A stretch of DNA of 64,000 nt from Chthoniobacteraceae bacterium (GCA_037190965.1 JBBCKI010000048.1:82982-146981), one strand, 5' to 3'; shown: positions 1-64,000, counted from the first letter of the stretch. Notes: a model not told the origin generated them from the letters alone. Translations and numbers: made by a program.

Positions 1-2
1 TT

Positions 3-1883
3 CGGAGCGTCGCCCATGCCATTGCCCAGGCCGAACGCCTCGGGATCGCCCCCGGAGCTTACGAATTCCAGGCGCTCTACGGCATGGCGGACGACCTGAA
101 ACGCGCATTGATCGAGGAAGGATTCCGTGTGCGGGAGTATTGCCCAGTGGGCGAACTGCTGCCCGGGATGGCTTACCTTGTGAGGCGGCTGCTTGAAAAC
201 ACGAGCAATGAAGGGTTTCTGAGGGCATGGGATCGCGGGGAAGCGGAGATTGACGAACTGCTCCGCGATCCACGCGATCGTCTGGTCCAGCCGCCGCCGC
301 GACCCACATCGTCCCCTTCGGCACGCGACAGGTTCATTAACGCGCCCAACACCGATTTCACCCGCCCTGAGGCTCGCATGCGCTTCCGAAAAGCCCTTGC
401 GGCGATCGATTCCGGTCGTGGAAAACATCATCCGCTGGTGATCGGAGGGCAACGGCGCCCGGGGAGTGGCGCCGTGCCATCGGCCAATCCCGCGCGGCCG
501 AAGGAGATTCTCGGCACCTGGAGCCGTGCGACTCCCGCCGATGCGGAGGCAGCCGTCAAGGCAGCCCGGCTCGCGCAACCCACTTGGGAGGCGACCCCGC
601 AGGAGGACCGTTCGGCAATCCTCGAACGCGCCGCTTCCCTGATGGAAGAGAAACGTTTCGAACTGGCGGCGCTGGAGGTTCGGGAGGCCGGGAAACCATG
701 GGGCGAGGCCGACGCCGACGTGAGCGAAGCCATCGACTTCTGCCGTTTCTACGCGACGCAGATGCGGCGAAGAGTCCCCGCCCTCACCCAGAACACCCCC
801 GGTGAGTGGAACCTGCAACTTTACAAACCGCGCGGGGTCGGCGTGGTCATCGCCCCTTGGAATTTCCCGCTCGCGATCCTCTGCGGGATGAGCGTGGCCC
901 CGCTCGTGGCTGGGAACACGGTCATCATGAAACCGGCGGAACAGACCTCGCTCGTTGCCGCCGCGTTCATGGAGATCCTGGAAGCCGCGGGAGTGCCCGC
1001 CGGAGTGGCAAACCTCTTGACCGGCATGGGCGAAGAGGTCGGCGCGCTGCTCGTGGAGCATCCACAGGTGGATTTCATCGCCTTCACCGGCTCGCGGGCC
1101 GTCGGCACGCAGATCTGGGAAAAGGCGGGCCGGACTCTGCCCGGACAGGCCAGTCTCAAGAAAGTCGTCTGCGAAATGGGCGGAAAGAATCCGCTGATCA
1201 TCGACGATTCCGCGGATCTCGACGAAGCCATCCCCGCCGCCCTCCACTCCGCTTTCGGATACAGCGGGCAAAAGTGCTCCGCGCTCTCCCGCCTGATCGT
1301 ACTGGATGGCATTTACGATCGATTCGTAAGTCGCTTTGTGGCTGGGGCGGCCTCCGTCCCGGTGGGCGATCCCGGGGAACCGGGAACGGTAATCAGCCCG
1401 GTCATCGACGAGGAAGCCCAGTTGAGAATCCTGAGCGTCATCGAACGCGGAAAGAAAGAGGCGCAAATTCTCTTCCAGGGGGAAGCGCCCGCCGCCGGCT
1501 ATTTCGTCCCGCCCACCATTTTCGGGAACGTAAAACCGGGCTCATTTCTCGAACGGGAGGAGATCTTTGGCCCGGTGGTCGCGGTCATCCGGGCGGCGAC
1601 CCTGACCGAAGCCTTCGCCATTGCCAACGATACCCCGTACGCATTGACCGCGGGGGTTTTCTCGCGCACGCCGAGCACCCTTGAACGGGCCAGGCGCGAG
1701 ATTCTCGCCGGGAATCTCTATCTCAACCGGGGGATCACCGGCGCGCTGGTGGAGCGCCAGCCCTTCGGCGGCTTCAAAATGAGCGGCGGCGGAACGCAGG
1801 CGGGAGGCCAGGGCTATCTGGACAATTTCCTCATCCCCCGGGTGATTACGGAAAACATCGTCCGGCGCGGGTTTGCGGAGTAA
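3..1883 (+). CDS. putA: Bifunctional proline dehydrogenase / P5C dehydrogenase, 5'-truncated by window edge
   Basis: Frame is open from base 3 (…YEFQALYGMAD, YLVRRLLENTSNEGF = PRODH C-terminus), followed by an aldehyde dehydrogenase domain (IAPWNFP, FTGS, EMGGKN, GQKCSA, EEIFGPV, QPFGGFKMSG). Confidence 0.95.
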   Translation, partial: RSVAHAIAQAERLGIAPGAYEFQALYGMADDLKRALIEEGFRVREYCPVGELLPGMAYLVRRLLENTSNEGFLRAWDRGEAEIDELLRDPRDRLVQPPPRPTSSPSARDRFINAPNTDFTRPEARMRFRKALAAIDSGRGKHHPLVIGGQRRPGSGAVPSANPARPKEILGTWSRATPADAEAAVKAARLAQPTWEATPQEDRSAILERAASLMEEKRFELAALEVREAGKPWGEADADVSEAIDFCRFYATQMRRRVPALTQNTPGEWNLQLYKPRGVGVVIAPWNFPLAILCGMSVAPLVAGNTVIMKPAEQTSLVAAAFMEILEAAGVPAGVANLLTGMGEEVGALLVEHPQVDFIAFTGSRAVGTQIWEKAGRTLPGQASLKKVVCEMGGKNPLIIDDSADLDEAIPAALHSAFGYSGQKCSALSRLIVLDGIYDRFVSRFVAGAASVPVGDPGEPGTVISPVIDEEAQLRILSVIERGKKEAQILFQGEAPAAGYFVPPTIFGNVKPGSFLEREEIFGPVVAVIRAATLTEAFAIANDTPYALTAGVFSRTPSTLERARREILAGNLYLNRGITGALVERQPFGGFKMSGGGTQAGGQGYLDNFLIPRVITENIVRRGFAE

Positions 1884-1884
1884 C

Positions 1885-1920
1885 AAAAACGGCGCCGGAC
1901 CTCCTGGAGATCCGGCGCCG
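1885..1920. terminator. Intrinsic terminator between convergent putA and ABC operon
   Basis: CGGCGCCGGA (1890-1899) pairs with TCCGGCGCCG (1911-1920); the preceding A-run is a U-tract on the minus strand. Confidence 0.7.
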
Positions 1921-1945
1921 CGACGTTTCAAATTTTTCCCAGGGA

Positions 1946-4378
1946 TCAACCGCCCCGTTTGAACTCCATCCGGCTGAGGCGTTTCAACTGGATCAGGGCG
2001 AACCCGACAAGCAGGGAACCGAGGATCCACGCCATGGCCGTTGCCGGGCCGAACTGGAGGAACATGAAGGCCTGGTAAAAGATCCGCAGCGCGGCGACTT
2101 CCGTGATGGCGTTGGGGCCACCCGCCGTCATGATGAGGATATTCTGGGAGGCCTGGAAGGCCCCCATGACCGCGCCGATGAAGTTGATCGCAATCAATGG
2201 GAGCAACGCAGGGACGACGATGTGGAAGGTCTTGCGCCAGAACCCGGCTCCGTCGATCTCCGAGGCTTCAAACTGCTCCTCGGGAATCGTCTTGAGGGCG
2301 GCGAGATAAATCAGACAGCCGGGACCCGCCCCTGCCCAGACGCCGGGCAAAACACAAGAGATCATGGCAAAAGCCGGATCCTCCGGCCAGGCGCGACGGA
2401 TGTGGATCCCCACGGCATCGAGCATGGTGTTGATCACGCCATTGACGGCGAAAAACTCTTTCCACAAGACGAAGACCGCCGTGCCGGTTAACAGCGCGGG
2501 GAGGTAATAGAGCGTCCGGAAGAGAAGCTTGTGCCTCGGCACAACGTGAAGCAGATAGGCCAGCGTGATCGGCACGCAGAACCCGACCGTCAGCATCCAG
2601 AAAGCAAAATGGAACGTGGCCAGCATCGAAGACCAGAAGCGTTTGTCGAACAGGGTGTTGGCAAAGTTGTCGATGCCGACAAAGGTTGACTTCAGCATGA
2701 TCTGGTAATCCAGCAGCGACATCCACGCCCCTCTTGCAAGCGGGAGGTAAGACCAGGTGAAGGCCAGGCCCAGCGGGATGATCAACATCCCCCAGGCGAT
2801 GAACTTCGCCTTGCCGCGCACGCGACTGGTTGCGGCCCCCGCCTCCGAAAAGGATTTGAAGATCACCCGGCCGACCAACACAAAGGCCCCGATGATCACC
2901 AATACGACGACCCAGCCGACCCCGCGACGCTGCGCCATCTTCTCCGGCGGGACGATGCCGAGCATCCGTTCGTCAGTCGCCTTGACGGCGGTATCGAGGA
3001 TTCGCTTGATCTCCTCCTTGACGGCTTTCTTGTCACCCGTCTTCCACGAATTGGCAATTTTCGAACTCAGCAAAATCTGGTCGAGCGGATAGGTCATCTC
3101 GAGATAAACGAGGTCGCAATTTTTGCCGTAGGGCTCGGGCTTCCCGTTCGCCATGGCGATCTTGAACTCTTCCTCGGTGCCGGGCGGCACCATCTCAAGG
3201 AAAGAGGTGAACCCGAAACGCCGCAAATCAACCGGGTTGATGACGTTGGCTGTGCCGAGTTCGACTAGCGCTTCGGTTCGGATCCGCTGCGCCTCGTCGC
3301 TACCGTAGAAGTTAATGTATTCCCAGGCGGCAGCCCGCACTTTGGGGTCTTTGACTCCGGCAAAGATCCCCATCATCCCGGCGTTGACCTCCGAGCCGCG
3401 AATTCCTGTCGGCCCCTTCGGGACCGCTCCGAATCCCCAGACGTTGGGGTCGAAGCTCATAGAGGCTCCGATGTACCCGAAGGTCATTCCAATATAACGG
3501 CTTTCGGCCGAATTAATCTGCGTTCCAGCGTCGGTGGCCCTGGTGGCAATCCGATCTCCCTCGACCAACTGGTAATAGAACTCGAAAGCGTCAACCGCCG
3601 CGTCGGAATTGAACACAGCGCGCCACTCGTTCTTCTCGATCTCCTCCACGGCCTCTCCCCCGGTGGACCAGAGGAAGTTCATGAGGTTCCAGGAAGCCTG
3701 CTGCCCCGCGTTCAACAGCAACGGCTTGTTCCGAGGGTTGACGGCCTTGATCTTTCTGGAGAACTCCACCAACTCGTCCCAGTCTTTGGGTGTGCGCTGA
3801 GGAAGCCCTACCTGCCGGAACAGACTCCGGTTGAAGTAGAGACCCATGACATAGTAGCGATACGGCAGCGCATAAGTACGGGTTTCATTATCAGGGCCGG
3901 GCCGACGAATTACGTCCTCGATCTGCGGAAGAATATGCTCCCCTTTCCACCCCGGATTTCCGGCGGTCTCTTTCTCGATGAACTCGTCGAGCGGATAGAG
4001 AATCCCCTGCCGGACATAACTGTCGATCTTCCGGAAGTTGACGTAGAGAACATCGGGGGAGATGCCACCCGCGATCATCATCAATGGGCCGATCTCGCTC
4101 CCCATGCCTTCAACCTTCAGCCCGGTGACTGATTTAAGCTCAATATGCGAATACTTCTTGCTGAAAGCCTCCAGCACCCGCAAGTCGGCAATGTCGGTGG
4201 AACTGGTACTCCCCGGATTTGGGAGGCCAAACACCTTTACGACGGTTTTTTCGGAGTTTTCCTTCCCCGGACGCTCGGCGGCACACACGCCGGCACCGGT
4301 GAAAAAGGCGGCCAAGAGCAGCAGAGCCTTACGGACAGGGGCCGCAAAATTTGCAAATCGGTTCATACAGTGATGCAA
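1946..4378 (-). CDS. Fused extracellular solute-binding protein + carbohydrate ABC transporter permease
   Basis: N-terminal signal-like stretch; SBP_bac_1-like region (PDVLYV, YALP, LYFNRSLF, PKDWDEL); C-terminal MalF-like TM domain with EAA loop (FEASEIDGAGFWRKTFHI). Confidence 0.88.
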   Translation of the reverse strand: MHHCMNRFANFAAPVRKALLLLAAFFTGAGVCAAERPGKENSEKTVVKVFGLPNPGSTSSTDIADLRVLEAFSKKYSHIELKSVTGLKVEGMGSEIGPLMMIAGGISPDVLYVNFRKIDSYVRQGILYPLDEFIEKETAGNPGWKGEHILPQIEDVIRRPGPDNETRTYALPYRYYVMGLYFNRSLFRQVGLPQRTPKDWDELVEFSRKIKAVNPRNKPLLLNAGQQASWNLMNFLWSTGGEAVEEIEKNEWRAVFNSDAAVDAFEFYYQLVEGDRIATRATDAGTQINSAESRYIGMTFGYIGASMSFDPNVWGFGAVPKGPTGIRGSEVNAGMMGIFAGVKDPKVRAAAWEYINFYGSDEAQRIRTEALVELGTANVINPVDLRRFGFTSFLEMVPPGTEEEFKIAMANGKPEPYGKNCDLVYLEMTYPLDQILLSSKIANSWKTGDKKAVKEEIKRILDTAVKATDERMLGIVPPEKMAQRRGVGWVVVLVIIGAFVLVGRVIFKSFSEAGAATSRVRGKAKFIAWGMLIIPLGLAFTWSYLPLARGAWMSLLDYQIMLKSTFVGIDNFANTLFDKRFWSSMLATFHFAFWMLTVGFCVPITLAYLLHVVPRHKLLFRTLYYLPALLTGTAVFVLWKEFFAVNGVINTMLDAVGIHIRRAWPEDPAFAMISCVLPGVWAGAGPGCLIYLAALKTIPEEQFEASEIDGAGFWRKTFHIVVPALLPLIAINFIGAVMGAFQASQNILIMTAGGPNAITEVAALRIFYQAFMFLQFGPATAMAWILGSLLVGFALIQLKRLSRMEFKRGG

Positions 4379-4383
4379 AGAGA

Positions 4384-6132
4384 TTATTTATCCGAAGGAA
4401 CGACAATCCCTCGCAGGATGACATTCTGCGCGCAAAGGAAGACAATCAGCGTCGGGACGGCGGTGATAAGAAGCGAAGCGTAAATGATTCCCGGCCCGGC
4501 ACTCTGCCTCAACTGGTAAATCCAGACCATCAAGGTCCACATCTCCGGGTCAGGCGCCAGGATAAGGGCAAAGAAGAAGGCGCCATAAGCGGAGATGAAC
4601 GCTCCAAGGGCGATCACCGCGAGAATCGGGCGGGAGAGGTTCATGGTGATCCCCCAGAAAATCTGCCACTCGCTGGCCCCGTCGATATCCGCCGCCTCGT
4701 AAAGTTCCTTGGGGAGGCTGTCGAAGAAGCCCTTTAGCAGGAAAATGGAGAAGCCGTTCACCAACCCCGGCAGCACCAGCGCGCCGAAGGTGTTCAGAAG
4801 GCCGAATTCCTTGAGTTGCAGGAAGTTTGGAATCATGGCCACCTCAGCGGGGAAGGCAATGGTGGCAAGGAAAAAGAGGAGCACGTGATAGCTCTGCGGG
4901 AGCTTGTAGCGCGACAGGGCATACGCGGCCATGGGATTGATCGTGAGCGCACCGAGCACTGAAAGACCGATGAGAATGAGCGTATTCTTCACGCCATTCC
5001 CCTGAATCAACACCTCGTCAATCACGTCGAGGTAGTTCTGACAGACAAACCGCCAGCGCCAGAATCCCTTCTCGTTCTGGAAGTTCTCCCAGTCGAGCGC
5101 CATTTGCGGGATGCGGGCGTCGGCGACGCCGCGTTTCGCCGCCCACTCCGCGAACGCAATGTCGATGCTGCGGACACGGACATCCTGAGCCGTTGCCTTT
5201 ATCGAGATGAACTCCTTCTTGGACATCCCTGCTGCGATCCGGGCCGCCTCCCCGGAGGGCGTCAACTCGACGAAAGAGGGGTTAAGCAGTTTTTTGACAA
5301 AGGAAAACCATGGGACACTGGCTCCGCCTTCCGGGGCGGTGCCGGGAAACGGGATCTCCGAATAGGAATGATACTGGGTCCCCGCCGTCTTGTTGTAGGC
5401 CTCAATTCCACCCTTGGAATCGGAGTCCGCCCCTTCCGTTTTGACATCGCTGGCCTCGCCATAGAGCCGCACGAGATAAACCGAGCGATAGAAATTCCCG
5501 ACGTTCCAGATCAGGCGATGGCTTTCAGGAACGGTTTCGAGATACTCCAGAAATTTCCCCGTCAGGGCCGAATCGGTGTCCGGCTTGAAAACCCTCGCCT
5601 GCACGGGCGGTATAATACTGGTCGAGTGAACAACCTGGATCGAGAGCGCCTCATTGAGCTTGTCGAGGCTGCCGTATTGATCGAGCAACCAGATGCGGAA
5701 ATTCCGGTTGTGGTAACCGGCGTCGCGCTTGTTCATCCGCGTGAAGGAGAGGCCGGCGTCGGTTCCCTTCAGAGGGCCATGCTCAGCCTTGAACTCCTGC
5801 CAGAGCTTCATCTGCTCCGGCGGAGCCGGAGGCACGGGGTAAACCGGCGCGTAGAAATCGACGCTCGAGGAGTTCGTCGCCATCGCGAAGTTCTCCAACG
5901 AACCGCCGTACTTCGCATCGACATACCGTCCCCAAAGGGCCTCTTCCTTAAAGAGAAACCGGGGATAGAAAGAAAACGTCTGCGCGTCATAAGGACCGGA
6001 GGTGGAACCGGTCACCGTCACCAACAACGGCAGCACCATTGTCAGCGCGCCCAGAATCAGCAGTCCGTAAATGGAGGCGAAAAGAAACCGCACGGTGGCG
6101 GAGCGTTCCGTAATGGGGGAAAAAAAACTCAT
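4384..6132 (-). CDS. Carbohydrate ABC transporter permease (MalG-like) with large soluble insertion
   Basis: N-terminal TM helix, ~330 aa hydrophilic insert, C-terminal permease with AAYALSR and ELYEAADIDGASEWQIF. Confidence 0.88.
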   Translation of the reverse strand: MSFFSPITERSATVRFLFASIYGLLILGALTMVLPLLVTVTGSTSGPYDAQTFSFYPRFLFKEEALWGRYVDAKYGGSLENFAMATNSSSVDFYAPVYPVPPAPPEQMKLWQEFKAEHGPLKGTDAGLSFTRMNKRDAGYHNRNFRIWLLDQYGSLDKLNEALSIQVVHSTSIIPPVQARVFKPDTDSALTGKFLEYLETVPESHRLIWNVGNFYRSVYLVRLYGEASDVKTEGADSDSKGGIEAYNKTAGTQYHSYSEIPFPGTAPEGGASVPWFSFVKKLLNPSFVELTPSGEAARIAAGMSKKEFISIKATAQDVRVRSIDIAFAEWAAKRGVADARIPQMALDWENFQNEKGFWRWRFVCQNYLDVIDEVLIQGNGVKNTLILIGLSVLGALTINPMAAYALSRYKLPQSYHVLLFFLATIAFPAEVAMIPNFLQLKEFGLLNTFGALVLPGLVNGFSIFLLKGFFDSLPKELYEAADIDGASEWQIFWGITMNLSRPILAVIALGAFISAYGAFFFALILAPDPEMWTLMVWIYQLRQSAGPGIIYASLLITAVPTLIVFLCAQNVILRGIVVPSDK

Positions 6133-6246
6133 TTCGTAAATTCAAAGGGAGGGGAACCCCCTGGTGTAAAACCAACAGGCCGGCTGTTTTACCATCCCTC
6201 AGCCCAGCCACAAATCAATTTTCCTGATGTTGACCTTAAAATTTTC

Positions 6247-6314
6247 AACCTGAATTCCGATGCCGGAGCGGATGATCTTGTGCAATCGCCGCGAGCAACT
6301 TCGGAATTCAGGTT
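6247..6314. repeat. 68-bp element bounded by perfect 14-bp inverted repeats (AACCTGAATTCCGA)
   Basis: 6247-6260 is the exact reverse complement of 6301-6314. Confidence 0.75.
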
Positions 6315-6328
6315 TAACACCGGGAGAA

Positions 6329-7228
6329 TCACCCGCCGTGCACTCCTCGTCTGGTCTCCCGCGGAGTGCTTCCAGCCCAGCGTCGAAAGGCCCGGCTGAA
6401 ATAGCTGGGATCCCGGAAACCGGCTGCTTCGCTAACCTCCGCGATATTCAAAGTGGAGTTCTCCAACAGCACCTGGGCCCGCATCAAACGCTGGCCATTG
6501 ATATAAGCCTGCAGGGTGCCGCCCGTTGTTTTCCGGAAAAGCTGGGAGAGATAGTCGGCGCTGCATTGAAGCTCCCGCGCCAGGCGCGCAACGGAGAGAT
6601 CAGGGTCGGCCAGGAGTTGAATGACCCAGTGCCTTGCCTGGGTCACCTTGAAGGGCTCCCTTCGGGAGGGCGCGCTGGATCCCTCCAACGCCGCCAGCAG
6701 TAGGGAAAGATGAGCAAGCATCAACCCCTTCAACCCGATGAGACGAGCCGATCCGGAGGAATGGGCCAGTTCAGCCGCCTCATCCAGCAACGCGACAACG
6801 CCCGGCCCGATCTTGCCAATCGAGCTGCCGACAACCCCGACCGGGACCCCCCGGGGCTTTTCGTGAGCAAGATGGAAGTACCCCTCGCGGGCAAACATAA
6901 AGACCAGATTCGCGAAGGGCCCCTGCCAGGCTCGCACCCGCTCGAAATGCGGCATCCCACGGGGCACCAAACAAATCTCACCGGGGCCGACCCGGATTTT
7001 TTCCTCGGGAAATTCAAAAACCGTCACCCCCGACAATTGAATAAATAATTCGGGATGGAGGTGAAACACCTTCCCAGGGAGGAGCCGCATCACTCCCCGC
7101 AACCTGGGGATTCGCACCGGAATTCGCCCCGCGTCCATTTCCCCAATCCAGCGCCGAAGAGTCTCACGGGTGAAATCACGCAATTCGTTTTCCGTGGAAG
7201 GCGAACCTTTGGAGGCGAAAATCGACAC
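6329..7228 (-). CDS. AraC-family transcriptional regulator (cupin + HTH)
   Basis: FHLHPELF cupin motif; C-terminal double HTH (LSVARLA…NIAEVSEAAGFRDPSYFSRAF). Confidence 0.9.
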   Translation of the reverse strand: MSIFASKGSPSTENELRDFTRETLRRWIGEMDAGRIPVRIPRLRGVMRLLPGKVFHLHPELFIQLSGVTVFEFPEEKIRVGPGEICLVPRGMPHFERVRAWQGPFANLVFMFAREGYFHLAHEKPRGVPVGVVGSSIGKIGPGVVALLDEAAELAHSSGSARLIGLKGLMLAHLSLLLAALEGSSAPSRREPFKVTQARHWVIQLLADPDLSVARLARELQCSADYLSQLFRKTTGGTLQAYINGQRLMRAQVLLENSTLNIAEVSEAAGFRDPSYFSRAFRRWAGSTPRETRRGVHGG

Positions 7229-7385
7229 CTCGGATATGTCCTATTTTTAGGAGGGATTGTCCAAACAATCCTGATTGAGACCTGCTTGCGACGGGATTAA
7301 TACAGAAGGAAAGTGAAACTTCCCCCGCCCGCGCTTCATCGCGAGTAAGAAAGGATAAATTCTAATCCAACCTGTCATCCAACCC

Positions 7386-8126
7386 ATGAGCACGCCCAGG
7401 CCCATTCAAGTCACCATCTGGAACGAGTACCGCCACGAGAAAAAGAACGAAGCCATCCGGAAAATTTATCCCGAAGGAATGCACCGCACCCTGGCGGACG
7501 CCCTCGGGAAGCACGCAGACTTTTGCGTGCGGACGGCCACCCTCGACGAACCGGAGCATGGCCTCACCGCCGAGGTCCTCGACGATACCGATGTCCTCCT
7601 CTGGTGGGGGCATATCGCCCATGCCGAAGTCAGCGACGAAGTCGTCAACCGCGTGCAAAAGCGCGTGTTGGAGGGGATGGGGCTGATCGTGCTCCACTCA
7701 GGGCACTATTCGAAGATCTTCAAGCGACTGATGGGCACCACCTGCTCGCTACGCTGGCGGGAGTCGACCGACAAGGAGCGGCTCTGGAATCTGGAACCCG
7801 GCCACCCCATCACCCAGGGGATCGGCGACACCATCGAACTGCCGCGCCATGAGATGTACGGAGAACGCTTCGACATCCCGACCCCCGACGAGTTGATCTT
7901 CGTCTCCTGGTTCAGCGGCGGGGAGATCTTCCGGAGCGGCTGCACCTGGCGGCGAGGCCACGGGAAAGTCTTCTATTTCAGCCCGGGCCACGAAACCTAC
8001 CCGATCTATCATAACGCGCAGATCCAGCAGGTCATCACCAATGCGGTTCGCTGGGCAAAGCCGCAGGTGCGCATCGCCGATGCCGCCCCGCGGGTCGAGC
8101 CGCGCGAAATCCTTCCCGCAGAATAA
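7386..8126 (+). CDS. ThuA-like (trehalose utilisation) protein
   Basis: [50 protein letters not shown] motifs. Confidence 0.9.
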
Positions 8127-8144
8127 ACTCCCGATTCATAGACC

Positions 8145-9185
8145 ATGAAAAAACTTAAAGTCGGCGTGATCGGACTCGGCATGGGCCGGTTCCATCTACT
8201 CGAATACAAAAACCACCCGCAGGTTGAACTGGCGGCGGTGGCGGATCTCGATGAAAAACGATTGGCCAATGCCGTCACCGAGTGCGGTGTCGCACGGACC
8301 TACACCTCCGCCGAGGAGATGTTGGAAAAAGAATCGCTCGACCTCGTCAGCATCTGCACCCCCAACAAATTCCACAAGCCGCTGACCGTCGCGGCTCTTC
8401 GCGCCGGATGCCATGTGCTTTGCGAGAAGCCGATGGCAATGAACGCGACTGAAGCCCGGGAGATGCTGGAGGCAGCGCGCAAGGCGGATCGCCGCCTGAT
8501 GATCAACTTCTCCTATCGATTCAGCGACCAGAGCTTCGCGCTCAAAAAGCAGGTGGAAAGCGGCATCCTCGGCGACATCTACTTCGGGCGGTCGATCTGG
8601 CATCGCCGCCGTGGCATTCCCGGCTTTGGCGGATGGTTCGGCATCAAAGAGCTCTCCGGCGGCGGCCCGCTGATCGATCTTGGCGTCCATCGGCTCGACC
8701 TCGCTCTCTGGCTCATGGGCTACCCGAAGCCGACCTGGGTGATGGGCTCCGCCTACGACCCGATCGCCCGGGAACTGGCCGCAAAAGAAGGAAAGAAGTT
8801 CGACGTCGAAGATCTCGCCGCCGCCTGCATCAAGTTTGAAAACGGGGCGACGCTGATGATCGAGGCTTCATGGGCTTCCAATTCGAAAAAGAACGAACAG
8901 ATGGAAACGATTCTCTTCGGAACCAAGGGCGGGCTTACCCAGCGGAACGTTGGCGAAGGATATGGATCATTCGAAGCCGAGATCCACCTGGAATCCCAGG
9001 GCTGCCAGTTCGACATGAAGCTTCACCCTCCAGTGCCTGCGGCCAAGAAATCGATGATCCATTTTGTGGACGCCATTCTCAACAATGAGCCGCACATCGC
9101 CACCGGCGAAGAAGGCCTCATCGTGATGGAGATTCTCGACGCGATCTATGAGAGCGCGAGAACCGGCGCGCCGGTGAAGATCTAG
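8145..9185 (+). CDS. Gfo/Idh/MocA family NAD(P)-dependent oxidoreductase
   Basis: VGVIGLGMG, HVLCEKPMA, GGGPLIDLGVH. Confidence 0.92.
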   Translation: MKKLKVGVIGLGMGRFHLLEYKNHPQVELAAVADLDEKRLANAVTECGVARTYTSAEEMLEKESLDLVSICTPNKFHKPLTVAALRAGCHVLCEKPMAMNATEAREMLEAARKADRRLMINFSYRFSDQSFALKKQVESGILGDIYFGRSIWHRRRGIPGFGGWFGIKELSGGGPLIDLGVHRLDLALWLMGYPKPTWVMGSAYDPIARELAAKEGKKFDVEDLAAACIKFENGATLMIEASWASNSKKNEQMETILFGTKGGLTQRNVGEGYGSFEAEIHLESQGCQFDMKLHPPVPAAKKSMIHFVDAILNNEPHIATGEEGLIVMEILDAIYESARTGAPVKI

Positions 9186-9194
9186 GAGAAAATC

Positions 9195-9230
9195 GGAAAG
9201 CGGAGACTGGAGGAAAGGTTTCCGCTTTCC
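9195..9230. terminator. Hairpin between convergent oxidoreductase and rpoN
   Basis: GGAAAGCGGAGAC pairs with GTTTCCGCTTTCC. Confidence 0.6.
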
Positions 9231-10631
9231 CTAATAGCTTTTCCGCATGTTGCTCGGCAGGATGCCGAGTTCCGAGCGGTATTTGGCAACGGTGCGCCGG
9301 GCGATAGGGATGCCGCGATCCGTCAGGATATCGACGATTTCCTTGTCGGAGAGCGGGTTGCGGGTGTCCTCTCCCCGCACCAGTTCGCCAATGGCGTTTT
9401 TCACGCTGGTATTGCTCATCGCCTCGCCATCCGAGGTCTTGTACCCCGGCGTGAAGAAATATTTCATCTCAAACACACCCCATGGGGTGGCAATATATTT
9501 GCCGGAGATGGCGCGGCTGACGGTCGTCTCATGAACCCCGACCGCGTCGGCAATTTGCACCATCGTCAGGGGCCGAAGGGCGGTCGGGCCCTGTTCGAAA
9601 AAATCAAGCTGCCGGGTTAAAATTTCGTGCGCGATATTGGAGATCGTCTGCTGCCGCTGATGGATGCTCTTGATGAGAAACTTGCCGCTGCGAATTTTAT
9701 CCCGGATGTAGTCACGCACATCCATCGGGTTTCCGTCCCGAGCCATCAGGTCTTTGTAGGTATTGGAAATTCTTAGATGCGGAATCTGGTCGCCATTCAG
9801 CGTGACCTGCCAATCGCCCCCCGCTTTTTCAATCGCGACATCCGGCAGAACATAATTGTTCGGGTTCGGCGTAAAGATCTGCCCGGGCTTGGGGTCGAGC
9901 GATGCGATGAAGTTCGCACACCGTTGGATCTGTTCCACCGTGGTTCCCAACTTGCGTGCGATCTCGGGAAAACGCCGCTTCCCAAGGTCCTCCAGATGCG
10001 ACGCCACGATGCGATACTCCATACTCCCCTCTTTGCCCAGCCGCCTAAGCTGGATAAGAAGGCAGTCCCGCAAATCGCGCGCACCCACGCCGACGGGATG
10101 AAAGCTCTGCACCACATCCAGAACGCTCCGGATGGATTCCACCGCAAGCCCGGTATTCTGCGCCATCTCTTCGACGGAGGCCTGAAGAAAACCGAGGTCG
10201 TCGATGTTGCCGATAATCAGTTCCGCAATCTTCCGGTTCTCAAGACCCACCTCGCTCGTCTGCAGCTGATCAAGCAGATGCGCCTGAAGCGTCTCCTGCC
10301 CGACGATTGAGTCGAAAAAGAACTGGCGGCGCTCTTCGTCCTCCTGCGAGCGGCTGGAGTACGCGCTGCTCTGAGACATGAAATCGCGCCATTCTTCATC
10401 CAGCTTGGCCAGATGATCGAACTCCTGTTGAAATTCGTCCAGCTCCCGCTGCTTGTCTTCAAGGCTTGGCTCGGTGCGCTCCTCCTCGATCACCGGATTG
10501 ACGGCGAGTTCCGCCTGAATCAAGGCCCTCAGTTCCAACATGGGAACTTGAAGGATTTGCAGGCTTTGCTGGAGCTGAGGCGCCAGCGTCTGCTGCATGG
10601 AGAGGTTCTGAACCTGTTGCATTCCGGCCAT
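9231..10631 (-). CDS. rpoN: RNA polymerase sigma-54 factor
   Basis: Gln-rich region I (MQQTLAPQLQQSLQIL), GVGARDLRDCLLIQL, HETTVSRA, RpoN box ARRTVAKYR; start placed at ATG 10631. Confidence 0.96.
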   Translation of the reverse strand: MAGMQQVQNLSMQQTLAPQLQQSLQILQVPMLELRALIQAELAVNPVIEEERTEPSLEDKQRELDEFQQEFDHLAKLDEEWRDFMSQSSAYSSRSQEDEERRQFFFDSIVGQETLQAHLLDQLQTSEVGLENRKIAELIIGNIDDLGFLQASVEEMAQNTGLAVESIRSVLDVVQSFHPVGVGARDLRDCLLIQLRRLGKEGSMEYRIVASHLEDLGKRRFPEIARKLGTTVEQIQRCANFIASLDPKPGQIFTPNPNNYVLPDVAIEKAGGDWQVTLNGDQIPHLRISNTYKDLMARDGNPMDVRDYIRDKIRSGKFLIKSIHQRQQTISNIAHEILTRQLDFFEQGPTALRPLTMVQIADAVGVHETTVSRAISGKYIATPWGVFEMKYFFTPGYKTSDGEAMSNTSVKNAIGELVRGEDTRNPLSDKEIVDILTDRGIPIARRTVAKYRSELGILPSNMRKSY

Positions 10632-10665
10632 CCGGAGCAAAATACGAGGCAGCGTAATATGAGCA

Positions 10666-10682
10666 AGCAGAATCCGCGCCAA
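10666..10682 (-). promoter_or_regulatory. Putative sigma-54 -24/-12 site upstream of rpoN
   Basis: Minus strand reads TTGGCGCGGATTCTGCT (GG-N10-GC), ~35 nt before the rpoN ATG. Confidence 0.55.
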
Positions 10683-10755
10683 CCCCTCGATAAAAATCAA
10701 AATACTGAACCTTTTATCTATACTCCGCCCCGATTCCGGGATATACTTTCGCGCC

Positions 10756-11034
10756 ATGAAGATGACCCGCTCGCTCTACTTCCTGGCGATGGCAGGCGCG
10801 CTGACCCTTTTTGCGCTAGCTGATCCCGAACCAATCTTCGGACAGAATCTCCCAGTCGCCCAGGTCACCACGGAGGCCCCTCTGGAAGCGCTCATCACCG
10901 AACTCACCGCGCAAAACGCGGAACTTGCAAAGAACCAGGCAGAGATGGACGCAAAGATCGATCAAATCGCCGAAGCGGTCCGCCAAGCCCGGCTTTATGC
11001 GGCCCGCGCCGGCAAAGGAGGAGCCAAGCCATGA
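10756..11034 (+). CDS. Small secreted coiled-coil protein
   Basis: Signal peptide-like N-terminus, heptad-rich C-terminus; ATGA overlap with next ORF. Confidence 0.75.
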   Translation: MKMTRSLYFLAMAGALTLFALADPEPIFGQNLPVAQVTTEAPLEALITELTAQNAELAKNQAEMDAKIDQIAEAVRQARLYAARAGKGGAKP

Positions 11035-11267
11035 GAAACCCGATTGCACACCTGACCCTGGCAGCCACCCTCGCCACCCTTCTCCTCACCGGCGGCAGAC
11101 TGATCTCCCAAACACAGCCGCTCGTCGCGAAATCGCCGGAGCAGAGATTGGCGGAACTCAAAGCCGCCAATGCCGAGTTGCTAAAAAAGCAAGCGACGAC
11201 CCAGGAGAGGCTTGACGCTCTTCTGAAGGACGCGGAGCAGTTGCGGATCTTCGCGAAGAGAAGCTAA
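11031..11267 (+). CDS. Small secreted coiled-coil protein (paralog-like to upstream ORF)
   Basis: GGAGGAG RBS, hydrophobic N-terminus, heptads; C-terminus EQLRIFAKR resembles RQARLYAAR of upstream ORF. Confidence 0.75.
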   Translation: MRNPIAHLTLAATLATLLLTGGRLISQTQPLVAKSPEQRLAELKAANAELLKKQATTQERLDALLKDAEQLRIFAKRS

Positions 11268-11291
11268 GAGGCGATGCCGCCGGAAGCCAGG

Positions 11292-11454
11292 TGGTGCGGC
11301 AGCACCGGTAGCCCGCTCGCGCCGCCGAGCGCGGGTATCGACTCCCGTGTGCTTTATGAGAGCCACATCCCAATGTCAGCAGCCCGTCCTGCGGGGATGG
11401 ACGCGAAACGCGGCTCTTCACCAATCCCGCGCTCGGCGGCGCGAGCGGGCTACC
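11292..11454 (+). repeat. REPIN-like element copy 1 (cap hairpin + inverted GTAG REP doublet)
   Basis: TGGTGCGGCAGCACC-GGTAGCCCGCTCGCGCCGCCGAGCGCGGGTATCG…CCCGCGCTCGGCGGCGCGAGCGGGCTACC; recurs across the window. Confidence 0.9.
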
Positions 11455-11593
11455 CTAGCCGGTCCTCCAATCGGTAACTTTGCGGTCCATGCACCCGGTT
11501 AAACAAAGGCAACCTGTTTTCGATTGAAAACGTAAGGGAATATCCTAGCTTCCACCCAGGTCACACCTTGGCCTACTGAAGCATATCGTCCAA

Positions 11594-12898
11594 ATGGCCT
11601 CTTTCGCGTACCTCTTCGAGCGCTTTCCCGCTCCCACCCAGACCTTTTGTTACCGGGAGGTAGCCGAGATGTGCAGGAAGGGAGTTGAACCGGCCATATT
11701 TTCGATCCGACGCCCCTCCGAGATTCCCTTGGATTGCCCCGAAGAAGTGATCCGCCTGATTCGCCATCTCCCCGAAGAAAGGACTCTCCGGAGTGAAATC
11801 GGGCGGTTGCGCGCCGAACGCCGGATCGGACGCAAGGCGAGCAAGCAGCTTGCCCTTAACCCCAAGAGGGATGTCCTGCGGATCTACGAGGCGCTCTGGC
11901 TCGGCCCGCGTCTTCGGGAAGAGGGCATTCGGCACGTTCACGCCCACTTCGCCGGAATCGCCGCGCGCACCGCTTATTGGCTCAAAAAGCTCTACGGAAT
12001 CAGCTATAGCTTTACCGGCCATGCCAATGATATTTTTTGCGAAACGAGCTTCCCCGTAACGCAGGTCGATCTCATTCGCGAAGCCGCGCTGGTGGTCACG
12101 GAAACCGACTACAGTTGCGACTGGCTCAAGAAGCATTACCCCCAATGGGCCGGCAAATTCCATCGGGTCTATAACGGCATCGATTCGACCCAGCTTTTAC
12201 AGGCGGCCCCCACTCCCGGCAGGCCGCATATCATCTCGGTGGGCCGCTGCATCGAAAAGAAGGGGTTTGCGGACCTGATCGACGCCTGTGCGTTGTTGCG
12301 GGATCGAGGAGTGGAGTTCGAGTGCTCCATCGTCGGCAGCGGGCCGCTGGAAGATTCGCTTCGCGCCCGGGTGACGGAGCGCAGCCTCGACGGAGTGGTC
12401 CGGTTGACCGGCTCGCAGCCGCAGGCGGAAGTACGCTCGCTTCTCTCACGCTCCCACGTCTTCGCACTTGCTTGCAGCACCGAGGCCAATGGAGGCATGG
12501 ATAACTTTCCCACCGTGATTGTCGAAGCGATGGGCAGTAGGCTCCCGATCGTTTCCACCCGCCTGGCGGGAGTACCCGAGATGGTCCAGGAGAACGTCAA
12601 CGGGTTGCTCGTGAATGAACGGGATCCGGCCGCTCTGGCCGTTGCAATCGAGACCCTGCTTGCCGATCCCGAGCGAGCGAGCCGATTCGGAGCTGCCGGG
12701 GTCAACCTCGTCGCCGAGAAATTTGTAGTATCCGTCACTACAGACAGCCTGATCAACCTGCTTGCAAGTCTCCCGCAGGTCCAGATGCCGCCACCCCACC
12801 CGCAGCGCAAGGCATCATGGCTTCAATGGCTGCGGGAACCCATCGCGAGCTTTTTGACCCTGGCCACCGTTGCGGACTCATCCACGATGGGAGCTTAG
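11594..12898 (+). CDS. Glycosyltransferase family 4 (WcaL-like)
   Basis: HVHAHFAG, SFTGHANDIF, VGRCIEKKGF, DNFPTVIVEAM. Confidence 0.9.
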   Translation: MASFAYLFERFPAPTQTFCYREVAEMCRKGVEPAIFSIRRPSEIPLDCPEEVIRLIRHLPEERTLRSEIGRLRAERRIGRKASKQLALNPKRDVLRIYEALWLGPRLREEGIRHVHAHFAGIAARTAYWLKKLYGISYSFTGHANDIFCETSFPVTQVDLIREAALVVTETDYSCDWLKKHYPQWAGKFHRVYNGIDSTQLLQAAPTPGRPHIISVGRCIEKKGFADLIDACALLRDRGVEFECSIVGSGPLEDSLRARVTERSLDGVVRLTGSQPQAEVRSLLSRSHVFALACSTEANGGMDNFPTVIVEAMGSRLPIVSTRLAGVPEMVQENVNGLLVNERDPAALAVAIETLLADPERASRFGAAGVNLVAEKFVVSVTTDSLINLLASLPQVQMPPPHPQRKASWLQWLREPIASFLTLATVADSSTMGA

Positions 12899-12951
12899 AG
12901 CGCTCAAGAAAAGTCCGCACAAGGACGAGTTGTTGAGAAGAAAATATTAGG

Positions 12952-13102
12952 GCCTTCGGCCATAGGCGGCGTCGTGGAACTCCGCCCTCCCTCTACCGCG
13001 CGGCAAGCGCGCGCAGGGTAAAAGCTTCTTGATCAACCAGAGTGAAATACCCTCCAACGGAGGGCGGAGCTCCGCGACGCCGCAACCCTTGCAGCCGAAG
13101 GC
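12952..13102. repeat. Second REP-type inverted repeat (GGAGGGCGGAGCTCC arms) between convergent glycosyltransferases
   Basis: 12966-12990 vs 13059-13083 are 23/25 complementary; outer GCCTTCGGC/GCCGAAGGC perfect 9 bp. Confidence 0.75.
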
Positions 13103-13111
13103 TCACTTTTT

Positions 13112-14332
13112 TCACAGCATCTTTTGGAGGATCGCCTCCAGTTGCGCAGGGTCGATCCGCATGTCGTTGTTAAGGAGAGGATCGTCGTGAGCCGGCACAG
13201 CCTCTCCCACAAGCGCCTGATAGCCTAGGCCCATCTGCAATGCCAGCGAACGAAAGTGAGTGGGGGCGTAATCGGGAGAAAAGAGTTCAAGCAACGTTGC
13301 AGGCCTCTCGCAGAAACAGAGATTGCTCAATCCACCCCCGTGCGGGGCGACAATGAACTCCGCCGAAGCAAAGAGCCTCGCCTGCTCCTGAAACCCGATA
13401 TCGCCCAGTGTCGCCCGCTGAAACCCAAACCGGTCTAGTATCGGCATCAGTTCATGTTCATTGGTGATCCGGCGTACGGCCCTCACCGAGTCTTTGCGAC
13501 TGATAACGAGGCGGATCCGTTGATTGGGCGAGACGGATGAAGGGCGATGAAGCTGCCGTAAAAAGGGAAAAACGAACGGGTGATGCTGCCGGTCATTGTT
13601 GGGGAAAGAAGCGGCGACCAGACTGTCGCATTCGACATGGCGCGTTTTCGTACACCAGACAATCTTCTCCCGGGGAATGCCCAGCAAATCGAGAGTCTCG
13701 TAATGCGGATCGTACTTCGGCTTGGTCATCAGAAAGCCGTCGAAATCCTTGATCCTGAACCCCGCCAGCCGAAGAACCTCGAGGCGGGCAATGTTATCGT
13801 ACATCCAGTGGTAAGTGGAATTTCCCGGACCGTTGAGAAGGGCATAACGGCCCCGCAAACGACGCAGGGGCGGCAATTCCGTCTCGCAAAGCAGCGGGTG
13901 ATCCCAGGGCTCCCGGAAGAATACCCGGGAAACGTCGCTCAAAAGCACGTTGTCATTCGTCAGCACCGCCCCGTACCGCCCGATCATACGGCCAAATGGG
14001 ATCTCGATGGCAAACTGGGCGGGAACCGTGAACGGACCGACCTGCCATTCTCCTTCCTCCAATATCGGGTGAGGGCAAATAAAGGGCTCCAGGGAAAACT
14101 CGCCCCGATAGGGAGGCGCCACCTCAACGAAACTCGAACGATTCCAGCATCCAAAATGCCAAGCCCGGGCCGTCTGACTTTCCACCGGAACCGGAGCTTT
14201 TAGTCCAATTCTTTTCGGCTTGCCGGGAATGGCGGGAATGGCGTTGACACCTTTGTTCACCAGGCGGGCGACGCGCATCCGAAAACGATTCTTAACGCAA
14301 TCCCAATCCTGTTGCCCGCTTACGGTACTCAT
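13112..14332 (-). CDS. Glycosyltransferase family 61 (DUF563-like)
   Basis: YHWMYD, ISRKDS…RRITNEHEL, EQARLFASAEFIVAPHGGGLSNLCF. Confidence 0.85.
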   Translation of the reverse strand: MSTVSGQQDWDCVKNRFRMRVARLVNKGVNAIPAIPGKPKRIGLKAPVPVESQTARAWHFGCWNRSSFVEVAPPYRGEFSLEPFICPHPILEEGEWQVGPFTVPAQFAIEIPFGRMIGRYGAVLTNDNVLLSDVSRVFFREPWDHPLLCETELPPLRRLRGRYALLNGPGNSTYHWMYDNIARLEVLRLAGFRIKDFDGFLMTKPKYDPHYETLDLLGIPREKIVWCTKTRHVECDSLVAASFPNNDRQHHPFVFPFLRQLHRPSSVSPNQRIRLVISRKDSVRAVRRITNEHELMPILDRFGFQRATLGDIGFQEQARLFASAEFIVAPHGGGLSNLCFCERPATLLELFSPDYAPTHFRSLALQMGLGYQALVGEAVPAHDDPLLNNDMRIDPAQLEAILQKML

Positions 14333-14392
14333 TCTTTCCCCGGTGGATAGCTAGGGAAATACCCGCACGCAAGCGATATCTACCATTGGAGG

Positions 14393-14986
14393 CTAGTGAA
14401 AGCCTCCAACTCCCGCCGCCCAACCACCCAACAACGCTGCCAAAGCCTCCATCGGGAGACCGACCACGTTGGTCCGCGACCCTTCGATGCACTCGACCAC
14501 GCTCTCCGGGCCGTCGTCCTGCGCGGCATAGGCTCCGGCCTTATCAAGCGGCTCAATGCGAGCCAGATAGCGGCGAATCTCCGCTTCGTCGAGGGGGCGG
14601 AATTTGACATGACTGACCTCGATGGAAGCCCGCGACCTTCCCGACGCCAGACAAATCGCCCAGATTGAAGAGTAAACCTCATGCACCCGGTTGCTCAGGC
14701 GGCTGAGCATGGCGAACGCGTCGTCCAGATCGCGCGGCTTGCCGATTGGCGCCCCATCCAGTGCCACAAGAGTATCGACCCCGATCACCAAGGCGTCGGG
14801 ATTGCGCCGGGCGACGTCCAATGCTTTGAGCTTTGCGTTGAAAAGAGTGGTCTCCGCAACGGTAAGATGCGCCGGAGCGATCTCGTCCACCGTTGCCGGT
14901 TGTACGGTGAAGCGATACCCGTATTCCGTCAGCAATTGACGACGGCGGGGTGAGGAGGAGGCAAGAAGAAGGTGTTGCGAATTCAT
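14393..14986 (-). CDS. maf: Maf-family nucleoside triphosphate pyrophosphatase
   Basis: LLLASSSPRRRQLL, IGVDTLV, DKAGAYA, NVVGLP. Confidence 0.93.
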   Translation of the reverse strand: MNSQHLLLASSSPRRRQLLTEYGYRFTVQPATVDEIAPAHLTVAETTLFNAKLKALDVARRNPDALVIGVDTLVALDGAPIGKPRDLDDAFAMLSRLSNRVHEVYSSIWAICLASGRSRASIEVSHVKFRPLDEAEIRRYLARIEPLDKAGAYAAQDDGPESVVECIEGSRTNVVGLPMEALAALLGGWAAGVGGFH

Positions 14987-15153
14987 CGGATCACTCGGCG
15001 CAGTCCCGGGAAAGGACGGATCCTGACAAGTCGCGCTTACAGCCGCGTTCACGACCTTTTTACAACCGGTCTGCCGCCGTTTCCGATACTCTATCCTATT
15101 TTTCGAGGCTCTGCCGCCTTTTTTTTGCCTCCGCGAGGCCCCGAGGAACCGAT

Positions 15154-15230
15154 TATAGTCCCGGAATTAATTTCCGGGATGTAAAGGAACGCCGCTCCAG
15201 TGCATCCGGAGAGGATTGGGATGCGCTCCC
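15154..15230. repeat. Short, internally deleted relative of the element at 41126-41291
   Basis: Shares TATAG…CGGAAWTAATTTCCGG…CGCCG and GCCGCYCCAGTRCATCCGGARAGGA…GATGC with 41126-41291. Confidence 0.55.
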
Positions 15231-15239
15231 CTCCTGCTA

Positions 15240-15917
15240 TTACTCCCCGGCTCCAGGCATTGTCGGCATCGACATCGCCTTGTAACCGGCGGGAACCGCG
15301 AATTCCGAATCGTTAACCGGCTCATCCTTGAGCGACATCAGCGTGGTGGTCACCTTCTGTCCCGCGCCCATCTCGACCTGAGTCTTCACCGGGACGCCGG
15401 GGAAATCTTCGGGCTGCGGCGCGGCTTCCCGCGCCATCTTGCTCAGCGCGGAACCCTGCATCTTTTTGAAAAAATCCAGAAACTTTGCGCCCTCGGGATA
15501 GTCTTTTGCAATCCAGTAGGTGGCCTTCTGATCGCCGACAACGGTGGTGTAGATCTCCGTCTCATATCCATTGACGGTTTCCTTCTTGCCGGTCGGTTGC
15601 AGCGTCACCTTCTCGTTGCCCGACTTGCCGCTCTGCGCCGCGGCGTTCTTGAGCATCTGCGCCGTCATGGCGCCGCTGACCTGCATGTAAACCTTTTGAG
15701 AATGCATGAGCGTCGTCATGTCTCCGGACTCGGTGTCGGTCATCACGGAGGCCTCCTTGGAGATATCGATTCGCAGCTTGTTCCCCTTCATCTTGACGGT
15801 CATTTCGCCATTCTGGCCGAGGCCGCCACCCTCAATGCTTTGAACCATCACGAGATCGGCATGGAGGAAAGCGGAAGAAAGGAGCGCGAGCGCACAAGAA
15901 AGGAGGGAGGTTTTCAT
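15240..15917 (-). CDS. Secreted DUF4412-like protein
   Basis: Signal peptide (…AFLHA-DL), KLRIDI, TGKKETVNGYETEIY, EFAVPAGYK. Confidence 0.8.
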   Translation of the reverse strand: MKTSLLSCALALLSSAFLHADLVMVQSIEGGGLGQNGEMTVKMKGNKLRIDISKEASVMTDTESGDMTTLMHSQKVYMQVSGAMTAQMLKNAAAQSGKSGNEKVTLQPTGKKETVNGYETEIYTTVVGDQKATYWIAKDYPEGAKFLDFFKKMQGSALSKMAREAAPQPEDFPGVPVKTQVEMGAGQKVTTTLMSLKDEPVNDSEFAVPAGYKAMSMPTMPGAGE

Positions 15918-15976
15918 GAGATGCACGGAAGTATGGATAAACGCTGTAAAAAAACAACAGCGCTGTTTTCAGGGAA

Positions 15977-16462
15977 TCAGCTTCCCTGATCCTCGGTGGA
16001 CACCCTACTTTCGGCCTTCCCGGATTGGGACTCTTCCAACGCCTGTTCGAACGCGCGCCACGCCAGCATGGCACACTTGACGCGCTGGGGGAATTTGCGA
16101 ACGCCGCTCAGCACATTCAAATCGCCCAGTTCGCGCGGCCCGGGCTCTTCTCCGGTTTCTCCCGGCTTTCCCGCAACCCGGTCGTGAAAGAGTTGAGCCA
16201 ACCGTTGAGCCTCGCCCTTCGGCTTGCCCTTGAGCTTGAGTGTCATCATCGAGGCGGATGCCTGGCTGATGGCGCAACCGTGCCCGGTGAACTTGATTGC
16301 CTCGACGGCTTCCGGACCGAACTTCACATGCAGGTGAATCTCGTCACCGCACGAAGGATTATCGCCGTGCACATGCACGGCGTCCCCCTCCAGTTCCCCA
16401 AAATTGCGGGGGCGCTTGGAATGGTCGAGAATCAGCTCCTGGTATAGTTCTTCGAAGTTCAT
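15977..16462 (-). CDS. sufU: SUF system NifU-family Fe-S assembly protein
   Basis: LYQELILDH, NPSCGD, GCAISQASAS, RVKCAMLAW. Confidence 0.93.
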   Translation of the reverse strand: MNFEELYQELILDHSKRPRNFGELEGDAVHVHGDNPSCGDEIHLHVKFGPEAVEAIKFTGHGCAISQASASMMTLKLKGKPKGEAQRLAQLFHDRVAGKPGETGEEPGPRELGDLNVLSGVRKFPQRVKCAMLAWRAFEQALEESQSGKAESRVSTEDQGS

Positions 16463-17697
16463 CGGAAAAAACGGTCAATTTCGGCCAAAATGACGGCCAT
16501 CCGGTCGATCTCGGCCTCGGTGTTGTAGAAATAAAAACTCGCCCGAGCGGAAGAACTCAAGCCGAGTTTGCGCATCAGAGGCTGGGTGCAATGATGCCCG
16601 CCGCGCAACGCGAGACCCCGCTGGTCGGCCAGCGTGACGACGTCGTGCGCGTGCGCGTTCTCCATCACGAAACTGACGACGCCACTTCGGCTCTCGCTCC
16701 CCAGCGGCGGCCCCAGAACGCGAAGGCCGGGGATTTTCGCCAGCTTCTCGTGCGCATAACGGCCCAGATGCCGGTCATGCGCGAAGATCGCATCGCGCCC
16801 GATCCCTTCGAGATAATCCACCGCCGCGCCCAGCGCGATGGCATCCCCGATATTGGGAGTCCCCGCTTCGAAACGATGCGGCGGCTGCTTCCAGGTGCTT
16901 TTCTCGTACTGGACGCTCAGGATCATCTCGCCGCCGCCGTGCCACGGAGGCATGGCATCGAGAAGCGCGCGCCGCCCATAAAGAACGCCAATGCCGGTCG
17001 GCCCGCACATCTTATGGCCCGAGAGGGCCAGGAAATCGCACCCGAGCGCCTGCACATCGAGCGTGCAATGCCCCGCGCTCTGGGCGGCATCCACTAGCGT
17101 CACCGCTCCCACTTCACGCGCGGCGCGGCAAAGGACCTCGGCCGGGTTGATCGTCCCGAGGGAGTTGGAAATATGCACGAAGGAAAAGAGCTTCACCTCG
17201 GGCGTCAAAAACTCCCCGAGACGTTCCAGATCCAGCTCGTGCCGGTCATTGATCGGGAGAAAGCGAAGCTTCACGCCGGTACGCTCCGCCAGAAGCTGCC
17301 ATGGCACCAGGTTGCTGTGATGCTCCATCTCGGTGAGCAGGATTACATCGCCCTCGCGCAAAAATTTTGCCCCCCAGGTCTGGGCAACCAGGTTTATGCT
17401 CTCCGTGGTCCCCCGGGTGAAAATGATCTCCTCCTCGCTGGGCGCATTCAGGTACCGGGCAATCCGCGTGCGGGAGGCCTCGAACTCCGCCGTCGCCCGG
17501 GCGCTCAACTCGTGCATCCCCCGGTGGACATTGCTGTTGTCCCGCTCGTAATAATGCCGGAGCGAATCGATCACCCCCTGAGGCTTTTGCGAGGTGGCGG
17601 CGTTGTCGAAGTAGATCAACGGCTGCCCGTGGACCTGCTGGTCGAGGATCGGAAAATCGGCCCGGATTGTGTTCCAGGAAAAGGTTGGATGGTTCAT
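16459..17697 (-). CDS. sufS: SufS-type cysteine desulfurase
   Basis: YFDNAATSQKP, SGHKMCGPTG, RFEAGTPN, RGGHHCTQPL. Confidence 0.95.
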   Translation of the reverse strand: MNHPTFSWNTIRADFPILDQQVHGQPLIYFDNAATSQKPQGVIDSLRHYYERDNSNVHRGMHELSARATAEFEASRTRIARYLNAPSEEEIIFTRGTTESINLVAQTWGAKFLREGDVILLTEMEHHSNLVPWQLLAERTGVKLRFLPINDRHELDLERLGEFLTPEVKLFSFVHISNSLGTINPAEVLCRAAREVGAVTLVDAAQSAGHCTLDVQALGCDFLALSGHKMCGPTGIGVLYGRRALLDAMPPWHGGGEMILSVQYEKSTWKQPPHRFEAGTPNIGDAIALGAAVDYLEGIGRDAIFAHDRHLGRYAHEKLAKIPGLRVLGPPLGSESRSGVVSFVMENAHAHDVVTLADQRGLALRGGHHCTQPLMRKLGLSSSARASFYFYNTEAEIDRMAVILAEIDRFFR

Positions 17698-17735
17698 CGT
17701 CGGCTTCCTTTAGTCTCAACCGAAAAACCGGGCGA

Positions 17736-17784
17736 GCCAAGCCTCTTCCGCAAAAGATGTCTCGCGCCAAGCCTCTTCTGCAAA
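17736..17784. repeat. 19-bp direct repeat x2 (period 30) upstream of sufS
   Basis: GCCAAGCCTCTTCYGCAAA at 17736-17754 and 17766-17784 (18/19 identical). Confidence 0.7.
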
Positions 17785-17821
17785 GAAGGCGGCGTTCCGC
17801 CTCAAAAGGCAGAACGCCGCC
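17782..17821 (-). terminator. Probable terminator of the HdeD-family gene
   Basis: GGCGGCGTTCCGCCT-CAAA-AGGCAGAACGCCGCC hairpin followed by TTCTTT on the minus strand. Confidence 0.6.
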
Positions 17822-17852
17822 CGTTTTCCCCTACCGAAATGATCGGATCAAA

Positions 17853-18446
17853 TCAGGCCAACCCGGTCGCTCCATGCGTCCCAGGCAGCGGTCCTTCCGA
17901 GTGATGAACCGAGAACGCGAACGTGGACCACCAGATCCCCCTAAAGACAAGGGCGATGCCTACCGCCATCCCCAGGAACCAGAACGCCGAGAACGGCCAG
18001 GACACCAACAGGATCACCCCGAGCACAAAATCAATAATCCCGCTGAACACGGCCCATCCCCTGTTGGGCAGCCTCAACATCAATGCCGAAAAGACCCGAA
18101 CCGGGCCACCCACCAGAAAGAAAACGGCAAGGATGAACGTCAGTCCCGCCGCGCCTGCAGCCGGAAACGCGATCAACAACGCGCCGCAGACAATATCTAG
18201 GATACCCGTGAAAAGGTGCATCCAGAGATCGCCGTGACGCCCTCTCTGAAAGGAATTGCTGATCTCGAAGATTCCCCCGATCAGAAGCACGATTCCCAAA
18301 GCCCATACGGCGGCCAGCGTGGCGGCAAACGTCATGGAGAGCGCGATCAGCCCCAAAATGATGAGTGCAATACCGAGCGCCAACAACCAACCCCAGTGGT
18401 AGTGCCCGAACTCGGCCTCATCCGGTAAATTCATTCCAATAGCCAT
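17853..18446 (-). CDS. HdeD/DUF308 family membrane protein
   Basis: Six hydrophobic segments; WGWLLALGI…, WPFSAFWFLG…GI pattern. Confidence 0.85.
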   Translation of the reverse strand: MAIGMNLPDEAEFGHYHWGWLLALGIALIILGLIALSMTFAATLAAVWALGIVLLIGGIFEISNSFQRGRHGDLWMHLFTGILDIVCGALLIAFPAAGAAGLTFILAVFFLVGGPVRVFSALMLRLPNRGWAVFSGIIDFVLGVILLVSWPFSAFWFLGMAVGIALVFRGIWWSTFAFSVHHSEGPLPGTHGATGLA

Positions 18447-18652
18447 AGTATTCCCCCTATGCCAAGAGAACGCGTGCCGGGGCGACTCAGGCTGTGTTGA
18501 AAGGGACTTCGCCCATTTTCAGCCCGCAACCAGGTCGGCGAACCTACCAATAAAATCGGCGGTTTGGACCATTGCCGCCTCTTCCCTTGCAGGTCCACTC
18601 CATGAGAAAGTGGCGGCAAAGCCAAACTCAAATCAGATCAAAAACCAGCACC

Positions 18653-19447
18653 ATGCGCCCCAGCCGAATCCTAAAAGATAGCGCCAACGGCAAGTTGGCA
18701 ACCTGCGTAAAGTCCAATCTGCACGACCCGCGCGTGATCGAACTGGCAGGCATGGCAGGGTTCTCCGCGGTCTGGCTTTGCAACGAACACGTCCCGGGAG
18801 ACTGGGCCGCCATCGAACACGGCGTTCGGGCCGCAAAAATCCACGATCTCGACGTCATCGTCCGCATCGCCAAAGGCTCCTACAGCGATTACATCAAACC
18901 CTTGGAGTGCGATGCGGCAGGCATCATGGTGCCCCACGTGACCTCCGCCCAGGAGGCCCGCGAGGTGGTCGACAAGTGCCGCTTCCGGCCGCTCGGCAAC
19001 CGGGCGCTGGACGGCGGCAACGTCGATGGAGGATTCTGCCAGCTCCCCCTTGTCGAATATCTGGAAGCAAGCAATCGCGAAAAGATCATTATCCTCCAGA
19101 TTGAATCGCCAGAAGGCGTCGAGGCCGCCGACGAGATCGCCGCCGTGGAAGGGTACGACTTTCTGCTCTTCGGCCCGGGCGACTATGCCCACCGGATCGG
19201 AAAGCCGGGACAGATCCATGATCCCGAAGTCCTTGCCGCCCGGGCGCGCGTGGAAGCCGCCATCCTTAAACATGGCAAACGCGGGTTCGCAGTGGGCGCG
19301 CCAGGCAATCCGAAAGAACTGATCGAACGCGGCTACGGCATCGTCAATCTCGGCTCCGATGTCGGATCCCTTAGCGTTGCCTTTCGCGGCATACTCGATG
19401 GCTTCTGCAAGAACGCCTCCGACAGCGGGGCGTACTATCAGCGTTAA
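18653..19447 (+). CDS. HpcH/HpaI family aldolase
   Basis: WLCNEH, GIMVPHV, ILQIESPEGV, FGPGDY. Confidence 0.88.
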   Translation: MRPSRILKDSANGKLATCVKSNLHDPRVIELAGMAGFSAVWLCNEHVPGDWAAIEHGVRAAKIHDLDVIVRIAKGSYSDYIKPLECDAAGIMVPHVTSAQEAREVVDKCRFRPLGNRALDGGNVDGGFCQLPLVEYLEASNREKIIILQIESPEGVEAADEIAAVEGYDFLLFGPGDYAHRIGKPGQIHDPEVLAARARVEAAILKHGKRGFAVGAPGNPKELIERGYGIVNLGSDVGSLSVAFRGILDGFCKNASDSGAYYQR

Positions 19448-19490
19448 ACCCAAACTCCGATGCCCGGAGGGGAAGGCGTGACGCAAAGGC

Positions 19491-19650
19491 GGTAGCCCGC
19501 TCTCGCTGAGAGCGCGGGATCGGTAAGGAGTCGCGCTTGGCGCTCAACCCAGCGGGACGGACCGCCGCTGTTGGGATGCGGCATTAAGGAGAAACGAGAG
19601 CCGATACCCGCGCTCGGCGGCGCGAGCGGACTACCGGTACTACCGCACCA
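19491..19650 (-). repeat. REPIN-like element copy 2
   Basis: Reverse-orientation copy with cap TGGTGCGGTAGTACC and both GTAG arms. Confidence 0.9.
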
Positions 19651-19721
19651 CTCTTCGTTTTGTAACTTTTCGACGCCTCCGCAAAGATGACGCGCGAGCT
19701 CCGCGATGCTATCCTCCGGCA

Positions 19722-20627
19722 ATGGATCGGCGCGTCATTCCTGTTTTCGAACTCAGCGAGTACCGGCTACCTGCGTCGGATCTGAGCGGCTTTTCCATCG
19801 AAACTCTCGCCAGTTCCCTATTGAATCACCCCTATCGGTCACGTCCCCATTATCATCACTTCTTTCAGGTCTTCCTGACTTTCGGCTCGGGCAGCCTGAT
19901 GCATGATTTTGTCGACTATTCGATCTCCGGTCCGGTGCTGACCTTCACGAGCCCCGGTCAGGTGCATACGGTGCTGGGCGCGGTAACGGGGTCGTTCATC
20001 TCATTCTCGCAGGAGTTCTTCGACGGCGACACCCCGCCTCCCAGCAAATTGCTCGAATACCCGTTCTTCTTCGCGCCAACGGCACCTCCTTTTCTAAAAC
20101 TGCGCGACGGGGATATCGACTGGTGCAAGAAACTCTTTGCCGAGTTGCAGCGCGAGTATCAAACCGGCCAGCCCGGTGCTCAGGAAATCTTGCGGGCCTA
20201 CCTGCGGATCCTTTTCACCCGCATCGCCCGGCTCTACCCTCCCCCGGCTTACGGCGCTTCAGGTTCAGGGGCTTCGTCGCGCCCCGCGCAGCTCGTGCTC
20301 GAGTTCCGGCTCGCGGTGGAAAACCGGTTTCGCGAGTTGACCGCGCTCCCGGCCTACGCCGCGCTTTTGAAGGTCACCGCCAACCATTTGAACGACACCG
20401 TAAGGAAGGAGACGGGGCAGTCGGCAGGCGAGATCATCCGCCAACGCCTGCTTTTGGAGGCAAAGCGGCTTCTGCTCCATTCGGACTTGAGCGTTTCCGA
20501 GATCAGTTACGAACTCCGTTTCAAGGATCCCTCTTACTTTAGCCGCTTCTTCCGACGCCGTTCCGGCCATGCTCCGGCGGCGTTCCGCAACAAAATCCGA
20601 GAAAAATACCAGGAAAGCACTTCTTAA
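19722..20627 (+). CDS. AraC-family transcriptional regulator
   Basis: PHYHHFFQV cupin; EAKRLLLHSDLSVSEISYELRFKDPSYFSRFF. Confidence 0.92.
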   Translation: MDRRVIPVFELSEYRLPASDLSGFSIETLASSLLNHPYRSRPHYHHFFQVFLTFGSGSLMHDFVDYSISGPVLTFTSPGQVHTVLGAVTGSFISFSQEFFDGDTPPPSKLLEYPFFFAPTAPPFLKLRDGDIDWCKKLFAELQREYQTGQPGAQEILRAYLRILFTRIARLYPPPAYGASGSGASSRPAQLVLEFRLAVENRFRELTALPAYAALLKVTANHLNDTVRKETGQSAGEIIRQRLLLEAKRLLLHSDLSVSEISYELRFKDPSYFSRFFRRRSGHAPAAFRNKIREKYQESTS

Positions 20628-20684
20628 CACCAAGGACGGCCATTGTTGTTCCCTGCGGAACCGCTTTGATAAAAGCCGCCCATC

Positions 20685-21938
20685 ATGAAGACGCTTGCCG
20701 CCGAAGAAGAATTTCCCGCCGGAGAAAGTACCGGGGAAAACGCCGGAAATAACCGGGACGACCAGACCGCTTTTGCGATTCTGTCCGCCATCGCCTTTTC
20801 GCACTTCCTCAACGACTCCATCCAGTCGCTGCTCCCGGCGCTTTACCCGCTCTTCAAGGACTCCTTCGCGCTCAGCTTCACGCAGGTGGGGCTGATCTCG
20901 CTCGCGTTTCACCTCACTTCCTCCTTCCTCCAGCCCCTCGTCGGCTTTTACACCGATCGCAACCCGAAGCCGTACCTTCTCGCCATCGGCCTGAGCGTTA
21001 CTTTGGTCGGCCTGCTGTTGCTCTCGCTGGCGGGCAACTATCCCCTGATCATCCTGTCAGCTGCGCTGGTGGGGACGGGATCGGCGGTGTTTCACCCCGA
21101 AGCATCGCGGATTGCCCATCTTGCCTCGGGCGGACGCCACGGCTTTGCCCAATCGTTCTTTCAACTCGGCGGCAATGCCGGCTCCTCGCTCGGCCCGCTC
21201 GTGGCGGTTCTGGTGGTGACCCAACCGCACATCGCCTGGTTCTCGCTGGTCGCCCTGCTGGCGATCCTCGTTCTTTCGCGCGTCGGCAAGTGGTACCACG
21301 CCAAGCTCGCCCTGATGAGCCGGGGGGCCCGCTCGCAAACCCGCGTCGTCCGCCCCGCGCTCTCCCGCAAAAGGATCATCGGCGCGATCGGGATTCTCCT
21401 GGCGTTGATCTTTTCCAAGTACTTTTACATCGCCAGCCTGGGCAGCTACTACACCTTCTATCTGATCCAGAAGTTCGGCGTCTCCGTGCAAAGCGCGCAG
21501 ATCCATCTCTTCGTGCTCATGGCGTCCATCGCGGCCGGAACACTGATCGGCGGGCCGGTGGGCGACCGCTTTGGCCGCAGGATTGTCATCTGGATTTCCA
21601 TCCTCGGCACTGCCCCTTTCAGCCTTTTGCTGCCTCACGCGAGCCTCTTCTGGACGGGCGTGTTGAGCGTTTTCATCGGTGTCATCCTCTCCTCGGCGTT
21701 CTCGGCGATTCTTGTCTACGCGCAGGCGCTCATTCCCGGGAAAGTCGGGATGATCGCGGGGCTTTTCTTCGGGTTCGCCTTCGGCATGGGAGGAATCGGA
21801 TCGGCGTTGCTGGGAAAACTGGCGGATTCCACCAGCATCGACACCGTTTTCCACCTCTGCGCCTTCCTCCCTTTGATCGGATTGCTGACGATCTTCCTGC
21901 CCGATGTGGAGCAACGCTCCTCAAGAAAAACTACGTAA
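20685..21938 (+). CDS. fsr: MFS transporter, fosmidomycin-resistance (Fsr) type
   Basis: SHFLNDSIQSLLPALYP, FHPEASR, AQSFFQLGGNAGSSLGP, GLFFGFAFGMGG. Confidence 0.85.
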   Translation: MKTLAAEEEFPAGESTGENAGNNRDDQTAFAILSAIAFSHFLNDSIQSLLPALYPLFKDSFALSFTQVGLISLAFHLTSSFLQPLVGFYTDRNPKPYLLAIGLSVTLVGLLLLSLAGNYPLIILSAALVGTGSAVFHPEASRIAHLASGGRHGFAQSFFQLGGNAGSSLGPLVAVLVVTQPHIAWFSLVALLAILVLSRVGKWYHAKLALMSRGARSQTRVVRPALSRKRIIGAIGILLALIFSKYFYIASLGSYYTFYLIQKFGVSVQSAQIHLFVLMASIAAGTLIGGPVGDRFGRRIVIWISILGTAPFSLLLPHASLFWTGVLSVFIGVILSSAFSAILVYAQALIPGKVGMIAGLFFGFAFGMGGIGSALLGKLADSTSIDTVFHLCAFLPLIGLLTIFLPDVEQRSSRKTT

Positions 21939-22332
21939 CCAGCCGCAGGATTAATGGGTAACGAAACGCCCTCCCCTTGCTGGCCGCGATGGCCCCGAGA
22001 ATGACCAGCGCAATATCCGCGATCCAAAGGGCGAATAGGAGAACAAACCCCACCAGGATCAGGACGAGCACCCCCGCGATCACGGCGTAAAGCGTATAGC
22101 TGATCTGAGCATTGAGCGCCTCCTTGCCCTGATCGTCCACAAACGGGGAGGTATCCCGTTTGATCAGCCACACCACCAGCGGTCCGATGATTTGCCCGAG
22201 AGGGAAAAAATGCCCGGCAAATGCGCTCAGATGCGCGATGACAGCCCAGTTCCGATCATCTTTTCCCGTCGGGACGGGGCGTGAATCCGGATAGTGCGAT
22301 GCGGAGCCGGGGCCGGGATTGAGCGGGTCCAT
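21931..22332 (-). CDS. DUF4870 membrane protein
   Basis: DRNWAVIAHLS, GPLVVWLIKR, QGKEALN, FRYPLILR; start uncertain (22332 or 22353). Confidence 0.88.
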   Translation of the reverse strand: MDPLNPGPGSASHYPDSRPVPTGKDDRNWAVIAHLSAFAGHFFPLGQIIGPLVVWLIKRDTSPFVDDQGKEALNAQISYTLYAVIAGVLVLILVGFVLLFALWIADIALVILGAIAASKGRAFRYPLILRLVT

Positions 22333-22447
22333 CAAACCGGAATCGAAGCGCATCCTGTTTTTGCGCGATTTCTCCCGGCTCCCTTGACGAGACCCGCGCC
22401 GGGCCCGCACATTGGGCTTATACTACTCTCACCATCTGGAGTTCACG

Positions 22448-23206
22448 ATGCGCCTCTTCTCTTTCCTGCTTCTCCTCGCCGCCGCCGTGCCGCTCCATGC
22501 CGGGTGGCGCGTGGAATCGTCCACCCCCCATTCGGCCAGCCCCGCCCTCACCCATTGGGTGAAAAAAGTCCGCAACGGTCGCGAGCGTCCAATGGAGCTG
22601 CAACTGGTCCTCCTCGACCGGTCCAAAACCACCCTGAAGGTGATCGACCTTCCGCCCGGGGCCAGCGTTGCCGAGGGGCTTCGAAAATCCGGCGCTTTGG
22701 CCGGCGTCAATGGCGGCTACTTTCACCGCGACCGCACCCCGTTGGGCCTCGTCATCAGCGGCGGCGTCAAGACGAACCCTTTCCAACGCGCAAAACTGCT
22801 CAGTGGCGTATTGGCTGTGACACCGCGCGGAGCAAGCCTGCTGCGTAACGCGGAGTACCGTGACGGCGCCCAAGTCAAGGAAGCTCTCCAGTCGGGCCCC
22901 TACCTCGTGGACCGTGGCAAAGCCGTCGCTGGCCTCAATGCCACGCGCGCGGCGGAACGAACCGTGCTGCTCGCCGACAAAAAAGGGGTGGCGGCACTCC
23001 TGATCACCCCGCCGATCACGCTGGCCAAAGCAGGCGAACTGCTCGCCACTCCGGGGCTGTTTCCGGAGCTCAAGATCGAACGCGCCCTGAACCTCGACGG
23101 CGGAAGCTCGACCGCGCTTTGGGTGAATGATCACCCCGCCCCCTATTCCCACAGCGAATGGAAACGAGTCCGTAATGCCGTGGCCGTGATGCCGAAGAAT
23201 CCGTGA
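22448..23206 (+). CDS. Phosphodiester glycosidase (NAGPA/DUF2233) family secreted protein
   Basis: Signal peptide; GVNGGYF, QSGPYLV, ALNLDGGSST. Confidence 0.85.
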   Translation: MRLFSFLLLLAAAVPLHAGWRVESSTPHSASPALTHWVKKVRNGRERPMELQLVLLDRSKTTLKVIDLPPGASVAEGLRKSGALAGVNGGYFHRDRTPLGLVISGGVKTNPFQRAKLLSGVLAVTPRGASLLRNAEYRDGAQVKEALQSGPYLVDRGKAVAGLNATRAAERTVLLADKKGVAALLITPPITLAKAGELLATPGLFPELKIERALNLDGGSSTALWVNDHPAPYSHSEWKRVRNAVAVMPKNP

Positions 23207-23223
23207 TCAGGATGCGCGCCAAC

Positions 23224-23395
23224 TGGTGCGGCAGCACCGGTAGCCCGCTCGCGCCGCGAGCGCGGGAGAGGACGCGGTGGCGCGTTCGGCTTTCATCCCA
23301 GCCAGACAAACTGCCGGTCTTGAGATTGGCAAAAATCGGGAGGCATCAAGAGACACGTAAGTCGATACCCGCGCTCGCGGCGCGAGCGGGCTACC
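23224..23395. repeat. REPIN-like element copy 3 (core inverted relative to cap)
   Basis: Cap + GTAG arm on + strand, but the internal core matches other copies on the minus strand. Confidence 0.85.
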
Positions 23396-23426
23396 TTTGC
23401 CTGTCCTCCAGAAACCCGTCCCTTGC

Positions 23427-24113
23427 TTATCTCACCGCGCGCAAGATCGGCGCGGGCGTATGCGCGGGAATCATTGACGGAGCGATTGCCCGCGATTCGG
23501 CCTCGGATTCTTTGCCGACGTAAATCGCTTCGTCGGGCCAATCCTTGCGAAGATAACCGTCCTGCATGTTCACGCTGGGGACGTAGTTACGCAAAACCCG
23601 CACGGGCGCGAGAAGGCGCATGGTGGAAATCTCCTCGATGGAATCTTCCCCGTGATTGCGCCGCAGGAGCGGGATCAACTTTTCCTGCACCGTCACGACG
23701 ATGTCGGTGTCGCTTGCCCCGTCGATGAAAAGAAGCATGGCGATCTTCCCGTCGATTTCGGCAATGTGGCTCTCGAAAATGAACTCCGTGAAGATGGAGC
23801 GGACAAACGGCTCCTGGGCGATGTCCTGCTTGATCTGGGTGGGCGTCATCCCGATCCGGAACTTGATGATGTAAAGGTGCCGGGTCTTGAACTGGCCCGT
23901 CCCGGTCATGGAGAGATCGACATGGGTGTGGTAGCTCAGGACGCCGTCCTGCTCCAAACGCTGGCGTTTGCGGCTCACGGTCCGGACGTTGACGCCGGTC
24001 AGTTCACCAATCCCGTTATCGCTTTCGCGGGGGTCTCGAATGAGGGCGCGGGCGATTAACCGCTCCTGCTCGTCAAGTTCTCTCATGGCTGGGTAATCGA
24101 CATCGTAGCCCAT
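23427..24113 (-). CDS. Lrp/AsnC-like winged-helix regulator, divergent from gltB
   Basis: LDEQERLIARALIRDPRES…VNVRTVSRKRQRLEQDGVL resembles an AsnC-type HTH. Confidence 0.7.
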   Translation of the reverse strand: MGYDVDYPAMRELDEQERLIARALIRDPRESDNGIGELTGVNVRTVSRKRQRLEQDGVLSYHTHVDLSMTGTGQFKTRHLYIIKFRIGMTPTQIKQDIAQEPFVRSIFTEFIFESHIAEIDGKIAMLLFIDGASDTDIVVTVQEKLIPLLRRNHGEDSIEEISTMRLLAPVRVLRNYVPSVNMQDGYLRKDWPDEAIYVGKESEAESRAIAPSMIPAHTPAPILRAVR

Positions 24114-24357
24114 TTTTTCCTGCGGTCACGCCAAACCTCTTCAAAGTTATGATTCACCTGTAGAAACGCTCAAACTGGCCATTCGATACGATTCATTGTC
24201 CAGTTTGAGTCTCATTATTTTTAAAAAATGCAAATTTACGCCTCTTTCATGTTTAAATTGTCTTGAATCAACATCCCGCATCCCTAGGATGAGCAGACCG
24301 CCAAGAGCGCACCCCCCACCATTAAACCTCATGCCACCTCACTAAAGTTTACTGCTT

Positions 24358-27300
24358 ATGAACCAGGTCATCCTCGATCAGACCTCGCACCTTCGCGGGC
24401 TCTATTCCCCGGGCCAAGAACATGACGCCTGCGGCGTCGGATTCATCGCTTCCATCAAGGGCCAACGCTCCCACAAAATTCTGCGCCACAGTTTGACGGC
24501 GCTCCGCAACCTGGCTCATCGCGGCGCCATCGACGCCGATGCCAAAACCGGCGACGGCGCCGGCGTGATGACCCAGATCCCCCACAAACTCTTCGCCGCC
24601 GAAGTCAAAAAGCTGGGTCACCGACTTTATCACGACGAAGACCTCGGCGTCGGATTCATCTTCCTGCCGCACGACAACGCTTACGCCCAGGCCCGGGCCA
24701 AGGCCATTGTCGAAAAAGTCATCGCCAAGCGCGGTCTCTTCCTCTTCGGCTGGCGCGAAGTGCCGATCCACCTCAGGGTTCTCGGCGAAAAGGCACAACT
24801 CACCATGCCCCGCATCGAGCAAGTGCTCGTGGGCAAGCCCGCCGACATCGACGCCGACGAGTACGAACGCCGCCTCTTCCTGGTCCGCAACGAAGTGGAA
24901 AAACGCGCCGCCGAAGCGGAAATCAAGCATTTCTATATCCCGTCGTTCTCGCACCGGACGATCATCTACAAGGGGCTGCTCACCTCCCCCACGCTGGAGA
25001 CGTTCTATAAGGATCTGACGAACCCGGATTACGAGACCTCCATCGCCGTCTACCACTCCCGCTACAGCACCAACACCTTCCCGACCTGGCCGCTCGGCCA
25101 GCCGTTCCGGATGCTCGCGCACAATGGCGAGATCAATACCCGGCGCGGCAACGTGAACTGGATGCACGCCCGCGAAGCCGAATTGCAGGCGGGCGCATGG
25201 GGCACGGACATTGACCTTCTCAAGCCGATCATCCAGCCCGGCGGCTCGGACTCCGCGGAACTCGACAACTCGCTGGAAGCCCTCGTGATGAGCGGGCGCA
25301 ACATCCTGCACGCGATGACCATGCTGGTGCCGCCCGCCTTCCGCGCGGACAAGAACCTGCCGGAGCCGATCCGCGCGTTCCATGAATATCACCGCGCCTT
25401 TAACGAACCGTGGGACGGCCCCGCCGCCCTCGTTTTCAGCGACGGGCTTACCGTCGGCGCGTGTCTCGACCGCAACGGCCTGCGCCCCTCCCGCTACAAA
25501 CTGACTGACGATGGGATCTTCTCGCTCGGCTCCGAAGTCGGCACCATCGAGTTCGACGACGAGCACGTGCTGGAAAAGGGACGGCTCGCTCCCGGCGAGA
25601 TGATCGCCATCGACACGGTGGAAGGCGTCCTGCTGCGTGACGATGCCATCAAGACCCGCCTCGCCGCCGCGCAGCCGTATGGCGAATGGGTGAAGACCCA
25701 TCTCAAGCCGCTCGAAACGTTCGTGACCGAACCGGTCAAGGAACCGGAGGGCGACCTCGATATTCTCACGCTGACGCAAAAGCAGATCGCCGCCGGGTAC
25801 TCCAGCGAAGAGTTGGAAATGGTGCTCAAGCCGATGGCAAAAAGCGCCTACGAAGGGATCAGCTCCATGGGCGACGACACGCCGCTGGCCGTTCTCTCGC
25901 TCCAGCCGCGTTTGTTGTATAGCTACTTCAAGCAACTCTTCGCGCAGGTGACAAACCCGCCGATCGATCCGATCCGCGAGAAGCTGGTCATGTCGCTCTA
26001 CACCGGCCTCGGCTGGCGGCGCAACCTGCTGGGCGAAACTCCGGAACACGCGAATCTGGTGATCGCCAAATCGCCCATTCTTCTGGAGAACGAATTTGCG
26101 GCCCTCAACACCATCCCCGACCACCCGCTGGCCGTCATCAGCACTGTCTGGCCCTTGGCGGAAGGCGAACAGGGATTGGAAAAAGCGATCGACCAGATTT
26201 GCGAAGAAGCGGAATTCCGCGTTCGCCAGGGCGTTCGGCTGCTGGTCCTGAGCGACCGCGCCGTCGATCACGAGAACGTGGGCGTCCCGATGCTCCTCGC
26301 CACCGGTGCGGTGCATCACCGCCTGATTCGCGCGGGGCTCCGCATGAAGGCGAGCATTATCTGCGACACGGCGGAAGCCCGCGACGTGCACCAGATCGCC
26401 TGCCTCATCGGCTACGGCGCAAGCGCGGTCTGCCCCTACCTCGGCTTCGAAACCTGCCGGGAGCTTCTGGAAAAAGACAAGGCGCTCGCCCCCGCCAAGC
26501 AGCAGTTCGTCGGAATTAGCTACGAGAAGACCGTCGCCAACATGCGCCAGGCCCTGGAGGACGGGCTGCTCAAGATCATGTCGAAGATGGGAATCTCCGT
26601 GCTCGCCAGCTACCAGGGCGCGCAGATCTTCCAGGCCATCGGCGTGGGCGATGCGGTAATCGCCAAGGCGTTCAACGGCACCCCATCGGGCGTCGGCGGC
26701 GTCGGCTTTGCCGAGATCGCCCGCGAAAGCCTGGAACGGCACCACAAGGCCTATGCCGCGCCGGTTCCCACGGACAAGGACGGCACCCCGCTTCTCGAAG
26801 ACGCCGGGTATTTCCGGTTCCGCCGCGACGGGGAGACGCACGCCGTCACTCCGCCGGTCATCAAGAACTTCCATACCTTCGTCAAGAGCGGCAACCCCGC
26901 CGACTACAAGGCCTATGTGGAAGCGCTCAAGGCAAACCGCCCCATCGCGCTCCGCGACCTCTTCGAATTGGTCCCCTCACCCGAAGGGCCGGTGCCCATT
27001 GAGGAAGTCGAGGAGATCGAAGACATCCGTAAACGTTTCACCACGGCAGCCATGTCGCTCGGCGCGCTCAGCCCCGAAGCCCACGAATGCCTGGCCATCG
27101 CCATGAACCGGATCGGCGGCAAGTCGAACTCCGGCGAAGGCGGCGAGGACCCCGAACGCTTCCGCCGCCGCGACAATGGCGACCTCGCCAACAGCGCGAT
27201 CAAGCAGGTGGCCTCCGCCCGCTTCGGCGTGCATGCGGCTTACCTGGCCAGCGCGAAGGAAATCGAGATCAAGATGGCGCAAGGCTCCAAGCCGGGCGAA

Positions 27301-28947
27301 GGCGGGCAGCTCCCCGGCTTCAAGGTGAGCGGGTTGATCGCCACGCTCCGGCACACCGTGCCGGGCGTGATGCTCATCTCCCCGCCGCCACATCACGACA
27401 TCTATTCCATCGAGGATCTCGCCCAGCTCATCCATGACTTGAAAGAGGTCAACCCGCGTGCACGCATCTGCGTAAAGCTCGTCTCCGAAGCCGGGGTAGG
27501 CACCGTGGCGGCAGGCGTCGCCAAGGCGCATGCGGACATCATCCTGATCAGCGGCCACGACGGCGGCACCGGCGCGTCCCCCCTGAGTTCGATCAAGAAC
27601 GCGGGGAGCGCGTGGGAACTGGGCGTCGCGGAAGCCCAGCAGGTACTAGTGATGAACGGCCTGCGCAACCGCGTGACGCTACGCACCGACGGCGGCCTCA
27701 AGAACGGCCTCGACATCATCCACGCCACGATCCTCGGCGCGGAGGAATACAACTTCGGCACCATCGCGTTGATCGCCGCCGGTTGCGTCTACGTCCGCCA
27801 GTGTCACCTCAACACCTGCCCGGTCGGCGTCGCCACCCAGGACGAACGGCTGCGCGGAAAGTTCAAGGGGAAGCCCGAGCATGTCATCAACTTCTTCAAC
27901 GCAGTGGCAGAAGAAGTTCGCGAAATCATGGCAGCCCTCGGCGTCCGGAGCATCGACGAACTGGTGGGACGCACGGAGTTCCTGCGCCAGCGGCACGTCG
28001 CCGATCACCCGAAGGCCAACACCCTCGACCTCTCCCGCCTCCTCGCGAGCGCGGTCCCCGTCGACGGCAGCCCCCGGCATAACACCCGCAATCGCAACGA
28101 CGGCTCGCGCGATCGCCCGCTCGACGACCTGATCCTTCAGGACGCGAAAGACGCGATCAGCGACAAGCGCCCCGTCTCGCTCTCCTACGAGGTGAGCAAC
28201 ATGCACCGTTCCATCGGCGCGAAGGTCTCCGGCGAGATCGGCTACCAGTGGGGCATCGAGGGATTGCCCGAAGGCACCTTGGAGCTCAAGCTGGAAGGAA
28301 GCGCGGGCCAGAGCCTCGGGGCGTTCCTGAGCGCGGGCGTGAAGATTGAATTGACCGGCGAAGCCAATGATTATGTCGGCAAAGGGATGAGCGGCGGCGA
28401 GATCATCGTGCGGCCGCACGCCAAGGTCGGGTTCAAACCGCAGGACAACTCGATCATCGGCAACACCTGTATCTACGGAGCGACCGGTGGCACCCTCTTC
28501 GCGGCAGGCCGCGCCGGGGAACGCTTCGCCGTCCGCAACTCAGGCGCGGCGGCGGTTGTCGAAGGAATTGGCGATCACGGCTGCGAATACATGACCAACG
28601 GCACCGTGGTCGTACTCGGCAGCACCGGGAAGAACTTCGGCGCCGGGATGACCGGTGGCGTCGCCTACGTGCTCGACAAGGATGGCCAGTTTGAGTCGCG
28701 CACCAACCTTTCGCTGGTCAGCCTGGAAAGCCTGACACCGGAAGACGTGGTGATTCTCCAGCAGTTGATCTACCGGCACCTCGTCGCCACCGACAGCGCC
28801 CTCGCCCGTTGGATCCTGGCCACCTGGCCCGATCACGGACCGAAATTCCGCAAAGTCATTCCCCGCGCCCCGGAAGCTCCGGCGGCCAAGGTGGTGGCGG
28901 CAGCGGAAACGGTGCTGACCGAGCAAGTCACGGCGGCGAAACCGTAA
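24358..28947 (+). CDS. gltB: Glutamate synthase large subunit
   Basis: EHDACGVGF, HSRYSTNTFP, EPWDGPA, NPPIDPIRE, SNSGEGGED, CHLNTCPVG, GXGXG domain. Confidence 0.98.
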   Translation: MNQVILDQTSHLRGLYSPGQEHDACGVGFIASIKGQRSHKILRHSLTALRNLAHRGAIDADAKTGDGAGVMTQIPHKLFAAEVKKLGHRLYHDEDLGVGFIFLPHDNAYAQARAKAIVEKVIAKRGLFLFGWREVPIHLRVLGEKAQLTMPRIEQVLVGKPADIDADEYERRLFLVRNEVEKRAAEAEIKHFYIPSFSHRTIIYKGLLTSPTLETFYKDLTNPDYETSIAVYHSRYSTNTFPTWPLGQPFRMLAHNGEINTRRGNVNWMHAREAELQAGAWGTDIDLLKPIIQPGGSDSAELDNSLEALVMSGRNILHAMTMLVPPAFRADKNLPEPIRAFHEYHRAFNEPWDGPAALVFSDGLTVGACLDRNGLRPSRYKLTDDGIFSLGSEVGTIEFDDEHVLEKGRLAPGEMIAIDTVEGVLLRDDAIKTRLAAAQPYGEWVKTHLKPLETFVTEPVKEPEGDLDILTLTQKQIAAGYSSEELEMVLKPMAKSAYEGISSMGDDTPLAVLSLQPRLLYSYFKQLFAQVTNPPIDPIREKLVMSLYTGLGWRRNLLGETPEHANLVIAKSPILLENEFAALNTIPDHPLAVISTVWPLAEGEQGLEKAIDQICEEAEFRVRQGVRLLVLSDRAVDHENVGVPMLLATGAVHHRLIRAGLRMKASIICDTAEARDVHQIACLIGYGASAVCPYLGFETCRELLEKDKALAPAKQQFVGISYEKTVANMRQALEDGLLKIMSKMGISVLASYQGAQIFQAIGVGDAVIAKAFNGTPSGVGGVGFAEIARESLERHHKAYAAPVPTDKDGTPLLEDAGYFRFRRDGETHAVTPPVIKNFHTFVKSGNPADYKAYVEALKANRPIALRDLFELVPSPEGPVPIEEVEEIEDIRKRFTTAAMSLGALSPEAHECLAIAMNRIGGKSNSGEGGEDPERFRRRDNGDLANSAIKQVASARFGVHAAYLASAKEIEIKMAQGSKPGEGGQLPGFKVSGLIATLRHTVPGVMLISPPPHHDIYSIEDLAQLIHDLKEVNPRARICVKLVSEAGVGTVAAGVAKAHADIILISGHDGGTGASPLSSIKNAGSAWELGVAEAQQVLVMNGLRNRVTLRTDGGLKNGLDIIHATILGAEEYNFGTIALIAAGCVYVRQCHLNTCPVGVATQDERLRGKFKGKPEHVINFFNAVAEEVREIMAALGVRSIDELVGRTEFLRQRHVADHPKANTLDLSRLLASAVPVDGSPRHNTRNRNDGSRDRPLDDLILQDAKDAISDKRPVSLSYEVSNMHRSIGAKVSGEIGYQWGIEGLPEGTLELKLEGSAGQSLGAFLSAGVKIELTGEANDYVGKGMSGGEIIVRPHAKVGFKPQDNSIIGNTCIYGATGGTLFAAGRAGERFAVRNSGAAAVVEGIGDHGCEYMTNGTVVVLGSTGKNFGAGMTGGVAYVLDKDGQFESRTNLSLVSLESLTPEDVVILQQLIYRHLVATDSALARWILATWPDHGPKFRKVIPRAPEAPAAKVVAAAETVLTEQVTAAKP

Positions 28948-28970
28948 CCTGAGCCGAAAGTATAACAATG

Positions 28971-29008
28971 AAGCAGCGCGGGACAGGATCCCGCGCTGCT
29001 TTTGTTTG
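28971..29008 (+). terminator. Intrinsic terminator after gltB
   Basis: AAGCAGCGCGGGA-CAGGA-TCCCGCGCTGCTT followed by TTGTTT. Confidence 0.85.
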
Positions 29009-29029
29009 TGCGATTCACGACGCTCCCTT

Positions 29030-30832
29030 TTACCGCCCGATTTCCGGCTGCTCTTCTTTCCTCGCCGTTTCGGCCAAGGCGAGCATCAAATCGGTTTTCG
29101 ACAAGCTCCCCAGCAGGCGGCCATCCGTTGCCGTTACCGGAATGCGTTCGCCCTCGTGCTTTGAAAATCGTTCGAGCGCCTCCGCAAAACTCGCATTCGG
29201 AGTAATGGTGGGGAAATTTCGCCGCTCGATATCGCGCGCAATCACCAGCAGCGCGAGGTTTGGATCGTTAAGATAGCTTTTGATGTCGTGGAGGGAAATG
29301 ACGCCCCTGAATCGCCCACGTTCATCCACCACGTAGAGATAGCTGAAGCGATTATCGACAAACCTCTCGGCGATCTCCGCGAAACGTGCTGACTCCCGGA
29401 CCGACACCGGGTCTCTGCGCATGATTCCGGCGACAGGCATCTTTGCAATCTCGAGGGCAAAGCGCCCCGCGCCTTTCTCTTTCAGCGAATGTGCATAGAT
29501 CGAATTCGGCTCAATGGAACGACTGAGGTAATGCGCCACGACACAGGCGCTCATAAGCGGGAGGATCATTTGATAGTCCAACGTCAGCTCAAAGAGCATG
29601 ATGATCGCCATGAGCGGCGCGTGCGTCGTTGCGGAAAGGAAGGCCCCCATTCCAACCAGCGTAAATTCGGCAAGCGGGAGTGGCTGTCCCGGCCAAACCG
29701 GCCCCAGCGCACCCGCGAAAAGATTTCCCACACATGCCCCCATAAAAAGCGTCGGCGTAAAGACACCGCCGACCGCGCCAGAGCCAAAAGTGGCGGCGGT
29801 TGCGAGGATCTTGAGAATCAGGATCACAACCAGCAGCTTCCAGGCGTATGCTCCATGCAAGATACCGCTGACGACACTGTATCCGTTGCCGCTGACTTCA
29901 GGCATCACTGTAGCGAACAATCCGACCACCGCGCCGCCCGCTGCAAGACGCAGAAATGCCGGGCCCGGGAGCTTTGCGAAAAGCTGTTCACTACGCCCGA
30001 GCAATCGAAGGAACATGGGAGCAATCAGGCCCGCGAGGAGGCCCAGCCCCAAATACGGCACCATCTCCCAGCCGAAGCCGGCCTCACCGGGCGATGTAGT
30101 GATCTGGTAAACCGGGGCACTGCCGAGAAAATGACGCGTGGTGAGTGTCGCCACAACGGACGCAAATACCAGCGGCCCGAAGCTCTCCATCGCCAGTGAT
30201 CGCAGGACGATCTCCGCGACGAAGAGGGCCCCCGCGATCGGAGCATTATAAGCGGAGGCGATGCCCGCCGCCGCGCCGCACGCGACGAAAAGCCGCAGGC
30301 GAACCGTGGAAATGCGCTGGATACGCCCAATCAACGAAGCAACCATCGCCGAAAGCTGAACCAGCGGGCCTTCGCGGCCAATGGAAGCCCCGGAAGCGAT
30401 CGAGAAGAGCGCGGAGAGCGATTTCACAAGGCTCACACGCGAAGAGATGACGCCATTGCCCAGCACGATGGCTTCCATGTAATCCGTGCTACTCTTGGCC
30501 CGCGCCGCAAACCGGCTCGCAAAGCGGAGGGTGACGCCCGCCAATGCACCACCCAGGCACGGAAGAAGCAGCCGCTGCCACCAGGCGAGCCGCGAAAAAC
30601 TTTCCACAAGCCCACCCTTAAACCCGGTGAAAAGCCAATGAACCAACCCGGTCGCATCGCGAAAAAATACCGACACCAAAGCACCGAGAAACCCGATCAC
30701 CCCCGCCCAGAAGAGCGTTGCCTGCAGTTCAGTAAGCCGGAGAGTTTCGGAAACCCGGAGCCAAAATTTAAGCAGCGAAACCCTCCAACGGGCCCATCGA
30801 GAGCAGGCAGGTGCAGGCGCCTCATTCATCAC
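29030..30832 (-). CDS. ClC-family chloride channel/transporter with two CBS domains
   Basis: GASIGREGP, AYNAPIAG, GGVFTP, C-terminal CBS pair. Confidence 0.93.
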   Translation of the reverse strand: MMNEAPAPACSRWARWRVSLLKFWLRVSETLRLTELQATLFWAGVIGFLGALVSVFFRDATGLVHWLFTGFKGGLVESFSRLAWWQRLLLPCLGGALAGVTLRFASRFAARAKSSTDYMEAIVLGNGVISSRVSLVKSLSALFSIASGASIGREGPLVQLSAMVASLIGRIQRISTVRLRLFVACGAAAGIASAYNAPIAGALFVAEIVLRSLAMESFGPLVFASVVATLTTRHFLGSAPVYQITTSPGEAGFGWEMVPYLGLGLLAGLIAPMFLRLLGRSEQLFAKLPGPAFLRLAAGGAVVGLFATVMPEVSGNGYSVVSGILHGAYAWKLLVVILILKILATAATFGSGAVGGVFTPTLFMGACVGNLFAGALGPVWPGQPLPLAEFTLVGMGAFLSATTHAPLMAIIMLFELTLDYQMILPLMSACVVAHYLSRSIEPNSIYAHSLKEKGAGRFALEIAKMPVAGIMRRDPVSVRESARFAEIAERFVDNRFSYLYVVDERGRFRGVISLHDIKSYLNDPNLALLVIARDIERRNFPTITPNASFAEALERFSKHEGERIPVTATDGRLLGSLSKTDLMLALAETARKEEQPEIGR

Positions 30833-31199
30833 ACCCGAGAAAAGGGGCTCTTCGGCTTGCTTTAAAGACTTTTTTCACAGCCACCTTGCATCGCTCCGTC
30901 CGTAGAGTCGAGCGGGTATTGGTCTACTTTCATGGGTATCCTTACCTCTCGATTCTTAGTTTACCTTACTGGAACCGGCGTTCACGTATCACTCATTCAT
31001 CATATCTTTACCCATGATAAAGAAGTATCTCTGCGTCCATCTTTGCCTCGGGGCGCGTGCACCCGGCCAAATACTTCGACGGGACGGGCTAGGTTTCTGC
31101 ATAGGAATATGCACGATGCCAGGATCAAGGATAGTCTGATCGCTATTATCTTGTACCTAGTAAAATCGTATTTACAGTGATTCCAAAATCCCAAAAGCT

Positions 31200-33746
31200 A
31201 TGAACACAAAACGCTCGACTGTTTATGTAGTGGCTGTCGTTGGATTATCGGGAAGTCTCTTCCCCACTCTTTTCCCATTCGGCGCGGCGACCGCCTATGC
31301 CCAATTGGCGACCCCCAGCGCTCTTCCGGGCGGAGTCACTCTGACTCAACCGACTTCCTCCATTCTCCTTACTCCTGGCGAGATCACCGGGCTGCAAACC
31401 TGGTGGAACAGCCCCGCGTCGACCTACCAAACAAATGTCAAAACGGATGTCAACAATACCGCCAATGGCACATTGGTCATGGCAGTGCCATCGACGCTGG
31501 CCGACACCGAAGCCCAAGCCTCCAACGCCCAGGCCAAAGCGCTCCGATGGCTGCTGACCGGCGGTGGCAATACCAGCTTGCCGGATTTTGTCAATGTTCG
31601 CAATGTATTGACCAACTATGCAGGTATCGGCACCGGCAGTTCGGGAATTACCGCCCCCCTGGTGTCCAAAGGCTATTTTGTGGCTTATGATTTCATCAAT
31701 TCGGGCCTGACTGCTCCGGAACGCACCGCGATTCTCGCCCGCCTGGGTGGTTCCAATGTCTTGGGAAAATTCGGCACTCCCTCCAACAATAATAACCAAA
31801 CCTTCATCAACTACGGTGCCAGGGGGCTCTGCGCCCTTCTTGCAGGTAATACAGCCAACCTGAACTCCGCCCTGAACAGCCTTAGATCCGGCTATACCAA
31901 CAACACCACTAATGATGGCTTTCTCACGGATGGCGATCGCTATTTCAATTATACCATGGGGCCAATGGCTCCCTTTCTGAACGCCTACCGGAATGGATCG
32001 GGCGATGCAGCCGGCACGGCCCAATTCGTCAATGTAGCCGAACAACATGCCCAGTATGCCTTGGGAATCCGGATGCCCAACGGCCTTTCGCCGTCATTCC
32101 ACAATAGCGATAACGTGCCACTCGCCATCCAGGAGCTTTCACGCTGCATCGCCGATTCTCAACTCAGGGCTGCCGTTCTTTGGTATGCCGAGGCACTAGG
32201 CAGTTTTTCATGGTCGGGATGGACCAACGCACTCAACAACCAGAATGGCTGGACAGACCTCTTTTGGACGGTGGCAACCGATGTCGCCCCTGCGGCCCCG
32301 ACATGGTCTCCCACCTATTTCTCCGGCGGGCAGGCAAAGATCTCTGTCTTTCGCAATGACTGGGGCACGGGTAGCAACTACCTGGCATTAACGGCGGGCA
32401 TCGATAACCCCTCGAGCTTCGCCCAGCATGATACAGGAGCGATCACGCTCGTCGCTGAAGGAACTCAAGTCCTGGTCGAACCCGGCTATTCCCGCTACAA
32501 CGGATTTCTGGGGATCGGAGCCGACTCCGCGATGCCGAACACTCCGGCCGGGGGCAGCCCCAATCTCGTGACCTCCAACGCCATCGAACACAATGTTCTT
32601 CTTGCCAAGAATACCGGCGGCAGTTCCTGGGGAATCGGCGACGGCAATTCCCAGGGAATCACGACGACGAATACCACCGTCACCAATCGACTCGATTCCA
32701 CGGAGCGCGGCAGTTTCAAAGGCGTAGCCGATTTCTCCACGCTACGGACCACCTATGGCGGTTCTGGCGCTGGCTCCAATGTTCAAGTCCGGCGTTCCAC
32801 CGCCATGATCAATGAATCGTCCATCGACCGGGGTTACTTCAGTATGGCCGATTCGTTCCGCCGCACTAACGCGACCAACAAAGATATCGCCCTCAACCTG
32901 ATCGGCAAATCGACCGCTGCCAACACCGCCATCGTGGCCAATACGGCCACCTACAAAAAGATTCGCTGGACGGTCGATACCTACCTCGGAACCTACAGCG
33001 TGACGAACAATCCCGGGTTGCCATCCAGCCTGATCCTCGGATTCCCGTATAACCAAACGATCGACGGGCAGGTCATTGCCCATATCGTTTCCAGTGGATC
33101 AATGAACGCGGTGGGACAGGATACTTCGTGGATGATTGAAAACTGGGGTGTTTTCATCCAGACCCAGCGGATGCGCGTTTCGCTGACCAACATCGACCGC
33201 GGAGCGTTCCTGTCTCTCTTCGAGACCGGTGCAGCCAATGCCGCCAGCCGCTGGACGGTGACCCCTCTGTCAGGCACCGACTACGCCGCCGCCCGGATCG
33301 TCTCACTGGATGGCTGGACCGACTGGCATCTCTCGCAAACCTCCTCAACCAACGTCCACGCGACATCCGCTGGAGCGAGCGTCTCCATCGACAGCGGAGC
33401 ATTGGTCTCCGATGCGCAGTATGCCTACCTCCGAAAAGTGGCAAGCACCCTGGACAGCGCCATGGTCTCCCGAGGCACAACGCTCTCCTCTGCGGGCACG
33501 CTCATCTTTAGCTCAAGCAACCCGGTTACCACGTCGCTCCTGTTCTCTAATCTGGCAGGGGGAACGATCTCCGGAACCATTTCGATGGACGATTACACCA
33601 ACGGGACTGTGCTGACGTTCAATCTTCCGGGGCCAATCACCAGCGTCACTTACAACGGTGCCGCTCTGGCCATTTTTACCGCCAGCACGGTCACGATTCC
33701 CTCTGTTGCGGGCGTCGAGAGTGCTTCGTTTATCATTAACTTCTAG
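31200..33746 (+). CDS. Large secreted heparinase II/III-like (polysaccharide lyase-like) protein
   Basis: Signal peptide (…AYA-Q); helical N-half (NNNQTF, DGDRYFNY, PSFHNSD); ISVFRNDW, QHDTGAITL…VLVEPGY, EHNVLL typical of Hepar_II_III; Ser/Thr/Asn-rich. Confidence 0.6.
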   Translation: MNTKRSTVYVVAVVGLSGSLFPTLFPFGAATAYAQLATPSALPGGVTLTQPTSSILLTPGEITGLQTWWNSPASTYQTNVKTDVNNTANGTLVMAVPSTLADTEAQASNAQAKALRWLLTGGGNTSLPDFVNVRNVLTNYAGIGTGSSGITAPLVSKGYFVAYDFINSGLTAPERTAILARLGGSNVLGKFGTPSNNNNQTFINYGARGLCALLAGNTANLNSALNSLRSGYTNNTTNDGFLTDGDRYFNYTMGPMAPFLNAYRNGSGDAAGTAQFVNVAEQHAQYALGIRMPNGLSPSFHNSDNVPLAIQELSRCIADSQLRAAVLWYAEALGSFSWSGWTNALNNQNGWTDLFWTVATDVAPAAPTWSPTYFSGGQAKISVFRNDWGTGSNYLALTAGIDNPSSFAQHDTGAITLVAEGTQVLVEPGYSRYNGFLGIGADSAMPNTPAGGSPNLVTSNAIEHNVLLAKNTGGSSWGIGDGNSQGITTTNTTVTNRLDSTERGSFKGVADFSTLRTTYGGSGAGSNVQVRRSTAMINESSIDRGYFSMADSFRRTNATNKDIALNLIGKSTAANTAIVANTATYKKIRWTVDTYLGTYSVTNNPGLPSSLILGFPYNQTIDGQVIAHIVSSGSMNAVGQDTSWMIENWGVFIQTQRMRVSLTNIDRGAFLSLFETGAANAASRWTVTPLSGTDYAAARIVSLDGWTDWHLSQTSSTNVHATSAGASVSIDSGALVSDAQYAYLRKVASTLDSAMVSRGTTLSSAGTLIFSSSNPVTTSLLFSNLAGGTISGTISMDDYTNGTVLTFNLPGPITSVTYNGAALAIFTASTVTIPSVAGVESASFIINF

Positions 33747-33788
33747 TGGAGAGCCGTACGACTTTCGTTAACCGACATCTTCCATTTG

Positions 33789-33852
33789 GCGGGGATGGAC
33801 GTGACATGCGTCGCGTCGGCTCTCCATCTCCCGCGCCCTCGGCGAGAGCGGG
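33789..33852 (+). repeat. Degenerate 3' half of REPIN-like element
   Basis: GCGGGGATGGACG…CTCCCGCGCCCTCGGCGAGAGCGGG matches core end and right arm. Confidence 0.65.
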
Positions 33853-33946
33853 AGTGGGTTACCAGTAGGCTCCGTGATTTCGACCTTTGTTCCGAGAACT
33901 CGAATCAGGTCGAAGCGCCACTCTGCGAAAGCTCGCTGGGGAGCAC

Positions 33947-34540
33947 CTACTCACCCACCCGCTTCTTGAAAAATTCGTTAAAATCAGTGCCTTTTGCCTT
34001 ATTGGCCGCTCTCTCCTGCGAAAATTTCCTGTCCAAATCGGCCAAGACCTTTTGAGGGCCGACATACTCTCCGCCCACATAGCTACTCATCACTACCTTA
34101 CCGTCGGCATCCAGGACGACCAGGTTGGGAATTCCGTTACCACCGTATTTTTTGAGGACGAATCGCTTCTCATAATCGATCACGGGCCATGGCATCCGCG
34201 CCTCTTTCATATAGCCGACCATCGCGGACTGCGATTTGTCGCTACTGCAAAACACCAATTCAAATTCCGGGTGATTCTTCTTCACCCGATTATAAAATTG
34301 AACAAGATCCGGCGTGAACGCGCGGCAAGGCGGACACCAGTGCGCTGAAAAATAGATCGCGATGAGCTTGGCTTTATCGAGGTTGCTTTCGTCATACGCT
34401 TGAAGGTCATTGCGCTCCAGTGAGAACAACGCCCCCTTGAGGGAATCCGATACGGTGCCCGCCTGAAGCGGACTCAATGCAGATCCCAACCAGCAAGCGG
34501 TCACAGTGAATAAGGTTTTAAACAACGTGCTGTTTTTCAT
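33947..34540 (-). CDS. Exported nucleoredoxin/tryparedoxin-like thioredoxin
   Basis: Signal peptide; YFSAHWCPPCRAFTP, FELVFCSSD, MPW, GIPNLVVLD. Confidence 0.88.
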   Translation of the reverse strand: MKNSTLFKTLFTVTACWLGSALSPLQAGTVSDSLKGALFSLERNDLQAYDESNLDKAKLIAIYFSAHWCPPCRAFTPDLVQFYNRVKKNHPEFELVFCSSDKSQSAMVGYMKEARMPWPVIDYEKRFVLKKYGGNGIPNLVVLDADGKVVMSSYVGGEYVGPQKVLADLDRKFSQERAANKAKGTDFNEFFKKRVGE

Positions 34541-34680
34541 GGGGTGTCCTTTTTTTGATCCGTCACTAAACGCCCCCGGATGATGACTGAAACCGGATTC
34601 AATGGCAATGAAGCTTTCAAAGGAAAAACAAGCTTTTCGGAGTTTCGAATGAGCTTCCGGGAACCCTCCTTGACGCTATA

Positions 34681-35388
34681 ATGGGCAAAATGTCGAAAAC
34701 CACCGCCTCTTCAAAAACGGGAAGGTCAAAGGCTACCGAGTATGTAATGGCGGCCCCGGCAACCTCCGCGCCACGAAACGCTCGCGCGACGCAGACGCGC
34801 GGGCGGATTCTCCAGACCGCCATCCGCCTCTTTTCGCAAAAGGGATATGACGGGGCGAGCGTGGACGAGATTGTCGCCCGCGCAAAGGTCAATAAGCGGA
34901 TGGTTTACCACTATTTCAAGAACAAGGAGGGCCTCTATGCCGCCGCGCTGGAGCAGGTGTTCGAGCGGCTCGCCAATGTGGAAGCCAAAATTTTTCACGA
35001 CCAACCCAGCGCCGACCTCGCCATCGAACGGATTACCACGGCTTATTTCGGGTTCCTGCACAAGAACCCGGAGTTCTTCGCCCTGCTGCATTGGGAAAAC
35101 CTTCAGGGTGGCAAACATCTCAAGGCGCTCCCGGCGTCCGTCACCAAAGCCCCCCTTCTGGAAGCGCTGGGCCGCGTCATCGACGAAGGAATTGCCTCCG
35201 GCCAAATTCGCCCCGAGATCGACAAGCGGCACATGCTGATCGACCTGATCGGCATCTGCATGATCTACTTTTCCAACCGGCACACCCTCTCCCGCACCGT
35301 CGGCCTCGACATGGAAGACCCGGGCACTCTCAAGGAAGGGCTGCGGCATGCGCTCTCGCTGATCCGCCACGGGTTTTTGAAAGCCTAG
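34681..35388 (+). CDS. TetR/AcrR family regulator
   Basis: RILQTAIRLFSQKGYDGASVDEI…MVYHYFKNKEGLY; start may lie further downstream. Confidence 0.92.
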   Translation: MGKMSKTTASSKTGRSKATEYVMAAPATSAPRNARATQTRGRILQTAIRLFSQKGYDGASVDEIVARAKVNKRMVYHYFKNKEGLYAAALEQVFERLANVEAKIFHDQPSADLAIERITTAYFGFLHKNPEFFALLHWENLQGGKHLKALPASVTKAPLLEALGRVIDEGIASGQIRPEIDKRHMLIDLIGICMIYFSNRHTLSRTVGLDMEDPGTLKEGLRHALSLIRHGFLKA

Positions 35389-35404
35389 CGTTACATTCCC
35401 TCCT

Positions 35405-35746
35405 ATGACACAAGAACCGAGTCCCGAGATAAAGCCCCTCTCTTTCACCAAAAGAGAAGCCCGATTTCTCGGAGGCCTCGCACTTTTTGGCGCGTTGATT
35501 CCCAATGGAATTTTCTGTTATTACTTTTTCACAGCCCCCGAAGTCACCAAAGACGCTCTCAGCAACCCTATTTCTTTGGTATTTATCATCGAAGCATTTA
35601 TCCTGATGGCTCTCTTTGCCTGGCTGCTTCGAAAAACCGTCAGGAACGGAGTTGGTGCGACACGCTTTGTAGTCATGTCTTTACTGGGAAGCATGGTTTT
35701 CAGTATTCCCGCCACCCTCTATCTGATGTTTCGCAAAGAGCGGTGA
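35405..35746 (+). CDS. Small membrane protein (3 TM)
   Basis: Three hydrophobic segments; follows TetR closely; lower GC. Confidence 0.7.
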   Translation: MTQEPSPEIKPLSFTKREARFLGGLALFGALIPNGIFCYYFFTAPEVTKDALSNPISLVFIIEAFILMALFAWLLRKTVRNGVGATRFVVMSLLGSMVFSIPATLYLMFRKER

Positions 35747-35918
35747 AATCTCTCGACAGCCTCCCCTCTTTCAACGGCAAAACGGTCGTCAGCAAGGAGT
35801 GGAGGAATAGCCGATGCGGTGTTCTCCATGATCGAAGTCACCGTTTTTAGAGGGGAGATTGGGGGTTGCCCCCTCTGCCTTGACAACCCCGCGCTTTCTC
35901 CATCACCCTGCCCCCGCC

Positions 35919-37742
35919 GTGAAAAATCTACTGGGAACCCTCAAGGCGGCTTTTGGCTATGACGCCTTCCGGCCCCACCAGCGCGAGATCATCGAGGCCT
36001 CACTGGCGGGGCGCGATGTCTTTGCCCTGCTGCCCACCGGCGGCGGCAAATCGCTCTGTTTCCAGATTCCAGCGCTGCATCGTGACGGGCTGACCATCGT
36101 GGTCTCGCCGCTGGTCGCCTTGATGAAGGACCAGGTCGACCAACTCGCCGCCTCCGGGATCGCGGCCACTTATCTCAATTCCACGCTGACTGCCGCCGAA
36201 GCGCGCGCGCGGCTGCGGGGGCTGCACCAGGGCGAGTATCGGCTCCTCTACGTCGCGCCGGAGCGGCTCATGCTGGAGGACTGGAAGGAGAACCTCCTTT
36301 CATGGCACGTCACCGCGTTTGCCATCGACGAAGCGCATTGCATCTCCGAATGGGGCCATGACTTCCGCCCCGAGTATCGCCTGCTCGCGCAACTGCGCGA
36401 CCTGCTGCCGCATGTCCCGATGATGGCGCTCACAGCCACGGCCACGCCCCGCGTGCGCGAAGACATCGTCCGGGCGTTGCGCCTGCGCGATCCCGCCATC
36501 TTCGTCGCCAGCTTCAACCGGCCCAACCTGGCGTACCGCGTCATCCCGAAGGATAAGCCGCTTTCACAAATTCTCGAATTCATCGGCACGCGCACCCGGG
36601 AGAGCGGCATCGTCTACTGCGCCTCGCGAGCCGCCGCCGAGCGGGCCGCCGAAGCCATCGCCGCCAAGGGCTACAAGGCGCGCCCCTACCATGCCGGGCT
36701 CGATGCGAAGACCCGCGCGCAGAATCAGGAGCTTTTCCTGCGCGACGACGTCCGCATCATCTGCGCGACCATCGCCTTCGGCATGGGGATCAACAAACCC
36801 AACGTTCGCTGGGTCATTCATTACGATCTACCCAAGAACATCGAAGGCTATTATCAGGAGACAGGCCGCGCCGGACGTGACGGGCTCCCCGGCGAATGCC
36901 TCCTGCTCTTCAGCCCGGGCGATGCCGCCAAGCAGACTCATTTCCTCGACGAGATCACCGACCCCGAAGAACAACAGAACGCCCGCACCCAGCTTCGCAA
37001 GATCATTCATTACGCGGAGACGAGCGCGTGCCGCCGCGCGGAGTTGCTCGATTACTTCGGCGAAACCTACGTGTCCCCCTCCGCCAATGGCTGCGGCGGG
37101 TGCGACAACTGCCTGGAACCCCGCCAGACCTACGACGGCACCCTTGCCGCGCAAAAGCTCCTCTCGTGCGTCTACCGGGTGGCGCAGGCGAGCGATTTCG
37201 GCGTCGGCCTCAACCACATCATCGAAGTCCTCACCGGGGCCTCGACCGAAAAAGTCCGCCGCTGGGGCCACGACAAACTCACCACCTACGGCATCGGCAA
37301 AGAGACTTCACGTTCCGAATGGGGAGCCATCGGGCGGGAACTGATGCGGCTGGGCTACCTTGCGCAGGCTCCCGGCGAATTTCCGACGCTGGAACTCACC
37401 CGCGAAGGAATCGACTTCCTCCGCACCCGGAGTTCCGTAACGCTCACCCGCCCGCTCGTCATTCCCAAGGCCCGGCGCTCCGAATCACGGGATGGCGCGA
37501 TCATCTGCGACGAGCGTCTCTTCGAACGCCTCCGTTCCCTCCGAAGGGAGATCGCCGACGAAAAAGGGGTCCCTGCCTACGTCATCTTCGGCGATAATAC
37601 CCTGCGCCAGATGGCCCGGGATTATCCGGAGGACGAGGACGAGATGCGCGAGATCAGCGGCGTCGGCGAGAAGAAACTCGCGGAATTCGGCGAACTATTC
37701 ATCGACGCGATTGTGGAGTATATGGAAGAGACGGGACGATGA
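35919..37742 (+). CDS. recQ: ATP-dependent DNA helicase RecQ
   Basis: LPTGGGKSLCFQ, DEAHCISEWGHDFRPEY, QETGRAGRDG, Zn-binding Cys cluster, RQC and HRDC; GTG start. Confidence 0.97.
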   Translation: MKNLLGTLKAAFGYDAFRPHQREIIEASLAGRDVFALLPTGGGKSLCFQIPALHRDGLTIVVSPLVALMKDQVDQLAASGIAATYLNSTLTAAEARARLRGLHQGEYRLLYVAPERLMLEDWKENLLSWHVTAFAIDEAHCISEWGHDFRPEYRLLAQLRDLLPHVPMMALTATATPRVREDIVRALRLRDPAIFVASFNRPNLAYRVIPKDKPLSQILEFIGTRTRESGIVYCASRAAAERAAEAIAAKGYKARPYHAGLDAKTRAQNQELFLRDDVRIICATIAFGMGINKPNVRWVIHYDLPKNIEGYYQETGRAGRDGLPGECLLLFSPGDAAKQTHFLDEITDPEEQQNARTQLRKIIHYAETSACRRAELLDYFGETYVSPSANGCGGCDNCLEPRQTYDGTLAAQKLLSCVYRVAQASDFGVGLNHIIEVLTGASTEKVRRWGHDKLTTYGIGKETSRSEWGAIGRELMRLGYLAQAPGEFPTLELTREGIDFLRTRSSVTLTRPLVIPKARRSESRDGAIICDERLFERLRSLRREIADEKGVPAYVIFGDNTLRQMARDYPEDEDEMREISGVGEKKLAEFGELFIDAIVEYMEETGR

Positions 37743-37994
37743 GGGAAATTTTTCCACCCTCTGATGAAATTCGATCTCGGTTTTCGATCATCTCGGCAAA
37801 GCTCGATGCAGGCTTTCCGTCCTTATCTCCTTCCCTGACCAATGCGGCATCAAACGCACCCTTCTCTCTGTAAAAAGCGGCTGGTGTAACCGGGCCGAGT
37901 GTATTATGGCTTCTCTTAAAGGAGCCAAGGACCCGAGACGTCACCCGCCCGTGGCGCCATCCACCCTTAAAGTAAAACGGAACCGACACCCAGC

Positions 37995-39668
37995 ATGAAC
38001 GTATATTCTTCCCCAAGACTTTGGTCCGTTTTTCTTCGGCGGATGATTGTCTTGGGCATCGTATCCGGTGTGCCTCTCTTTGCAGCGGAATCCCCCATCG
38101 CAATCACACCCACTCGCGGCGTTCTCCTTCCCGGCACGTGGAAGGTCTTGGAGAGAGCAACCGACGTGACGCCGCCCTCGCAAACGTTGGTCTCTCCCAG
38201 GGAACCGGGGGCCGTCAAGGTCCTCCTGAGCGCATCGGCCGTCGATGAATCGCGCAAAATCTTTCTTTGCGCCTTCCGCACCGATGTCGTCTCCATGTCA
38301 CCGCCCATCTGGACCGGCAAGCAAGCCGAAGACTTCGAACTAAGCAGCTTTTTGAACGGCATTGTGGGTCAAGGCTATATTCCCACCAAGACCGCCGTTC
38401 TCCGACCCGGAGAACAGAATCAGAATACGCCGATCACCATTCAAGTGAGCGGGAAAAATGCGGCGGGAGAGGCGCGGATCTTTACCAATACCGTCATCAG
38501 CGACGGCCGTTCCATCGTCCGGCTCCACTCCTCACGCCTCGAAGCCGACATGGTTGGCGACACGGAGATCCGTGCGATTCTGCGCTCTCTTTATACAGTT
38601 GAAGGGAAAAAATACGATAGCCTTCCCGAACCGGCTCTCACCACCAATCAGACCATTGCCACAACGCTCGGCGGCTCGGCCACATCCCTCCCTCCTACAG
38701 ACTTTGATACTGCCGCGTTTGCAAATCTTGTGCAAAAACACCAGTCGGCTCTGTTGATCGTCGAGGGGCAGAAGAGCGTTGGCAGCGGATTCGTCTGCTC
38801 GATCGATGGTCGGGCGTTCGCCTTTACCAACACACACGTCATCGCCGGAAATCGTACTTTCAAACTGACCACAATTAAAAACACCGCTGTCACCGCCTCG
38901 GCTTGCTCGCTTGCTGCCGGGCGCGACCTCGCCCGGTTTGAAATCCCTGCTCCCGAAATCAATTTTGAGGCCCTGACTGACTTCGAAAATACTGTGAAGA
39001 TCGGCGATGCCGTGGCCGTGCCCGGTAATTCCGACGGCGCGAGGGTCGTAACCATCGTTTATGGAAAAGTGGTCGGCATCGGCCCGGACCGAATCGAAAT
39101 CGACGCCCCTTTTGTCCAAGGCAATAGCGGCAGCCCGATCATCCATCTCAACTCAGGTAAAGTAATCGGCATCGCCACCTACTTAATCGTGCAGCATAAG
39201 TCAGCCTCGGACAGGTCGGATTCCGACACAACCCCAACGCCGCGTCGATTCGGATATCGATTGGACCTGATCAATACCTGGGAACCGGTCCAATGGCAGC
39301 GATTTTTCTCTCAGGCGGCAACGATGGAAAACATCGATCTCGTCAGCGCCGACTTCGTCAAACTTTGCGATCAATCAGGTTCCAATGACATGTTGAATTC
39401 CGCTCATTATTCAAGTGCCACCGTAAGACGCGCCGTCGAAACATTTGCCGCAGCCGTCCGGGGCAACAGGAACATGAGCCAGGCAGACAGGAAAAACCAT
39501 GCCCGCCGGTTTATCGCCGATCTACGATCGGCAAGTCGCAACGATATCCAGGCGTTCACCTCGCAAAATGTCCACGACTACTTCCGTCGTCGGGCGGAAG
39601 AGCAGAATCAGTTTCGCAACGAGTGGTATGATGCGTTGACGCGCATCATGCAAGCCCAGATGAACTAG
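37995..39668 (+). CDS. Secreted trypsin-like (S1) serine protease with unknown N- and C-terminal domains
   Basis: GSGF, TNTHVI (His), RDLA (Asp), GNSGSP (Ser); signal peptide-like N-terminus. Confidence 0.8.
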   Translation: MNVYSSPRLWSVFLRRMIVLGIVSGVPLFAAESPIAITPTRGVLLPGTWKVLERATDVTPPSQTLVSPREPGAVKVLLSASAVDESRKIFLCAFRTDVVSMSPPIWTGKQAEDFELSSFLNGIVGQGYIPTKTAVLRPGEQNQNTPITIQVSGKNAAGEARIFTNTVISDGRSIVRLHSSRLEADMVGDTEIRAILRSLYTVEGKKYDSLPEPALTTNQTIATTLGGSATSLPPTDFDTAAFANLVQKHQSALLIVEGQKSVGSGFVCSIDGRAFAFTNTHVIAGNRTFKLTTIKNTAVTASACSLAAGRDLARFEIPAPEINFEALTDFENTVKIGDAVAVPGNSDGARVVTIVYGKVVGIGPDRIEIDAPFVQGNSGSPIIHLNSGKVIGIATYLIVQHKSASDRSDSDTTPTPRRFGYRLDLINTWEPVQWQRFFSQAATMENIDLVSADFVKLCDQSGSNDMLNSAHYSSATVRRAVETFAAAVRGNRNMSQADRKNHARRFIADLRSASRNDIQAFTSQNVHDYFRRRAEEQNQFRNEWYDALTRIMQAQMN

Positions 39669-39817
39669 TATTACTGCGCTAGATTAGCGAGGGATGAAGC
39701 TTTTCTTCAACCCTCCGGTTCACCCTCTCATTCCAGAACCAAGATATAGATAGCGCGATCTTCAAGGATTTTTGAGAGATGCTTTAAAGTTCCGCGCAAG
39801 GGCGCTCCCGCGCCAAT

Positions 39818-39850
39818 GAAAACGGCGAAAGACGAATTCGCCTTTCGCCG
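39818..39850 (-). terminator. Probable terminator of the aminotransferase gene
   Basis: CGGCGAAAG…CTTTCGCCG hairpin, followed by TTTTC on the minus strand. Confidence 0.6.
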
Positions 39851-39878
39851 CCCAAAACTACCGAGGTACTCGGCCTTA

Positions 39879-40952
39879 CTAGCCCTTCAGGCAATCATCC
39901 AACCAGCCGAGCAACTGCGTAATGCTCTCCTCGGTCTCGTCGCCCATGTTGGAGATGCGGAAGGTTTTCCCCTTCAGCTTGCCGTAACCGCCGTCGATGA
40001 CGGCATGGTAACGCTCCTTGAGCTTTGCGTTGAGCGCGGCGACGTCGATCTCGCGGTTGTTCTTCACGCAGGTGAGCGACTTGGAGCGATACCCTTCCGG
40101 CGCAAAAAACTCGAAGCCGTTGCGGATCACCCAGTCATGGACGAGGCCGTTGAGCTTCTCGTGCCGCGCGTGGCGGGCCTCCACGCCTTCGGCGAAGATG
40201 TCCTCCAGCTTGGACTGGAGCGCGTAGATGTGGGAGATCGACGGCGTGCTCGGCGTCATGTCGTCGGCCTGGTTCTTTTTGAACTCGATGAAATCGAAGT
40301 AATAGCCGCGATCATTCATCGTGGCGGCGCGGGCAAAGGCGCGCTCGGAGGCGGCAAAGAGCGCAAGGCCCGGAGGCATCGCGAGCGCCTTCTGGCTGCC
40401 GGTGAGCAGCACGTCAATGCCGAGTTCGTCCATCGGGATCGGCACCACCGAAAACGAGGAGACGGTGTCGACGATGAGCAGAACATCGGGGTACTTCTTC
40501 ACCACGTCGCAAATCGCCTTGAGCGGGCTCATCACGCCGGTGGAGGTTTCGTTATGAATGAGCGTCACGGTGTCGAACTCGCCCGTGGCAAGCTTGGCGT
40601 CGAGCGCTTCGGGACAGATCGGTTGACCCCACTCCACCTGCAACCCTTCGGCTTGCTTGCCGCAACGGCGCGAGACGTCGAGCCATTTGTCCGAGAAGGC
40701 GCCGCACATGCAGTTGAGCACTTTCTTGGCGACGAGGTTGCGGATCGCCCCCTCCATCACGCCCCATGCCGAGGAGGTGGAGAGAAACACCGGCTGCTTC
40801 GTGCCGAAAAGGGTCTGAAGCTGCGGTTGAATGGCTGCGTAGAGCTTCTTGAAGTCGTTACTGCGGTGGCCGATCATCGGCTTGCAAAACGCCGCGAAGG
40901 TTTTCTGCGAAACTTCCACGGGGCCGGGAATGAAGAGTTTGGTGTGTGGCAT
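39879..40952 (-). CDS. Class V PLP aminotransferase (alanine-glyoxylate/serine-pyruvate family)
   Basis: LFIPGPV, HNETSTGV, VDTVSS, GSQKALAMPPG, FRISNMG. Confidence 0.9.
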   Translation of the reverse strand: MPHTKLFIPGPVEVSQKTFAAFCKPMIGHRSNDFKKLYAAIQPQLQTLFGTKQPVFLSTSSAWGVMEGAIRNLVAKKVLNCMCGAFSDKWLDVSRRCGKQAEGLQVEWGQPICPEALDAKLATGEFDTVTLIHNETSTGVMSPLKAICDVVKKYPDVLLIVDTVSSFSVVPIPMDELGIDVLLTGSQKALAMPPGLALFAASERAFARAATMNDRGYYFDFIEFKKNQADDMTPSTPSISHIYALQSKLEDIFAEGVEARHARHEKLNGLVHDWVIRNGFEFFAPEGYRSKSLTCVKNNREIDVAALNAKLKERYHAVIDGGYGKLKGKTFRISNMGDETEESITQLLGWLDDCLKG

Positions 40953-41060
40953 GTGACTGAAAGCTGCGGGTCTGAGAAAAATCGAGGGGAAGAGTAAAGA
41001 GCATCCCGGCGGTTTCGAAAATGCTAAATTTTAGGACCCGGTGCAACTGATGCACCTCGA

Positions 41061-41096
41061 CGTCGATGCCCGCGCTCTCGGCGAGAGCGGACTACC
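41061..41096 (+). repeat. Single right arm of REPIN-like element
   Basis: CGTCGATGCCCGCGCTCTCGGCGAGAGCGGACTACC. Confidence 0.8.
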
Positions 41097-41125
41097 TTGC
41101 CGGATTGGCAAACGGAGCTTTTCTC

Positions 41126-41291
41126 TATAGCGTTTCTCGGAAATAATTTCCGGAAGGCAATGGGAGCGCCGTGGCTTCTGGAGCAAGGAACAAAGCGCAG
41201 TGGCTGGGGCCGTAGTGCCCCTGCCCAAGCTTAGCGACGCCGCGCCAGAGACCGCGCCGCCCCAGTACATCCGGAAAGGAGAGATGCTCTA
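41126..41291. mobile_element. Putative MITE-like element with TA-terminated imperfect inverted ends
   Basis: Left end TATAGCGTTTCTC…TTTCCGG; right end reverse complement TAGAGCATCTCTCCTTTCCGG; inner imperfect IR 41161-41181/41245-41264; related sequence at 15154-15230. Confidence 0.5.
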
Positions 41292-43766
41292 TTCCCAGAT
41301 GAAATGCTCCAGCCTCAAACGGCTTGCGCTTTTTGCCGCTTCCTCGGCTCGCGGCCCCTCCAGGGCGGCCATCTTCCGGTAGATGCCGATGGCGCTTTTC
41401 CATTGCCCCTGCGCTTCGCAGAGACGTCCGGCATCGAACCCGGCTTTGTAAAACCAGTAGTACTCCTCAGGCTCGGCGAGCCCCGCCTCCAGGACGTCGT
41501 AGTAAGCCGCCAACGCCTCTTCCGGCCGGGCCAATGCTTCCAGCAGACGCCCCTTCTGGTAGAGCGCCTGGCTGCGCCAGGTTACCCCAAGGCCGGGCTC
41601 GGCGGCCAGATGCGTGTACAGCTCGAGCGCCTGCTGGGAAAGCGCCCGATCTTTCTCTCCCAACTCAGCGAGGTTTTCGGCCTTCCCGGCGAGCGCGGCA
41701 AAACGCACCTCGGCGGGTGGGTCCGCCCGCAAAATCGCGTCGTAGAGAAGAATCGCCTCATCCTGCTTTCCCATCCGGTTTTTGGCCAGCGCCTGCTGGA
41801 GCCGAACCTGGAGCTTGAGCGGGCCATCCATCTTGGCGGCCTCCGCAAACAATTCGATGGCGCGATCGATGGCTCCTTCGCTCATCCGCTTCATCGAAGC
41901 CTGCCCGGCCAGAAACAGCGCCGCCTCCACGAGCGGCGAGGCGGAATTCTCTTTCGCAAGCGTTTCGAACTGAGTCTGCGCGCCCGCGAAATCGCCCGTG
42001 CGAAAATAAACCTGCCCAAGCTTCATCCGGACCTCGGGCCGCTTTGCGGCAAGGGGGTACTGCTCCAGAAATGCCTGACAGAGCGCGGCCACTTTCTCGT
42101 CGTCGCGAGGCGTGGCGGCGTCGGCGACAAAAATGGCCAGATACGCGGATTGCTGCAACGCTTGGGGGGAAGGGCTCACTTCATCGCTCGATCCCGTCTC
42201 ATTGACGACCTTCAAAACTTCGGATGCACCCGCCGCGTCGTTCCCGGCAAGCCGAAGTTCGGCAAGGGCGATCCTCGCCTCGGCGACACGCGGGTTGTCC
42301 CGGAAATCATGAATGAACTGCCGCAGCGTCGCCTCGGCTTGCGCGACATGGGCAGGCCCCTGCCGGGCCTGAAGCAGCCCCTCCTCCAGAATCAACTCGC
42401 GACGATACGGGCTGTCGGGCACCCGAGTGCTCAGTTCCTTGTAGTCCTGCAAAAAACGGGAAAAATTCCCCTGGTGCAACCATGAGAGCGCGGAGTTGAA
42501 CACCGCCCGCTCCCAAAGCGCGGGCGCGCGTTCCCCTGCCGCGCGAAAAACCGTGGCGGCGAGGACGAATTCGCCCTCCTGAAAAGAGACGGTGGCCGAA
42601 GCCATCTCGATCTCCGCGCGTTCGAGATCGGTTTGCGACGCGCGCATCGCGCCATCCAGCGCAACCTGCGCCTCGCGAAATTTCTTCTCCTCGGTCAATA
42701 ACCGCCCTTGCATCAGCAACGCGGGAGCAAGCATCGGGTGCCGGGGGAACCGTTCGCCGTAGTTTTCCAGCGCACGAAGCGCGCGCTCCCGTTTCCCCGC
42801 CCGCGTATAGGCTTTGGAGAGATAATAGGCGGCGAAGCCGGCGCGTTGTTTGTGAAGGTTCGGTTCGCGCTCGGCCCATTTTTGCAGTTCGGAATCCGAC
42901 GCGCTCTCCTCCCCCGCGTAGATTTCATCCAACTTGGCGAAGATCTCGCCGAGCCGGGGGCTCTCCGGGTATCGCCAGATAAACTGCTCCAGCACATTGT
43001 CCGCCGCGGCAAGCCCGCTCAGCTGTGCCCGCGAATCGCTCATGCCCAGCAATGCGCCCGTGATCAAATCCATTGTGAGACCCGACGAAGCGGGATCGCG
43101 CTGCAAGCTCTCAAACCTCCCCAACGCATACGCCGGATGCCCTTCCGCCAAAAGCAGACGCGCTTCCACATACTGCTTCCATTTTTCTGCCGCCGGAGTG
43201 CCGGGCCGGATCCCGGGAAGAAGCGCGGCGCATTTCTTAAGCTCGCCGCCCTCCAGATAGAGCTCCGCCAGCCGCAGGCTCGCGGTTTCCGTCGGATGCG
43301 TCAGGCTTTCCAGCGCGGTAATCGCCTCCGGCAGCCGGTTGAGAGCGCGCAGCGACTCCGCCTTTCCCAAAGCGGCCAGGGCCGAATCCTGCCCCTGCGG
43401 GTGCGCGTCATAGAACGCGCCATAAACCGTCAATGCTTCCTCCCAGCGCTTCAGCGCGGCATTGGCCCGCCCTTCAAGCAATGGCGCGGAGACCCCCGGT
43501 TCCTTCAATTCCTTGAGCGCCTCTTCGAAACGGCCTGCCGCAAGGAGCGCTTCGGCAAGTTTCGTGCGAACCTGCACCTGCACTCCTTCCTCCAAAGGCG
43601 CGTTCAACTGTTCGCGCAGCTTGACCACGGCCACCTCGGGCACTCCGCTCTCCAGCGGCTCCAAGGCCCGATCCAACCCCGGATCGGGCGCGGCAACCGC
43701 AGCGGATACCGCCAGGAAAAAAGCGGCCACGGGAAAACGATGTTTCAGGAAAGCGTCGGCATTCAT
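41289..43766 (-). CDS. Exported tetratricopeptide repeat protein
   Basis: Signal peptide, many TPR-like helical repeats; ATGA overlap with uvrA stop. Confidence 0.88.
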   Translation of the reverse strand: MNADAFLKHRFPVAAFFLAVSAAVAAPDPGLDRALEPLESGVPEVAVVKLREQLNAPLEEGVQVQVRTKLAEALLAAGRFEEALKELKEPGVSAPLLEGRANAALKRWEEALTVYGAFYDAHPQGQDSALAALGKAESLRALNRLPEAITALESLTHPTETASLRLAELYLEGGELKKCAALLPGIRPGTPAAEKWKQYVEARLLLAEGHPAYALGRFESLQRDPASSGLTMDLITGALLGMSDSRAQLSGLAAADNVLEQFIWRYPESPRLGEIFAKLDEIYAGEESASDSELQKWAEREPNLHKQRAGFAAYYLSKAYTRAGKRERALRALENYGERFPRHPMLAPALLMQGRLLTEEKKFREAQVALDGAMRASQTDLERAEIEMASATVSFQEGEFVLAATVFRAAGERAPALWERAVFNSALSWLHQGNFSRFLQDYKELSTRVPDSPYRRELILEEGLLQARQGPAHVAQAEATLRQFIHDFRDNPRVAEARIALAELRLAGNDAAGASEVLKVVNETGSSDEVSPSPQALQQSAYLAIFVADAATPRDDEKVAALCQAFLEQYPLAAKRPEVRMKLGQVYFRTGDFAGAQTQFETLAKENSASPLVEAALFLAGQASMKRMSEGAIDRAIELFAEAAKMDGPLKLQVRLQQALAKNRMGKQDEAILLYDAILRADPPAEVRFAALAGKAENLAELGEKDRALSQQALELYTHLAAEPGLGVTWRSQALYQKGRLLEALARPEEALAAYYDVLEAGLAEPEEYYWFYKAGFDAGRLCEAQGQWKSAIGIYRKMAALEGPRAEEAAKSASRLRLEHFIWE

Positions 43767-46663
43767 GGGAGCATCCTCTTCAAATACCGCCCCGTATGGC
43801 TGGCCTCAAGCGCGGCGATCTCCTCGGGCGTCCCCTCTCCGACGATGGTGCCGCCCCCTTCTCCCCCTTCGGGCCCCATGTCGATGATCCAGTCGGCGCA
43901 TTTGATCATCTCAAGATTATGCTCGATGACGACGAGCGTGTTGCCGCTGTCGCGCAGCTTGAGTAGTACTTCCAGCAGCTTGTGAATGTCCGCAAAATGC
44001 AAGCCTGTTGTCGGCTCGTCGAGGATGTAAACCGTCCGCCCGGTGGCTTTCTTGGCCAGTTCCGCCGCGAGCTTCACGCGTTGCGCCTCGCCGCCGGAAA
44101 GCGTCGTCCCGGCCTGCCCGAGCCGGACATACCCGAGCCCCACGTCTTCCAGCGCCACGAGCCGATCCGAGATCGTCGGGACACTGCGGAAAAACCGCGC
44201 GGCCTCGTCCACGGTCATGTCGAGAATGTCGGCGATGTTCTTCCCCTTGTAGGTAATCTCCAGCGTCTCTCGATTATAGCGCCGCCCCCGGCAAACTTCA
44301 CACTCCACGTAGACATCCGCCAGGAAGTGCATCTCGATCTTGATGACCCCGTCGCCCTCGCAATTCTCGCAGCGGCCCCCTTTGACGTTGAAGGAGAAAC
44401 GCCCCTGGTCGTAACCGCGCACGCGGGAGGCGGGAAGCTGCGCAAAGAGAGAACGGATCGGCCCGAACGCGCCGGTGTAAGTCACCGGGTTGGAACGCGG
44501 CGTGCGGCCGATCGGCGACTGATCAATGACAATCGCCTTGTCCACCTGATCGAGTCCCAGCAGGGCACGGTGTTTCCCGGGGCGATCCTTGGAGTGATAA
44601 AAATGACGGAAAAGCGCCCGGCGAAGAATGTCGTCCACGAGCGTCGATTTACCGCTGCCGGAAACACCGGTAACGGCGGTAAAACACCCGAGCGGAAATG
44701 AAGCCGTGATATTCTTGAGATTGTTCTCCTGCGCGCCTGCGACCGTCAGCCATCCGCTGGAGAGCACCCGACCGTCCATCGCGAACTCCCGCCTTCCTTC
44801 CGGAGCGACGCGGCGGCGCGGCACGGGAATGCCGAGACGGCCCGAGAGATAATCAGCAGTGAGCGACCCCTGCGTGGCGAGGACCTCTTCCAGGGTCCCC
44901 TGCGCGACGAGATGCCCGCCGCGTACCCCGGCTCCCGGCCCGAGGTCGAGCACGTGATCGGCGGCACGGATCGTGTCTTCATCGTGTTCGACGACGATCA
45001 CGGAATTTCCCAGATCGCGCAGCCGCCGGAGCGTGCCGATCAACCGGTCGTTGTCCCGCTGATGTAGGCCGATGCTGGGCTCATCGAGAACATAGAGCAC
45101 CCCGGCAAGCCCGGAGCCGATCTGCGTGGCCAGCCGGATCCGCTGCGCCTCGCCGCCGGAAAGCGTCCCGCTCTCACGATCGAGGTTCAGGTAGCTCAAG
45201 CCGACTTCGTCCAGGAAATTGAGCCGCGCCCCGATCTCGCGAAGCACTTCGGAGGTGATAAACCGCTGCTGTTCAGTCAGCGGCAGGTTTTCCAGAAAGC
45301 GTTTGGCATCACAGATGGTGAGGCCGCAGATCTGATGAATATTGAGCCCTTTTCCTTCGCTCCCAATGGTCACCGCGAGAATCTCCGGCTTGAGCCGCGC
45401 ACCCTGGCACGCCGAACAAGGACGGCGGCTCATGAAGGCGCGAATGCGGTTGCGGGTCAGTTCGCTGTCGCTCTCCTCATAGAGCCGGTGCAACTGAAGC
45501 ACCACCCCTTCGAACGGTTTGGTGACCTTGGTACGCTTGGTGGCGTTGCCCCAGCTGATGTCGATGGAACGCTCGCCGGTTCCGTAAAAAAGGGCGTCTT
45601 TGAATTTGTCGGAAAGTTCGGCAAAGGGAACATCCAGCGGTGCTTTGTATGCGCGCGCCAGCGAGTGGAGCAGCCCCTCGTAATAATTGATCATCCGCTT
45701 GTTGGCGCGAGCCCATGGGACGACAGCGCCCCCCGCCAGCGTCTTCTCGGGATCGGGACAAATCAGGTCGGGATCGCACACCGCCTCCGTCCCCAGCCCG
45801 TGACACGCCGGGCAGGCGCCGAGATGGCTGTTGAAAGAAAAATGTTTCGGCGTGAGCTGCGGAATGGCGAAGCCGGTCTCCGGGTTCGTGAAGTCGGTGG
45901 AATAACGATGCTCGCTCCAGGTCTCCTCACCGCGCGCCTGCGTGAGCGCCATGAGACGCCCGCCGCCCCACTTCAACGCGGTCTCGACAGAATCGGCGAA
46001 GCGTTGCCGCGCTCCGTCGCGCACCACCACGCGATCGACCACGGCCTCGATGGAGTGCGCATGGGTCTTGTCAAGCTTGACCGGCTGCTGCGGATTGCCG
46101 AGTTCCACGATCTCCCCGTCGATGCGCGCGCGGATGAACCCTTCGCGCTTCACCTTTTCGAGCACATCGCGGAACTCCCCGTTCTGCGCGTGCACCAGCG
46201 GGGCGAGAAGCACCACCTTCGTCTCCTGAGGAAAGGCGAGCAGCGCGTCCACGATGCTCTGGGAGGTCTGTTTATAAACCGGCGCGCCGGTGGCGGGATC
46301 GTGCGGTTGGCCGATGGCGGAGAACAGAACGCGCAGGTAATCGTAAATCTCCGTCGTCGTGGCGATCGTCGAGCGCGGGTTGCTGCCCGAGGTCCGCTGC
46401 TCAATGGCAATCGCGGGAGAAAGCCCCTCGATGAAATCGACATCAGGCTTCTGCATCTGGTCGAGAAACTGCCGGGCGTAAGCCGAAAGACTCTCCACAT
46501 AGCGGCGCTGCCCCTCCGCGTAAAGCGTGTCGAAGGCAAGCGACGACTTGCCCGAGCCGCTCAAGCCGGTGACGACCACCAGCCTCTGGCGAGGGATTTG
46601 CAGCGAAAGATTCTTGAGATTATGCTGCCGAGCGCCTGTGATTTTGATTGTTTCCGCCGCCAT
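43763..46663 (-). CDS. uvrA: Excinuclease ABC subunit A
   Basis: [32 protein letters not shown], two LSGGEAQR signatures, Zn fingers. Confidence 0.98.
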
Positions 46664-46729
46664 TTTGCAGGATTCGTGGAATCTGAAACGAAAGCACATT
46701 CGCCCCAAGACCTCCAGAGATAATTCCTT

Positions 46730-46981
46730 ATGAACCCGGCTCCAATCACCTTCTCTCCCGAGGAATGGCAGGCATTACGCAACCAGTTCAGCGAACTCAA
46801 GCATTCCCTCAACAACGCCCTGGCTGTCTTCATGGCGCTCTCCGAACTGGCGAACCGCAATCCCGACAACTACGAAAAACTCGGAAAAGCCGTCGTCGCC
46901 CGCACCCCCGAGATCGTCGCGCTGATGCACGAGTTCACGCGGAAGCTGGATGAGAAAGCGGCAGAGGAGACCCGAAAGTAA
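46730..46981 (+). CDS. 83-aa protein resembling a stand-alone HisKA (DHp) domain
   Basis: [21 protein letters not shown] resembles an H-box (xHxLNNxL); amphipathic helices; codon usage like neighbours. Confidence 0.65.
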
Positions 46982-47046
46982 GATGTGCTTTTCCGCTTGG
47001 CGGCGTCTCACACGCGGTCATGACGGGAACGTTGCGAAACGAAGAA

Positions 47047-47207
47047 TGGTGCGGCAGCACCGGTAGCACGCTCGCGCCGCCGAGCGCGGGTATCGGGTTC
47101 CATGGCTTCATGAGGGCCTCATCCCAGCACCGGCAGCCTGTCTTGCGGGGATGGATGTCAAACGCGACTCTTCGCCGATCCCGCGCTCTCGGCGAGAGCG
47201 GTCTACC
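47047..47207 (+). repeat. REPIN-like element copy 4
   Basis: Cap + both arms + CATCCC/GGGATG core; between convergent genes. Confidence 0.9.
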
Positions 47208-47244
47208 AGTTCTTCCAAATCGCCCTGATCATACGAAACACAAC

Positions 47245-48045
47245 CTACCCGATCGTGTGCACAAATAGCCCCGCGCATGGCGCTGCCGGGTCTCGGAACT
47301 GACTGGCGGGGAAGAGAACGCAGAGAAACCAGTTATAAGGCTCGTCGCCGGTATGACTTGGGTTTTTCTCGCGGCGGTCCATGCCCACGCGCACGGCACC
47401 GGCGGCGCGGTGATGCCCGTCGGCCATATCGGCGACCGGCACCTGCCCGAAAGCGTTGATGAAAAATTCCCCGAGCTGAAGACCCGGCACGCGCCAGACG
47501 GTATGCCCGACGCCGTCAGGCGCGGTAAAGTCATAGAGCGGCGGCATTTTGATTACCTCGGCGACGAGGGCATCGAGATCGGGCGTGTCGGGGTAAGTCA
47601 GAAGAACTGGCCCGGTATTGGCGTTGATCGCGTCAATGAGTCGCGCGCGGTCGTTCTCCTTGTCGCGGCAGATCTCCTCGGGCTTCCTGATGATGCCGTT
47701 CTCGTAATCCTCGATGTGACAGGTCAGCGCGATGCCGGTCTGCCTATGATCCCCCATCCGCTGCTGGTAGAGGTAGACGCACGGCTGGGCCTCGCTCACG
47801 AGAATTTCGTGGCTCTGATAAGCCAAAAACGTCTGCCGCGCCCTTTCGTACACCTCAGCGGAGTACCGGTCGATCCCCTCGGAAAGATCAATCTCCGCGC
47901 GATCCACATGCAGAAGGCTGTAAGGATTGTCGGAGACCAGCGCGGCCGCCTCTTTAGTATCAGTGGCATCGCAGGCGGCGCAGGCAACGAGGGAGGCAAG
48001 GTCATCAGCGGGCCGAAGCCCCTGAAACGGTTTAACGCGAAGCAT
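47245..48045 (-). CDS. DUF1015-family protein, shortened/degenerate
   Basis: VKPFQGLRP, NPYSLLHVDRAEIDL, YLYQQRM, ADGHHRAA, WFLCVLFP, terminal GLFVH; only 266 aa. Confidence 0.75.
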   Translation of the reverse strand: MLRVKPFQGLRPADDLASLVACAACDATDTKEAAALVSDNPYSLLHVDRAEIDLSEGIDRYSAEVYERARQTFLAYQSHEILVSEAQPCVYLYQQRMGDHRQTGIALTCHIEDYENGIIRKPEEICRDKENDRARLIDAINANTGPVLLTYPDTPDLDALVAEVIKMPPLYDFTAPDGVGHTVWRVPGLQLGEFFINAFGQVPVADMADGHHRAAGAVRVGMDRREKNPSHTGDEPYNWFLCVLFPASQFRDPAAPCAGLFVHTIG

Positions 48046-48189
48046 GGGAGAAGAAAAGCGCACCCCGCCGGAAATTCGAGGAGAATCCCCAAAAGGTCCA
48101 AAAAGAGGCCCAAAAACGCTCAAAAACGCAAATCAGTACCGAGGATTGACGTACCCGGCCTCAATGCGTTGAATCTCGGTGTCCCCCCG

Positions 48190-48714
48190 ATGAAATTCCT
48201 CCCCGCCATCCTCCTCTGTTTGCCGCTTCTTCTGGCCGGGTGCGCCCAGACCGGACGCCCGACTGCCGTCGTGGCAGCCACCAAAAAAGCCAAAGCCCCC
48301 GTGCCGCACCCCAAAACGCTCCGGGTCAGGACGACCGCTTATATCGGCAAACGCAACGCCATTGGAAAACCGCTTTCGCATGGCCCCGTCATCAGCGCGG
48401 CCTCGGATTGGTCCGAATTCCCTCTCGGCACCCGCTTTCGCGTCCGCCAGACGGGTATGACGTATGTGATCGACGACTACGGCTCCGCACTTGTCGGCAC
48501 GAAAACCATCGACCTCTGCAAACCCGCCGCCTCCAAAATGCACGCATGGGGGGTTCGCTGGGTGGATATTGATATTCTGGAATGGGGATCCCCCCGCCGG
48601 AGCCTCGAAGTGCTCTCGCCCCGCATGAAAGTCCGCTATGTCCGCCCGATGGTCGCAGCGCTGCGCGCCCAGTCCGAAGGGGTACCCAAAGAGTTCCACC
48701 GGGTCGGTCTATAG
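48190..48714 (+). CDS. 3D-domain lipoprotein
   Basis: Lipobox LLAGC; VRTTAY, SAASDWSEFPLGT, IDDYGSAL, TIDL. Confidence 0.85.
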   Translation: MKFLPAILLCLPLLLAGCAQTGRPTAVVAATKKAKAPVPHPKTLRVRTTAYIGKRNAIGKPLSHGPVISAASDWSEFPLGTRFRVRQTGMTYVIDDYGSALVGTKTIDLCKPAASKMHAWGVRWVDIDILEWGSPRRSLEVLSPRMKVRYVRPMVAALRAQSEGVPKEFHRVGL

Positions 48715-48806
48715 GGTTTACAGTCGTGTTCCAAATCGTGACACGGCTGTCGGCTTTTTGAAGACGGACGACTGGCCTCATTGCGCAAGTAGCTGAAAAT
48801 CAGCGG

Positions 48807-48822
48807 TGGCACCCCCATTGCT
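48807..48822 (+). promoter_or_regulatory. Sigma-54 -24/-12 promoter
   Basis: TGGCACCCCCATTGCT matches TGGCAC-N5-TTGC(A/T), ~28 nt before the ATG at 48850, with GGAGGG RBS between. Confidence 0.75.
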
Positions 48823-48849
48823 TTCCTTCCGGAGAACGGAGGGAAACCC

Positions 48850-49341
48850 ATGCTGATCCAAAAAACTTTTCATCTCGCGATGCACAAGGATGTTGCTCGC
48901 GAAAAGCTGTTGAATCTTCGGGAATATCGCAACGATCTTTCCGAGGTGGAAGAGGCCATCGTGGATGAAGAAGGCGAGGCCCGCTTCGAATTCCACCTGC
49001 CGTACGGCCTTCGAGGAAAAATCGTTCTCGTCCGGGTCGAGGGCGATAATCCGGCCCAGACGCTTTTCCGCTCGCACGGTGGAAACATGGAGATCCTGGG
49101 CGTTCTGGAATTTTTTGAGATCAAGCCCAACCTGACCGAGGTCGTCCTCACCCTCGATTATTCGTTCGCCTCGCCGTTTTTCCGGCTGGTCGACTACTTT
49201 TCCCACGCGATGGAACATTTCATCGACCGCCAGCTCGAACGCGTGGAAGCGCATTTCGCCCGTCCCATTCTGGGGGTGCGGGCGGATCGAAACCTGCCCG
49301 CTCCCATCAATGGCAACCGCCTCTTTGAGGATGAAGAATAA
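48850..49341 (+). CDS. Hypothetical protein, possibly SRPBCC/cyclase-like fold
   Basis: Good RBS; alternating beta-strand pattern and long C-terminal helix (TEVVLTLDYSF…FIDRQLERVEAHF). Confidence 0.65.
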   Translation: MLIQKTFHLAMHKDVAREKLLNLREYRNDLSEVEEAIVDEEGEARFEFHLPYGLRGKIVLVRVEGDNPAQTLFRSHGGNMEILGVLEFFEIKPNLTEVVLTLDYSFASPFFRLVDYFSHAMEHFIDRQLERVEAHFARPILGVRADRNLPAPINGNRLFEDEE

Positions 49342-49350
49342 CTGCGCGTT

Positions 49351-50268
49351 CTACCCGAGAACCTCAAAGTGGCTCATCAGCCGGAAGGACTGATAACGCT
49401 GCTCCAGGTCCTGGTAGGTGAGACTGCGCAGACGCTCCAGCGAGAAGGCCTCCACATTGTAACTGGCCAGCACGCTTCCGTAGACCACCGCCTTGCGGAG
49501 GTGCTCGAAGGTAACCGTCCCGTGGTCCAGGCTGGCGAGATAACCCGCCACCCCGCCCGCGAACGTATCTCCCGCGCCGGTCGGGTCATGGATGTCCTCC
49601 AAAGGATAGGCGGCACAGGAGAAGAAGGCGTTTTCCCCAAAGAGTAGGCAGCCGTGCTCGCCTTTTTTGATGGCGACAAACTTCGGCCCCATTTTGCGAA
49701 TCGCCGCCCCGGCGCGAATCAGCGAAGTCTCCCCGGTAAGCTGGCGCGCTTCGCCGTCATTGAGAATCAGCATATCGACCCGCTTGAGCAGCGCGAGGAG
49801 GTCGTCCTTGGCGATGGAGATCCAGAGATCCATCGTATCGGCAATGACGAACCGCGCACGGCTCATCTGGTCGAGAACATGGCTCTGGAGTTTCGGCGCG
49901 ATATTGGCCAGGAGGACGTAAGGCGTGTCAGTGAAGCTCGGCGGGAGCACCGGCGTGAAATGCTCGAAGACGTTGAGCTCCACGCTGCGGGTCTCGCGGG
50001 TGTTCAGGTCCCAATGATATTCGCCGGACCAGCGGAAGGTTTTTCCCTCCACGATCTGCAACCCTTCCAGATCGATCTTGCGATCGCCGAAAAACTCGAT
50101 GTGCTTTTTGGGGAAGTCGTCGCCGACCACGCCAACAAGATTCACATTCGAAAAAAAGCTCGCGGCCACCGAAGCGTAAGAAGCGGAGCCGCCAAGCAGT
50201 TCGGCGTGTTCTTCAACAGGGGTTTTGACGTGATCGAGCGCAATGGAGCCAACAACGAGAACAGGCAT
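49351..50268 (-). CDS. PfkB-family carbohydrate/nucleoside kinase
   Basis: VVGSIALD, GGSASY, LNDGEA, DPTGAGDTFAGG. Confidence 0.92.
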   Translation of the reverse strand: MPVLVVGSIALDHVKTPVEEHAELLGGSASYASVAASFFSNVNLVGVVGDDFPKKHIEFFGDRKIDLEGLQIVEGKTFRWSGEYHWDLNTRETRSVELNVFEHFTPVLPPSFTDTPYVLLANIAPKLQSHVLDQMSRARFVIADTMDLWISIAKDDLLALLKRVDMLILNDGEARQLTGETSLIRAGAAIRKMGPKFVAIKKGEHGCLLFGENAFFSCAAYPLEDIHDPTGAGDTFAGGVAGYLASLDHGTVTFEHLRKAVVYGSVLASYNVEAFSLERLRSLTYQDLEQRYQSFRLMSHFEVLG

Positions 50269-50323
50269 AAGGGTATAAAAAGGTTCCGGGATGTCTTACC
50301 GGGGTTTTGGGGCGATTGGGAAA

Positions 50324-50980
50324 TCAAAAACGCGCTTCCGCCAGCCGTTGTTTCACATCGCGGCAATACCCCACAATATCGGCGGCCTGCAAAATGCCGG
50401 AAACGATCACCACTCGGCGCGCCCCGGCGTCGAGCACGGCGTCCAGATTTTCCCGCTTGATCCCGCCTATGCAGAAGATCGGCAGATTCACGCGCGCGTG
50501 GACTTCGCGGATCTCGGCAATGCCGATCGGCGTGTAATCGGGCTTCGTTGGCGTGGCAAAGAGCGGCCCAAAGCCGATGTAATCGGGCACATCACGTGGG
50601 TCGGGGGCCGTTGCGGCGGCGACGGCCTGGGCGATGCTGTGCGTCGACTTTCCGACAAGGCGCCCCTCGCCTGTCTCAACGAGACAGCGCGCCTGCGAAA
50701 CCGGCATGTCGTCCTGCCCCACGTGCGCGCCTTCGACGCCGATCTCCCCGGCCAGCGCGGGAGCGTCATTGATGATGAACGGTACCCCGGCCTCGGCGGC
50801 CAGGGGGTGCAAGGCGCGGGCCAGCCCGGCGATTTCCGCCAGCGGGAACCTCTTTGCGCGAAGCTGCACGATATCGACTCCGCCCCGGAGCATCTCCCCA
50901 AGCACCCGGGCCGCATCCCCTGCGGCGACATAGCCAAGATCGAGAATGCCGTAGAGGTGACAGGCGTGGAGCGGTTTCAT
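50324..50980 (-). CDS. thiE: Thiamine-phosphate synthase
   Basis: VQLRAK, FIIND, HVGQDD, GKSTHS, GPLFATPTKP, CIGGI. Confidence 0.93.
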   Translation of the reverse strand: MKPLHACHLYGILDLGYVAAGDAARVLGEMLRGGVDIVQLRAKRFPLAEIAGLARALHPLAAEAGVPFIINDAPALAGEIGVEGAHVGQDDMPVSQARCLVETGEGRLVGKSTHSIAQAVAAATAPDPRDVPDYIGFGPLFATPTKPDYTPIGIAEIREVHARVNLPIFCIGGIKRENLDAVLDAGARRVVIVSGILQAADIVGYCRDVKQRLAEARF

Positions 50981-51018
50981 AAGGAAAGAGATACCGTTTT
51001 GAAACGGGGCCGTCCACC

Positions 51019-51046
51019 GATTGCGGATTTCGGAATGTGGATTGCG
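51019..51046. repeat. Degenerate heptamer tandem repeat x4
   Basis: GATTGCG GATTTCG GAATGTG GATTGCG. Confidence 0.6.
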
Positions 51047-51055
51047 AACCCGTAT

Positions 51056-51655
51056 CTAACGGTCCAGCGTGGATTCGGGAGCCGGTGGGGCTTCCTCCTC
51101 GACCGGAATTTCAGATCCCTCTTCCTCGGCGGGCGGCCGGCTCAGGCAGGCATCGAACACCCGCTGTACCTGATCCCGAACCTCCTGCGAGGACAAATCG
51201 CTCAGGCCCATCCGCAAAAATTTGCGCGCCGTGTCCGGCTCGCCGCATTCGAAGGCAGTTTCAATGCCCTCGATGTAGGCGAGAAGCTCCTGAGGGTGAT
51301 GGCGGAGAATGCGGAAATAAGCCTCCAGCGCCTCCTCGTAACGCTCCTGCTCACGATAAACCCGCGTCAGGTTGTAATCGGGCGGCGGGATTTCCCGGGT
51401 GCCCGGGAAAAAGACCGCATTGAAAAAAATCCGGAATGGAATGGACGCCCATTCGATCAACTCGGGAGCGATGCAGGCCACGCCTCCCACCATGAAGCCG
51501 ATGCCCGAAAGCAGGCCCGGAATTCCCACCGCCACCTCGCCGACCGCCTCATCGACGGCAACCGGGATGCCGGCGGTCACGCGCCGGTAAGCCGTGTAAA
51601 AAAGGGCAATCGCAGCAAGCCAACGGATCACCGTAAAAATTTGCCTTATTTTCAT
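51056..51655 (-). CDS. Hypothetical membrane protein with TPR-like C-terminus
   Basis: Two N-terminal TM segments; ERYEEALEAYFRILRHHP. Confidence 0.7.
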   Translation of the reverse strand: MKIRQIFTVIRWLAAIALFYTAYRRVTAGIPVAVDEAVGEVAVGIPGLLSGIGFMVGGVACIAPELIEWASIPFRIFFNAVFFPGTREIPPPDYNLTRVYREQERYEEALEAYFRILRHHPQELLAYIEGIETAFECGEPDTARKFLRMGLSDLSSQEVRDQVQRVFDACLSRPPAEEEGSEIPVEEEAPPAPESTLDR

Positions 51656-51980
51656 TGGGGAGGTGGGGGAGAGTTGGGGGGATGGCGCCAGCGAATATCC
51701 GTCGCCGAAAATTGCCGAAATTGAGGAAAGAACCCACATGATAAATTCTATTTCTTCATTTTTCCAGCAAGAACTCAGCGCGCCCCGGGAGGCGCGATCC
51801 AGCGCAACCTTCTCTGTGGGGCAGGGTTTCTCCTAGAAGATTTGAACATCTCCGCCCGGGCGATGTCTCAATACCAGAACCTTAAAAAAACGAAACCAGT
51901 GATCCCATTTGAACCATCCGCGAGCAAGGCAAAGCTCCGGACCGAATCTCATATTGGAACACTTTTCAAAGGCTACTCTT

Positions 51981-52871
51981 ATGGCAGCTGAAGATACAGA
52001 TTCCGGGATCAAAATTTATCTGCGCGAGATCGGTCAGATCTCGCTCCTCACCCCTCAGGATGAGATTGACCTGGCAGCCCGAATCAAGAAGGGCGACAAG
52101 GAAGCGCGAAGCATCATGATCAGGGCCAACCTGAGGCTGGTGGTCAAGATTGCTCATGACTACGCGAACCTCGGGCTCCCGTTGCTCGACCTGATCTCGG
52201 AAGGCAACATCGGCCTGATGAAGGCCGTTGAACGCTTCGACCCAGCAAAAGGAGGGAAACTGAGCACGTACGCCGCCTGGTGGATCAAGCAGTCGATCAA
52301 GCGCGCGCTGGCCAACCAGAGCAAGACGATCCGCCTCCCGGTTCACTTGGTGGACAAAATTTCCAAGATGCGCCGGGTATCGCTCCAGATGAGCGAGGAA
52401 CTGGGCCGCGAACCGACCGATGACGAGCTTGCCGAAGAGGTGGGCCTCTCCAGCGCCAAGGTGTCGCACCTGAAAACCGTCGCCATTCGCCCGGCCTCGC
52501 TGGATGCCCCAATCAGCGACGACGATAACACCGCCTTCGGCGAAATTGTCGGCGACGAAGAGGCGCTGACTCCTTTCGAACTGCTCCGCGACAAGAATCT
52601 CCGCGATGAAGTGGGCGATCTGCTCGCCGTGCTCGATGAGCGGGAAAAGAAAATTATCTTCTCCCGTTTCGGGCTCGATGGAGGCAAGCCGCGTACGCTC
52701 GAGGAGGTCGGCAAAAAATTCGGCGTCACCCGTGAACGCATCCGGCAGTTGCAGAACATCGCGCTCTCGAAACTCCGCCGCGCGCTCCAGAAAAAGGAGC
52801 GCCCCGCCATCCAAAGCCTCACCGAGACGCAGGCGAAGGAGGCAGGGTTGGAGGAGTTGGAGATCGAGTAG
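51981..52871 (+). CDS. RpoD/SigA-family sigma-70 factor (short, no region 1.1)
   Basis: IYLREIG, ANLRLVVKIA, DLISEGNIGLMKAVERFD, STYAAWWIKQSI, TLEEVG…VTRERIRQ. Confidence 0.95.
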   Translation: MAAEDTDSGIKIYLREIGQISLLTPQDEIDLAARIKKGDKEARSIMIRANLRLVVKIAHDYANLGLPLLDLISEGNIGLMKAVERFDPAKGGKLSTYAAWWIKQSIKRALANQSKTIRLPVHLVDKISKMRRVSLQMSEELGREPTDDELAEEVGLSSAKVSHLKTVAIRPASLDAPISDDDNTAFGEIVGDEEALTPFELLRDKNLRDEVGDLLAVLDEREKKIIFSRFGLDGGKPRTLEEVGKKFGVTRERIRQLQNIALSKLRRALQKKERPAIQSLTETQAKEAGLEELEIE

Positions 52872-52879
52872 GCACGGAC

Positions 52880-53072
52880 GGTGCGGCAGCACCGGTAGTC
52901 CGCTCGCGCCGTCGAGCGCGGGTATCGGCTCCCGAGGCTCCAAAGCTCCAAGGCTCCCTCGAACCTGCATCCCAGCAATCGAATTGGCCGCGTCCGGCTG
53001 GGATGGGAGTCAAGCCGTCACGACGTCAATACCCGCGCTCTCGGCGAGAGCGGGCTACCTTCGTCCGTCCTG
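52880..53072 (+). repeat. REPIN-like element copy 5 (+ TTCGTCCGTCCTG tail shared with tandem array)
   Basis: Both arms, core closest to array units; internal GGCTCC micro-duplication. Confidence 0.9.
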
Positions 53073-53094
53073 ATCGGGCGGATTTTGCGCCACC

Positions 53095-54498
53095 TCAATT
53101 GATCGGCCTTACCTGAATTGAGTCGTAGAGTTCTTCTCCCGCGAGCAAATCGCTGACGATCACCAGATTGTCGCCGGGCGCAACGAGGCCGCGTTCGCGC
53201 AACAGCTTCTCGGCATTGCGGATGGTCACGCCGGGGTCGGAATCAAACGGCATCAGGATCGGAAACGTTCCCCAGTTGAGCACGATCCTGCGGCAAACCT
53301 CGGCGCTGTTTGCGAAAGTGAAGATCGGAGCGCGATGCGGACGGCGCGCGGAGACGACATCCGCCATCAGCCCGCGCCGGGTAAAGACCGCAATACAGGC
53401 GTGCTCCAATGAGTTCGCCAGCACCACCGCGGACTGCACCGTCCGTTGCCGGTCGGTGCGCAAAACGGCTTCTCCGGCGTAACCCGCCCCACCGCTCCGT
53501 TCAATGCGGCGAGTCACGCGATCGAGCACTTTCACACACTCGACCGGGTATTTCCCGACCGCGGTTTCCCCGCTCAGCATCACCGCGTCGGCCTGCTCGT
53601 AGGCGGCGTTGGCGACGTCGGTGACTTCGGCGCGGGTCGGCACGGGGCTGACGATCATCGATTCGAGAAGCTGCGTCGCGACGATGACCGGGCGGCCCAC
53701 ATGCAGGCAATGCTTGACGATTTTGCGCTGGATGATGGGAAGATCCTCCATCGCACATTCGATCCCGAGATCGCCCCGCGCAACCATGATGATGTCCGCC
53801 TTTTCCACAATCCCACGGAGATTGCGCATCGCGAGTTGGTCCTCGATTTTCGCTACGATCCGCGCGCGGCTGCCATGAGCGCGCAGCAATTGGCGAAGCA
53901 TCTCCACGTCCTGCGGTTCCCGGCAAAAACTGAGCGCGACCATGTCCACCCCCAGGCTCGTCCCCAGGGCAATATCGGCACGGTCCTTCTCCGTCAAAGC
54001 AGGAAGTTTGACCCTCACGCCGGGGAGATTGATGTGCCTGCGCGAGCCAAGGAGGCCCGCCGTTAGCACGCGAGCGTGAATCCTGTCGACATCCTTCTCA
54101 AGGACTTCCAGATGAATCAACCCATTATCGACCAGTACCCGGTCGCCAACCGAGAGATCGTCCACCAGGCCGTCATAGTTGACGCTCGTGGAAAAACGCT
54201 CCCGGGGAGCCGCGCCGCGCACCGTCAGTTCAATCGCGTCGCCCGGCTTCAGGTCGAACTTCTCCGGGAGATCGCCCGTGCGGATCGCGGGGCCTTGCGT
54301 ATCGAGTAGGATTCCGACAATGACGCCCATTTCCTCGGCCACGCCCCGGATGCGCGGGACGATCGCCCGCACCCAGTCGTGCGCCGCGTGGCTCATGTTG
54401 AGGCGAAAAAGGTTGGTGCCCGCCGCCACCATTTCGCGGATGACCGCCTCGGTTTCCGAAGCAGGCCCCAGCGTGCAAATGATCTTCGTTTTGCGCAT
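53095..54498 (-). CDS. pyk: Pyruvate kinase
   Basis: RKTKIICTLGPAS, RLNMSH, DTQGPAIRTG, VAKIE, MVARGDLG, AVMLSGETA. Confidence 0.97.
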   Translation of the reverse strand: MRKTKIICTLGPASETEAVIREMVAAGTNLFRLNMSHAAHDWVRAIVPRIRGVAEEMGVIVGILLDTQGPAIRTGDLPEKFDLKPGDAIELTVRGAAPRERFSTSVNYDGLVDDLSVGDRVLVDNGLIHLEVLEKDVDRIHARVLTAGLLGSRRHINLPGVRVKLPALTEKDRADIALGTSLGVDMVALSFCREPQDVEMLRQLLRAHGSRARIVAKIEDQLAMRNLRGIVEKADIIMVARGDLGIECAMEDLPIIQRKIVKHCLHVGRPVIVATQLLESMIVSPVPTRAEVTDVANAAYEQADAVMLSGETAVGKYPVECVKVLDRVTRRIERSGGAGYAGEAVLRTDRQRTVQSAVVLANSLEHACIAVFTRRGLMADVVSARRPHRAPIFTFANSAEVCRRIVLNWGTFPILMPFDSDPGVTIRNAEKLLRERGLVAPGDNLVIVSDLLAGEELYDSIQVRPIN

Positions 54499-54584
54499 CG
54501 CCTTCAACAAGGCCGCGAATCCACCGCCACTGCAAGTTGAAACCGGGATTGCAGTGAAGAAGGGGGAACGTTATAGGCAATGGA

Positions 54585-55349
54585 ATGCACTCTTCGCATT
54601 CCTCGGAGACCCAACGTCTCATTGCGCTTTCCCACGATCTCGGAGCTGAACACCGCAAGCTGGCCATCCTTGGTGAAGGAAACACCTCCTGCCGTCTGGA
54701 GGGAGGCACTTTTCTCGTCAAAGCAAGCGGCAGTTCGCTCGGCACGATGCAGGAGTGCGACGTGGTGGAATGCCGTACCGCGCCGCTGCTGGCGATGCTG
54801 GAGCGTGACGACCTGACCGACCAGCAGATCGAGGACGAGCTTTTCGCCTGCCGCGTCGATGTCGAAGCCAAAAAGCCATCGGTCGAGGCGCTCTTCCATG
54901 CCTATCTTCTTTCCCTCCCCGGCGTGAACTTCGTCGGGCATACCCACTCGGTGACCGTCAACCAGATCCTCTGTTCCCCGCGCGCCCGCGACTTTGCGGA
55001 TCGCAAGCTCTTCCCGGACGAAATCGTCTGCTGCGGCCCGGCCTCCGGCTTCGTGCCGTACACCGACCCGGGGCTGAAACTCTCCCAGGCCATCCGCGAG
55101 GAAACGCTTCGCTACATGGAAAAATGGGGCAAAGCGCCCCGTGTCATCCTGCTGGAAAACCACGGCATCATCACTCTGGGAGCCTCCCCGGAAGCCGTCA
55201 AGGCGGCGATGTTCATGGCCGAAAAGAGCGCCGGGATCTTCGCGGGAGCGGCAGCCCTCGGCGGACCGAAGTTCCTGAGCGAAGAAGATGTGGACCGGAT
55301 CGCCAACCGGATCGACGAGCACTACCGGCAACGGGCGTTGAAGCTGTAA
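54585..55349 (+). CDS. Class II aldolase/adducin family protein
   Basis: GEGNTS, KPSVEALFH, VGHTHS, PYTDPG, LENHG. Confidence 0.9.
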   Translation: MHSSHSSETQRLIALSHDLGAEHRKLAILGEGNTSCRLEGGTFLVKASGSSLGTMQECDVVECRTAPLLAMLERDDLTDQQIEDELFACRVDVEAKKPSVEALFHAYLLSLPGVNFVGHTHSVTVNQILCSPRARDFADRKLFPDEIVCCGPASGFVPYTDPGLKLSQAIREETLRYMEKWGKAPRVILLENHGIITLGASPEAVKAAMFMAEKSAGIFAGAAALGGPKFLSEEDVDRIANRIDEHYRQRALKL

Positions 55350-55405
55350 GAACCTTTGTCCGTCCATGCAATCGGATCGCTGACGACCACCAGATTTTCG
55401 CCAAC

Positions 55406-56075
55406 CGCCAGGGTCGGAGTCAAATGGTGCGGCAGCACCGGTAGTCCGCTCGCGCCGTCGAGCGTGGGTATCGGCCTCCGAGGCTCCCTCGAACCTACAT
55501 CCCAGCAACCATCCGCGTCCGGTTGGGATGAGGGTCAAGCGCGGTGCGGCGTCGATACCCGCGCTCTCGGCGAGAGCGGGCTACCTTCGTCCGTCCTGCT
55601 CTCGGATCCCTGATCGGCATTCGCATAGCGTCTCGGCGCTGCGCCAGGGTCGGGGTCAAATGGTGCGGCAGCACCGGTAGCCCGCTCGCGCCGTCGAGCG
55701 CGGGTATCGGCCTCCGAGGCTCCCTCGAACCTACATCCCAGCAACCATCCGCGTCCGGTTGGGATGAGGGTCCAGCGCGGTGCGGCGTCGATACCCGCGC
55801 TCTCGGCGAGAGCGGGCTACCTTCGTCCGTCCTGCTCTCGGATCGCTGATCGCCATTCGCATAGCGTCTCGGCGCTGCGCCAGGGGCGGGGCCAAATGGT
55901 GCGGTAGCACCGGTAGTCCGCTCGCGCCGTCGAGCGCGGGTATCGGCCCTCGGGGCTCCCTCGAACCTACATCCCAGCAGCCATCCGCGGTCGGTTGGGA
56001 TGAGGGTCAAGCGCGGTGCGGCGTCGATACCCGCGCTCTCGGCGAGAGCGGACTACCTTCGTCCGTCCTGCTCTC
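55406..56075 (+). repeat. Tandem array of ~2.8 units of 236 bp, each containing one REPIN-like element (copies 6-8)
   Basis: Cap starts at 55425, 55661 and 55897 (exact 236 spacing); units nearly identical; degenerate linker remnant at ~55358-55390. Confidence 0.95.
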
Positions 56076-56332
56076 CGCACGCTATCTCCTTGCCCTAATT
56101 TTCCCCATGCGGTAGATTTTCAATACGACAGAACATATTTTTTAAACAATCCAGCGTAAGCAAATCAAGGCACTCCGAAACCTGAGAAATTTCGTGCTTT
56201 CTAAGACGTTTGAGCTTCCGCGCCCGGTTGGGCGCGGTCTCGTGTCATCGTCTTAGAAGGCTTCTCAGGGCCTCGGAGTGGATGCGCGATGGCCGCGCTC
56301 CTTTTTTTGCTCACTTCTCCCCAGAGCAAAAA

Positions 56333-56968
56333 GTGAAACCCAAGGACGAAACCACCCCCTTTGTCGAAAACCTCATCAGGCACTCCCGCCACTACGCGGG
56401 AATCGGATCGCGCGAGGCCCCCCGCTCCGCCCTCATTCTGATCGCCAAACTCGCCACCACTTTGGCGCACTATGGCCTGACATTGAGGAGCGGAGGATCT
56501 CCCGGTGCGGACACCGCCTTCGAACGAGGGTGCGGCAGGGCCAAAGGAAAGAAGGAAATCTTCCTCCCATGGAAAGGGTTCAACGGGAACAAATCCCCCT
56601 TTTTTGAGCCTCCCGAACAGGCTGAAATCCTGGCCTCCCTCCACCATCCGAACTGGAGAGCCTGTTCGCGTGCGGCTCGGAAACTCCATGCCCGAAATTG
56701 CCAGCAGGTTTGCGGGCTGGATATGGAATTCCCGGTCGATTTCGTCCTTTTCTGGGCACCGGAGAAAGGCGGCATCGTGAAAGGAGGGACCGCCACGGCG
56801 GTCTCCCTTGCCCGGGAAATGCAAATTCCCACTTTCAATCTATGGGATGAGGCAATACGGGAGACGTGGAAGGAACTGGTGAACGTGTATGAGCAAAGGA
56901 AGCGGCGATTCTGGAAGAGGGTCTTCGAGTGGATGCAAAGGCCGGCGAACGGGGAGGGCAGGCGGTGA
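56333..56968 (+). CDS. SLOG-superfamily (DprA/Smf-like) nucleotide-binding protein
   Basis: YAGIGSR, LRSGGSPGADTAFE, IFLPWKGF, LHARN..QV.G, GGTATAV, IPTFNL; start uncertain (GTG 56333 or ATG 56282). Confidence 0.8.
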   Translation: MKPKDETTPFVENLIRHSRHYAGIGSREAPRSALILIAKLATTLAHYGLTLRSGGSPGADTAFERGCGRAKGKKEIFLPWKGFNGNKSPFFEPPEQAEILASLHHPNWRACSRAARKLHARNCQQVCGLDMEFPVDFVLFWAPEKGGIVKGGTATAVSLAREMQIPTFNLWDEAIRETWKELVNVYEQRKRRFWKRVFEWMQRPANGEGRR

Positions 56969-57180
56969 AACTGGATTCTGTCCTGCTGCAACAGGTGGAG
57001 ATCCATTGCAGCGGCGCGAATATTCACACGGCGTTAAATCTCATGGCGGGCTACATCACGGCGGTACGAGAGTTAAAAAATGGCGATGAAGATTTCCGGC
57101 CCATCGCGACGGAAGCAGAAAAGCAATTGCGGGCCCTTCTGGTGAAACTTCGGCTGGAACGATGGCCTGATTTTGGTTGA
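56965..57180 (+). CDS. Small helical hypothetical protein (71 aa)
   Basis: GTGA overlap with the SLOG stop, GGAGGG RBS upstream. Confidence 0.6.
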   Translation: MKLDSVLLQQVEIHCSGANIHTALNLMAGYITAVRELKNGDEDFRPIATEAEKQLRALLVKLRLERWPDFG

Positions 57181-57210
57181 AATCAGCGCCGTAATACATA
57201 GTTTTACGAC

Positions 57211-57441
57211 ATGGTCAAAACGATTACCAAAATCGGGAACTCTCAAGGGATTATTTTTGACTCGGCACTGCTCGACCTGACTCATCTCCGGGTCGGAGAT
57301 CAGGTGGATGTGACGATAACCCCCGAGAGCGGTGCGATTACGCTGATGCCTATCCGGAAAGGGCCTACTCGGGAAGAGATTCAGGCTACCATCGCAAAAA
57401 CAGTCAAAGATTATCGGACAACCCTGAAGAAACTCTCGTGA
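57211..57441 (+). CDS. AbrB/MazE/SpoVT-family antitoxin
   Basis: KTITKIGNSQGIIFD…LRVGDQV; GTGA overlap with toxin. Confidence 0.9.
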   Translation: MVKTITKIGNSQGIIFDSALLDLTHLRVGDQVDVTITPESGAITLMPIRKGPTREEIQATIAKTVKDYRTTLKKLS

Positions 57442-57836
57442 GCGCAACGCCCGACGATTGTTTCCATCTTTCCGTCCCCACCGTTCGCGAAATTCATGAA
57501 GCGGTGCTGGCCGAGTGCGGCGGGCTGGCAGGTGTGGGAGATGAAGGATTGCTGACATCCGCTGTCTTTGCACCACAGGCCAGCTTCGCAGGTAAATCGC
57601 CCTATTGCGATCTCGTCGAAATCGCGGCGGCTTATCTGTTTTATCTTTGCCGAAACCATCCGTTTCTTGATGGGAACAAGCGGACGGCCGTGACATCGGC
57701 CATCGTGTTTCTTCGTTTGAACGGAATTGAACCGATGCCGGACAGCGACGACTGGGAAGCCCTCGTCATCGATGTCGCCGCGAGCCGCCTCGACCGCGAT
57801 GCCACCACGGCGCGGCTTCGGGCTTTGATCCCCTGA
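57438..57836 (+). CDS. doc: Death-on-curing (Doc/Fic) type II toxin
   Basis: HPFLDGNKRTA Doc-type motif; 132 aa. Confidence 0.9.
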   Translation: MSATPDDCFHLSVPTVREIHEAVLAECGGLAGVGDEGLLTSAVFAPQASFAGKSPYCDLVEIAAAYLFYLCRNHPFLDGNKRTAVTSAIVFLRLNGIEPMPDSDDWEALVIDVAASRLDRDATTARLRALIP

Positions 57837-57861
57837 CTTTTTACCTGATTTCCAACCACAC

Positions 57862-59247
57862 ATGACCCTCAAAGAAGAATTGGTGCAACTCCTCGGGCCG
57901 GAAGTGGTCCACGACGACGCGGAAACCCTCGCGCTCCACAGCAAAGACAAATGGTTTGCCAGCCGGGAGCCGGAGGTGGTCGTGCTCGCGGAGAATACCG
58001 ACCAGGTCAGCCGCCTGCTCCGCTTCGCCTCGGAGCGCCGCATCCCTGTGACCCCGCGCGGCGCGGGCGTCGGCTACGTCGGCGGCGCGGTGCCGCTGCA
58101 TGGAGGGATCGCGCTTTCGGTGGCACGGATGAACCGGATCAAGGAGATCAATCCCGCAGACGGCGTGGCCATCGTGGAGCCGGGCGTCATCACCGGCGAT
58201 TTGCAGGCCGCCGTGCGGGAATTGGGGCTTTTCTATCCGCCGGACCCGGCCAGCCTCAAAGAGTGCTCGCTGGGCGGCAACATCGCCACCAACGCCGGGG
58301 GGCCGCGCTGCCTCAAGTACGGGGTGACACGCTCCTACGTTCTCGGGCTGGAAGTCGTGCTGGCCAGCGGCGAAGTCCTTCGCACCGGGGGACGCACGCA
58401 CAAGAACAAGACCGGGTTCGATCTCGTGGGGCTTTTCACCGGCTCGGAAGGATTACTGGGCGTCGTGACGGAGGCGACCCTGCGGCTCATCCCGCTCCCG
58501 CCCGCCCGCGCCTCCATTTCCGCCAGTTTTACTACGTTCCGCGAAGCGGCGGACGCCGTGCACAAAGTGCTCGGCTCGGGCTATCTCCCGGCCGCGCTGG
58601 AAATTGCGGACGCCTTTACGCTGCAATCGGCCCGCGAGTATTTCGGCGCGGCGATTGTCCCCGAAGGCGAGGGCCATCTGCTCATTGACCTCGACGGACA
58701 GGAAGCCTCCGTGCGCGGCGAAGCTCTGGCGTTGGCGGATCTGGTTCGCGGCCTCGGCGCGCTCTATGTTGCCGAAGCCTTCGGCGAGGAAGAATGCGAA
58801 TCGCTGTGGGCCTTGCGCCGGCGGTTCTCCCAGTCGCTCAAGGCGACGGGGCTCACCAAACTCAACGAAGACATCGTCGTCCCGCGCGGCAAGCTCGTGG
58901 ATCTTGCCGAATTCGCGGCGAGCCTGCGGGCGAAATACGGCTTTCCCGTCGCCTGCTTCGGTCACGCGGGAGACGGCAACATCCACACCAACATCATGGC
59001 GGCGGATTACGACAAACCCGAGGTGCGGGAAAAGGTCGATCGCGCGCTCGACGAACTCTTCGCGCAAGTGCTGGCCTGGGGTGGGGCAATCACCGGCGAG
59101 CATGGGATCGGCATTGCCAAGGGCCGCTGGTGGCCCGATGCAGCCTCCTCCGTCAGCCGCGAAGTCCACGCCGCCATCAAGACGGCGCTTGATCCATTAG
59201 GCATTCTGAATCCCGGAAAATTCACGGCATCGCAGGGCTCCCGATAG
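57862..59247 (+). CDS. FAD-linked 2-hydroxyacid oxidase (GlcD/D-lactate dehydrogenase family)
   Basis: TPRGAG, YPPDPAS, GGNIATNAGG, GSEGLLGV, GHAGDGNIH, ITGEHGIG, LNPGK. Confidence 0.9.
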   Translation: MTLKEELVQLLGPEVVHDDAETLALHSKDKWFASREPEVVVLAENTDQVSRLLRFASERRIPVTPRGAGVGYVGGAVPLHGGIALSVARMNRIKEINPADGVAIVEPGVITGDLQAAVRELGLFYPPDPASLKECSLGGNIATNAGGPRCLKYGVTRSYVLGLEVVLASGEVLRTGGRTHKNKTGFDLVGLFTGSEGLLGVVTEATLRLIPLPPARASISASFTTFREAADAVHKVLGSGYLPAALEIADAFTLQSAREYFGAAIVPEGEGHLLIDLDGQEASVRGEALALADLVRGLGALYVAEAFGEEECESLWALRRRFSQSLKATGLTKLNEDIVVPRGKLVDLAEFAASLRAKYGFPVACFGHAGDGNIHTNIMAADYDKPEVREKVDRALDELFAQVLAWGGAITGEHGIGIAKGRWWPDAASSVSREVHAAIKTALDPLGILNPGKFTASQGSR

Positions 59248-59260
59248 GAAGATCCGCGAA

Positions 59261-59424
59261 GGTCGTCCGCTCGCGCCGTCGAGCGCGGGAGATGACCGGG
59301 AGACGCATTGGACGCCCATCCCCGCAGAACGGATGTTCCAATCGTCGGAATTCAGGTTTAGGGGCAAACACGAGCCGATACCCGCGCTCGGCGGCGCGAG
59401 CGGACTACCGGTGCTGCCGCACCA
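59261..59424 (-). repeat. REPIN-like element copy 9
   Basis: Reverse-orientation copy with cap; distal arm begins GGTCGTCC instead of GGTAGTCC. Confidence 0.88.
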
Positions 59425-59576
59425 TGAAGTCATCTCCCCGTCCACCCCTCCCTGACAAGAAACTGCTTGCCGCCCGCCCCGTAGTGCCTAAAGTCTGCCA
59501 ACGTCTCGACGCCGGGATAAACCGTGCGCCGGGGCGTTTTTCTGTGATCTGATTTTCCTGTTTTTCCCTTTTTACT

Positions 59577-60845
59577 ATGGCAAATACCGTTCTCGTTGGC
59601 GCCCAGTGGGGCGATGAAGGCAAAGGCAAAATTATCGACTTTCTGACGGAACAGGCCGATGTCGTCGTGCGCAGCCAGGGCGGCAACAACGCCGGGCATA
59701 CCGTCATCACCGGCGACAAAAAATACGTCCTTCACCTAATTCCCTCCGGCATCCTGCGCCCTGAAAAAGTGTGCGTCATCGGCAACGGCGTGGTGCTCGA
59801 CCCGGTTTCGCTGGTTGGTGAAATTGAGAAATTGCAGGCCGCCGGGATCGAAGTCGGCGACAACCTTCTCATCAGCGACTGCGCCCATCTGGTGCTCCCC
59901 TACCACCGTCTGCTCGACGAGGCGCGGGAACTTGCCAAGGGCAAGAACAAGATTGGCACCACCAAGCGCGGTATCGGCCCGGCTTATGGCGACAAGATCG
60001 CGCGCGTCGGCCTGCGCCTTGCCGATCTGATGCAGCCCGAGCTGTTCTCGCAGAAACTCGCCGTCCGCATTGAGGAAAACAACGCGCTGCTCGAAACGCT
60101 CGGCGCGAAGCCGCTTTGCTTTGAGGAAGTCAACGAGGCTTACCTCGCCGCCGGGGAGAAACTCCGCCGGTATGTGACGAACACGGTGGTCTACCTGCAC
60201 GGGGTGCTCAAGGAGAAGAAAGAGATGCTTTTCGAAGGCGCCCAGGGGACCTTCCTCGACATCGATCACGGCACCTACCCGTATGTCACCTCCTCGAACA
60301 CCACGGCGGGCGGCGCTTCCACCGGTTCGGGAGTTCCTCCGCACCGGATCGATACCGTTCTGGGAGTGATGAAGGCCTATACGACCCGCGTGGGCGAAGG
60401 GCCGTTCCCCACCGAGAACGACCAGATCAGCGACATGCTTCACGCGATGGGCCGCGAATTCGGCGCCACCACGGGGCGCGCGCGCCGCTGCGGATGGTTC
60501 GACTCGGTGGCGACCCGGTTTGCGGCGATGGTCAATGGCATTGACGAGATCGCCATCACCAACCTCGACGGGCTCGACACGCTGGAGACGATCAAGGTCT
60601 GCGTGGCCTACAAGCTCGGCGACAAGCAGTTGGATGTGCTTCCCTCGGATTTCCGGGATCTCTCGCGGTGCGAGCCGGTCACGATCGAACTCCCCGGCTG
60701 GCAGACCGACACCAGCGGGGCCAAGACCTTCGCGGACCTTCCCAAGAACGCCCAGGATTACGCGCTCAAGATCGCCGAGTTGACCGGCGGAAAGCTCAAG
60801 ATCGTCAGCGTCGGGCCGAACCGGGATCAGACGATTCTCTTGTAA
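59577..60845 (+). CDS. purA: Adenylosuccinate synthetase
   Basis: GAQWGDEGKGK, GGNNAGHT, GTTKRGIGPAY, EGAQG, GATTGRARRCGW. Confidence 0.98.
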   Translation: MANTVLVGAQWGDEGKGKIIDFLTEQADVVVRSQGGNNAGHTVITGDKKYVLHLIPSGILRPEKVCVIGNGVVLDPVSLVGEIEKLQAAGIEVGDNLLISDCAHLVLPYHRLLDEARELAKGKNKIGTTKRGIGPAYGDKIARVGLRLADLMQPELFSQKLAVRIEENNALLETLGAKPLCFEEVNEAYLAAGEKLRRYVTNTVVYLHGVLKEKKEMLFEGAQGTFLDIDHGTYPYVTSSNTTAGGASTGSGVPPHRIDTVLGVMKAYTTRVGEGPFPTENDQISDMLHAMGREFGATTGRARRCGWFDSVATRFAAMVNGIDEIAITNLDGLDTLETIKVCVAYKLGDKQLDVLPSDFRDLSRCEPVTIELPGWQTDTSGAKTFADLPKNAQDYALKIAELTGGKLKIVSVGPNRDQTILL

Positions 60846-60878
60846 GGCGCGGCTTCCTCGTGCGAAGTTGTACCTTCT

Positions 60879-61643
60879 GTGACACATCCTTCCGCTGCCA
60901 GACCTCGCTCCCCTGAACCTCTCCCGCCGTCCCAAAGGGTGACGGCGGTGCCGCGCCATATCGCGATCATCATGGACGGCAACGGGCGCTGGGCGCGGCA
61001 GCAGGGGCTGGCCCGCATCACCGGGCATGAGCGCGGCGCGGAGGCCGTGCGCGGCAGCCTGGAAGGATGTCAGGAGCTGGGCGTGGAGTATCTGACCCTC
61101 TACGCCTTTTCCACGGAGAACTGGAAGCGTCCCAAGAACGAGATCTCCGCGTTGATGACCCTGCTGGAGCGGTTTCTGAAGAAAGAGATCGCCGGGCTGG
61201 CGAAAAAGGGAGTCCGCCTTGAGACCATCGGGCGGACGGGCGATCTGCCCGCATCCACCCAGGAGGAACTGCGCCGGGCCAAGGAACTGACGGCGGGGAA
61301 CACCAAGACGACGCTCGTCCTCGCCCTGAGTTACTCCAGCCGGATCGAGATCCTCGACGGCATTCAAAGCGTGGTGCGGGAAGTGCAGGCCGGGCGGCTC
61401 GACCCCGCCGCCATCGATGCCGACCTCTTCAGCCGCCACCTCTACACCAGCGGGATTCCCGACCCGGATCTCCTCGTCCGCACTTCCGGCGAGATGCGGC
61501 TCTCGAATTTTCTCCTCTGGCAGTTGAGCTATACTGAACTTTACGTCACCAAAAAGCTGTGGCCCGATTTCCGCAAGGAGGATCTGCTGGAGGCCGCCCG
61601 GGACTTCAGCACCCGCCAACGGAGGTTTGGCGCCATCGGCTGA
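60879..61643 (+). CDS. uppS: Isoprenyl transferase (undecaprenyl diphosphate synthase)
   Basis: HIAIIMDGNGRWA, YAFSTENWKRP, RTSGEMRLSNFLLWQ. Confidence 0.96.
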   Translation: MTHPSAARPRSPEPLPPSQRVTAVPRHIAIIMDGNGRWARQQGLARITGHERGAEAVRGSLEGCQELGVEYLTLYAFSTENWKRPKNEISALMTLLERFLKKEIAGLAKKGVRLETIGRTGDLPASTQEELRRAKELTAGNTKTTLVLALSYSSRIEILDGIQSVVREVQAGRLDPAAIDADLFSRHLYTSGIPDPDLLVRTSGEMRLSNFLLWQLSYTELYVTKKLWPDFRKEDLLEAARDFSTRQRRFGAIG

Positions 61644-61657
61644 CTCCGCACTTGATC

Positions 61658-63103
61658 ATGTCTGCACGTAGCCAAACCATTCTTGTCGCTGATCCCGAAA
61701 CCGACTTTTTGGAGTGGGCTCGCAGACAGCTTGAAACGCCCGAAACTCGCGTCCTCACGGTCACCGATGCCGACGAGGCCTTTGCCCTCTATCGCAAAGA
61801 GAACCCCGATCTCCTGATCGCCGATACGCATCTCCACCCCTATAGCGGCATGGAACTGCTGGGGCGGGTGCGGCAGTGCGATTCCAACGCGATGGTGATT
61901 CTCATCAGCGGCTTTGGCACGACGCAGGCGGTGATCGAATCGATGAAACGCGGGGCGTTCGAGTTTCTCCGCAAGGAGTCGCTCTCGTTCAATCTCAAGC
62001 GGGTTGTGGACGCCGCGTTGACCGAGCAGGAGCAGATGCGCTCCGCCGTCGCCTCCAAGCCACGGCTGACCGTGGAGCAGGTGCAGGAGAGCCTCGTGGG
62101 CCAATCGCAGGCGATGCAGCAGGTCTTCAAGATGATCGGCCGGGTGTCGCATTCCGACGCGCCAGTGATGATCACCGGCGAGAGCGGCTCGGGCAAGGAA
62201 TTGGTGGCGCGGGCGATCCACCATTACAGCCGCCGCAACAGCTCCGATTTTGTCGCGATCAATTGCGCTGCGATTCCCGAGGCGCTGCTGGAGAGCGAGC
62301 TTTTCGGGCATGAAAAAGGGGCGTTCACCGGGGCGGTGTCGCAACGGATCGGCCGTTTTGAGCAATGCAACGGCGGCTCGCTCTTTCTAGACGAAATCGG
62401 CGACATGCCGATCCAGCTCCAGAGCAAGATTTTGCGGGTGCTGCAGGAGGGGGAATTCTCCCGCGTGGGCGGCAGCCAGACGCTCAAAACCGATGTGCGG
62501 ATCATCGCCGCGACCAACAAAAACCTGGAACTGGAAGTCGCGCAAAAGGCCTTCCGCGAGGATCTCTTTTATCGCCTTAATGTCGTGCGCATTCCGCTGC
62601 CGCCGCTGCGTGAGCGGGTGGAGGATATCCGGTTGCTGGCGGAGTATTTTCTGCAAAAGGTGGCGGCGCGCCAGCATCTCCCCCGTTTGCGTTTGAGCGA
62701 AAGCGCGGTGCGGGCAATGGAAGCCTACCCTTGGCCGGGCAACGTCCGCGAGTTGGAGAATACCATCCAGCGCGCCACGGTTCTGGCGACTTCGGACGTC
62801 ATTCTGCCCAAGGATCTCCCCCTTGGAAAAGCCATCCCCGGCAAGCTCCCCGGAGAAGGTGGAGACGGGGCCGATTTCACCCGGGAGGCCGCCGTCGAGG
62901 CATTGCTCAAAATCGCGCAGGACGATCCCTCGCTGCCGTTGCTGCCATGGTTGGAGCGGGAGTTCACCCGGCACGCCATGAAGCTGACGGGAGGCAACCA
63001 GGTGCGCGCCTCCAAGCTGCTCGGCATCACCCGCGCGACGCTTCGCAAACGGCTGGAAATTTTCGGCATCACCAAAAAGGACGAGCCAGAAGGAGGACGA
63101 TGA
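61658..63103 (+). CDS. Sigma-54-dependent response regulator (NtrC family; REC-AAA+-Fis HTH)
   Basis: GESGSGKE, ESELFGHEKGAFTGA, LFLDEIG, WPGNVRELEN, GNQVRASKLLGI. Confidence 0.95.
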   Translation: MSARSQTILVADPETDFLEWARRQLETPETRVLTVTDADEAFALYRKENPDLLIADTHLHPYSGMELLGRVRQCDSNAMVILISGFGTTQAVIESMKRGAFEFLRKESLSFNLKRVVDAALTEQEQMRSAVASKPRLTVEQVQESLVGQSQAMQQVFKMIGRVSHSDAPVMITGESGSGKELVARAIHHYSRRNSSDFVAINCAAIPEALLESELFGHEKGAFTGAVSQRIGRFEQCNGGSLFLDEIGDMPIQLQSKILRVLQEGEFSRVGGSQTLKTDVRIIAATNKNLELEVAQKAFREDLFYRLNVVRIPLPPLRERVEDIRLLAEYFLQKVAARQHLPRLRLSESAVRAMEAYPWPGNVRELENTIQRATVLATSDVILPKDLPLGKAIPGKLPGEGGDGADFTREAAVEALLKIAQDDPSLPLLPWLEREFTRHAMKLTGGNQVRASKLLGITRATLRKRLEIFGITKKDEPEGGR

Positions 63104-63888
63104 ATATGCCGCCGTCCTGGATTTGGGAAGGCGGCTGCTTCGTTCCATGCGAGGGACTGCCACTGGCGGACCGTGGGTTCCGCTACGGGATGGCCTTTTT
63201 CGAAAGCCTTGCCGTGCGCGGAGGCCGGGCGGAATTCCTGGAAGCCCACCTCGCGCGGCTTGAGGAAGCCTGCCGTCAGCAGGATTGGGCGCTGGACTCC
63301 GATGATCTGGCGCGGGCCGGCGGCGCGGTGGTGTCTCTTTGCGGCCCCGGGCCGGTCTTCGCCCGGCTCTACGTAACGGCGGGCGATGGCGGTCCCCTCA
63401 CCCCGGTCACGGCCCCGCGTATTTATCTTTTCGCCGAAGCCCGCAGCTCCGCAACGCCGGAGCCGTATCGGCTGATCGTGCATCCCTCGCCGCACCTTCC
63501 GTTGTTTGGCGGCCTCAAGACTGCCAATTACTGGGCCAACGCGGCGAGTTACGCGGCGGCGATCCGCGCGGGAGCGGATGAAGCGCTGCTTTTCAACCCG
63601 GCGGGGGAACTGATCTCGGCCTGCATGGCCAATGTGTTTCTGAACATCGGAAACCAATGGACCACGCCGCCTGCCGCCTCCGGGGCGCGGCGCGGCGTAA
63701 TTCGCGAGTGGGTGATGCAACGCCGCCGCGACGTCGTCGAACGAACGATGACTGCCACGGAGGTCGAAACGGCGACGGCATGTTTCCTCACCAGTTCCTG
63801 GCACGGGGTGATCCCGGTTGCGGCCTTGAATTCGCGTCCGCTTGAAATGACGTTGGGCGAGGAGCTTCGTGCTGAGTTTCGAAGCTGA
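63100..63888 (+). CDS. Class IV aminotransferase (PabC/branched-chain aminotransferase-like)
   Basis: DRGFRYGMAFFES, HLARL, GLKTANY, DEALLFN, ANVF; ATGA overlap with regulator. Confidence 0.85.
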   Translation: MNMPPSWIWEGGCFVPCEGLPLADRGFRYGMAFFESLAVRGGRAEFLEAHLARLEEACRQQDWALDSDDLARAGGAVVSLCGPGPVFARLYVTAGDGGPLTPVTAPRIYLFAEARSSATPEPYRLIVHPSPHLPLFGGLKTANYWANAASYAAAIRAGADEALLFNPAGELISACMANVFLNIGNQWTTPPAASGARRGVIREWVMQRRRDVVERTMTATEVETATACFLTSSWHGVIPVAALNSRPLEMTLGEELRAEFRS

Positions 63889-64000
63889 CATGATTATCAG
63901 GATTACATCTCTGGAACTGCTGCGGCGTGATCGTGTCAATCCTCCGCAGATTGATGGCGAGGGAAGGAAAACCAAAGTGAGCGCTTTCAGCGTTGCGGCG

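What the first reader, a model, noticed from the sequence alone, without database searches (positions are those of the whole stretch)
11292..59424. Dense family of capped GTAG REP-doublet (REPIN-like) elements with a structurally conserved core
Seen: 9 full copies (11292, 19491, 23224, 47047, 52880, 55425, 55661, 55897, 59261) and 2 halves (33789, 41061) in 64 kb, all intergenic and nearly all just 3' of a gene. The architecture is (i) a cap hairpin GGTGC-GGCA-GCACC at one end only, (ii) inverted arms GGTAGYCCGCTC…GAGCGCGGG(T)ATC whose hairpins covary (CTCTC/GAGAG, CTCGC/GCGAG, CTCG/CGAG), and (iii) a ~85-100 nt core that is strongly diverged yet usually keeps a CATCCC…GGGATG stem and similar total length (160-180 bp). 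Established: GTAG + imperfect palindrome is the hallmark of REPs mobilised by RAYT (TnpA-REP) HUH nucleases, and inverted doublets are REPINs. Inference: the asymmetric cap and conserved inner stem go beyond a plain REP doublet, suggesting selection on a folded ssDNA/RNA structure (mobilisation substrate or 3'-UTR RNA element) in a lineage where this may be undescribed. No RAYT gene is in this window.
Basis: partly seen in the sequence, partly recalled or inferred. Interest (0 to 1): 0.8.

Follow-up and report, generated by a model that had tools for sequence, protein, structure and literature searches.

The report
Jumping DNA repeats wearing mini-hairpin caps
This soil bacterium carries about 200 copies of a small hairpin-shaped repeat of a known mobile type (REPIN) plus the single enzyme gene that likely copies it, and almost every copy wears a tiny DNA hairpin cap that recurs on an unrelated repeat in another genus and likely matters while the element is single-stranded.

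Summary
In detail: 9 full and 2 partial copies lie in the window, and the genome holds 199 inverted GTAG-REP doublets (median 146 nt), 183 of them capped on one side only. A RAYT gene on another contig is flanked by the same arms, so this is a REPIN-RAYT system, a known kind.

Three things go beyond that. (1) The cap fits the DNA mini-hairpin class (G..A loop closed by C-G). It stays about 97% conserved, apart from one free loop base, even where the core has drifted to 66%. Same-class caps with varied stems sit flush against a different REP in another genus (33 of 99 ends; control 1 of 594). At the two clear filled/empty sites they travel inside the insert. (2) 21 of 195 copies keep ISL3 terminal repeats, so part of the family spread as cargo of an ISL3-ended MITE. 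(3) The RNA reading is weak: the inner stem has 0 compensatory changes (0.9 expected), orientation to genes is mixed (48:27), and there is no Rfam hit.

The cap's function is untested. Verdict: new variant of a known kind.

The parts
11293..11306 (+). cap mini-hairpin (5-bp stem, 4-nt G..A loop)
11307..11454 (+). REPIN doublet, type A core, followed by about 40 nt of the MITE-derived right flank
19491..19649 (-). REPIN doublet (19491-19635), type B core, with cap at 19636-19649 and MITE-like flank beyond it
23225..23395 (+). cap plus doublet (23239-23395) whose core is inverted relative to the cap (one of 10 such among 195)
33789..33863 (-). eroded half element: part of the inner stem and one degenerate arm
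41001..41101 (-). eroded element: intact uncapped-type arm (ending 41096) with core remnant
47014..47047 (+). remnant of the MITE interior left of the cap
   Evidence: (inner repeat at C48:129995)
47048..47207 (+). cap plus doublet (47062-47207), type A, close to the family consensus
52880..53059 (+). cap plus doublet (52894-53059), type B, between a sigma-70 factor gene and convergent pyruvate kinase
55406..56075 (+). tandem array, 236-nt unit, three capped type-B doublets (55440-55585, 55676-55821, 55912-56057)
59261..59423 (-). doublet (59261-59409), type B, cap at 59410-59423, 14 nt after the stop of a GlcD-like oxidase gene

Best explanation
The elements are REPINs (two inverted GTAG-REP arms 146 nt apart) that are likely copied as single-stranded DNA by the one RAYT (TnpA-REP) nuclease whose gene, on contig C50, is flanked by the same arms, and the cap is a carried part of the element that is predicted to fold as a stable DNA mini-hairpin flush against the 5-prime foot of an arm and likely helps that strand be recognised or survive during copying. 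Shown: the doublets, the flanked intact RAYT gene, the conservation of the cap, same-class caps with other stems in a sister lineage and in another genus, and caps lying inside the insert at two filled/empty sites in that genus. Also shown: at least 21 copies keep ISL3 terminal repeats whose homology stops at the repeat edge. Inferred: one capped REPIN was enclosed by ISL3 ends, the roughly 330-nt composite was spread by an ISL3 transposase that is now not found in the genome, this fed the younger type-A layer, and the unselected flanks then eroded. Not shown: RAYT cleavage of these arms, folding of the cap in the cell, and what the cap does.
For: RAYT at G000:C50:56866-57234 scores 82 bits on NF047646 (cut-off 80). 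It is an open 148-aa frame that aligns to E. coli TnpA-REP 4ER8 (E 1.5e-9) with HUH, WQ and Y---NP in place. A family doublet lies about 60 nt upstream and an arm supplies its stop codon. The five same-genus genomes searched show neither this RAYT nor the element. Most RAYT relatives are bordered by their own inverted GTAG or GTGG doublets (read by eye from 15 loci). Cap: in 37 capped type-B copies 13 of 14 positions are 95-100% conserved and one loop base 70%, with core 66%; in 34 copies that keep a collinear flank, flank 70%, core 81%, cap 96%. 12 of 198 caps carry compensatory stem pairs, 1.3 expected. Sister-lineage contigs (genes 76-89% identical): 4 of 13 usable arm ends have class caps, with 3 stems all different from G000's. 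G077+G078: 33 of 99 distinct arm ends have a flush C-G-closed G..A hairpin, 13 stems, 26 triloops and 7 tetraloops, control 1 of 594; without preselecting the class it makes up 20 of 28 and 15 of 21 hairpins against 0 of 23 and 1 of 9 in controls. Empty orthologous sites lack the caps at L191 (4 relatives) and L193 (1 close relative). Only GNA among 64 triloops forms DNA mini-hairpins, and the RNA form of the best octamer melts at 39 C against 76.5 C (PMC13037366 section 2.3). ISL3: the repeat ends a 1322-nt element with an ISL3 transposase; 21 of 195 copies carry it, 0 of 1200 control stretches; identity is 0.68 inside and 0.25 outside the repeat, n=24; 20 of 140 type-A and 0 of 42 type-B copies carry it.
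Against: The doublet beside the RAYT gene and 16 of 195 doublets have no cap, and no such caps were seen in G158 (0 of 54, same arm as G077), G094/96 (0 of 19), G016 (0 of 11), G089 (0 of 16) or the C9-RAYT family of G000 (0 of 78): the cap is not needed by REPINs in general. The second loop base is 98% conserved although the mini-hairpin rule leaves it free. The 12 compensatory caps fall into only 4 types and may share ancestors. No strand is favoured by G-T over A-C mismatches (cap 19:18), and the replication-strand bias is weak (89:64, p 0.05). The RAYT for the G077/G078 family was not found in those incomplete genomes. There are almost no recent dispersed duplicates (best non-tandem pair about 93% in the core), so present activity is unproven. 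Two of three copies with both ISL3 ends lack a target duplication. Three of five filled/empty tests were ambiguous or not alignable.
Confidence: 0.6

Rival explanations
1. The cap is a by-product. Single-stranded ends next to an arm fold back on short G..A mini-hairpins and are extended or repaired by template switching, which makes and mends perfect stems without any benefit; in G000 one such cap was fixed in the master copy.
For: Stems in G077/G078 are varied, perfect and flush (33 of 35 at distance 0), and the two ends are capped independently: 18/18/6 doublets with 0/1/2 caps, 17.4/19.3/5.4 expected. At L197 part of one cap matches gene sequence in relatives. Several REPIN families have no caps.
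Against: Fold-back repair keeps stems paired but does not explain why three loop bases stay 97-98% conserved while the adjoining flank is 70% and the core 66-82%. At L191 and L193 the caps are not built from the local flank.
Confidence: 0.15
2. The family spread mainly as cargo of an ISL3-ended MITE; the RAYT made only the founders. Flanks were later deleted and the host kept cap and arms for its own use, such as insulating or ending transcription.
For: 21 of 195 copies keep a terminal repeat and 65 of 195 keep MITE-like flank above the 99% null; retention falls with core divergence (rho -0.23); type A is star-like and younger; one full copy has a 7/8 target duplication, and 4 of 17 left-repeat copies have their 8-mer on the right (6% expected); copies are enriched between convergent genes (69 of 187 against 17% of gaps, p 2e-12).
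Against: 130 of 195 copies show no flank trace at that threshold; type B (42 copies, 37 capped) has no terminal repeat and only 5 flank traces; caps also occur in G077/G078, where the two clean inserts are 185-199 nt and show no ISL3 end; no ISL3 transposase was found in G000 (97% complete).
Confidence: 0.12
3. The element is kept as a structured RNA in 3-prime UTRs (mRNA stabiliser or terminator) and the cap is an RNA tetraloop.
For: 153 of 187 copies lie downstream of at least one gene; in co-directional gaps 48 face sense and 27 antisense (p 0.02); the inner stem region is about twice as conserved as the rest of the core.
Against: Both orientations are common; no covariation in the inner helices; only 14 of 144 perfect caps have a GNRA-type loop, and 26 of 33 caps in G077/G078 are triloops; no Rfam match in the window at gathering scores or for one copy at E<=1.
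Confidence: 0.08
4. The cap is the insertion target: RAYT inserts the doublet at the 3-prime foot of a pre-existing genomic mini-hairpin.
For: Flush junctions and varied stems in G077/G078; a few arm-less caps in G000 are followed by tail-like sequence; REPs inside flanking palindromes are reported (PMC3733652).
Against: Caps are absent from the empty sites at L191 and L193; the G000 cap is nearly invariant, and arm-less caps are no more common than in the reversed genome (16 against 27; with tail 1 of 340 against 0 of 380); six doublets are capped at both ends.
Confidence: 0.05

Closest known systems
REPINs and RAYTs of Pseudomonas fluorescens SBW25 (PMC3116915, passages; PMC3337134, parts 1-2 of 3)
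   Same: Inverted REP doublet with conserved spacing, diverged spacer, whole-element hairpin, eroded singlets, tandem clusters with flanks, single-copy RAYT beside its own REPIN type, several RAYT/REPIN types in one genome.
   Different: SBW25 REPINs are described as symmetric with A/T runs outside; here a conserved extra hairpin sits outside one arm, and part of the family keeps ISL3 ends. Compensatory spacer changes, common there, are not seen here.
E. coli BIME/REPtron and TnpA-REP (PMC3333891, passages; PMC8266576, parts 1, 4, 5 of 7; PDB 4ER8)
   Same: GTAG foot before an imperfect hairpin; HUH nuclease with the same motifs; a conserved C then T at the uncapped junction (99%, 76%) resembles the reported C|T cut site; capture of flanking sequence is proposed there.
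   Different: No 5-prime mini-hairpin is described in the parts read; the cut sites here are untested.
GTAG repeat families with associated palindromes (PMC3733652, parts 1-2 of 8 and passages): A. variabilis GTAG-15, T. roseum GTAG-23, O. terrae families
   Same: GTAG dimers in Verrucomicrobia are known; dimers with structured spacers and dimers regularly embedded in palindromic flanks are described.
   Different: Those palindromes enclose the dimer and were read as targets; here the hairpin is complete on one side and carried. The consensus figures and supplements were not visible, so kinship to the O. terrae families is unchecked.
DNA mini-hairpins with GNA/GNNA loops (PMC13037366, section 2.3 and passages)
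   Same: Two G-C pairs closing a G..A loop; reported at phage single-strand origins, the ssiA priming signal and N4 promoters; nuclease-resistant, poorly bound by SSB.
   Different: Not linked to REPs or RAYTs in the passages read; the commonest G000 loop variant is not among the sequences measured in that table.
ISL3-family insertion sequences and their MITEs (Pfam PF01610 on L161; family traits such as the 8-nt duplication recalled, and seen)
   Same: Same terminal repeat, sharp homology edge, internally deleted short forms.
   Different: The cargo is a capped REPIN, most copies have lost the ends, and no ISL3 transposase was found in G000. IS-assisted movement of RAYT genes is reported in Neisseria (bioRxiv 10.1101/2021.07.10.451892, passages).

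Membership tests
REPIN (GTAG-REP doublet) | GTAG tetranucleotide at the 5-prime foot of an imperfect palindrome | tested here: met
   arm columns 94-95% conserved, GTAG 96-100%
REPIN (GTAG-REP doublet) | Two REPs in inverted orientation at a conserved distance, forming a hairpin | tested here: met
   199 pairs; 156 of 195 span 143-149 nt; z -4.6/-4.4 for one copy
REPIN (GTAG-REP doublet) | High copy number, extragenic, dispersed | tested here: met
   of 195 doublets 187 intergenic, 7 at contig edges, 1 overlapping a called gene
REPIN (GTAG-REP doublet) | Single-copy RAYT gene flanked by the same REPs | tested here: met
   G000:C50; the RAYTs on C5 and C9 have other repeats
RAYT / TnpA-REP (class 2 TnpA-Y1) | HUH motif, Y---NP catalytic motif, WQ..R guide-binding residues | tested here: met
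   motif definitions from PMC6006769 passages; Pfam gave no hit at E<=0.001, NCBIfam passed its cut-off by 2 bits
RAYT / TnpA-REP (class 2 TnpA-Y1) | Membership of RAYT group 2 or 3 (subclass 2.2 or 2.5), the groups reported to carry REPINs | not tested
   no reference set of classified sequences was in hand
RAYT / TnpA-REP (class 2 TnpA-Y1) | REP-dependent single-strand cleavage and strand transfer | not testable with these tools
   needs purified protein
ISL3-derived MITE (composite subset) | ISL3 terminal inverted repeats at the element ends | tested here: met
   in 21 of 195 copies, both ends in 3; repeat assigned through L161; not met for the other 174
ISL3-derived MITE (composite subset) | 8-nt target site duplication | tested here: inconclusive
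   1 of 3 two-ended copies (7/8); 4 of 17 left-ended copies against a 6% control rate
ISL3-derived MITE (composite subset) | Autonomous ISL3 partner in the genome | tested here: not met
   PF01610 not found in G000; full elements occur in other genomes of the family
DNA mini-hairpin (GNA/GNNA loop) | Two G-C pairs closing a loop that starts with G and ends with A | tested here: met
   176 of 198 ungapped caps; 33 of 99 ends in G077/G078
DNA mini-hairpin (GNA/GNNA loop) | High melting temperature and nuclease resistance | not testable with these tools
   bench measurement
Structured cis-acting RNA (Rfam-type) | Rfam match, fixed strand relative to transcription, covarying helices | tested here: not met

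The most novel reading that the evidence does not exclude
Some REPIN lineages in Verrucomicrobia have independently added a DNA mini-hairpin at the 5-prime foot of the REP, and it marks and protects the true end of the single-stranded transposition intermediate or serves as a priming signal for its second strand. The cap would then give the first sequence handle on the unknown REPIN copying step. The same family would also show a REPIN population boosted by hitch-hiking inside an ISL3 MITE.
Probability: 0.3. Interest if true: 0.75.

Novelty: new variant of a known kind. Interest (0 to 1): 0.5.

Why it matters
How REPINs are copied and where their ends lie is still unresolved (PMC8266576 introduction). 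A short end structure that is conserved within one family and recurs with different stems on another family is a simple, mutable feature for testing models of the single-stranded intermediate with a 148-aa enzyme and short oligonucleotides. The ISL3 flanks are a warning for REPIN population models: a large part of one population may come from a cut-and-paste burst and not from slow RAYT duplication. If the cap proves a repair by-product, the finding drops to an ordinary new REPIN family.

Tried and rejected
Rfam: no match. Y1_Tnp (PF01797) found four places and missed the cognate RAYT; NF047646 found it. The long C7 and C43 proteins have no family arms beside them. The element was not found by BLAST in 40 relatives; an arm pattern gave one hit in one of 400 class genomes and none in viral contigs. 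A cap-plus-arm pattern over 150 family genomes gave chance-level counts outside G000, but two of its hits led to G077/G078. How many further genomes of the family carry variant caps was not surveyed and is open. A mutual-information scan was dominated by subfamily signal. Strand asymmetry of wobble pairs: none. Replication-strand bias: weak, p 0.02-0.15 over six tests. Sequencing runs: no RNA holder listed; DNA contigs of two runs from one study showed no clean excision joint. Filled/empty tests between G000 and the sister contigs: one site shared (C42:5637), the others too diverged or holding other repeats to place ends. Filled/empty tests in the G077 genus: L197 and L315 ambiguous, L311 not alignable; two single-genome searches found no orthologous flank. 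The core tree gave no usable grouping of TIR-bearing copies (20 changes for 20 copies, no shuffled control). My idea that the cap was only MITE interior was dropped, because type-B, sister-lineage and G077/G078 copies are capped without MITE flanks. The target-hairpin idea was dropped. Earlier notes of this scan held nothing on this sequence. Rows dropped before counts: 4 of 199 doublets at contig ends; 13 more (cap on the core's right, or short flank) from the 182-row alignment; 6 orthologous duplicates of 105 G077/G078 ends; 1 malformed row of 14 in the sister set.


Full report
What is there. In the whole genome G000 (4.21 Mb, 73 contigs, 97% complete) an arm profile finds 451 arms at E<0.01 and none in the reversed sequence. 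They form 199 inverted pairs, with about 68 lone arms that are eroded or cut by contig ends. The median span is 146 nt and 156 of 195 lie within 143-149. Oriented by the core, the cap is on the left in 167, on the right in 10, on both sides in 2 and missing in 16 of 195, so the core has sometimes flipped between the arms. The organism is probably a soil verrucomicrobium of the Chthoniobacterales. That is inferred from the names of RAYT relatives and the run metadata; the genome itself is unnamed.

The enzyme. Pfam Y1_Tnp missed it, but NF047646 found a RAYT at C50:56866-57234 just over its cut-off. The 148-aa frame is open and matches E. coli TnpA-REP, PDB 4ER8, with the HUH, WQ..R and Y---NP motifs (motif definitions in PMC6006769, passages). 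An uncapped doublet of this family lies about 60 nt upstream and a single arm supplies the stop codon. RAYTs on C5 and C9 are bordered by other repeats. Close relatives of the C50 protein occur in 14 of 150 family genomes and in 0 of 5 of the same genus; the element was not found in those five either. This is the REPIN-RAYT arrangement described for Pseudomonas (PMC3116915, passages; PMC3337134, parts 1-2 of 3). That the enzyme acts on these arms is inferred.

The core. All cores descend from one consensus. A split on the first principal component gives 140 type-A copies (16% from their consensus) and 42 type-B copies (26.5%); type B includes the RAYT-adjacent copy and a site shared with a sister lineage. 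The split may partly be a gradient of age. The inner stem and the hairpin beside it are about twice as conserved as the rest of the core but have 0 compensatory pairs against 0.9 expected, and the other core helices are at chance level. Structured spacers of conserved length are already described (PMC3733652, parts 1-2 of 8 and passages).

RNA or DNA. Copies are enriched between convergent genes (69 of 187 against 17% of gaps), as is usual for REPs. In co-directional gaps 48 face sense and 27 antisense (p 0.02), the replication-strand bias is 89:64 (p 0.05), and wobble pairs favour neither strand. Rfam has no match. None of this points to a strand-specific RNA.

The cap. In capped copies 13 of 14 positions are 92-100% conserved and the third loop base 70-77%, in type B as much as in type A, while the cores are 66% and 82%. 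Where the adjoining flank survives it is 70% identical against 96% for the cap (34 copies). Twelve of 198 caps have compensatory pairs, 1.3 expected, but of only four types. Metagenome contigs of a sister lineage carry the same arm, and 4 of 13 usable arm ends have caps of the same loop class with three other stems. In two genomes of another genus, with a different arm, 33 of 99 distinct ends abut a perfect C-G-closed G..A hairpin at distance 0, with 13 stems and 10 loops; shifted controls give 1 of 594. The class dominates without preselection. The two ends are capped independently there (18/18/6). Four other relatives' families and G000's C9 family have no such caps. Two G-C pairs closing a GNA or GNNA loop define the unusually stable DNA mini-hairpin, which is much weaker as RNA, resists nucleases and binds SSB poorly (PMC13037366, section 2.3 and passages). 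Only 14 of 144 perfect G000 caps fit the RNA GNRA rule. The cap lies on the same strand as, and just 5-prime of, the GTAG arm, which is the strand TnpA-REP binds in other systems (PMC8266576, parts 1, 4, 5 of 7). It is not the target: at L191 four empty orthologues and at L193 one lack both caps, which lie inside inserts of 185 and 199 nt; the first insert is bounded by a direct repeat of about 9 nt. Three other tests were unclear. G077 and G078 are kin, so this is two capped lineages, not many.

The ISL3 layer. Flanks beyond the cap and the uncapped arm share sequence among copies. The outermost piece is the terminal repeat of a 1322-nt element encoding an ISL3 transposase in other genomes of the family, and of MITEs, several with 8-nt duplications. 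In G000, 21 of 195 doublets keep such a repeat (control 0 of 1200) and 65 keep MITE-like flank above the 99% null. Homology stops at the repeat edge (0.68 inside, 0.25 outside), as expected if those copies were moved by the ISL3 enzyme. Full composites survive at C58:23203-23532, C56:31336-31657 and C32:29431-29695; only the last has a target duplication. All 20 repeat-bearing copies in the typed set are type A. No ISL3 transposase was found in G000. How many of the 140 type-A copies came by this route is open.

How it most likely works. A RAYT-dependent REPIN with a mini-hairpin cap was present before G000 split from its sister lineage. One copy was enclosed by ISL3 ends and multiplied, and unselected flanks decayed while cap, arms and span were kept. 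The cap likely acts in the single-stranded state, by aiding recognition or protecting the 5-prime end (0.6 for this whole account). The rivals are a repair by-product (0.15), ISL3 as the main driver (0.12), an RNA element (0.08) and a target hairpin (0.05). The conserved C then T at the uncapped junction resembles the C|T site of E. coli TnpA-REP (PMC3333891, passages) but is untested.

Novelty. REPINs, RAYTs, GTAG repeats in Verrucomicrobia, structured spacers and palindromic flanks are known. I found no report of mini-hairpin caps on REPs or of REPINs carried by ISL3 MITEs in six searches of the open-access library (listings only, apart from the papers named). Subscription papers, figures and supplements, including the consensus figure of PMC3733652, were not seen and could hold related families. 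IS-assisted movement of RAYT genes is reported in Neisseria (bioRxiv 10.1101/2021.07.10.451892, passages). Verdict: new variant of a known kind, interest 0.5.

Noticed in passing
G000:C5:33145-33780 (L004/L015) and G000:C9:15737-16178 (L018): Two further RAYT genes, each bordered by its own repeat family; their 16-mers occur about 50-60 times in the genome. The C9 frame lacks the usual C-terminal end by a few residues.
   Followed up: partly
G000:C7:29877-31440 (L003) and G000:C43:15220-16209 (L002): Long TnpA-Y1 proteins of the type with terminal repeats, one preceded by a truncated copy, sitting among low-GC RHS-like genes.
   Followed up: no
L116, L122, L125, L165, L167, L168, L176 (genomes G010, G012, G067, G073): ISL3-ended MITEs of 125-830 nt with unrelated interiors, some holding other repeat doublets or what may be genes; G067 has 63 repeat matches. 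ISL3 ends seem to capture repeats repeatedly in this family.
   Followed up: partly
L197 (G077:C113:3417-3541) and orthologues L296-L302: A REPIN inserted inside a conserved gene at a spot where three relatives carry other, different insertions: a tolerant loop used several times.
   Followed up: partly
G000:C41, C45 and C31 against L058, L059, L055: At three gaps where the sister lineage has this family, G000 has a different repeat family instead, suggesting a few permissive gaps are reused.
   Followed up: no
G000:C70:47367, C71:41106, C10:44488: Composite copies appear to be inserted into another long-hairpin MITE family of about 45-50 copies.
   Followed up: partly
G000:C30:101042, C29:93472, C50:51044, C63:50768: Caps followed directly by tail-like flank with no doublet, possibly precise losses of the 146-nt hairpin; too few to exceed chance.
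   Followed up: partly
G000:C26:1372, C28:152398, C68:89694: Three dispersed copies share the same junction, with the ISL3 repeat fused directly to the cap: a shortened MITE subfamily or a recurrent microhomology deletion.
   Followed up: no
window 9231-10757 (-), 51909-52871 (+), 24358-28947 (+), 41289-46708 (-): RpoN, a short RpoD-like sigma factor, an unexamined 1529-aa ORF and two long ORFs, one with TPR-like repeats.
   Followed up: no
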